Below, piece after piece: positions 1-20,247 of a stretch of 20,247 bases of DNA. The notes under the pieces are model-generated. The model did not search any database, had not been told where the DNA came from, and was given only the letters and a program-made list of their open reading frames with translations. The first letter of the stretch is position 1. Each line of letters begins with the position of its first letter. Position numbers and translations under genes: made by a program. This DNA comes from Candidatus Bathyarchaeia archaeon (lineage in GTDB: Archaea; Thermoproteota; Bathyarchaeia; 40CM-2-53-6), in the NCBI GenBank assembly GCA_049513715.1, contig JBEKVV010000010.1, forward strand, positions 1 through 20,247. The letters are read 5' to 3'.

Positions 1-123
1 CTTCTTCTCAGCCACCAGGATCGCAATCATCGTCTTCCCTAAACCTGTGGGTAACACTACGAGCGTGTTTGCCTTCGATGCGACCCCTGAAATGCGTAGC
101 TGATATTCCCGGCTCTCCATCAT
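1..123 (-). CDS. hef: Hef/FANCM-type DEAD/DEAH-box helicase, N-terminal part (runs off window start)
   Basis: Manual minus-strand translation MMESREYQLRISGVASKANTLVVLPTGLGKTMIAILVAEKK contains the Q motif (REYQ) and the Walker A NTLVVLPTGLGKT typical of archaeal Hef. Not in the ORF track. Confidence 0.85.
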   Translation of the reverse strand, partial: MMESREYQLRISGVASKANTLVVLPTGLGKTMIAILVAEKK

Positions 124-165
124 ACCCCATTGGCCCCACCATACACAAACTAGATGTCCGGCATA

Positions 166-192
166 GATTTGTGTGTCCGCACCACTAACCGC
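166..192 (-). repeat. Repeat B copy 1 (degenerate)
   Basis: Reverse complement GCGGTTAGTGGTGCGGACACACAAATC matches TAGTGGTGCGCACACACA at 1163-1180. Confidence 0.55.
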
Positions 193-270
193 TTTTCTAG
201 TTCGTTTTCTGCTTTGGGCCAGAACGATTTTAGCTTACGGGCTGGTGACATTATGTGACAAGGTGAGACT

Positions 271-1059
271 GTGAAGACGATCATGCTAGGGTTGGTTGTG
301 GTTATGCTCGCGGCAGCGGCGATGCCGATGGTAGGCGCCCAAATCGCTCTAGTGCAGAATACCGCCTCATACTTCTCGTCGGACCACAAGGTATTGTACA
401 TTGTAGGAGAGGTTCTGAACACTGGAACCCTAGCGATGGGCGGCCACACGCTCGTATCAGCCGACCTCAAAGACAGCAAAGGAACGGTAATCGATACCAT
501 CACAATCTTCCTCACAGCGACCTACCTTCCCTCCCGAAGCAGGGCGCCATTCCAGTTAACCGAATCGAACCCGGCTAGGATCCAAGCGCTCACCTCGTAC
601 CAAATCAAAGTAGACTACAAGCCCGCCGAGCAAACGCTCCCAGACAACTTGGCCATCCAAAACACAAACTCATCTATCGACAGCCAAGGCCACCTGGACG
701 TGTTGGGTCAGGTTCGAAACACCGGAATTGGCCTCAGTTACAGCACCGTGGTCGTCGGAACCTTCTACGACGCAAACGGAACAGTTGCCTTTGTAGCCAC
801 ATCACCCACCACTCCAGACACGGTTCCGCAAGCAGGAACGGGGGCCTTCAAACTCACGGTAAATGATGCGGGCCAAATTCCCAAGATCAAGTCGTGGTCG
901 CTTTTCGCCCAGAGTCAAGAATTCAGCAGCGTCAGTACTCCGACAAACACCTCATACACTAACGTCCCCGAAACGCCATGGCCAACACTCATGCTCACAT
1001 TAGCGCTGACATTGGGTTTGGTGGTTTTGCGAAGAAAGATACCGCATCATGAACCATGA
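271..1059 (+). CDS. Secreted/surface protein with two FxLYD-type domains and a PEF-CTERM-like sorting tail
   Basis: N-terminal signal peptide; two similar beta-sandwich units (YIVGEVLNTG...ADLKDSKGTVI and LDVLGQVRNTG...GTFYDANGTV); Ser/Thr linker; C-terminal VPETP + hydrophobic helix + RRK. GTG start. Confidence 0.8.
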   Translation: MKTIMLGLVVVMLAAAAMPMVGAQIALVQNTASYFSSDHKVLYIVGEVLNTGTLAMGGHTLVSADLKDSKGTVIDTITIFLTATYLPSRSRAPFQLTESNPARIQALTSYQIKVDYKPAEQTLPDNLAIQNTNSSIDSQGHLDVLGQVRNTGIGLSYSTVVVGTFYDANGTVAFVATSPTTPDTVPQAGTGAFKLTVNDAGQIPKIKSWSLFAQSQEFSSVSTPTNTSYTNVPETPWPTLMLTLALTLGLVVLRRKIPHHEP

Positions 1060-1143
1060 ACAACCAAACGAATTCGACTGTGGCGGGCGCGTAAGGGGAC
1101 AGCACAAGAAATATCTGACGATTAGGTTTCCGATCCAAACGTC

Positions 1144-1220
1144 GTCGTTTCGTGTTTGGTACTAGTGGTGCGCACACACACACAAAAACGAAACGACATG
1201 AAAGTTCAAATTTCGGTGCT
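1144..1220 (+). repeat. Repeat B copy 2, containing a 15-bp inverted repeat
   Basis: Arms 1144-1158 GTCGTTTCGTGTTTG and 1183-1197 CAAAAACGAAACGAC pair 14/15 around a 24-nt loop; followed by GTTCAAATTTCGGTGCT (1204-1220). Confidence 0.7.
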
Positions 1221-1271
1221 CACTGAAAATCTACTTCTCAATTCTCTGAGAGGCACCAAGAGGTACTCGCT

Positions 1272-1838
1272 TTGGCCGAATATGCGCGCAAGGCTGTCCA
1301 TCTCTTAGCCTTACTCGTCCCCCCCGTCTCTGTAATAACCTCGAAACCTTTAGTTCTGGCTGCGCTTTCCATAATCACAATTGCATATGTTCTTGGGGAA
1401 GTACTGCGCCTCAAAGGTCACCGCTTGCCGATTATCACGCCATTCACACTGAAGATGAGCCGGCCCGAAGAGAGAACAAGCTTCATCATACGACCGGCAT
1501 ATTTCGCGATTGGAATCATTCTGGCATTGGTCCTCTATCCCACCACAATCGCTTACGCGTCAATATGCATCGGGGCGATCGGCGATTCTGCCGCTGCCAT
1601 TGTGGGAGAGAGATTCGGTCATAGGCGAATTGTTAGGCGGCAGACGGTAGAGGGCTTTGCTGCAGGCTTGACCGGTGCTTTCCTTCTGGCTTCTTTTCTC
1701 GTCTCTCCTTTCATAGCTCTACTAGGCGCAGTCGGCGCTATGATTATGGAACTTCTCGATGTGCCAGATGACAACCTCACAATGCCAATCGTCGCGGGGG
1801 CGTTGATGACTCTCGCGACTCTAGCTTATCGCGCATAA
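1272..1838 (+). CDS. Dolichol/phytol/diacylglycerol kinase family (SEC59/DGK1/VTE5-like) membrane protein
   Basis: Motifs E..RKAVH, GDSAAAIVGERFG, TVEG and DDNLTMP in a multi-TM protein. Confidence 0.85.
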   Translation: MAEYARKAVHLLALLVPPVSVITSKPLVLAALSIITIAYVLGEVLRLKGHRLPIITPFTLKMSRPEERTSFIIRPAYFAIGIILALVLYPTTIAYASICIGAIGDSAAAIVGERFGHRRIVRRQTVEGFAAGLTGAFLLASFLVSPFIALLGAVGAMIMELLDVPDDNLTMPIVAGALMTLATLAYRA

Positions 1839-1891
1839 CTACAGTTTGACTTATAGCGGGCATCCTGTTCTGGACTCATTTTCGCCACTTC

Positions 1892-2062
1892 CTATTTCAG
1901 GTATTTCCACGCGTAATACATGAGTCCGATTCCGAGTATGCCGCGTGCGACTCGTTCAGTGTTGTACCAGAAGAGATGCGTGTTGCCGGGCAGTAGGATT
2001 GAGCCTACTGCGTCGATCAGGACGAGGAGACCTGCGATGAATACGAGTTTGTCCATTTTCAT
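1892..2062 (-). CDS. Small two-TM membrane protein (56 aa)
   Basis: Manual translation MKMDKLVFIAGLLVLIDAVGSILLPGNTHLFWYNTERVARGILGIGLMYYAWKYLK*; two hydrophobic segments; shorter than any ORF in the track. Confidence 0.65.
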   Translation of the reverse strand: MKMDKLVFIAGLLVLIDAVGSILLPGNTHLFWYNTERVARGILGIGLMYYAWKYLK

Positions 2063-2097
2063 TTCGCCAACGGGATTACGGCTGAGCGTGTGGTACT

Positions 2098-2136
2098 AGC
2101 ACTAGAATTTGAACCGTCGTTTTTGTGTGTGTGCCC
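2098..2136 (-). repeat. Repeat B copy 3
   Basis: Reverse complement GGGCACACACACAAAAACGACGGTTCAAATTCTAGTGCT aligns with 1170-1220. Confidence 0.65.
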
Positions 2137-2458
2137 ATAATATGGTGGTATCAATGGACAATTCCATAGCGAGATGTACCTTTCGGAGAAAGATATTAGC
2201 AGCATAGCATTTCTTTGATGCCCGTTTTACTCATCGTTCCGGCCGAAGATACTCTGCCACTAACGCACAACCAGTCCCGATGAATGGTAAAATCACATCA
2301 ACGAAGAAGTCGGTCGATAGCTGCTGTTCACGCAATAATTTGGTCTTCCATAGCTGACGACGTATGCGGTTTTTTGACTTGCTGCACATCCTATTGTTGG
2401 GGACCGAGTGCACCCGCAGAGAGAGTTCGTTGATTTCAACAGCAGATCTGGCGGTTTA

Positions 2459-2503
2459 TATGTACCGGTAATTTGGGGTTGAAATCCCCTGCCCCATCTC
2501 TGA
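2459..2503 (+). repeat. Repeat A copy 1 (45 bp dispersed direct repeat)
   Basis: TATGTACCGGTAATTTGGGGTTGAAATCCCCTGCCCCATCTCTGA; 39-42/45 identical to the other three copies. Confidence 0.95.
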
Positions 2504-2655
2504 AAGAGAAGGCTAAGTACTGTATACTGTACTACAGGATAACTTCTCAGTCCGAGAAACACGAGCGTATTCTTCCAGAGTGAGCTCAAGCGAAAAATAA
2601 AGATCCTCTTCAATGTTGGAGGCTCTGACACCTTGTATCAGCAGATCCTTCAGAT

Positions 2656-3076
2656 TTAGCGGGCTATGAGAACTGAGCATTTCGCGTGTTGGCATACGTG
2701 GTGGCTTACGCTTCCAAGCAGCACTTCTTTATGCCGCTATTTCCCCGGCTTCCCATTACAATGAGTCGTATCCGTTGTCGCTCGCGACTTTCACTATACG
2801 ATCTGCCGGATGACCTGATTCTTTGATCTTTTCCACTTTTAATCCAGCGGCTTTGACTTTCGCCTCTGCCTTTGCTAGTATGTCATTTCCATCAGTCTCA
2901 ACTACCTCAATCATCCTGCGATACGTTTGAGGATTGGCGTTAGAAATCGTAGGAACATGAACCACGTGAATTGTTCCCAGTGATGCTCCACAGGTTTTTG
3001 CCAGGAATATAGCATAATCCAAAGCTCTTTCGGCTTGGGCTGATCCGTCAACAGGAACCAAGATCTTCAAGAGCAT
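2656..3076 (-). pseudogene. Universal stress protein (UspA family) with two frameshifts
   Basis: KILVPVDGS...GHPADRIV...GYD is in the annotated frame; IVMGSRGNSGI follows in a second frame and EVLLGSVSHHVCQHAKCSVLIAR* in a third. Single-base losses near 2765 and 2729. Confidence 0.85.
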
Positions 3077-3233
3077 ATCATAACCTCGCGATAACATCAC
3101 GTCTTCGTGTATTTTACGTGTATTTCAAGTTCGCTGAGCAATTACCTATGGAATGCGAAATTTCAACATTGTATCGAGGTCTTGAGTCAAACTTTAGGAA
3201 CGAGTTCCACGAATAGGGGCGTGTGACTGGCCC

Positions 3234-4235
3234 ATGCCAACCCTCTTTGAGCCTCTGAATGCGGGACGTCTAACATTGAAGAACCGCATAGTAATGCCTC
3301 CAATGGCGAATGACTTGGCGAGTGAGGAAGGAGAAGTGTCAGAGGCTTTGATCACGCACTACAAACGACGTGCACAAGGAGTAGGACTCGTAATTGTCGA
3401 ACATTCGTATGTCTCCAGAGATGGCAAACTATCCTCCAGACAACTTGGGATCCATGACGATGCTTTGCTCAACGGCCTGGCTACTCTGGTCAAATCGATT
3501 CATGCAAATGGAACGCCCGTTTGTATCCAGATCAATCATGCAGGCCGCAAGGCTCGTAGCTCTATCTGCGGCAATCAACCGATTGGTCCCTCCGCAATAG
3601 CAGCAGGTGAATCATATGAGGTTCCAAGAGAACTGGAAGAGCATGAGATTCAGCGCCTCGTTAGGTTATTCGGTGAGGCTGCTCAACGGGCACGTAGGTC
3701 GGGCTTCGATGCTGTGGAGATTCACGGCGCACATGGTTTCCTGTTGAACCAGTTCGCATCCCCATTGAGCAACACACGAACCGACGGGTACGGAGGCTCA
3801 TTTGAGAACAGGATCCGATTCCCACTGAAAGTTGTCGAGGAGGTTAGGAGAACCGTTGAATCAGACTTTCCGCTACTCTACCGTCTAGGCGCCTACGATG
3901 GCGAAGGCGGGAGCACCATTGTCGAGTGCCAGGCTTTCGTTCGAAGACTCATAGAGCGAGGGATCAACATGGTTGACGTGTCTGGTGGACTTATCGGATC
4001 CAGACCCGAGAGCACATCGCCCCAAGGATCCTTCATTCCGTTAGCGGAAGAGATCAAGAAGGCAGTGAACGTTCCAGTTATAGGAGTTGGCGGAGTCACC
4101 GATCCTAGATTTGCCGACGAAGTGATTAGACAAGGCAAAGTGGATTTAGTTGCTGTAGGTAGAGCACTGCTCGCAGATCCAGATTGGGCACTGAAGGCAG
4201 CCAACGCATTAGGTCAGAATCCCACGCAGGCATAA
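3234..4235 (+). CDS. NADH:flavin oxidoreductase (old yellow enzyme family)
   Basis: LKNRIVMPPM, QINHAGR, GFDAVEIHGAHGFLLNQF.SP.SN.RTDGYGGSFENR, DLVAVGRALLADP. Confidence 0.95.
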   Translation: MPTLFEPLNAGRLTLKNRIVMPPMANDLASEEGEVSEALITHYKRRAQGVGLVIVEHSYVSRDGKLSSRQLGIHDDALLNGLATLVKSIHANGTPVCIQINHAGRKARSSICGNQPIGPSAIAAGESYEVPRELEEHEIQRLVRLFGEAAQRARRSGFDAVEIHGAHGFLLNQFASPLSNTRTDGYGGSFENRIRFPLKVVEEVRRTVESDFPLLYRLGAYDGEGGSTIVECQAFVRRLIERGINMVDVSGGLIGSRPESTSPQGSFIPLAEEIKKAVNVPVIGVGGVTDPRFADEVIRQGKVDLVAVGRALLADPDWALKAANALGQNPTQA

Positions 4236-4364
4236 TCAAGAAACAGACGAGAGAGACCGTGCGCTACCATCCATAACCTAACTCATTTCCCAGTTTTTCC
4301 ACGCATATTCCCAGTTGTAACACAGTAATTCCCTGTGCTAAGTAGAAAAATGCGTGACGGGGAA

Positions 4365-4381
4365 CATTGACAATGTCAATG
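4365..4381. promoter_or_regulatory. Perfect 8-1-8 palindrome, candidate protein-binding site
   Basis: CATTGACA-A-TGTCAATG in the convergent intergenic region between the OYE and LLM genes. Confidence 0.35.
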
Positions 4382-4458
4382 GGGCAAATGCAATGCAAAT
4401 GCAATCCGTTAATTGCAACACAAAGTGTTAGCCATGAGTCGAGTTGGGTTCGCTGCTG

Positions 4459-5409
4459 CTACTTGAAGCGAGGTAATACTTGTTCTCCGAACAATCTTAT
4501 TCCACTTAGATCGGTGGCTGATTCCGGAAATGACAGCATCAACCTATCCACCCCAAGGTCAACGTACTCACCAATCAGCTGAACGCATTGTTCGGGTGTT
4601 CCCGCTATACTGTGCCCTTCTATGTCTTCACCTCTAATGTCTCCGCTGCGAACCGCTCGCTCCATCTTATTCTTCACATCGGCACCGGTTCTCCCAATTA
4701 TAACGGGTCCCTGCCAAGATTTTCTCACGTCGCTGAGGCTTCTTCCAACGGAGTCGCAGTGTTTCGTGAGTATCTCGATCTTGTGCTTGTACTCGTCTGG
4801 ACTTAGGCCTATGAAATTGCATCCGTCGGCAAGCTTCGCAACGGCCCTTAACGTCAACTTCTCGCCTCCGCCACCTATCCATATCAGTGGCCTCGGTTTC
4901 TGTACCGGTTTTGGTTCGCAGACAGCTCCAGTTACGGTGTAGTATCTTCCTTGGAATGATGCGCTGTCCTCAGTCCACATCTTCTTTACTATCGTAACTG
5001 CTTCTTCGAGTCTCTGAACTCTTTCCCGGGGCTTTCCGAAAGGTATGCCATAGCTTTCATGCTCTGTCTTAGCCCAGCCCGCTCCGATGCCGAGTTCAAA
5101 TCTTCCTCCACTAATCACATCTAATGTGCTTGACATCTTGGCCAACATGGCGGGATTCCGATACGTAACGCAGAGGCACGTTACGCCTAGCTTCAATTGC
5201 TTTGTCTCCTTCGAGAGCGCAGACAGAACAGTCCACGCCTCCAAACAAGGCTCCCGTGACGGCCCAAAGAGCGGAAGTTCGAAAAGATGGTCAAAGAGCC
5301 ACCCCGAATGGAAACCTAGCTTATCAGCTTCAACCCAAACATTCCTGAGATTCTCATAACGCCCAAGCAGCCTACCCTGGGACGTTTTAACCCCAATCTC
5401 AGCCCTCAA
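4459..5409 (-). CDS. LLM-class (luciferase-like) probable F420-dependent oxidoreductase
   Basis: GFHSGWLFDH, EAWTVLSAL, YRNPAMLAKM..TLDVISGGRFELGIGAGW, PKPVQKPRPLIWIGGGGEKLTL. Start placed at TTG 5409; the ORF extends upstream to 5478. Confidence 0.92.
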   Translation of the reverse strand: MRAEIGVKTSQGRLLGRYENLRNVWVEADKLGFHSGWLFDHLFELPLFGPSREPCLEAWTVLSALSKETKQLKLGVTCLCVTYRNPAMLAKMSSTLDVISGGRFELGIGAGWAKTEHESYGIPFGKPRERVQRLEEAVTIVKKMWTEDSASFQGRYYTVTGAVCEPKPVQKPRPLIWIGGGGEKLTLRAVAKLADGCNFIGLSPDEYKHKIEILTKHCDSVGRSLSDVRKSWQGPVIIGRTGADVKNKMERAVRSGDIRGEDIEGHSIAGTPEQCVQLIGEYVDLGVDRLMLSFPESATDLSGIRLFGEQVLPRFK

Positions 5410-5601
5410 TGCGCATGCCTCAAACAGACAGGAGAGTAACTTGCAAGTAAGACATTCGCATTGTAAAGAAACACCCAATAATCGTAGATGCTGCAGAAAC
5501 GTATTCGCTCAAGGTGATGCGTCAAATGTTCGAAGTCCAACCGACCGAAGAGACGGTCCGCAAGCTCAGAAGGGCCTAAGCACTGGGAAGTTTTGTGAAC
5601 G

Positions 5602-5890
5602 TCTTTATCTTGTTGGTGATACGATTAGAGCTTTCGTGGAATCTGCTGAACACCTGTTCAATGCACGGAAAGATTCCATTGCAATCATGAAGAAGAACGA
5701 GAAACAGCAAGAGATTGCTAACTTACGAGATGAGTTCCGAGTCCTAACTGATGACGATGGAAATGCCCTTGTCAATACAGCTCTCGTCGATTTCTTCACA
5801 ACTCTCGGCGTAGGGAAACTGATAGGGTATGCGACCGTTGCTGTTTCAAGTTCTCTTCCAGAGGGTGATCTGGTTTTCATTCAACAATAG
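5602..5890 (+). CDS. Possible hypothetical protein or gene remnant
   Basis: The 3' part of ORF 5441-5890 reads protein-like (..DTIRAFVESAEHLFNARKDSIAIMKKNEKQQEIANLRDEFRVL..) and fills the gap between LLM and MFS. Start is uncertain and no family is recognised. Confidence 0.3.
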
Positions 5891-7340
5891 GAGAATGCTC
5901 GAAGAATTTCGCTCTTCCTTCCTTTGGGTTGTTCTTCGAACTTCCCCTGAGGACTGAGGGGGCAATCGCAACGAGATTGACGATTGCAAGCCAGAAATAG
6001 GCGTGGCTGAGTCCTTTCAGGAAAAGGAGTCTATCTGATTCTGATATCGCAATAGGATTTATCGCTGATATTACCTCCGTTATCGTTTGGTATGGAATCA
6101 CGGAGGTCATTATCAGCACTGCAAGATTGAGGCTAATCACAAATCCAACTTGAAAGAATGTTGCTCTCAAGGCTGAGGCGATTCCTCTTCTTTTTTCCGG
6201 GACCGAGCTCATTATCGAACTCATGTTTGGAGAGACGAACAGTCCCATGCCTGCTCCGAGAATTACCATGTAAACGAACACAAGCGACACGGGAGTTGCG
6301 ATTGTAACAGTTGAGAAAAGAAATAGGGCCACGCTTGAGAGAGCGAGTCCAGAGGTCGTGAACGGAAGATGCCCGAATTTGTCAGAAAACCTTCCGCTCA
6401 ATGGGCCGAAAGTGAGAAACGCGATGTCAAATGGGATTATCCTTATTCCCGCGTCCAGAGGACTCATGTTCAGAACAAGCTGAAAGTAAAGACTGAGGAG
6501 CAGAAGAAACGCTCCCCATGCTACTGCGTTCAGCAATTGAGCTATCACTCCCCCCGTAAATTCTCGTATCTTCAATAGCTCCAGATCAAGGAGCGGATGG
6601 CGCTGCCTAATCTCATGCACAATGAAAGTCGCAAGGGTCACCGCGCTCAAGACCAAGAGAACGTAAACTGTTAACCGTTCAGATAATCCATACGCATCAT
6701 AAGTTAGCGCCAGAAGAAAACTTGTAATCGAAATCGAGAAGGACACGAATCCGAACCAATCTACTGGAGTCTTCTTATCTAGCTTCGCTATTTCCTTGAG
6801 CCTGTGATGCGACCAGAAGGTCCCGAAAATTCCTATGGGGATGTTTACGTAGAAAAGCGCTCTCCAATCAAAGAAAGAAAGAATCAACCCACTTATTGTC
6901 AACCCAGCCATTGCGCCAAACCTGAACGCAATCTGATTTACGCCAAGAGAAAGTCCGAGCTCTTCTCTCGGAGTAGCATCGACAATCATGGCCACGCTGT
7001 TTGTGAACATCATTGCAACCCCAAGTCCCTGCAAGCCTCTCCACAGAATGAACTGGGTTGGATTCTGGGCAATGCTGGTGAGAGCTGACCCTATAGTGAA
7101 GACCGCGAAACCGAGTGTGTAAATTTTCACTCGGCCTACTATGTCCGTAACTCTTCCGATAAGAAGCAACGCAATAGCGGTGGCGAGTACGTAGGATTGT
7201 GTGAACCAAATGGCTTGCTCAACATCTGCATGCAACGCGGCAGCGACTTGAGGAAGTCCGATGATGACTATCCTCGAGTCGATCCCATCCATCAGAACTC
7301 CGACGGTAGTTACTGTTAGAACAAGCCACTTGTACTTCAC
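5877..7340 (-). CDS. MFS efflux transporter, DHA2 (EmrB/QacA-like, 14 TMS)
   Basis: DGIDSRIVIIGLP, motif A GRVTDIVGRVK, RGLQGLG, WRALFYVNIPIG, PLLDLELLK, GRFSDKFG. Confidence 0.93.
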   Translation of the reverse strand: MKYKWLVLTVTTVGVLMDGIDSRIVIIGLPQVAAALHADVEQAIWFTQSYVLATAIALLLIGRVTDIVGRVKIYTLGFAVFTIGSALTSIAQNPTQFILWRGLQGLGVAMMFTNSVAMIVDATPREELGLSLGVNQIAFRFGAMAGLTISGLILSFFDWRALFYVNIPIGIFGTFWSHHRLKEIAKLDKKTPVDWFGFVSFSISITSFLLALTYDAYGLSERLTVYVLLVLSAVTLATFIVHEIRQRHPLLDLELLKIREFTGGVIAQLLNAVAWGAFLLLLSLYFQLVLNMSPLDAGIRIIPFDIAFLTFGPLSGRFSDKFGHLPFTTSGLALSSVALFLFSTVTIATPVSLVFVYMVILGAGMGLFVSPNMSSIMSSVPEKRRGIASALRATFFQVGFVISLNLAVLIMTSVIPYQTITEVISAINPIAISESDRLLFLKGLSHAYFWLAIVNLVAIAPSVLRGSSKNNPKEGRAKFFEHSPIVE

Positions 7341-7611
7341 GTGTCATCATCTATGCGTATAGGCATCAATTTTGGGATTCAATGAACCGATTCGAACCTG
7401 AAACGGAACGCCCGTTGCCTACGTTTTGCTATTTAACCTGCCTGTTGATTTGCAACTGAACATCCGTAGAATTTTCTGGTAGTAGGTTTGGACGACACGT
7501 GGACTACGAAAGCGCGCGTGAATTAATTCGTTGGAATTGTAGTTTGTTTTAGTAGTGTAGTGCATTCAAGGAAATTGCGACTGAATTAGGCCAGTTCCAC
7601 GAATCTGTTTA

Positions 7612-7656
7612 TATGTACTGGTAAATTGGGGCTGAAATCCCCTGCCCCATCTCTGA
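7612..7656 (+). repeat. Repeat A copy 2
   Basis: TATGTACTGGTAAATTGGGGCTGAAATCCCCTGCCCCATCTCTGA. Confidence 0.95.
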
Positions 7657-7868
7657 ATACAAACTACGAGGGTTCAAACGTGGGTGCAAAGCTAACTCCC
7701 CGCACCAACTTATTGGCTCCATAGCGCGGTAGGGGACCATGTTTCCTAGTGCGCGGTATGAGTCGGGGTTTTGGTGTTTGTGATTTTTTCCTGAAAACTT
7801 GAGCAAGTGTGATCGCCGGACTCTTACGAAGTTCGCTGAGATCGACCCCAAGTACAGCGATCAGTAGA

Positions 7869-8648
7869 TCAGGGTTGTTGTGAGCCGCAACTGCCGCAGA
7901 ACCCTGCGCCTTTGGGGAGTTTCGTTCCGCAGTTCATACAGAAATGAGCGTTCGGTGTGAGTGTGGTGGGAGCCGTTTGGGTTGGCGTTAGGCTGTTTGT
8001 TGAACTTCTACTCCGCAACAGTAGGAACAGGGTAGCTAGGAAAAGCGCTATGAAGACCAGCATTAGTGAGCCAAACAAAGTTTCTGTAGTTGTGTCGGAT
8101 GTGGTTGTTGTGCTGGTCAAGATGCCGGTTATGATGACAGGAGCGGGGGTTGTCGTTTGGGTTGTATAACCCGTCGCTGTTAGGAGTGAATATGCCGTGG
8201 CGGTTGTGGTTGTTAGTTGTTGGTAGCCGTTGCTTGGATAGCAGTTTGGATAGTTGGGTTGGTTTGGGTAGCATGGGGTTGGGGGCTGATTGTAACAGCC
8301 ATAGTAGTCGCAATTCGAATAGCATCCGTAGTAACCACAGTTCGAGTTACAGCCATAGTAGTCACAATACGAAGTCGGATATGAGTGTGTACGCCTACTC
8401 CAAGTCGTACTCCAAGTTCTACTCCAAGTCCACGAACTCGATCTATGCGAATGCGTGTAACTAGGATCTTGAGCTGTATACGAAGAACTGGGATTCCACG
8501 ACGAATGCCGTGAATGTGAATACGAAGAACTCTGCGCGGATGCCGCTGTGTCTAGCACTGTACTTGCTGGAGAGAGCGGCATTAACGCGAGAAAACTAAC
8601 TGCCAAGAGCAGCCCAGAAATCGAAGCTTTCTGGTGGGCAAGGTTCAC
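7869..8648 (-). CDS. Single-pass membrane protein with low-complexity Cys/Tyr/Trp-repeat ectodomain and C-terminal zinc ribbon
   Basis: Signal peptide; Ser/His/Trp-rich segment; 3x CxYYGC; Thr-rich stalk; TM helix + RSR; C-terminal FCMNCG...FCGSCG. Confidence 0.8.
   Translation of the reverse strand: MNLAHQKASISGLLLAVSFLALMPLSPASTVLDTAASAQSSSYSHSRHSSWNPSSSYTAQDPSYTHSHRSSSWTWSRTWSTTWSRRTHSYPTSYCDYYGCNSNCGYYGCYSNCDYYGCYNQPPTPCYPNQPNYPNCYPSNGYQQLTTTTATAYSLLTATGYTTQTTTPAPVIITGILTSTTTTSDTTTETLFGSLMLVFIALFLATLFLLLRSRSSTNSLTPTQTAPTTLTPNAHFCMNCGTKLPKGAGFCGSCGSQQP
8295..8366 (-). repeat. 27-bp intragenic tandem repeat encoding CxYYGC(N/Y)SN
   Basis: Units start at 8295, 8322 and 8349 on the + strand; protein CDYYGCNSN-CGYYGCYSN-CDYYGC. 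Confidence 0.8.
8396..8431 (-). repeat. 12-bp intragenic tandem repeat x3 encoding TWS(R/T)
   Basis: TACTCCAAGTCG TACTCCAAGTTC TACTCCAAGTCC on the + strand. Confidence 0.8.
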
Positions 8649-8900
8649 GTGGCCTCATCTCAGATAAACTACGGCTTGTAGTTACCTATAATCTGGATGG
8701 ATGAACATCCACCTGTGGAAAACATGGATAACTTGAACCCAAATCATGATCTATGGTCAAGAAGAAATCAACCGACGCTTTCTACGAACGCATCAGCAAT
8801 TGGCCCCTCGTCATCAATGTGACATTTCCCGAATCCTGGCCCTCTTCAAAGCCCATGCCCTCCTCCTGATGCTTGGGCACACATGAAATTCAGGTTTCTT

Positions 8901-9494
8901 TCAGGATAAGGTGCTTAAGACCTGTTCAGTAGTCCTGAGTAGCCCGATTCTTGGAAAGATGAATTTGAGAGTTACTTCGTGCTCATCTTTGCTGCTGGCG
9001 GTCATCGCATCGGTAACAAACACTTGGTTATACCCGTACTGATATGCTTCTCTTGCCGTCGTTTCTACGCCTATGTTTGTTGAAACTCCACACAGAACTA
9101 TTGTGTCTATGCTTCTCCTCCTGAGCTGCAAATCGAGCTCAGTTCCGTAAAATGCGCCCCATTGCCTCTTGGTTATCACTATGTCCTTCTCTGTGGGCCT
9201 TATTTCTTCCACAAATTCAGCCCAGTCCGCGGGCCTCTGGCTCGAACTCCATTGAAGCTGTTGATTCGTGATGGGGTGCAGCATGTCCTTTCCATTGATA
9301 CTCGTCACATGAACCAGAAAGACCGGCATTCCAAGCTCTCTGAATCTTCTAACGAGCTTTGAGACGTTTACGATGACCTGACTGCCGGTATAAGGCTCAA
9401 GCTTTCTACCTATCGCGGCTATGCCTTTCTGAATGTCTATCACTACCAACGCTGCCTTTTTTAAATCGAGTTTCAATTCGGTCATATCGATCAT
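8901..9494 (-). CDS. Isochorismatase-family cysteine hydrolase (YecD-like)
   Basis: ALVVIDIQKG, KRQWGAFYGTELDLQLRRR, GVSTNIGVETTAREA. Confidence 0.92.
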   Translation of the reverse strand: MIDMTELKLDLKKAALVVIDIQKGIAAIGRKLEPYTGSQVIVNVSKLVRRFRELGMPVFLVHVTSINGKDMLHPITNQQLQWSSSQRPADWAEFVEEIRPTEKDIVITKRQWGAFYGTELDLQLRRRSIDTIVLCGVSTNIGVETTAREAYQYGYNQVFVTDAMTASSKDEHEVTLKFIFPRIGLLRTTEQVLSTLS

Positions 9495-9771
9495 CGTTAA
9501 CAGCGAAGTGGCATCTGCTTACGCTAAATAACAACTCTGGGGTAGAGCATAAGAAAAACTGTGGATGTTACAGAATAAAAAATGACCGAATAATATTAGT
9601 GAGGGTGAACGGGAGGATGAAATTAACTTGACAGTACCTTCGCGGCCGCTCCCAAGACCTTCTTGACCACTTCGATGTACTCCAGACGCGGCTGCATACC
9701 CGTACCCAAGCAGAAACCCAGTTTGTGCAATATCGCCACACTCAAGTTGGATGGGAAACTTTCTTGCTGTT

Positions 9772-10860
9772 TCATGGTTCGCGATGTTGTGCCATACGCG
9801 AATAAAGGCCCCCGTACAATCTATCTTTACCTACAGGATTTGCTAAGAAGGCGTGAGGAAATCCTAGGTCAATTTTGCTTGCTTCATCAAGTCGGCGAAG
9901 GTGCTCCTCCGGAATCGTTACGTCGAGGCAACTCAAGTTGTCACGTATCTGATCCAATCGGCGAGCTCCGAGTATTGGAATAATCGAACCCGGGCGCGTA
10001 CGCAGCCAGGCTAGCGCGACTTGGGATGGGCTGGAGCCAATCTGCTTGGCAACTTCTGCTACTACACGTGCTATTGCGAGATTTCGATCGTTCGCTTTCT
10101 GGCTATTGGCTGCATCTAGCCGCCTCTCAACGTGCCCTCCACTCGTCCCACCGTTTTTCGTGGCAGGTGGGGCATTGTTATACTTTCCAGTGAGCACGCC
10201 TGCTCCGAGCACCCCCCAGGGAGTCACAGTCATTCCCAGGCTACGAGCCATAGGCAGAAGATCTCGTTCGGGGGTACGTTCAATCAGACTATACTCGATT
10301 TGAAGCGCTACGAAAAGTGACCATCCGCGTAACTCGGCCAACATGTTAGCTCGACTCACAATCCATGCGGGAGTATCCGAAACACCAACGTAGAGTACTT
10401 TCCCTGACCGCACTAGATCGTCAAGCGCCCGCATGACCTCCTCAATCGGCGTCGAGAAATCCCAAGCATGCAACCAGAAAAGATCAACGTAATCCGTCCC
10501 AAGCCGCTTCAGACTTCCCTCCAGCGAACGAATCATGCTTTTGCGGTGGTTACCACCACTGTTTGGGTCACCTCTTACTGTGGGGAAGGAGTATTTTGTA
10601 GCAAGGACGAACTTGTCGCGGTCAGAACTTATCAAGCCGCCAACGATTCGCTCGCTAGTGCCATTAGTGTAACCGTTGGCTGTATCGATGAAGTTACCAC
10701 CGCGTTCCACATACGAGTTGAAGATCACTCGGCATTCTTCCTTCGAAGCACCCCAACCCCAATCCTCACCAAACGTCATGGTACCGAGGCATAATTCAGA
10801 AACACGAAGTCCACTTTGACCAAGGAAATGAAACTTCATAGTATCGGACATGCCCTTCAC
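9772..10860 (-). CDS. Aldo/keto reductase
   Basis: GLRVSELCLGTMTFG, GGNFIDTANGY, LATKY, SLKRLGTDYVDLFWLH, IPILGAR. The true start may be the ATG at 10851 or 10839. Confidence 0.95.
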   Translation of the reverse strand: MKGMSDTMKFHFLGQSGLRVSELCLGTMTFGEDWGWGASKEECRVIFNSYVERGGNFIDTANGYTNGTSERIVGGLISSDRDKFVLATKYSFPTVRGDPNSGGNHRKSMIRSLEGSLKRLGTDYVDLFWLHAWDFSTPIEEVMRALDDLVRSGKVLYVGVSDTPAWIVSRANMLAELRGWSLFVALQIEYSLIERTPERDLLPMARSLGMTVTPWGVLGAGVLTGKYNNAPPATKNGGTSGGHVERRLDAANSQKANDRNLAIARVVAEVAKQIGSSPSQVALAWLRTRPGSIIPILGARRLDQIRDNLSCLDVTIPEEHLRRLDEASKIDLGFPHAFLANPVGKDRLYGGLYSRMAQHREP

Positions 10861-11042
10861 TTGGAAAGTCGCTAAGGCTGAAATCAGGTTTGGTATAAGA
10901 AGCTGTTGAGTTAGCTCGATGGACTAGCAAAAGAAAGAATTGCAGTTGGGGAAAACTGCGAGACTCTCGTCTGTTCTAAGTTCACTTACGGTCTCAACGG
11001 TTTTTCGCATTACACAACGACGATGTCACCAACGATGTGAGA

Positions 11043-11249
11043 TTACTGTTCGCGTTTGATTTCTTGGATTCTGCCGTATGCTTTTCGGTTGAACCGTGTA
11101 CATCTCTTAACAGCATAGGTTGGGCCAGAATAGAACCCAAACCAGCCGGTAAGAGCCACGTCAAGGGTAGTATTAATCTCTTCAATATAGTCCGGGCATC
11201 CCTTGCATTCATCAGGGAAATCCTTACAGCATGATACGAGTTTACTCAT
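11043..11249 (-). CDS. Small Cys-rich hypothetical protein (68 aa)
   Basis: ATG preceded by an SD-like GGAGGG about 7 nt upstream; CC-x6-CxxC plus a distal Cys; occupies an otherwise empty gap. Confidence 0.6.
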   Translation of the reverse strand: MSKLVSCCKDFPDECKGCPDYIEEINTTLDVALTGWFGFYSGPTYAVKRCTRFNRKAYGRIQEIKREQ

Positions 11250-11516
11250 AACTCAACCCTCCACAAAGTCTCGAGCATTCTCCATAGCGTCGGCTAACGT
11301 ACATGTTCGGTAGGTTCCGAGAGTTGAACTTTTCCCAAGTACTATAATTATCGCTGGAAATCCTAGAAACGACTCCTGTCCAAGGAGTTATCGCGATTAT
11401 TGCTGTAGCTCATACTGGTGTTGCGGGATGCTACAGCAAGATATTTGAGACTGTGAGATTTGCTCAATCTTAATCGGTTATCAACGTTAACCATCTCAAC
11501 TTTGTCGGAATTCAGA

Positions 11517-12668
11517 TCACAATGCGCGCCGAAACGCGATTATGGCCAATACCACCATCACCCCAGTGAAGGCTGCTATGAAAATGAAATCACCTGCAAC
11601 CGCTTGAAATCCAGCCCCCTTGTACATCAACAGCCGTAGCGCATGGACAGCGTAGGTTTCCGGATTGATTACTGAGATTTCCTTCATCCACATCGGCATT
11701 CCATCCAGCGGATATATCGCGCCGCTCGTGTAGTACAGAGTCAAATTGATTGGAAAACATGTAACCCTGTACAGATCGGCAGACGTAGATCTAACAGCGT
11801 ATGCAGTCATCATCGCGATGAGGCCCAGTGATGTCAGAAATAGGGTGAACATCGTGAGCACTATTCCTAACAGGTTTGGGCTTGGGAATATGCTCATGGG
11901 GCGAATGCCGGTCAGTACGATGGCTAATACGAACAATGCTATCGACGCGAAGAGGGCTTTGATGACACCTGAAAGCAGAACTCCGATGACGATTTCATGT
12001 TTCTTTAAAGGGGTAACTAAGTATCCCTCGATTATTCCCCTCTCTTTATCGACTACGAGTTGTACGCCGCCCGCGATGATTGAGACGAACATGATTGATT
12101 GAACAAATGTTCCCGGTGCCATGAATTCAATGTACAAGACATTTCTATATGCGTACTCCAAATCAATGGTCACGTTCGAGCTGTCTTGGGCTGATGTCTG
12201 GATTAGGGGTGATAGCTGCTGGCCTGCCTGCGCAATTTCGGATCCAATAGCGGCAGTACTCAGAGGATCAGTATTATCCAACGTCACCGTGACGAAGACT
12301 TTTGAGTTTTTAGCTAATGAATCGTCAAATCCCAAGGGAATATGCGCGATCGCCTTAACCACGCCATCGTGGAGCATTTGCTGCGCCGTATCCAAATCGG
12401 GAACGTCCATCAGCTGAAACGAATTCTGACAATTTATTCCACCGAGCTCACAGCTCTGCTCATTCCGTAAAACATCAATAAAATTTGATGAATAAGGCCC
12501 ATAACTTTCTCGAACCACCGCGATTGGCGCAAGCGTTATTGCTCCTCCAAACGCGCTCCCGAGTAAGACCAGAGTTAGTAATGGTCCAACAATGGTTGAC
12601 ATCATAAGTATTGGTTGTCTCAAGAATTTGAGGACGTCACGTAAACATATGGCTAAGCTGCCTTTCAT
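11517..12668 (-). CDS. ABC-2 type exporter permease
   Basis: N-terminal TM, extracellular domain, YIEFMAPG, DKERGIIEGYLVTP, SGAIYPL..MP.W, NPETYAV. Confidence 0.92.
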   Translation of the reverse strand: MKGSLAICLRDVLKFLRQPILMMSTIVGPLLTLVLLGSAFGGAITLAPIAVVRESYGPYSSNFIDVLRNEQSCELGGINCQNSFQLMDVPDLDTAQQMLHDGVVKAIAHIPLGFDDSLAKNSKVFVTVTLDNTDPLSTAAIGSEIAQAGQQLSPLIQTSAQDSSNVTIDLEYAYRNVLYIEFMAPGTFVQSIMFVSIIAGGVQLVVDKERGIIEGYLVTPLKKHEIVIGVLLSGVIKALFASIALFVLAIVLTGIRPMSIFPSPNLLGIVLTMFTLFLTSLGLIAMMTAYAVRSTSADLYRVTCFPINLTLYYTSGAIYPLDGMPMWMKEISVINPETYAVHALRLLMYKGAGFQAVAGDFIFIAAFTGVMVVLAIIAFRRAL

Positions 12669-13603
12669 TCCCGCAGACTCCGCCCTGTAAAATTCAGGAA
12701 TACATCATCCAATGTAAGTTCACGAAGAGTTATCGTGCGAAGCTTTCCCCCATTCGAGTCAACGAGTCCAACTATCTTTGGAACTGCTTCCGCGCCATTC
12801 TTCACTAGAATCGTTAAGCCGCCGTTTCGCCTTTTGATTTCCAGAACGAAATCGGCCCTCTCAAGAGCTTTGAGAGCGGTATCGGGAAGGGTTGAGAAGT
12901 CGGCTTCAACTATGTCACCGCCAGTAACCCTTCGCTTAAGCTCCATTGGAGATCCTAAGGCGACGATTTTGCCGCGGTCTACGATTGCGAGTCTGTCGCA
13001 GAGATTTTCCGCTTCGTCTAGGTAATGCGTCGTGATTACGAGCGTGATGCCGTGGTCTTCATGTATTCTCTTAACGTAATCCAACACGGCAGCACGAGCT
13101 TGCGGATCCAAGCCTGTGGTAGGTTCATCAAGGAATAGGACTTGAGGTTCGTGAATTAGAGCTCTCACTATTTCCAGGCGTCGTTTCATTCCGCCTGAAT
13201 AACCTGCTACAGGGATCTTGGCTCGGTCAGCTAACCCTACCACTTTGAGGAGTTCGGGTATCCGCTCTTGGCGTTGTTTGCGAGACATCCCATAATACAT
13301 CCCGTAAAGGTTCATGTTTTGCGTTGCCGACAATTCAATGTCCAACGTTGACGCCTGTGTGACAACTCCTATTCGCTCACGCACCTTGTTTGCTTCCCGC
13401 ACAATATCAGCTCCCGCGACGGAAGCTGTACCTTCTGTAGGCGACAGGACAGTTACCAACATACGTTGAAGAGTTGTCTTACCGGCACCGTTTGGCCCTA
13501 TGAGTCCGAACACTTCATGCTTGATTTCAAGATTCAAATGATCGACTGCTGTAAAGTCGCCGAATTTTCTCGTAATGCCAAAAGTCTGGACAGCTAGATC
13601 CAT
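12665..13603 (-). CDS. ABC exporter ATP-binding subunit (DrrA-like)
   Basis: Walker A GPNGAGKT, signature YSGGMKRRL, Walker B LFLDEPTTGLDP, TTHYLDEA, C-terminal TLDDVFL..TG; ATGA overlap with the permease. Start placed at MDLAVQT. Confidence 0.95.
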   Translation of the reverse strand: MDLAVQTFGITRKFGDFTAVDHLNLEIKHEVFGLIGPNGAGKTTLQRMLVTVLSPTEGTASVAGADIVREANKVRERIGVVTQASTLDIELSATQNMNLYGMYYGMSRKQRQERIPELLKVVGLADRAKIPVAGYSGGMKRRLEIVRALIHEPQVLFLDEPTTGLDPQARAAVLDYVKRIHEDHGITLVITTHYLDEAENLCDRLAIVDRGKIVALGSPMELKRRVTGGDIVEADFSTLPDTALKALERADFVLEIKRRNGGLTILVKNGAEAVPKIVGLVDSNGGKLRTITLRELTLDDVFLNFTGRSLRE

Positions 13604-13924
13604 TGGGAGTCGCCATCCGGACTGTTTTCGAGTTCCACGGGCTTTTCCTGTAAGGTTCCTTTCGTAAATCACTCAGCTTTGATGCTTCGACGCTTACTGC
13701 CTACGAATCTTGCGCAAGGAGGGAGCCGTTCTTAATGATTATGCTCTATTCTTCGTTTGTCTATTGTCTACTTGTCTACCTCTATGCCACTGGAGCAATA
13801 ACAAGCGACATCGTCGCTCCATTTACTAAACTTCGAAAGTACTTGAATGGACTGGGCTTCAACATGTTTACAATCGGTGACGAGCTGGAGATACGGTGGG
13901 GACAAAAAGAATCGTTCCACACAT

Positions 13925-14170
13925 TAGATTTCCAATAAGATTCAAGGTAAGTGGCTATTCCTATGCCGGGCGAGTAATCAGGAAAAAATATGTGTTAGGA
14001 AATCTCGTGTGGCGTCTCTATACTTTGACTGACTGACGGCTCCTGCACATTTTGCAAGCTAAAGAAGAGCAATCGACGCTGAGCGAGATTTACCGTGGTT
14101 GCAGTGAAGGAGCACCTTGCGTTTTGCAATGTGAGCTTTGATGAAATCGAGTCCTTGGTGAATAAGACCG
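13925..14170 (-). pseudogene. Dual-specificity protein phosphatase remnant
   Basis: CX5R motif VLLHCNHGKSRSASIALL (HC..RS at 14080-14106), then an in-frame TAG (14059-14061), then LAKCAGAV..; apparent frameshift near 13983-13995 into FPDYSPGIGIATYLESYW. N-terminus missing. Boundaries approximate. Confidence 0.7.
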
Positions 14171-14186
14171 CCTTGAAGAGTGGTTG

Positions 14187-14330
14187 GTTGAAGGGCAAGG
14201 CAAGGTTCGTTATGAGAACCGTGAGGAGAGAATCGAACCCGGGGACGCCATTTTGATCCCGCCCGGCGAGAAGCATCAATTTCGAGCAGGTTCAGAGGCC
14301 CTAAAGTTCCTTTGCCTAGTACCAAAATGA
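14187..14330 (+). pseudogene. Cupin domain C-terminal fragment
   Basis: VEGQGKVRYENREERIEPGDAILIPPGEKHQFRAGSEALKFLCLVPK* carries cupin motif 2; in-frame TAA at 14163-14165 upstream and motif 1 is absent. Confidence 0.75.
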
Positions 14331-14376
14331 ACTAGCCTAGGCACGACAAGCCGCATCGTTCTTGTAGGGAGTTTTG

Positions 14377-14421
14377 TATGTACCGGTAAATTGGGGCCAA
14401 AATCCCCTAACCCATCTCTGA
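14377..14421 (+). repeat. Repeat A copy 3
   Basis: TATGTACCGGTAAATTGGGGCCAAAATCCCCTAACCCATCTCTGA. Confidence 0.95.
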
Positions 14422-14463
14422 GAGATTCTTCTCTCCCAAAGCAAACAGCAACGGTTCATTTGA

Positions 14464-15171
14464 TCAAATGTATAGGTATGTGATGTTCACGGTTGCAGTT
14501 ACCTGTTGTGGGCCTGAATTTATTGGAGTAGGCGGCTTGGTTTCAGTTGTTCCTCCGTAGCTAATTGGCTGTGGCATGATACCGTAGCCGTAGTTCGTGG
14601 AAACAGACGCGACACCGACGATGACTCCGCCGAGCGCACCAACTATTCCTGATGCTTGTGAGTAAGCGTCTTGGACTGCCTTATGATACGCTTGCATTTG
14701 CAGAGTACTGTAGTTCGTATCATTGAACGTGAAGGAGATTCCGTCTATCTGATTCACCCCGGCTTTTACCACGGCGTCGATAGTCTTGCCGACATTCGGC
14801 AGATTCTCAGTTCCACTCACCAAGATTTCCACAGAGTTGACGGCGACGTATCCCACGACTTTGCTGTAATTATATGAATCATACGCGGGCGAGAGTGAGT
14901 ATCCCGTTGTCTTGACATCACTCTTGTTCACGCCCAGGGCAGACAATGAGGCGAACACGTTAGTCATTATCGCCCCATTCTGCGCCGCTGCGTTCGCTGC
15001 TGATTGATTTTGGGTTCGAACTGAAAATAGCAAGTGCGCCTCGTCGGGGTACGCTGTTACTGTTCCCGTTCCAGTGACATTGACTCTTGGTATGACGACG
15101 AAGTACAGTAGGGACGCCAAAACAACTAAGCCAACCAAACCTATCGCGACTGTACGCTTCTTCATTTGCAT
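14464..15171 (-). CDS. SIMPL domain (DUF541/YggE-like) membrane-anchored protein
   Basis: N-terminal TM anchor, VNVTGTGTV.A.PD.A, TTGYSLSP.Y, GY.A.NSV, AGVNQIDGISF, GPQQVTATVNITY. Start placed at ATG 15171 (or 15165). Confidence 0.9.
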   Translation of the reverse strand: MQMKKRTVAIGLVGLVVLASLLYFVVIPRVNVTGTGTVTAYPDEAHLLFSVRTQNQSAANAAAQNGAIMTNVFASLSALGVNKSDVKTTGYSLSPAYDSYNYSKVVGYVAVNSVEILVSGTENLPNVGKTIDAVVKAGVNQIDGISFTFNDTNYSTLQMQAYHKAVQDAYSQASGIVGALGGVIVGVASVSTNYGYGIMPQPISYGGTTETKPPTPINSGPQQVTATVNITYLYI

Positions 15172-15304
15172 CTTCAATCGCTCTGGATCATAGCTGAGGC
15201 AGGCTAATAGTCTAGACAATAGAACACAACCCCGCCGCTGTTCTATTTCGTGAACTAACGCCCCGTTCCCTTTTTCACATAGCAACTAAGACGATCAATT
15301 CTGA

Positions 15305-15359
15305 GATTCGTGTGTGTGCACACCAACTAGCGCACCAGTGCGGCAACGGAAATTGAACG
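15305..15359 (-). repeat. Repeat B copy 4
   Basis: Reverse complement CGTTCAATTTCCGTTGCCGCACTGGTGCGCTAGTTGGTGTGCACACACACGAATC resembles 20012-20052 and 1162-1181. Confidence 0.65.
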
Positions 15360-15506
15360 TGCAGGAAGTTACCGGAATAACTTACGTTTGCTTAATCAAG
15401 GTCGGCGCATTCTTGAATTGCGCGTTGCTTGCCTACATCGTTGGAATGTCAGAAGATGCCTAAACCTGGTTTACAAAGGCACAAGGATTGATGGAAGCCG
15501 AGAAGA

Positions 15507-16367
15507 ATGAGACCCCATCATCCAACTTCATTTGGTGCGAGGCTGTTGACGCCGCGGCAGAAACTGCAGTTTGCGCGGGCCTCGTTCATGAAGAAGATTG
15601 GGGGATTACGATTTGATCCAGCAGATTTTGAGATCGTTCATATGTCTGTCTCTCTTCGAGGGCTTGAGAAGGTCTTCAACGAGCTTCGGGTCGTGCATAT
15701 CAGTGATCTTCACCTTGGTCAGTGGATGTCGCCGGAGCGTTTGGCAGGTGTTGTCGGTCTCGTCAACGAGCAGTCTCCTGATATTGTGGCGATTACGGGA
15801 GACTTCGTTTCGTTTGCCGTTGACCAAGTCGCTGCCGACTTAGTAAACTCACTCTCTCAGTTATGTCCCAAAATCGTCACTTTTGCAGTGTTGGGAAATC
15901 ATGATCACTGGATGGGGGCGGAGAAGGTTCGTCGCATTCTGCGTGAGAGTAACATCATCGACCTAAGCAACGACGTTTACACGCTGCGCAGAGAAAAAGC
16001 CGCACTGCACTTTGCGGGTATCGATGATGTCATGGCCCAGGAGCATGACCTTGATCGGGTTTTGAAGAAGTTGCCATCTTCAGGCCCGGCGGTGCTGCTT
16101 GTCCACGAACCCGATTTTGCTGATGTAGCTGCGGCGACGGGTCGTTTCGTGCTGCAACTCTCCGGGCACTCGCACGGCGGCCAATTTGTGCTGCCAAAGA
16201 TTGGAACTCCCTTTCGCGGTCCTCACTTCAAGAAGTATCCTCTGGGGAGATATCAGGTGGAGGATATGGTTGTGTATACGAACCGTGGGCTTGGAACGAA
16301 CACCTTTTGGCTCCGGATTAACTGCCCTCCAGAGATCACAGTTCTGACGCTTCAGGCGGCACACTAG
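15507..16367 (+). CDS. Calcineurin-like metallophosphoesterase (YkuE/YaeI-like)
   Basis: All metal-binding motifs are present: SDLH, TGDF, GNHD, HEPD, SGHSHGGQ. Confidence 0.93.
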   Translation: MRPHHPTSFGARLLTPRQKLQFARASFMKKIGGLRFDPADFEIVHMSVSLRGLEKVFNELRVVHISDLHLGQWMSPERLAGVVGLVNEQSPDIVAITGDFVSFAVDQVAADLVNSLSQLCPKIVTFAVLGNHDHWMGAEKVRRILRESNIIDLSNDVYTLRREKAALHFAGIDDVMAQEHDLDRVLKKLPSSGPAVLLVHEPDFADVAAATGRFVLQLSGHSHGGQFVLPKIGTPFRGPHFKKYPLGRYQVEDMVVYTNRGLGTNTFWLRINCPPEITVLTLQAAH

Positions 16368-18404
16368 ATGAACCTTGAGAAACACCAAAGTCAACGCTCG
16401 ATCGCGCGCGTGCTCGTTGTTTGGATAAGCGAAGCCGTAGGACTCGTGCTCATGATACACTTCGTCCCAGGTCTGAGGGTTGATACCTGGGGAAAGGGGA
16501 TTCTGGTTGTAGGCGTGATCGCGCTGCTAAACGCGATCCTGTGGCCGATCTTGTCGAAGATTGCATTACCCTTTCTCTTCTTCACGTTTGGAATAGGCGC
16601 TTTAATCCTGAATGGCCTGATCATCTGGCTGTCAAGCCTGGCCGTTCCCGAATTTCATGTTGAAGGTTGGGCTCTGATTCTAGTACCCATCGGCATAGCA
16701 GCAATTAACACCGCGGTATCAGGCATCCTAACAGTTGACGACGACGCACGATATTTCACCGCAGTCTTGGCCCGACATGCAAAACGTTCCTCAAAGACTC
16801 ACACGACAACTAAACCGGGTGTTATCTTCTTGGAGATTGACGGCTGTTCCGAGTTCATCCTGCGTGAGGCCATGCGGAGAGGGTACATGCCCACACTTGC
16901 AGGCTGGTTGAAGACCGGCAGCCACAAGCTGCGTCAATGGGAGACCGACCTCTCCTCCCAGACAGGTGCCTCCCAAGCAGGCATTCTGCACGGCAACAAC
17001 GACAATATGCCGGCGTTTCGCTGGGTCGAGAAAGAGAACGGAAACAAGATAATCGCGTCAAACGGCTCCTCTGACGCTCCCATGATAGAGAAACGCATCT
17101 CAGACGGGAAGGGGCTACTGGCAACGAACGGAGCATCTCGCTCGAACCTCTTCTCCGGCGACGCCCAAGACGTGATCTTCACTTACAGTAAGTTCATGAA
17201 TCTAAGAGGATTCTACACGAAGGCGTGGTACTTCCTCTACTCCAATCCTTACAATTTTCCGCGAACGGTGTCGCTGTACTGCTGGGATATTCTCAACGAG
17301 CTTAGGGGTCAACTACGACAAAGGATAGGAAACGTTCAGCCGAGGATACACCGCGGCCCAGTTTACCTAGCAATGCGCGCGACAACGAACGTGTTCATGC
17401 GGGAGATAACAACGTACACGATCGTAGGCGACATCATAGCCGGCCAAGTGGATACGCTCTACGCCACTTACATGGGCTATGATGAAATTGCGCATCATAA
17501 CGGCGTGGCCGATCATGACGCTTTCCACGCATTGAGACACCTGGACAGACACTTCGCGCGCTTGGAGAAAACGACGGAGCTCTCTTCACGAAAATACAAG
17601 TTTGTAATCCTGTCAGATCATGGCCAAAGCAACGGCGCCACATTCAAGCAACGCTACGGATTAAGCCTGAAGGATCTCGTCCAGCGACTTTTGCCAGAAA
17701 CATTCATCATACACAGCCATCTTGACACGAATCAAGATCACTTTGGTCACGTCGTGACCGCACCAATTGAGAAGATTGGACAGAGGATTCTTCGCGAAAG
17801 AGGAAAGCGACTGACAAGAAGGGTCAAAGGAACACTATTCAAAGATATCGCAGAGCATCGTCCTAGCGAAACACTGGACGAGAAAGCCCCGTCCAAAACC
17901 GCTCATGTTATTGTGCTCGCGTCAGGTAATCTAGGCCTCGTGTACTTCACCGAATGGAAAGAACGCATGACGTATGAGCAATTGAACAAAGCATTCCCGG
18001 ACCTCATTCCGGGGCTAGCAAAACACGAAGGCATCGGCTTCATCCTCGTACGATCTGAAAAATACGGCGCCTTAGCAATCGGTGCCAAGGGCATATACCA
18101 CTTGGCCGATGATAGTATTGAAGGAGAGAATCCACTAGCAGATTTCGGTCCCCATGCCGCAGCTCACATCCGCCGAACTGACGGCTTCAAGTATGCCCCC
18201 GATATCCTGGTGAATAGCTTCTATGACCCTGAAAGGAATGAAGTAGCAGCTTTCGAGGAATTGATTGGCAGCCACGGAGGATTAGGAGGCAATCAGTCCA
18301 AGCCTTTCTTGATGACCCCATCAGAATGGGATTTTGATGGAACGGAGATTATCGGAGCCGAGACCCTGCACAAGGTGCTGAAAGTTCGGTTAGAGCAGTC
18401 TTGA
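16368..18404 (+). CDS. Fusion of a 4-TM 'phage holin family' (DUF360-like) domain and an alkaline phosphatase/nucleotide pyrophosphatase superfamily domain
   Basis: N-terminal LLNAILWPIL...LPF...TFG...LILNG holin-like signature; C-terminal FLEIDG, SSQTGASQ, YDEIAHH, LSDHGQ, GSHGGLGG. ATG directly follows the upstream gene's TAG. Confidence 0.88.
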   Translation: MNLEKHQSQRSIARVLVVWISEAVGLVLMIHFVPGLRVDTWGKGILVVGVIALLNAILWPILSKIALPFLFFTFGIGALILNGLIIWLSSLAVPEFHVEGWALILVPIGIAAINTAVSGILTVDDDARYFTAVLARHAKRSSKTHTTTKPGVIFLEIDGCSEFILREAMRRGYMPTLAGWLKTGSHKLRQWETDLSSQTGASQAGILHGNNDNMPAFRWVEKENGNKIIASNGSSDAPMIEKRISDGKGLLATNGASRSNLFSGDAQDVIFTYSKFMNLRGFYTKAWYFLYSNPYNFPRTVSLYCWDILNELRGQLRQRIGNVQPRIHRGPVYLAMRATTNVFMREITTYTIVGDIIAGQVDTLYATYMGYDEIAHHNGVADHDAFHALRHLDRHFARLEKTTELSSRKYKFVILSDHGQSNGATFKQRYGLSLKDLVQRLLPETFIIHSHLDTNQDHFGHVVTAPIEKIGQRILRERGKRLTRRVKGTLFKDIAEHRPSETLDEKAPSKTAHVIVLASGNLGLVYFTEWKERMTYEQLNKAFPDLIPGLAKHEGIGFILVRSEKYGALAIGAKGIYHLADDSIEGENPLADFGPHAAAHIRRTDGFKYAPDILVNSFYDPERNEVAAFEELIGSHGGLGGNQSKPFLMTPSEWDFDGTEIIGAETLHKVLKVRLEQS

Positions 18405-18725
18405 GATAGGGCAGCAGTACGCTTCAACGCACCAAAGGTACCACCGCCACCAAAAGAGACGATGACGGACACAATAATTCGGTTATAATCGGATTGTGGA
18501 GGCGTTTCCTCAGTTTTCCCACAGCTAGCGACAGAGATTCCCCGTTCTGTCACTTCGGTTTCCGATTTCCCAAATGAAAGCAGCTGACATTTGGGGACGC
18601 ACACTTTCATCATCGCCACTCGTGGATGGGCTGAAGCCACCTCCTATCCCCCAAATTCCAAGACCTAGCACGGGAATCTTGTGACCACTTTATCCTAACT
18701 CTTTGAACTCCACGTCTTACGCGAC

Positions 18726-19637
18726 CTAGATTCTTGTCGTCTCGTCAAGTATTGTCATGGCTCGCCTTTCAATTTGTTTGGTGCTACCATAGTCCCCAAG
18801 CCTCGTTTTCGCGACGACGAACGACGCCACCGCAGACCCAACCGCAGCCGACCAGAGTAGATCACTTGTCCGATCCCACGTAACAAGGAAAGCTCCGAGG
18901 AGCGCGTCTCCTGCCCCGGTGGGATCATGAACGGGTGTTGCATAAACGGGAAGATTGAACATCCCGTAATCTCGTGACCACACAATCATTCCTAGTGGGC
19001 CTCTCGTCAACAGTACGATGCTAGGTCCAAGTGTGGTCAGTTTCCTGCTCGACCACCTTGCCCCGATGACTGCAGAGACCTCACTTTCTGATATCTTTAG
19101 AACTTCAATTCTCCTCAAGAGCGAGTGATCCCTCCATTTCTGAAGGTAGACATTCCCCTCCGAATCCAATTCGCGAAGATAACCCTGCGGATCCAAACCG
19201 ACCACCGAATTGCTCCTTGTTAAACGACTTGCGAGCGAGGGAGAGATCTCATGGAGTACTGGTCCTATGTGGATTGCCGAAGAGGACGGAAGCCTCAACA
19301 GGTCCTCGTCGTCGATTGGGTCACAAACCGAGGTGACTCTCATGGTTCTATTCCCGTTCAGATAGTTGATCCTGAAACAGGTAGTGTTGGAGTTTGCGAT
19401 TCGAATGCGAGAGGTCGAAATGCCGTGAGCCCGCAGCCAAGAAAGGCGCCTCTTTCCGAAATCGGAGCCCACTTTGCTGACAGCAACGGCTTTACCGCCT
19501 ACCGCAACGGCAGCCAGCCCGGCGTAGGTGCATGGGCCACCTAGCCGAGGAACTCGACCTTCACGACCAATGCGATCCAGCACAATGTGGCCAACGGTCG
19601 CCAAATCGTACTTCAAGTCGAACCCATCGATGGACAA
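18726..19637 (-). CDS. PfkB/ribokinase family carbohydrate kinase
   Basis: VGHIVLD, LGGPCTYAG, KVGSDF, DPQG, LTRGPLG, DPTGAGDALLGAF. Confidence 0.92.
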   Translation of the reverse strand: MSIDGFDLKYDLATVGHIVLDRIGREGRVPRLGGPCTYAGLAAVAVGGKAVAVSKVGSDFGKRRLSWLRAHGISTSRIRIANSNTTCFRINYLNGNRTMRVTSVCDPIDDEDLLRLPSSSAIHIGPVLHEISPSLASRLTRSNSVVGLDPQGYLRELDSEGNVYLQKWRDHSLLRRIEVLKISESEVSAVIGARWSSRKLTTLGPSIVLLTRGPLGMIVWSRDYGMFNLPVYATPVHDPTGAGDALLGAFLVTWDRTSDLLWSAAVGSAVASFVVAKTRLGDYGSTKQIERRAMTILDETTRI

Positions 19638-19905
19638 GTGTCCTAGAACTCCTACTTACGTTCTAGCAGCCCATGTCTGGCGTGACCGGGAAGAGTTCCA
19701 ACAGCACCCTATTCGGGCGACTTTCTCAAATCCATCTCGAGGCTCTGTCTCTACAAGAACGAGAACTTGGGTTCATGAGTTAAGTCAAGATAGGCTTAGT
19801 GATCGTGATTTCATTAGCAGCGAGCTTGTCGTTCGTCACAAATCGGTTATCGAGAGAAAGAAGGTTGCGTTCTCAGTGTGGGCGTCTAGCTTTGCCGGTG
19901 ACTCA

Positions 19906-19950
19906 TATGTACCGGCAAATTGGGGTCAAAATCCCCTGTCCCATCTCTGA
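19906..19950 (+). repeat. Repeat A copy 4
   Basis: TATGTACCGGCAAATTGGGGTCAAAATCCCCTGTCCCATCTCTGA. Confidence 0.95.
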
Positions 19951-20011
19951 ACTAAACTTCAGTTAGCTGGCGTAGTCTTATTTACAGCTGTGAAAAGCAG
20001 CGGACTGATCG

Positions 20012-20067
20012 GTTCAAATTTGGTTGCCCGCACCACTGGTATCACACACACAGAAAACAATAACGAC
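20012..20067 (+). repeat. Repeat B copy 5
   Basis: GTTCAAATTTGGTTGCCCGCACCACTGGTATCACACACACAGAAAACAATAACGAC shares modules with copies 2 and 4. Confidence 0.65.
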
Positions 20068-20074
20068 TGAATGA

Positions 20075-20247
20075 CTACTGGTCTAGTGTGACTTCGAAGT
20101 TGTCCCCTATCTTCAGTTCATGCCATTCTCGGTCAAAGTGTACGTTTCGCATGCTCCTGATCCGCATCAAGTCTCTCGTGCGTTTGCCTTCTTCTTCAAG
20201 CTTGAAATCTATGATACCGTCAACTGCGGCTTCCATAGACTTGTAGA
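20075..20247 (-). CDS. KaiC/RAD55-like RecA-superfamily ATPase, C-terminal part (enters from window end)
   Basis: Manual translation ..YKSMEAAVDGIIDFKLEEEGKRTRDLMRIRSMRNVHFDREWHELKIGDNFEVTLDQ* matches the E..vDGII...l.I.kmR pattern of archaeal KaiC-like proteins. Confidence 0.75.
   Translation of the reverse strand, partial: YKSMEAAVDGIIDFKLEEEGKRTRDLMRIRSMRNVHFDREWHELKIGDNFEVTLDQ

Follow-up and report, generated by a model that had tools for sequence, protein, structure and literature searches.

What do four co-oriented copies of a 45-bp repeat do between the genes of a Bathyarchaeia MAG from peat? The window is the whole stretch of DNA analyzed, 20,247 nucleotides. It contains copies at 2459-2503, 7612-7656, 14377-14421, and 19906-19950, all on the plus strand, with start-to-start spacings of 5,153, 6,765, and 5,529 bp. 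The repeat is invariant at 37 of 45 positions, the copies are identical in pairs at 39 to 42 of 45, and likeness fades 1 to 4 bases beyond either edge. These values from the initial annotation were all reproduced. That annotation proposed that the copies may be sites, unlike attC, at which a trans-acting recombination system integrates DNA in tandem or as cassettes; this reading is supported, except for the mobility of the window's own blocks as cassettes. It overlooked that the T arm of tRNA-Leu/Ser forms the core. This origin ties the system to a known kind, the tRNA-targeting integrative elements. We somewhat favor the view that a family of archaeal integrative elements targets the 3' ends of tRNA-Leu/Ser genes and that the repeat is their right-hand attachment site (attR/attI type).

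All four sites in the window are of a type with a CTCTGA tail. Site 1 (2459..2503) has its arm at 2463-2470, its left half-site at 2474-2484, and its right half-site at 2491-2501. Its 6-bp overlap is placed at 2485-2490, a geometry inferred from self-contained element loci. By the same geometry, the putative overlap is at 7638-7643 in site 2 (7612..7656; arm 7616-7623), at 14403-14408 in site 3 (14377..14421; arm 14381-14388), and at 19932-19937 in site 4 (19906..19950; arm 19910-19917). The first ~50 bases downstream of site 2 are similar to those of sites on contigs C2, C6, C7, and C9. The window itself contains no tRNA gene. As first noted, none of its 21 scanned proteins belongs to a recombinase or transposase family.

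Module 1 (2504..7611) lies between sites 1 and 2. It encodes a probably frameshifted USP (2756-3100, minus strand), an FMN oxidoreductase (3234-4235, plus), a luciferase-like monooxygenase (4459-5478, minus), and an MFS exporter (5877-7340, minus). Module 2 (7657..14376) lies between sites 2 and 3, and its genes are all on the minus strand. They encode a Zn-ribbon membrane protein (7869-8648), an isochorismatase (8901-9494), an aldo-keto reductase (9772-10860), an ABC-2 pair (11517-13672), and a dual-specificity phosphatase fragment (14059-14325). Module 3 (14422..19905) lies between sites 3 and 4. It contains SIMPL (14464-15285, minus), a metallophosphoesterase (15507-16367, plus), a holin-like/phosphodiesterase fusion (16368-18404, plus), and a PfkB kinase (18726-19637, minus).

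Every copy in the window follows the stop codon of a minus-strand gene. The reported gap of 43 to 213 bp fits three copies (212, 42, and 124 bp); at the USP it is 252 bp by the ORF as called. A relative's match reaches 2642, which fits a frameshifted USP near site 1. This placement would suit a 3'-UTR RNA element, a terminator, or a cassette promoter, and so would the arm, which likely overlaps the promoter of the regulator-integrase pair described below. Such a role is scarcely credible. Genome-wide, the nearest ORF is on the same or opposite strand in 26 and 23 cases to the left and in 28 and 21 to the right, so the placement seen in the window is local. The repeat had been called structured, and a 4- to 6-bp GGGG/CCCC stem does form. 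Its folding is no better than that of shuffles (z-scores of -1.93 to +0.55 over eight folds), and it has no Rfam match. Two related candidates were rejected. The arm as an outward promoter for cassette genes was dropped because there is no strand bias and no fixed distance. A hairpin substrate of the attC kind was ruled out by the folding.

A profile search of the genome, which is 99.4% complete, retrieved 50 copies. They are clustered, intergenic, and co-oriented in 34 of 36 neighbor pairs. Only one lies within an ORF, compared with 230 of 300 random positions. As a chance control, the weight matrix gave no matches at a score of ≥12 on the reversed genome. In each of the 50 copies, a palindromic arm is followed by the T-arm core of tRNA-Leu/Ser. 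For 18 sites, a co-oriented Leu/Ser tRNA stands no more than 70 kb upstream; 30 are close to a contig end, and 2 fall in neither group. Such sites enclose at least 116 kb of the genome. The module size of ~5 to 7 kb first described applies to the window only; across the genome the median is 1.6 kb and the range is 24 bp to 23.8 kb.

The sites differ at their right end. Nine of the 50 are plain tRNA-end attR copies and have a displaced tRNA 3' fragment at the right boundary. This fragment is absent from 35 others, including all four in the window, which carry the CTCTGA tail CCATCTCTGA. This tail cannot rebuild a tRNA. It was found behind none of 91 tRNA-Leu/Ser T-arm contexts. Within the genus, 12 of 22 genomes have the tail. 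Of 378 genomes beyond it, 4 fit the site pattern, with the tail in G123 alone. It is sharply bounded and is kept in 79 sites of many species with unrelated flanks.

Sharp edges on both sides and unrelated flanks could also mark a small mobile unit. By that account the 45-mer itself (REP/MITE-like, or a solo IS end) was inserted into intergenic DNA, and the blocks between copies do not form units. A second tRNA-like repeat of the same genome, dispersed in both orientations, lends this some support. We nevertheless regard it as very improbable. The genome encodes no Y1/RAYT (HUH) transposase and no resolvase, and the copies are almost uniformly co-oriented. No common target-site duplication was seen, in agreement with the initial annotation (the best k-mer matches are each confined to 1 of 35 sites). 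No empty site was found for 162 sites in the DNA searched, a limited search space. The left arm belongs to a defined integrase family, as its attR arm. The REP/HUH and solo-IS alternatives of that annotation are not supported, and neither is its RNA alternative.

That integrase was found on another contig. P0001 is an XerA-like tyrosine integrase (G000 C5:218585-219544), with one close integrase per genome. It is the sole matching recombinase of the genome. A regulator gene, P0002, lies upstream and encodes a probable DNA-binding protein. P0001 heads 14 co-oriented sites over 60 kb on C5. It is directly behind an intact tRNA-Leu gene, and an inverted copy of the repeat's arm follows the CCA of that tRNA. 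In both G000 and L103, a CTCTGA-type site comes first after the integrase. No remnants of P0001 or P0002 were found elsewhere in the genome. Leaders of ~100 bp are shared behind different tRNA-Leu genes and do not continue into shared modules.

R160, R266, and Y298 are invariant in 29 integrase sequences, and the best solved relatives of P0001 are XerA proteins. Against the IntI-specific domain TIGR02249, P0001 scores 42.5 bits (cut-off, 265). It was also considered as the host XerA and rejected (NF040815, 181.6 bits versus 220; present in only 5 of 22 genus genomes). Three near-complete relatives with sites have no such integrase. P0002 has no Pfam family above the cut-off and no fold match at an E value of ≤0.001. 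Its weak fold matches are winged-helix regulators, and it otherwise resembles only unnamed Atlas clusters.

A tRNA T arm lies ~600 bp upstream in 102 of the 115 integrase loci with enough upstream DNA, and the arm is present in 87 of those 102. In related self-contained elements, a set that includes the genome's own locus L097 and near-duplicates, the left arm is found at the window's spacing in 6 of 8 downstream tRNA-end repeats, and identity starts at TCCC in four of the 6. These comparisons demonstrate, at the level of sequence, that site, tRNA, and integrase locus are linked. Gene order breaks at the sites across species, as the flank comparisons below show.

On the favored reading of an attR-type site, P0001, with P0002 upstream, would insert elements at the 3' end of tRNA-Leu/Ser. 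The core would be dif-like, with an 11-6-11-bp layout matching the last 28 tRNA bases (T arm to CCA). Strand exchange would take place within the 6 bp TCCCMY. An 8-bp palindrome, TACYRGTA, stands 3 bp outside each half and is a predicted accessory site, probably for P0002. A 7-bp overlap centered between TGGGGY and RCCCCA was provisionally given up for the 11-6-11 geometry, as TCCC is where the direct repeats of self-contained elements start. Mean complementarity of TGGGGY and RCCCCA is 4.15 of 6 in the 79 CTCTGA sites versus 3.03 in 30 tRNA-type sites.

The genus has a second site form, with ATCTCTGA in place of the outer right half. If a circle with this form entered a tRNA gene, it would wreck the acceptor stem and the CCA. 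Since the tail is unable to rebuild a tRNA, we infer that integrase-less blocks would land on sites already in the island, and islands would grow by accretion. Excision and reordering of blocks in trans could then be the work of the one integrase or of a related element arriving from outside. The window would be a stretch of such an array, with blocks since remodeled by other insertions. That 35 of 50 sites have an end unfit for a tRNA suggests gene blocks stacking one on another, as integron cassettes do. Tentatively, this may be an independent integron analogue in one Bathyarchaeia genus. Its entry site would be the former attR of a tRNA-integrating element, and its dedicated cassette site, barred from tRNA genes, would be the arm, the T-arm core, and ATCTCTGA. 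One XerA-like integrase would capture, excise, and reorder blocks without integrases in trans over several arrays. We find this plausible without giving it the greater weight.

Did blocks move? Flanks of 167 sites were compared after the second repeat family had been masked, several of the 26 unmasked one-sided pairs having come from that family alone. Seventeen pairs share one flank, of which one is a trivial 24-bp tandem, and none share both. A VapBC module of 777 bp has an 82.6% match in G007; both ends are ≤3 bp from sites, and the outer flanks are unrelated. This block moved from site to site. It is the 1 of 86 modules tested with an end-to-end match at both sites. G018 has two sites and a 1,040-bp insert where G021 has one site, with a left anchor of only 61 bp. 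In two of three genomes, the edges of a 97%-identical glycosyltransferase block are ragged. The block duplicated on C1 and C5 has sites of a different att family at its edges as well.

For the window's own 5- to 7-kb blocks, mobility as cassettes is not demonstrated, as no such unit was found in 22 same-genus genomes. None of the modules, module 1 included, occurs whole in these relatives, and matches end at gene edges. A site lies within 1.5 kb in only 1 of 29 loci homologous to window modules. In DNA searches across the genus with the other arrays, no relative's match crosses a site from flank to flank among the 13 candidates per genome scored. Viral contigs gave no exact matches. In four runs, the window modules show even read depth, and no circle excised from the array was seen. 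Most repeat joints map to several places at full depth and were left out as evidence. One minor contig, in one of four runs, resembles a hybrid of sites 3 and 4 (joint 14408-19917) and is a hint only. It switches from a site-3-type left half to the right half of site 4 between repeat positions 21 and 33, an interval that holds the inferred overlap.

Whole modules are thus seldom shared, as would be expected of passive scars. The sites could be left by self-contained elements that integrated serially, either at tRNA-Leu/Ser or at a single old secondary target from which the CTCTGA tail derives. These elements would later have lost their integrase genes. Homology would then have shuffled the blocks through identical stretches of 20 to 25 bp, in CIME-like accretion with no dedicated cassette site. 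Such a pattern is well documented elsewhere, in the excerpts consulted (PMC5704250; PMC3146451; the tycheposon preprint). The nine plain attR copies fit it, as do integrase-less single mini-islands in G016 with an attL arm remnant and one attR. In two close pairs (C5:175034/C6:4992 and G018/G021), three variable loop bases travel with the right flank, an outcome not predicted by crossover in TCCCMY. Serial integration should leave a tRNA end and an inner arm at each joint; an arm-like sequence is downstream of 1 of 50 sites, at two mismatches. The genome has no integrase or regulator remnants. Because the tail is kept in 79 sites of many species with unrelated flanks, a single secondary target is unlikely without repeated reuse. 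Passive scarring remains an unlikely account, if one to be taken seriously.

If the CTCTGA sites are substrates, they illustrate a step from an ordinary tRNA-targeting island to a cassette platform. To our knowledge, the origin of that platform from an island is unclear for integrons themselves. The system would also account for the movement of accessory metabolism among the abundant archaea of peat. Should they be nothing more than scars, the sites make a clear yet ordinary case of island accretion. The question is testable in vitro, since the enzyme, its helper, the three types of site, and the predicted overlap of 6 bp can all be named.

Tandem, integrase-less islands bounded by att sites are already known, as excerpts on CIMEs, Dehalococcoides, and tycheposons indicate. 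CIMEs are described there as integrase-less units that keep att sites, stacked at one target gene with chimeric internal sites between them (PMC5704250). The blocks here resemble them, and resemble site-specific accretion beside ICEs/IMEs, in being integrase-less, att-flanked, and stacked, as in the VapBC block. CIMEs are presented as decayed, with joints of a target-gene end and the next attL arm. In this genome the right half of 35 of the 50 joints is a dedicated non-tRNA sequence, inner arms and remnants of the integrase are lacking, and one full joint of the CIME kind was found, in G006. The host is also archaeal, unlike the CIME hosts of that account. Dehalococcoides ssrA islands lie in tandem, many within <100 kb of one RNA gene, with a motif just upstream of each repeat and 15 lacking integration modules (PMC3146451). 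They are alike in the tandem islands near an RNA gene and the upstream motif. They differ, in the parts consulted, by a serine recombinase, a tmRNA target, and boundaries that are all ssrA or its direct repeat. Prochlorococcus tycheposons are likewise tRNA-anchored islands with partial tRNAs inside, and their elements can jump to internal segments (bioRxiv 10.1101/2020.12.28.424599). Those carry their own integrases and leave fragments, and the portion of the preprint consulted describes no second, non-tRNA site type.

Archaeal class II (pNOB8/XerA-like) tRNA integrases and cryptic integrated elements have an intact tyrosine integrase next to attL in the tRNA gene, and arrays formed by reuse of one site are on record (PMC8371274, PMC6563490). 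The C5 locus agrees in its intact tRNA gene and intact tyrosine integrase at attL, as do the 102 of 115 family loci. The SNJ2 system relies on coiled-coil and wHTH helper proteins that are co-transcribed (PMC5861418), and P0002 may serve as such a helper. In the excerpts of these papers, a single integrase is not described as serving an array of dozens of blocks that lack their own (PMC8371274, PMC6563490, PMC5861418). Integrons, including archaeal ones, have one tyrosine recombinase heading a co-oriented site array, orphan CALIN arrays, and toxin-antitoxin cassettes (bioRxiv 10.1101/2022.02.06.479319, in part). Shared features here are the co-oriented sites by one tyrosine recombinase, the orphan arrays, and the VapBC block. 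Unlike that preprint's integrons, this system lacks an IntI domain, attC boxes (an R-box pair within 80 bp in 0 of 50 sites), an attC fold, and a common gene orientation. Its blocks reach 24 kb, and its sites derive from a tRNA T arm. Searches of the open literature listed no publication on these sites, and the excerpts of the pipolin paper (PMC11551731) contained nothing relevant to them. The genus-specific non-tRNA tail is the unusual part of the system.

The window, which makes up contig C10 of its genome in full, carries four copies of a 45-bp repeat on the plus strand (2459-2503, 7612-7656, 14377-14421, and 19906-19950). The number, spacing, and shared orientation given by the initial annotation hold in the window sequence, with 37 of 45 positions invariant and 39 to 42 identities between pairs. 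The blocks between these sites encode accessory proteins and no recombinase, as was claimed. The repeat had also been called structured; it folds no better than shuffled sequences, and no Rfam family matches it. Its middle, GGGG-7 nt-CCCC, corresponds to a tRNA T arm, and the window itself contains no tRNA. DNA of the window was found in peat and wetland runs. The USP gene (2642-3100) seems frameshifted around 2727-2756, with an additional base at position 2727 in one minor contig. The Zn-ribbon gene contains three copies of a 27-bp repeat (8292-8373) that code for a low-complexity stretch rich in Cys and Tyr. The first 127 bp (1-127) and the last 205 bp (20043-20247) of the window are shared with the two ends of C1, an 896-kb contig of the same genome, where co-oriented sites also occur. 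The window is probably part of one longer array, in which copies of a collapsed repeat flank it.

A profile search of the genome retrieved 50 sites, where weak matches with E>0.01 were dropped except for two degenerate copies within arrays. Thirty-five have a tail like that of the window copies (CCATCTCTGA; the CTCTGA type), nine end in a tRNA-Leu or tRNA-Ser 3' end (the tRNA type), and six have neither. In this whole-genome search, which the initial annotation had proposed, 34 of 36 neighboring pairs (<30 kb apart) lie on the same strand. One of 50 sites falls inside an open reading frame of at least 120 aa, compared with 230 of 300 random positions. Genes flanking the sites show no strand bias. 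Modules, the blocks between neighboring sites, have a median length of 1.6 kb (range, 24 bp to 23.8 kb) and add up to 116 kb, and other arrays carry accessory metabolism, transport, and signaling genes. Eighteen sites lie at most 70 kb downstream of a co-oriented Leu or Ser tRNA, 30 lie at most 35 kb from a contig end, and two do neither. The genome yielded only four tRNA-Leu 3' ends; a fifth, which could be the anchor of arrays at contig ends, may be missing from the assembly because of a gap. An HNH endonuclease gene (L203:14649-15332) begins immediately right of the site at C4:236614.

A recombinase beside a copy, which the initial annotation had suggested seeking, was found on contig C5. 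P0001 (319 aa; C5:218585-219544) is the best PF00589 match in the genome. It lies, with its partner P0002 (174 aa), directly behind an intron-containing tRNA-Leu. After the CCA of this tRNA comes, in reverse complement, the left arm of the repeat, a palindrome left of the site core. P0001 heads an array of 14 co-oriented sites across 60 kb, which starts with a CTCTGA-type site and closes with one that bears the exact tRNA-Leu end. A 24-kb module of this array contains extra eIF-1A and TFB genes (L199:18697-18999 and L200:8-421), and its eIF-1A region has 94.5% identity to a copy on C2. No second copy or remnant of P0001 or P0002 was found elsewhere in the genome. The catalytic R, R, and Y of P0001 are invariant in 29 homologues. 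P0001 scores under both the XerA and IntI cutoffs, and its nearest solved relatives are archaeal XerA structures. The P0002 model has two short helices and a long one and ends in a winged-helix-like part, and its fold matches are only weak; we infer that it is a DNA-binding regulator.

We compared 115 integrase loci with at least 40% identity to P0001 and enough upstream DNA. A tRNA T arm lies 540 to 760 bp upstream of the integrase in 102 of these 115 loci, which are not independent and include the P0001 locus itself and near duplicates. Among the 102, the left arm is present in 87 and the partner gene in 99. Eight displaced tRNA ends were found downstream of these integrases. Six of them have the left arm 12 to 13 bases ahead of TCCC, the spacing seen in the window; tRNA identity begins at TCCC in four. 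This arm spacing and TCCC start tie the repeat to the integrase family of P0001. That the repeat is an attachment site of this family is well supported, and we consider it very probable. The integrase is present in 5 of 22 genomes of the genus and the general site in 20. Three genomes of 96 to 100% completeness yielded no integrase; their sites lie mostly behind Leu tRNAs.

The site may be organized as two 11-bp halves around a 6-bp overlap at TCCCMY. In the tRNA, the halves would span the 5' T stem to CCA. In attP, the palindrome TACYRGTA would lie 3 bp outside each half. In the CTCTGA form, the outer right half is substituted; the left arm and left half, the overlap, and the inner bases of the right half are kept. 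Crossover of this form into a tRNA would disrupt the acceptor stem and CCA. The CTCTGA tail follows a tRNA-Leu or tRNA-Ser T arm in none of 91 distinct contexts in the DNA examined. It is present in 12 of 22 genomes of the genus (13 with another pattern). Outside the genus, 4 of 378 genomes of the class sample match the pattern, three of them with ends of the tRNA type and only G123 with the tail. By this distribution, the tail is genus-specific. At the G123 site (L374), the sole CTCTGA site detected beyond the genus, the right flank has 86% identity to DNA adjoining a G004 site. This shared flank suggests transfer between families.

Gene order at the repeat, another comparison proposed initially, was assessed from the flanks of 167 sites with the second repeat family (below) masked. 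Seventeen pairs share one abutting flank, one of them a trivial 24-bp tandem and several involving one same module, and no pair shares both. A 777-bp VapBC block (C1:892373-893150), encoding a MazE-type antitoxin and a PIN toxin, has an 82.6% match in G007. There, both ends lie at most 3 bp from sites, and the outer flanks are unrelated. It also matches G014, with one site. It is the only end-to-end match among 86 modules. G018 has two sites and a 1,040-bp insert where G021 has one site, with a left anchor of 61 bp. The insert contains a prephenate dehydratase-ACT segment (L191:11411-11884) similar to a chromosomal gene of the window's genome, and a piece of a housekeeping gene may have been captured there. 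Two duplications in the window's genome end at a site, one also bounded by another att family. A glycosyltransferase block with 97% identity has ragged ends. Among 162 sites, none had an empty counterpart in the DNA examined. In two close pairs, variable loop bases go with the right flank, whereas the VapBC and C3/C7 pairs show arm variants that follow the left flank.

The single end-to-end match, the ragged glycosyltransferase ends, and the loop bases of the two close pairs count against movement of the blocks, as do observations on the window itself. Relatives carry homologues of window genes (identity up to 95%) singly or in pairs, with matches stopping at gene edges and a site nearby in 1 of 29 homologous loci. 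Read depth was flat across the window in four runs in a contig-level comparison. In a minor contig from run X8 (depth, 20.4 versus about 450), the alignments stop at 14408 and 19917, the exact mismatch limits of a hybrid between a site-3-type left half and a site-4 right half. Its short side is 29 letters, within the repeat and common to a site on C6, so excision, other recombination, and a strain allele look alike here.

Other repeat families were also found. The second (window 170-187, 1152-1230, 2090-2137, and 20008-20067) resembles the 3' half of a tRNA plus a CA-rich tail. It has 49 copies in the genome in both orientations, often abutting the main site back to back. Twenty-three lie at most 5 kb from a main-family site, in zones that make up 7.5% of the genome. 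A third att family belongs to another tRNA, immediately followed by a 470-aa weak tyrosine-recombinase match (L214:4142-5554, equal to C3:166142-167554). The end of this tRNA recurs around the genome in att-like copies, four of which have a main-family site at a distance of about 56 bp or 3 kb. A fourth comprises Ser-tRNA-type copies with a different left arm (C2:54896, C2:50936, and C3:153913; also L278, L298, and L355 in G014 and G018).

Our literature searches found no description of these sites. In the parts of the sources drawn on here, tandem att-bounded islands without an integrase are established, as CIMEs and accretion (PMC5704250), Dehalococcoides ssrA islands (PMC3146451), tycheposon islands (10.1101/2020.12.28.424599), and archaeal arrays formed through reuse of one site (PMC6563490). 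Archaeal att sites with integrase classes (PMC8371274) and integrase helper proteins (PMC5861418) are covered likewise. By the integron tests in the portion consulted of 10.1101/2022.02.06.479319, the system differs from integrons: it has no IntI domain, its modules have no common gene orientation, and attC boxes occur in 0 of 50 sites, in agreement with the initial view that the repeat does not match attC. A dedicated integron analogue that evolved independently is conceivable, and we hold it tentatively at less than even weight. The best reading, which we favor by a modest degree, is that CTCTGA-bounded blocks are accreted and moved in trans. The system departs from simple accretion in that arm-like sequence lies downstream in only 1 of 50 joints, with two mismatches.
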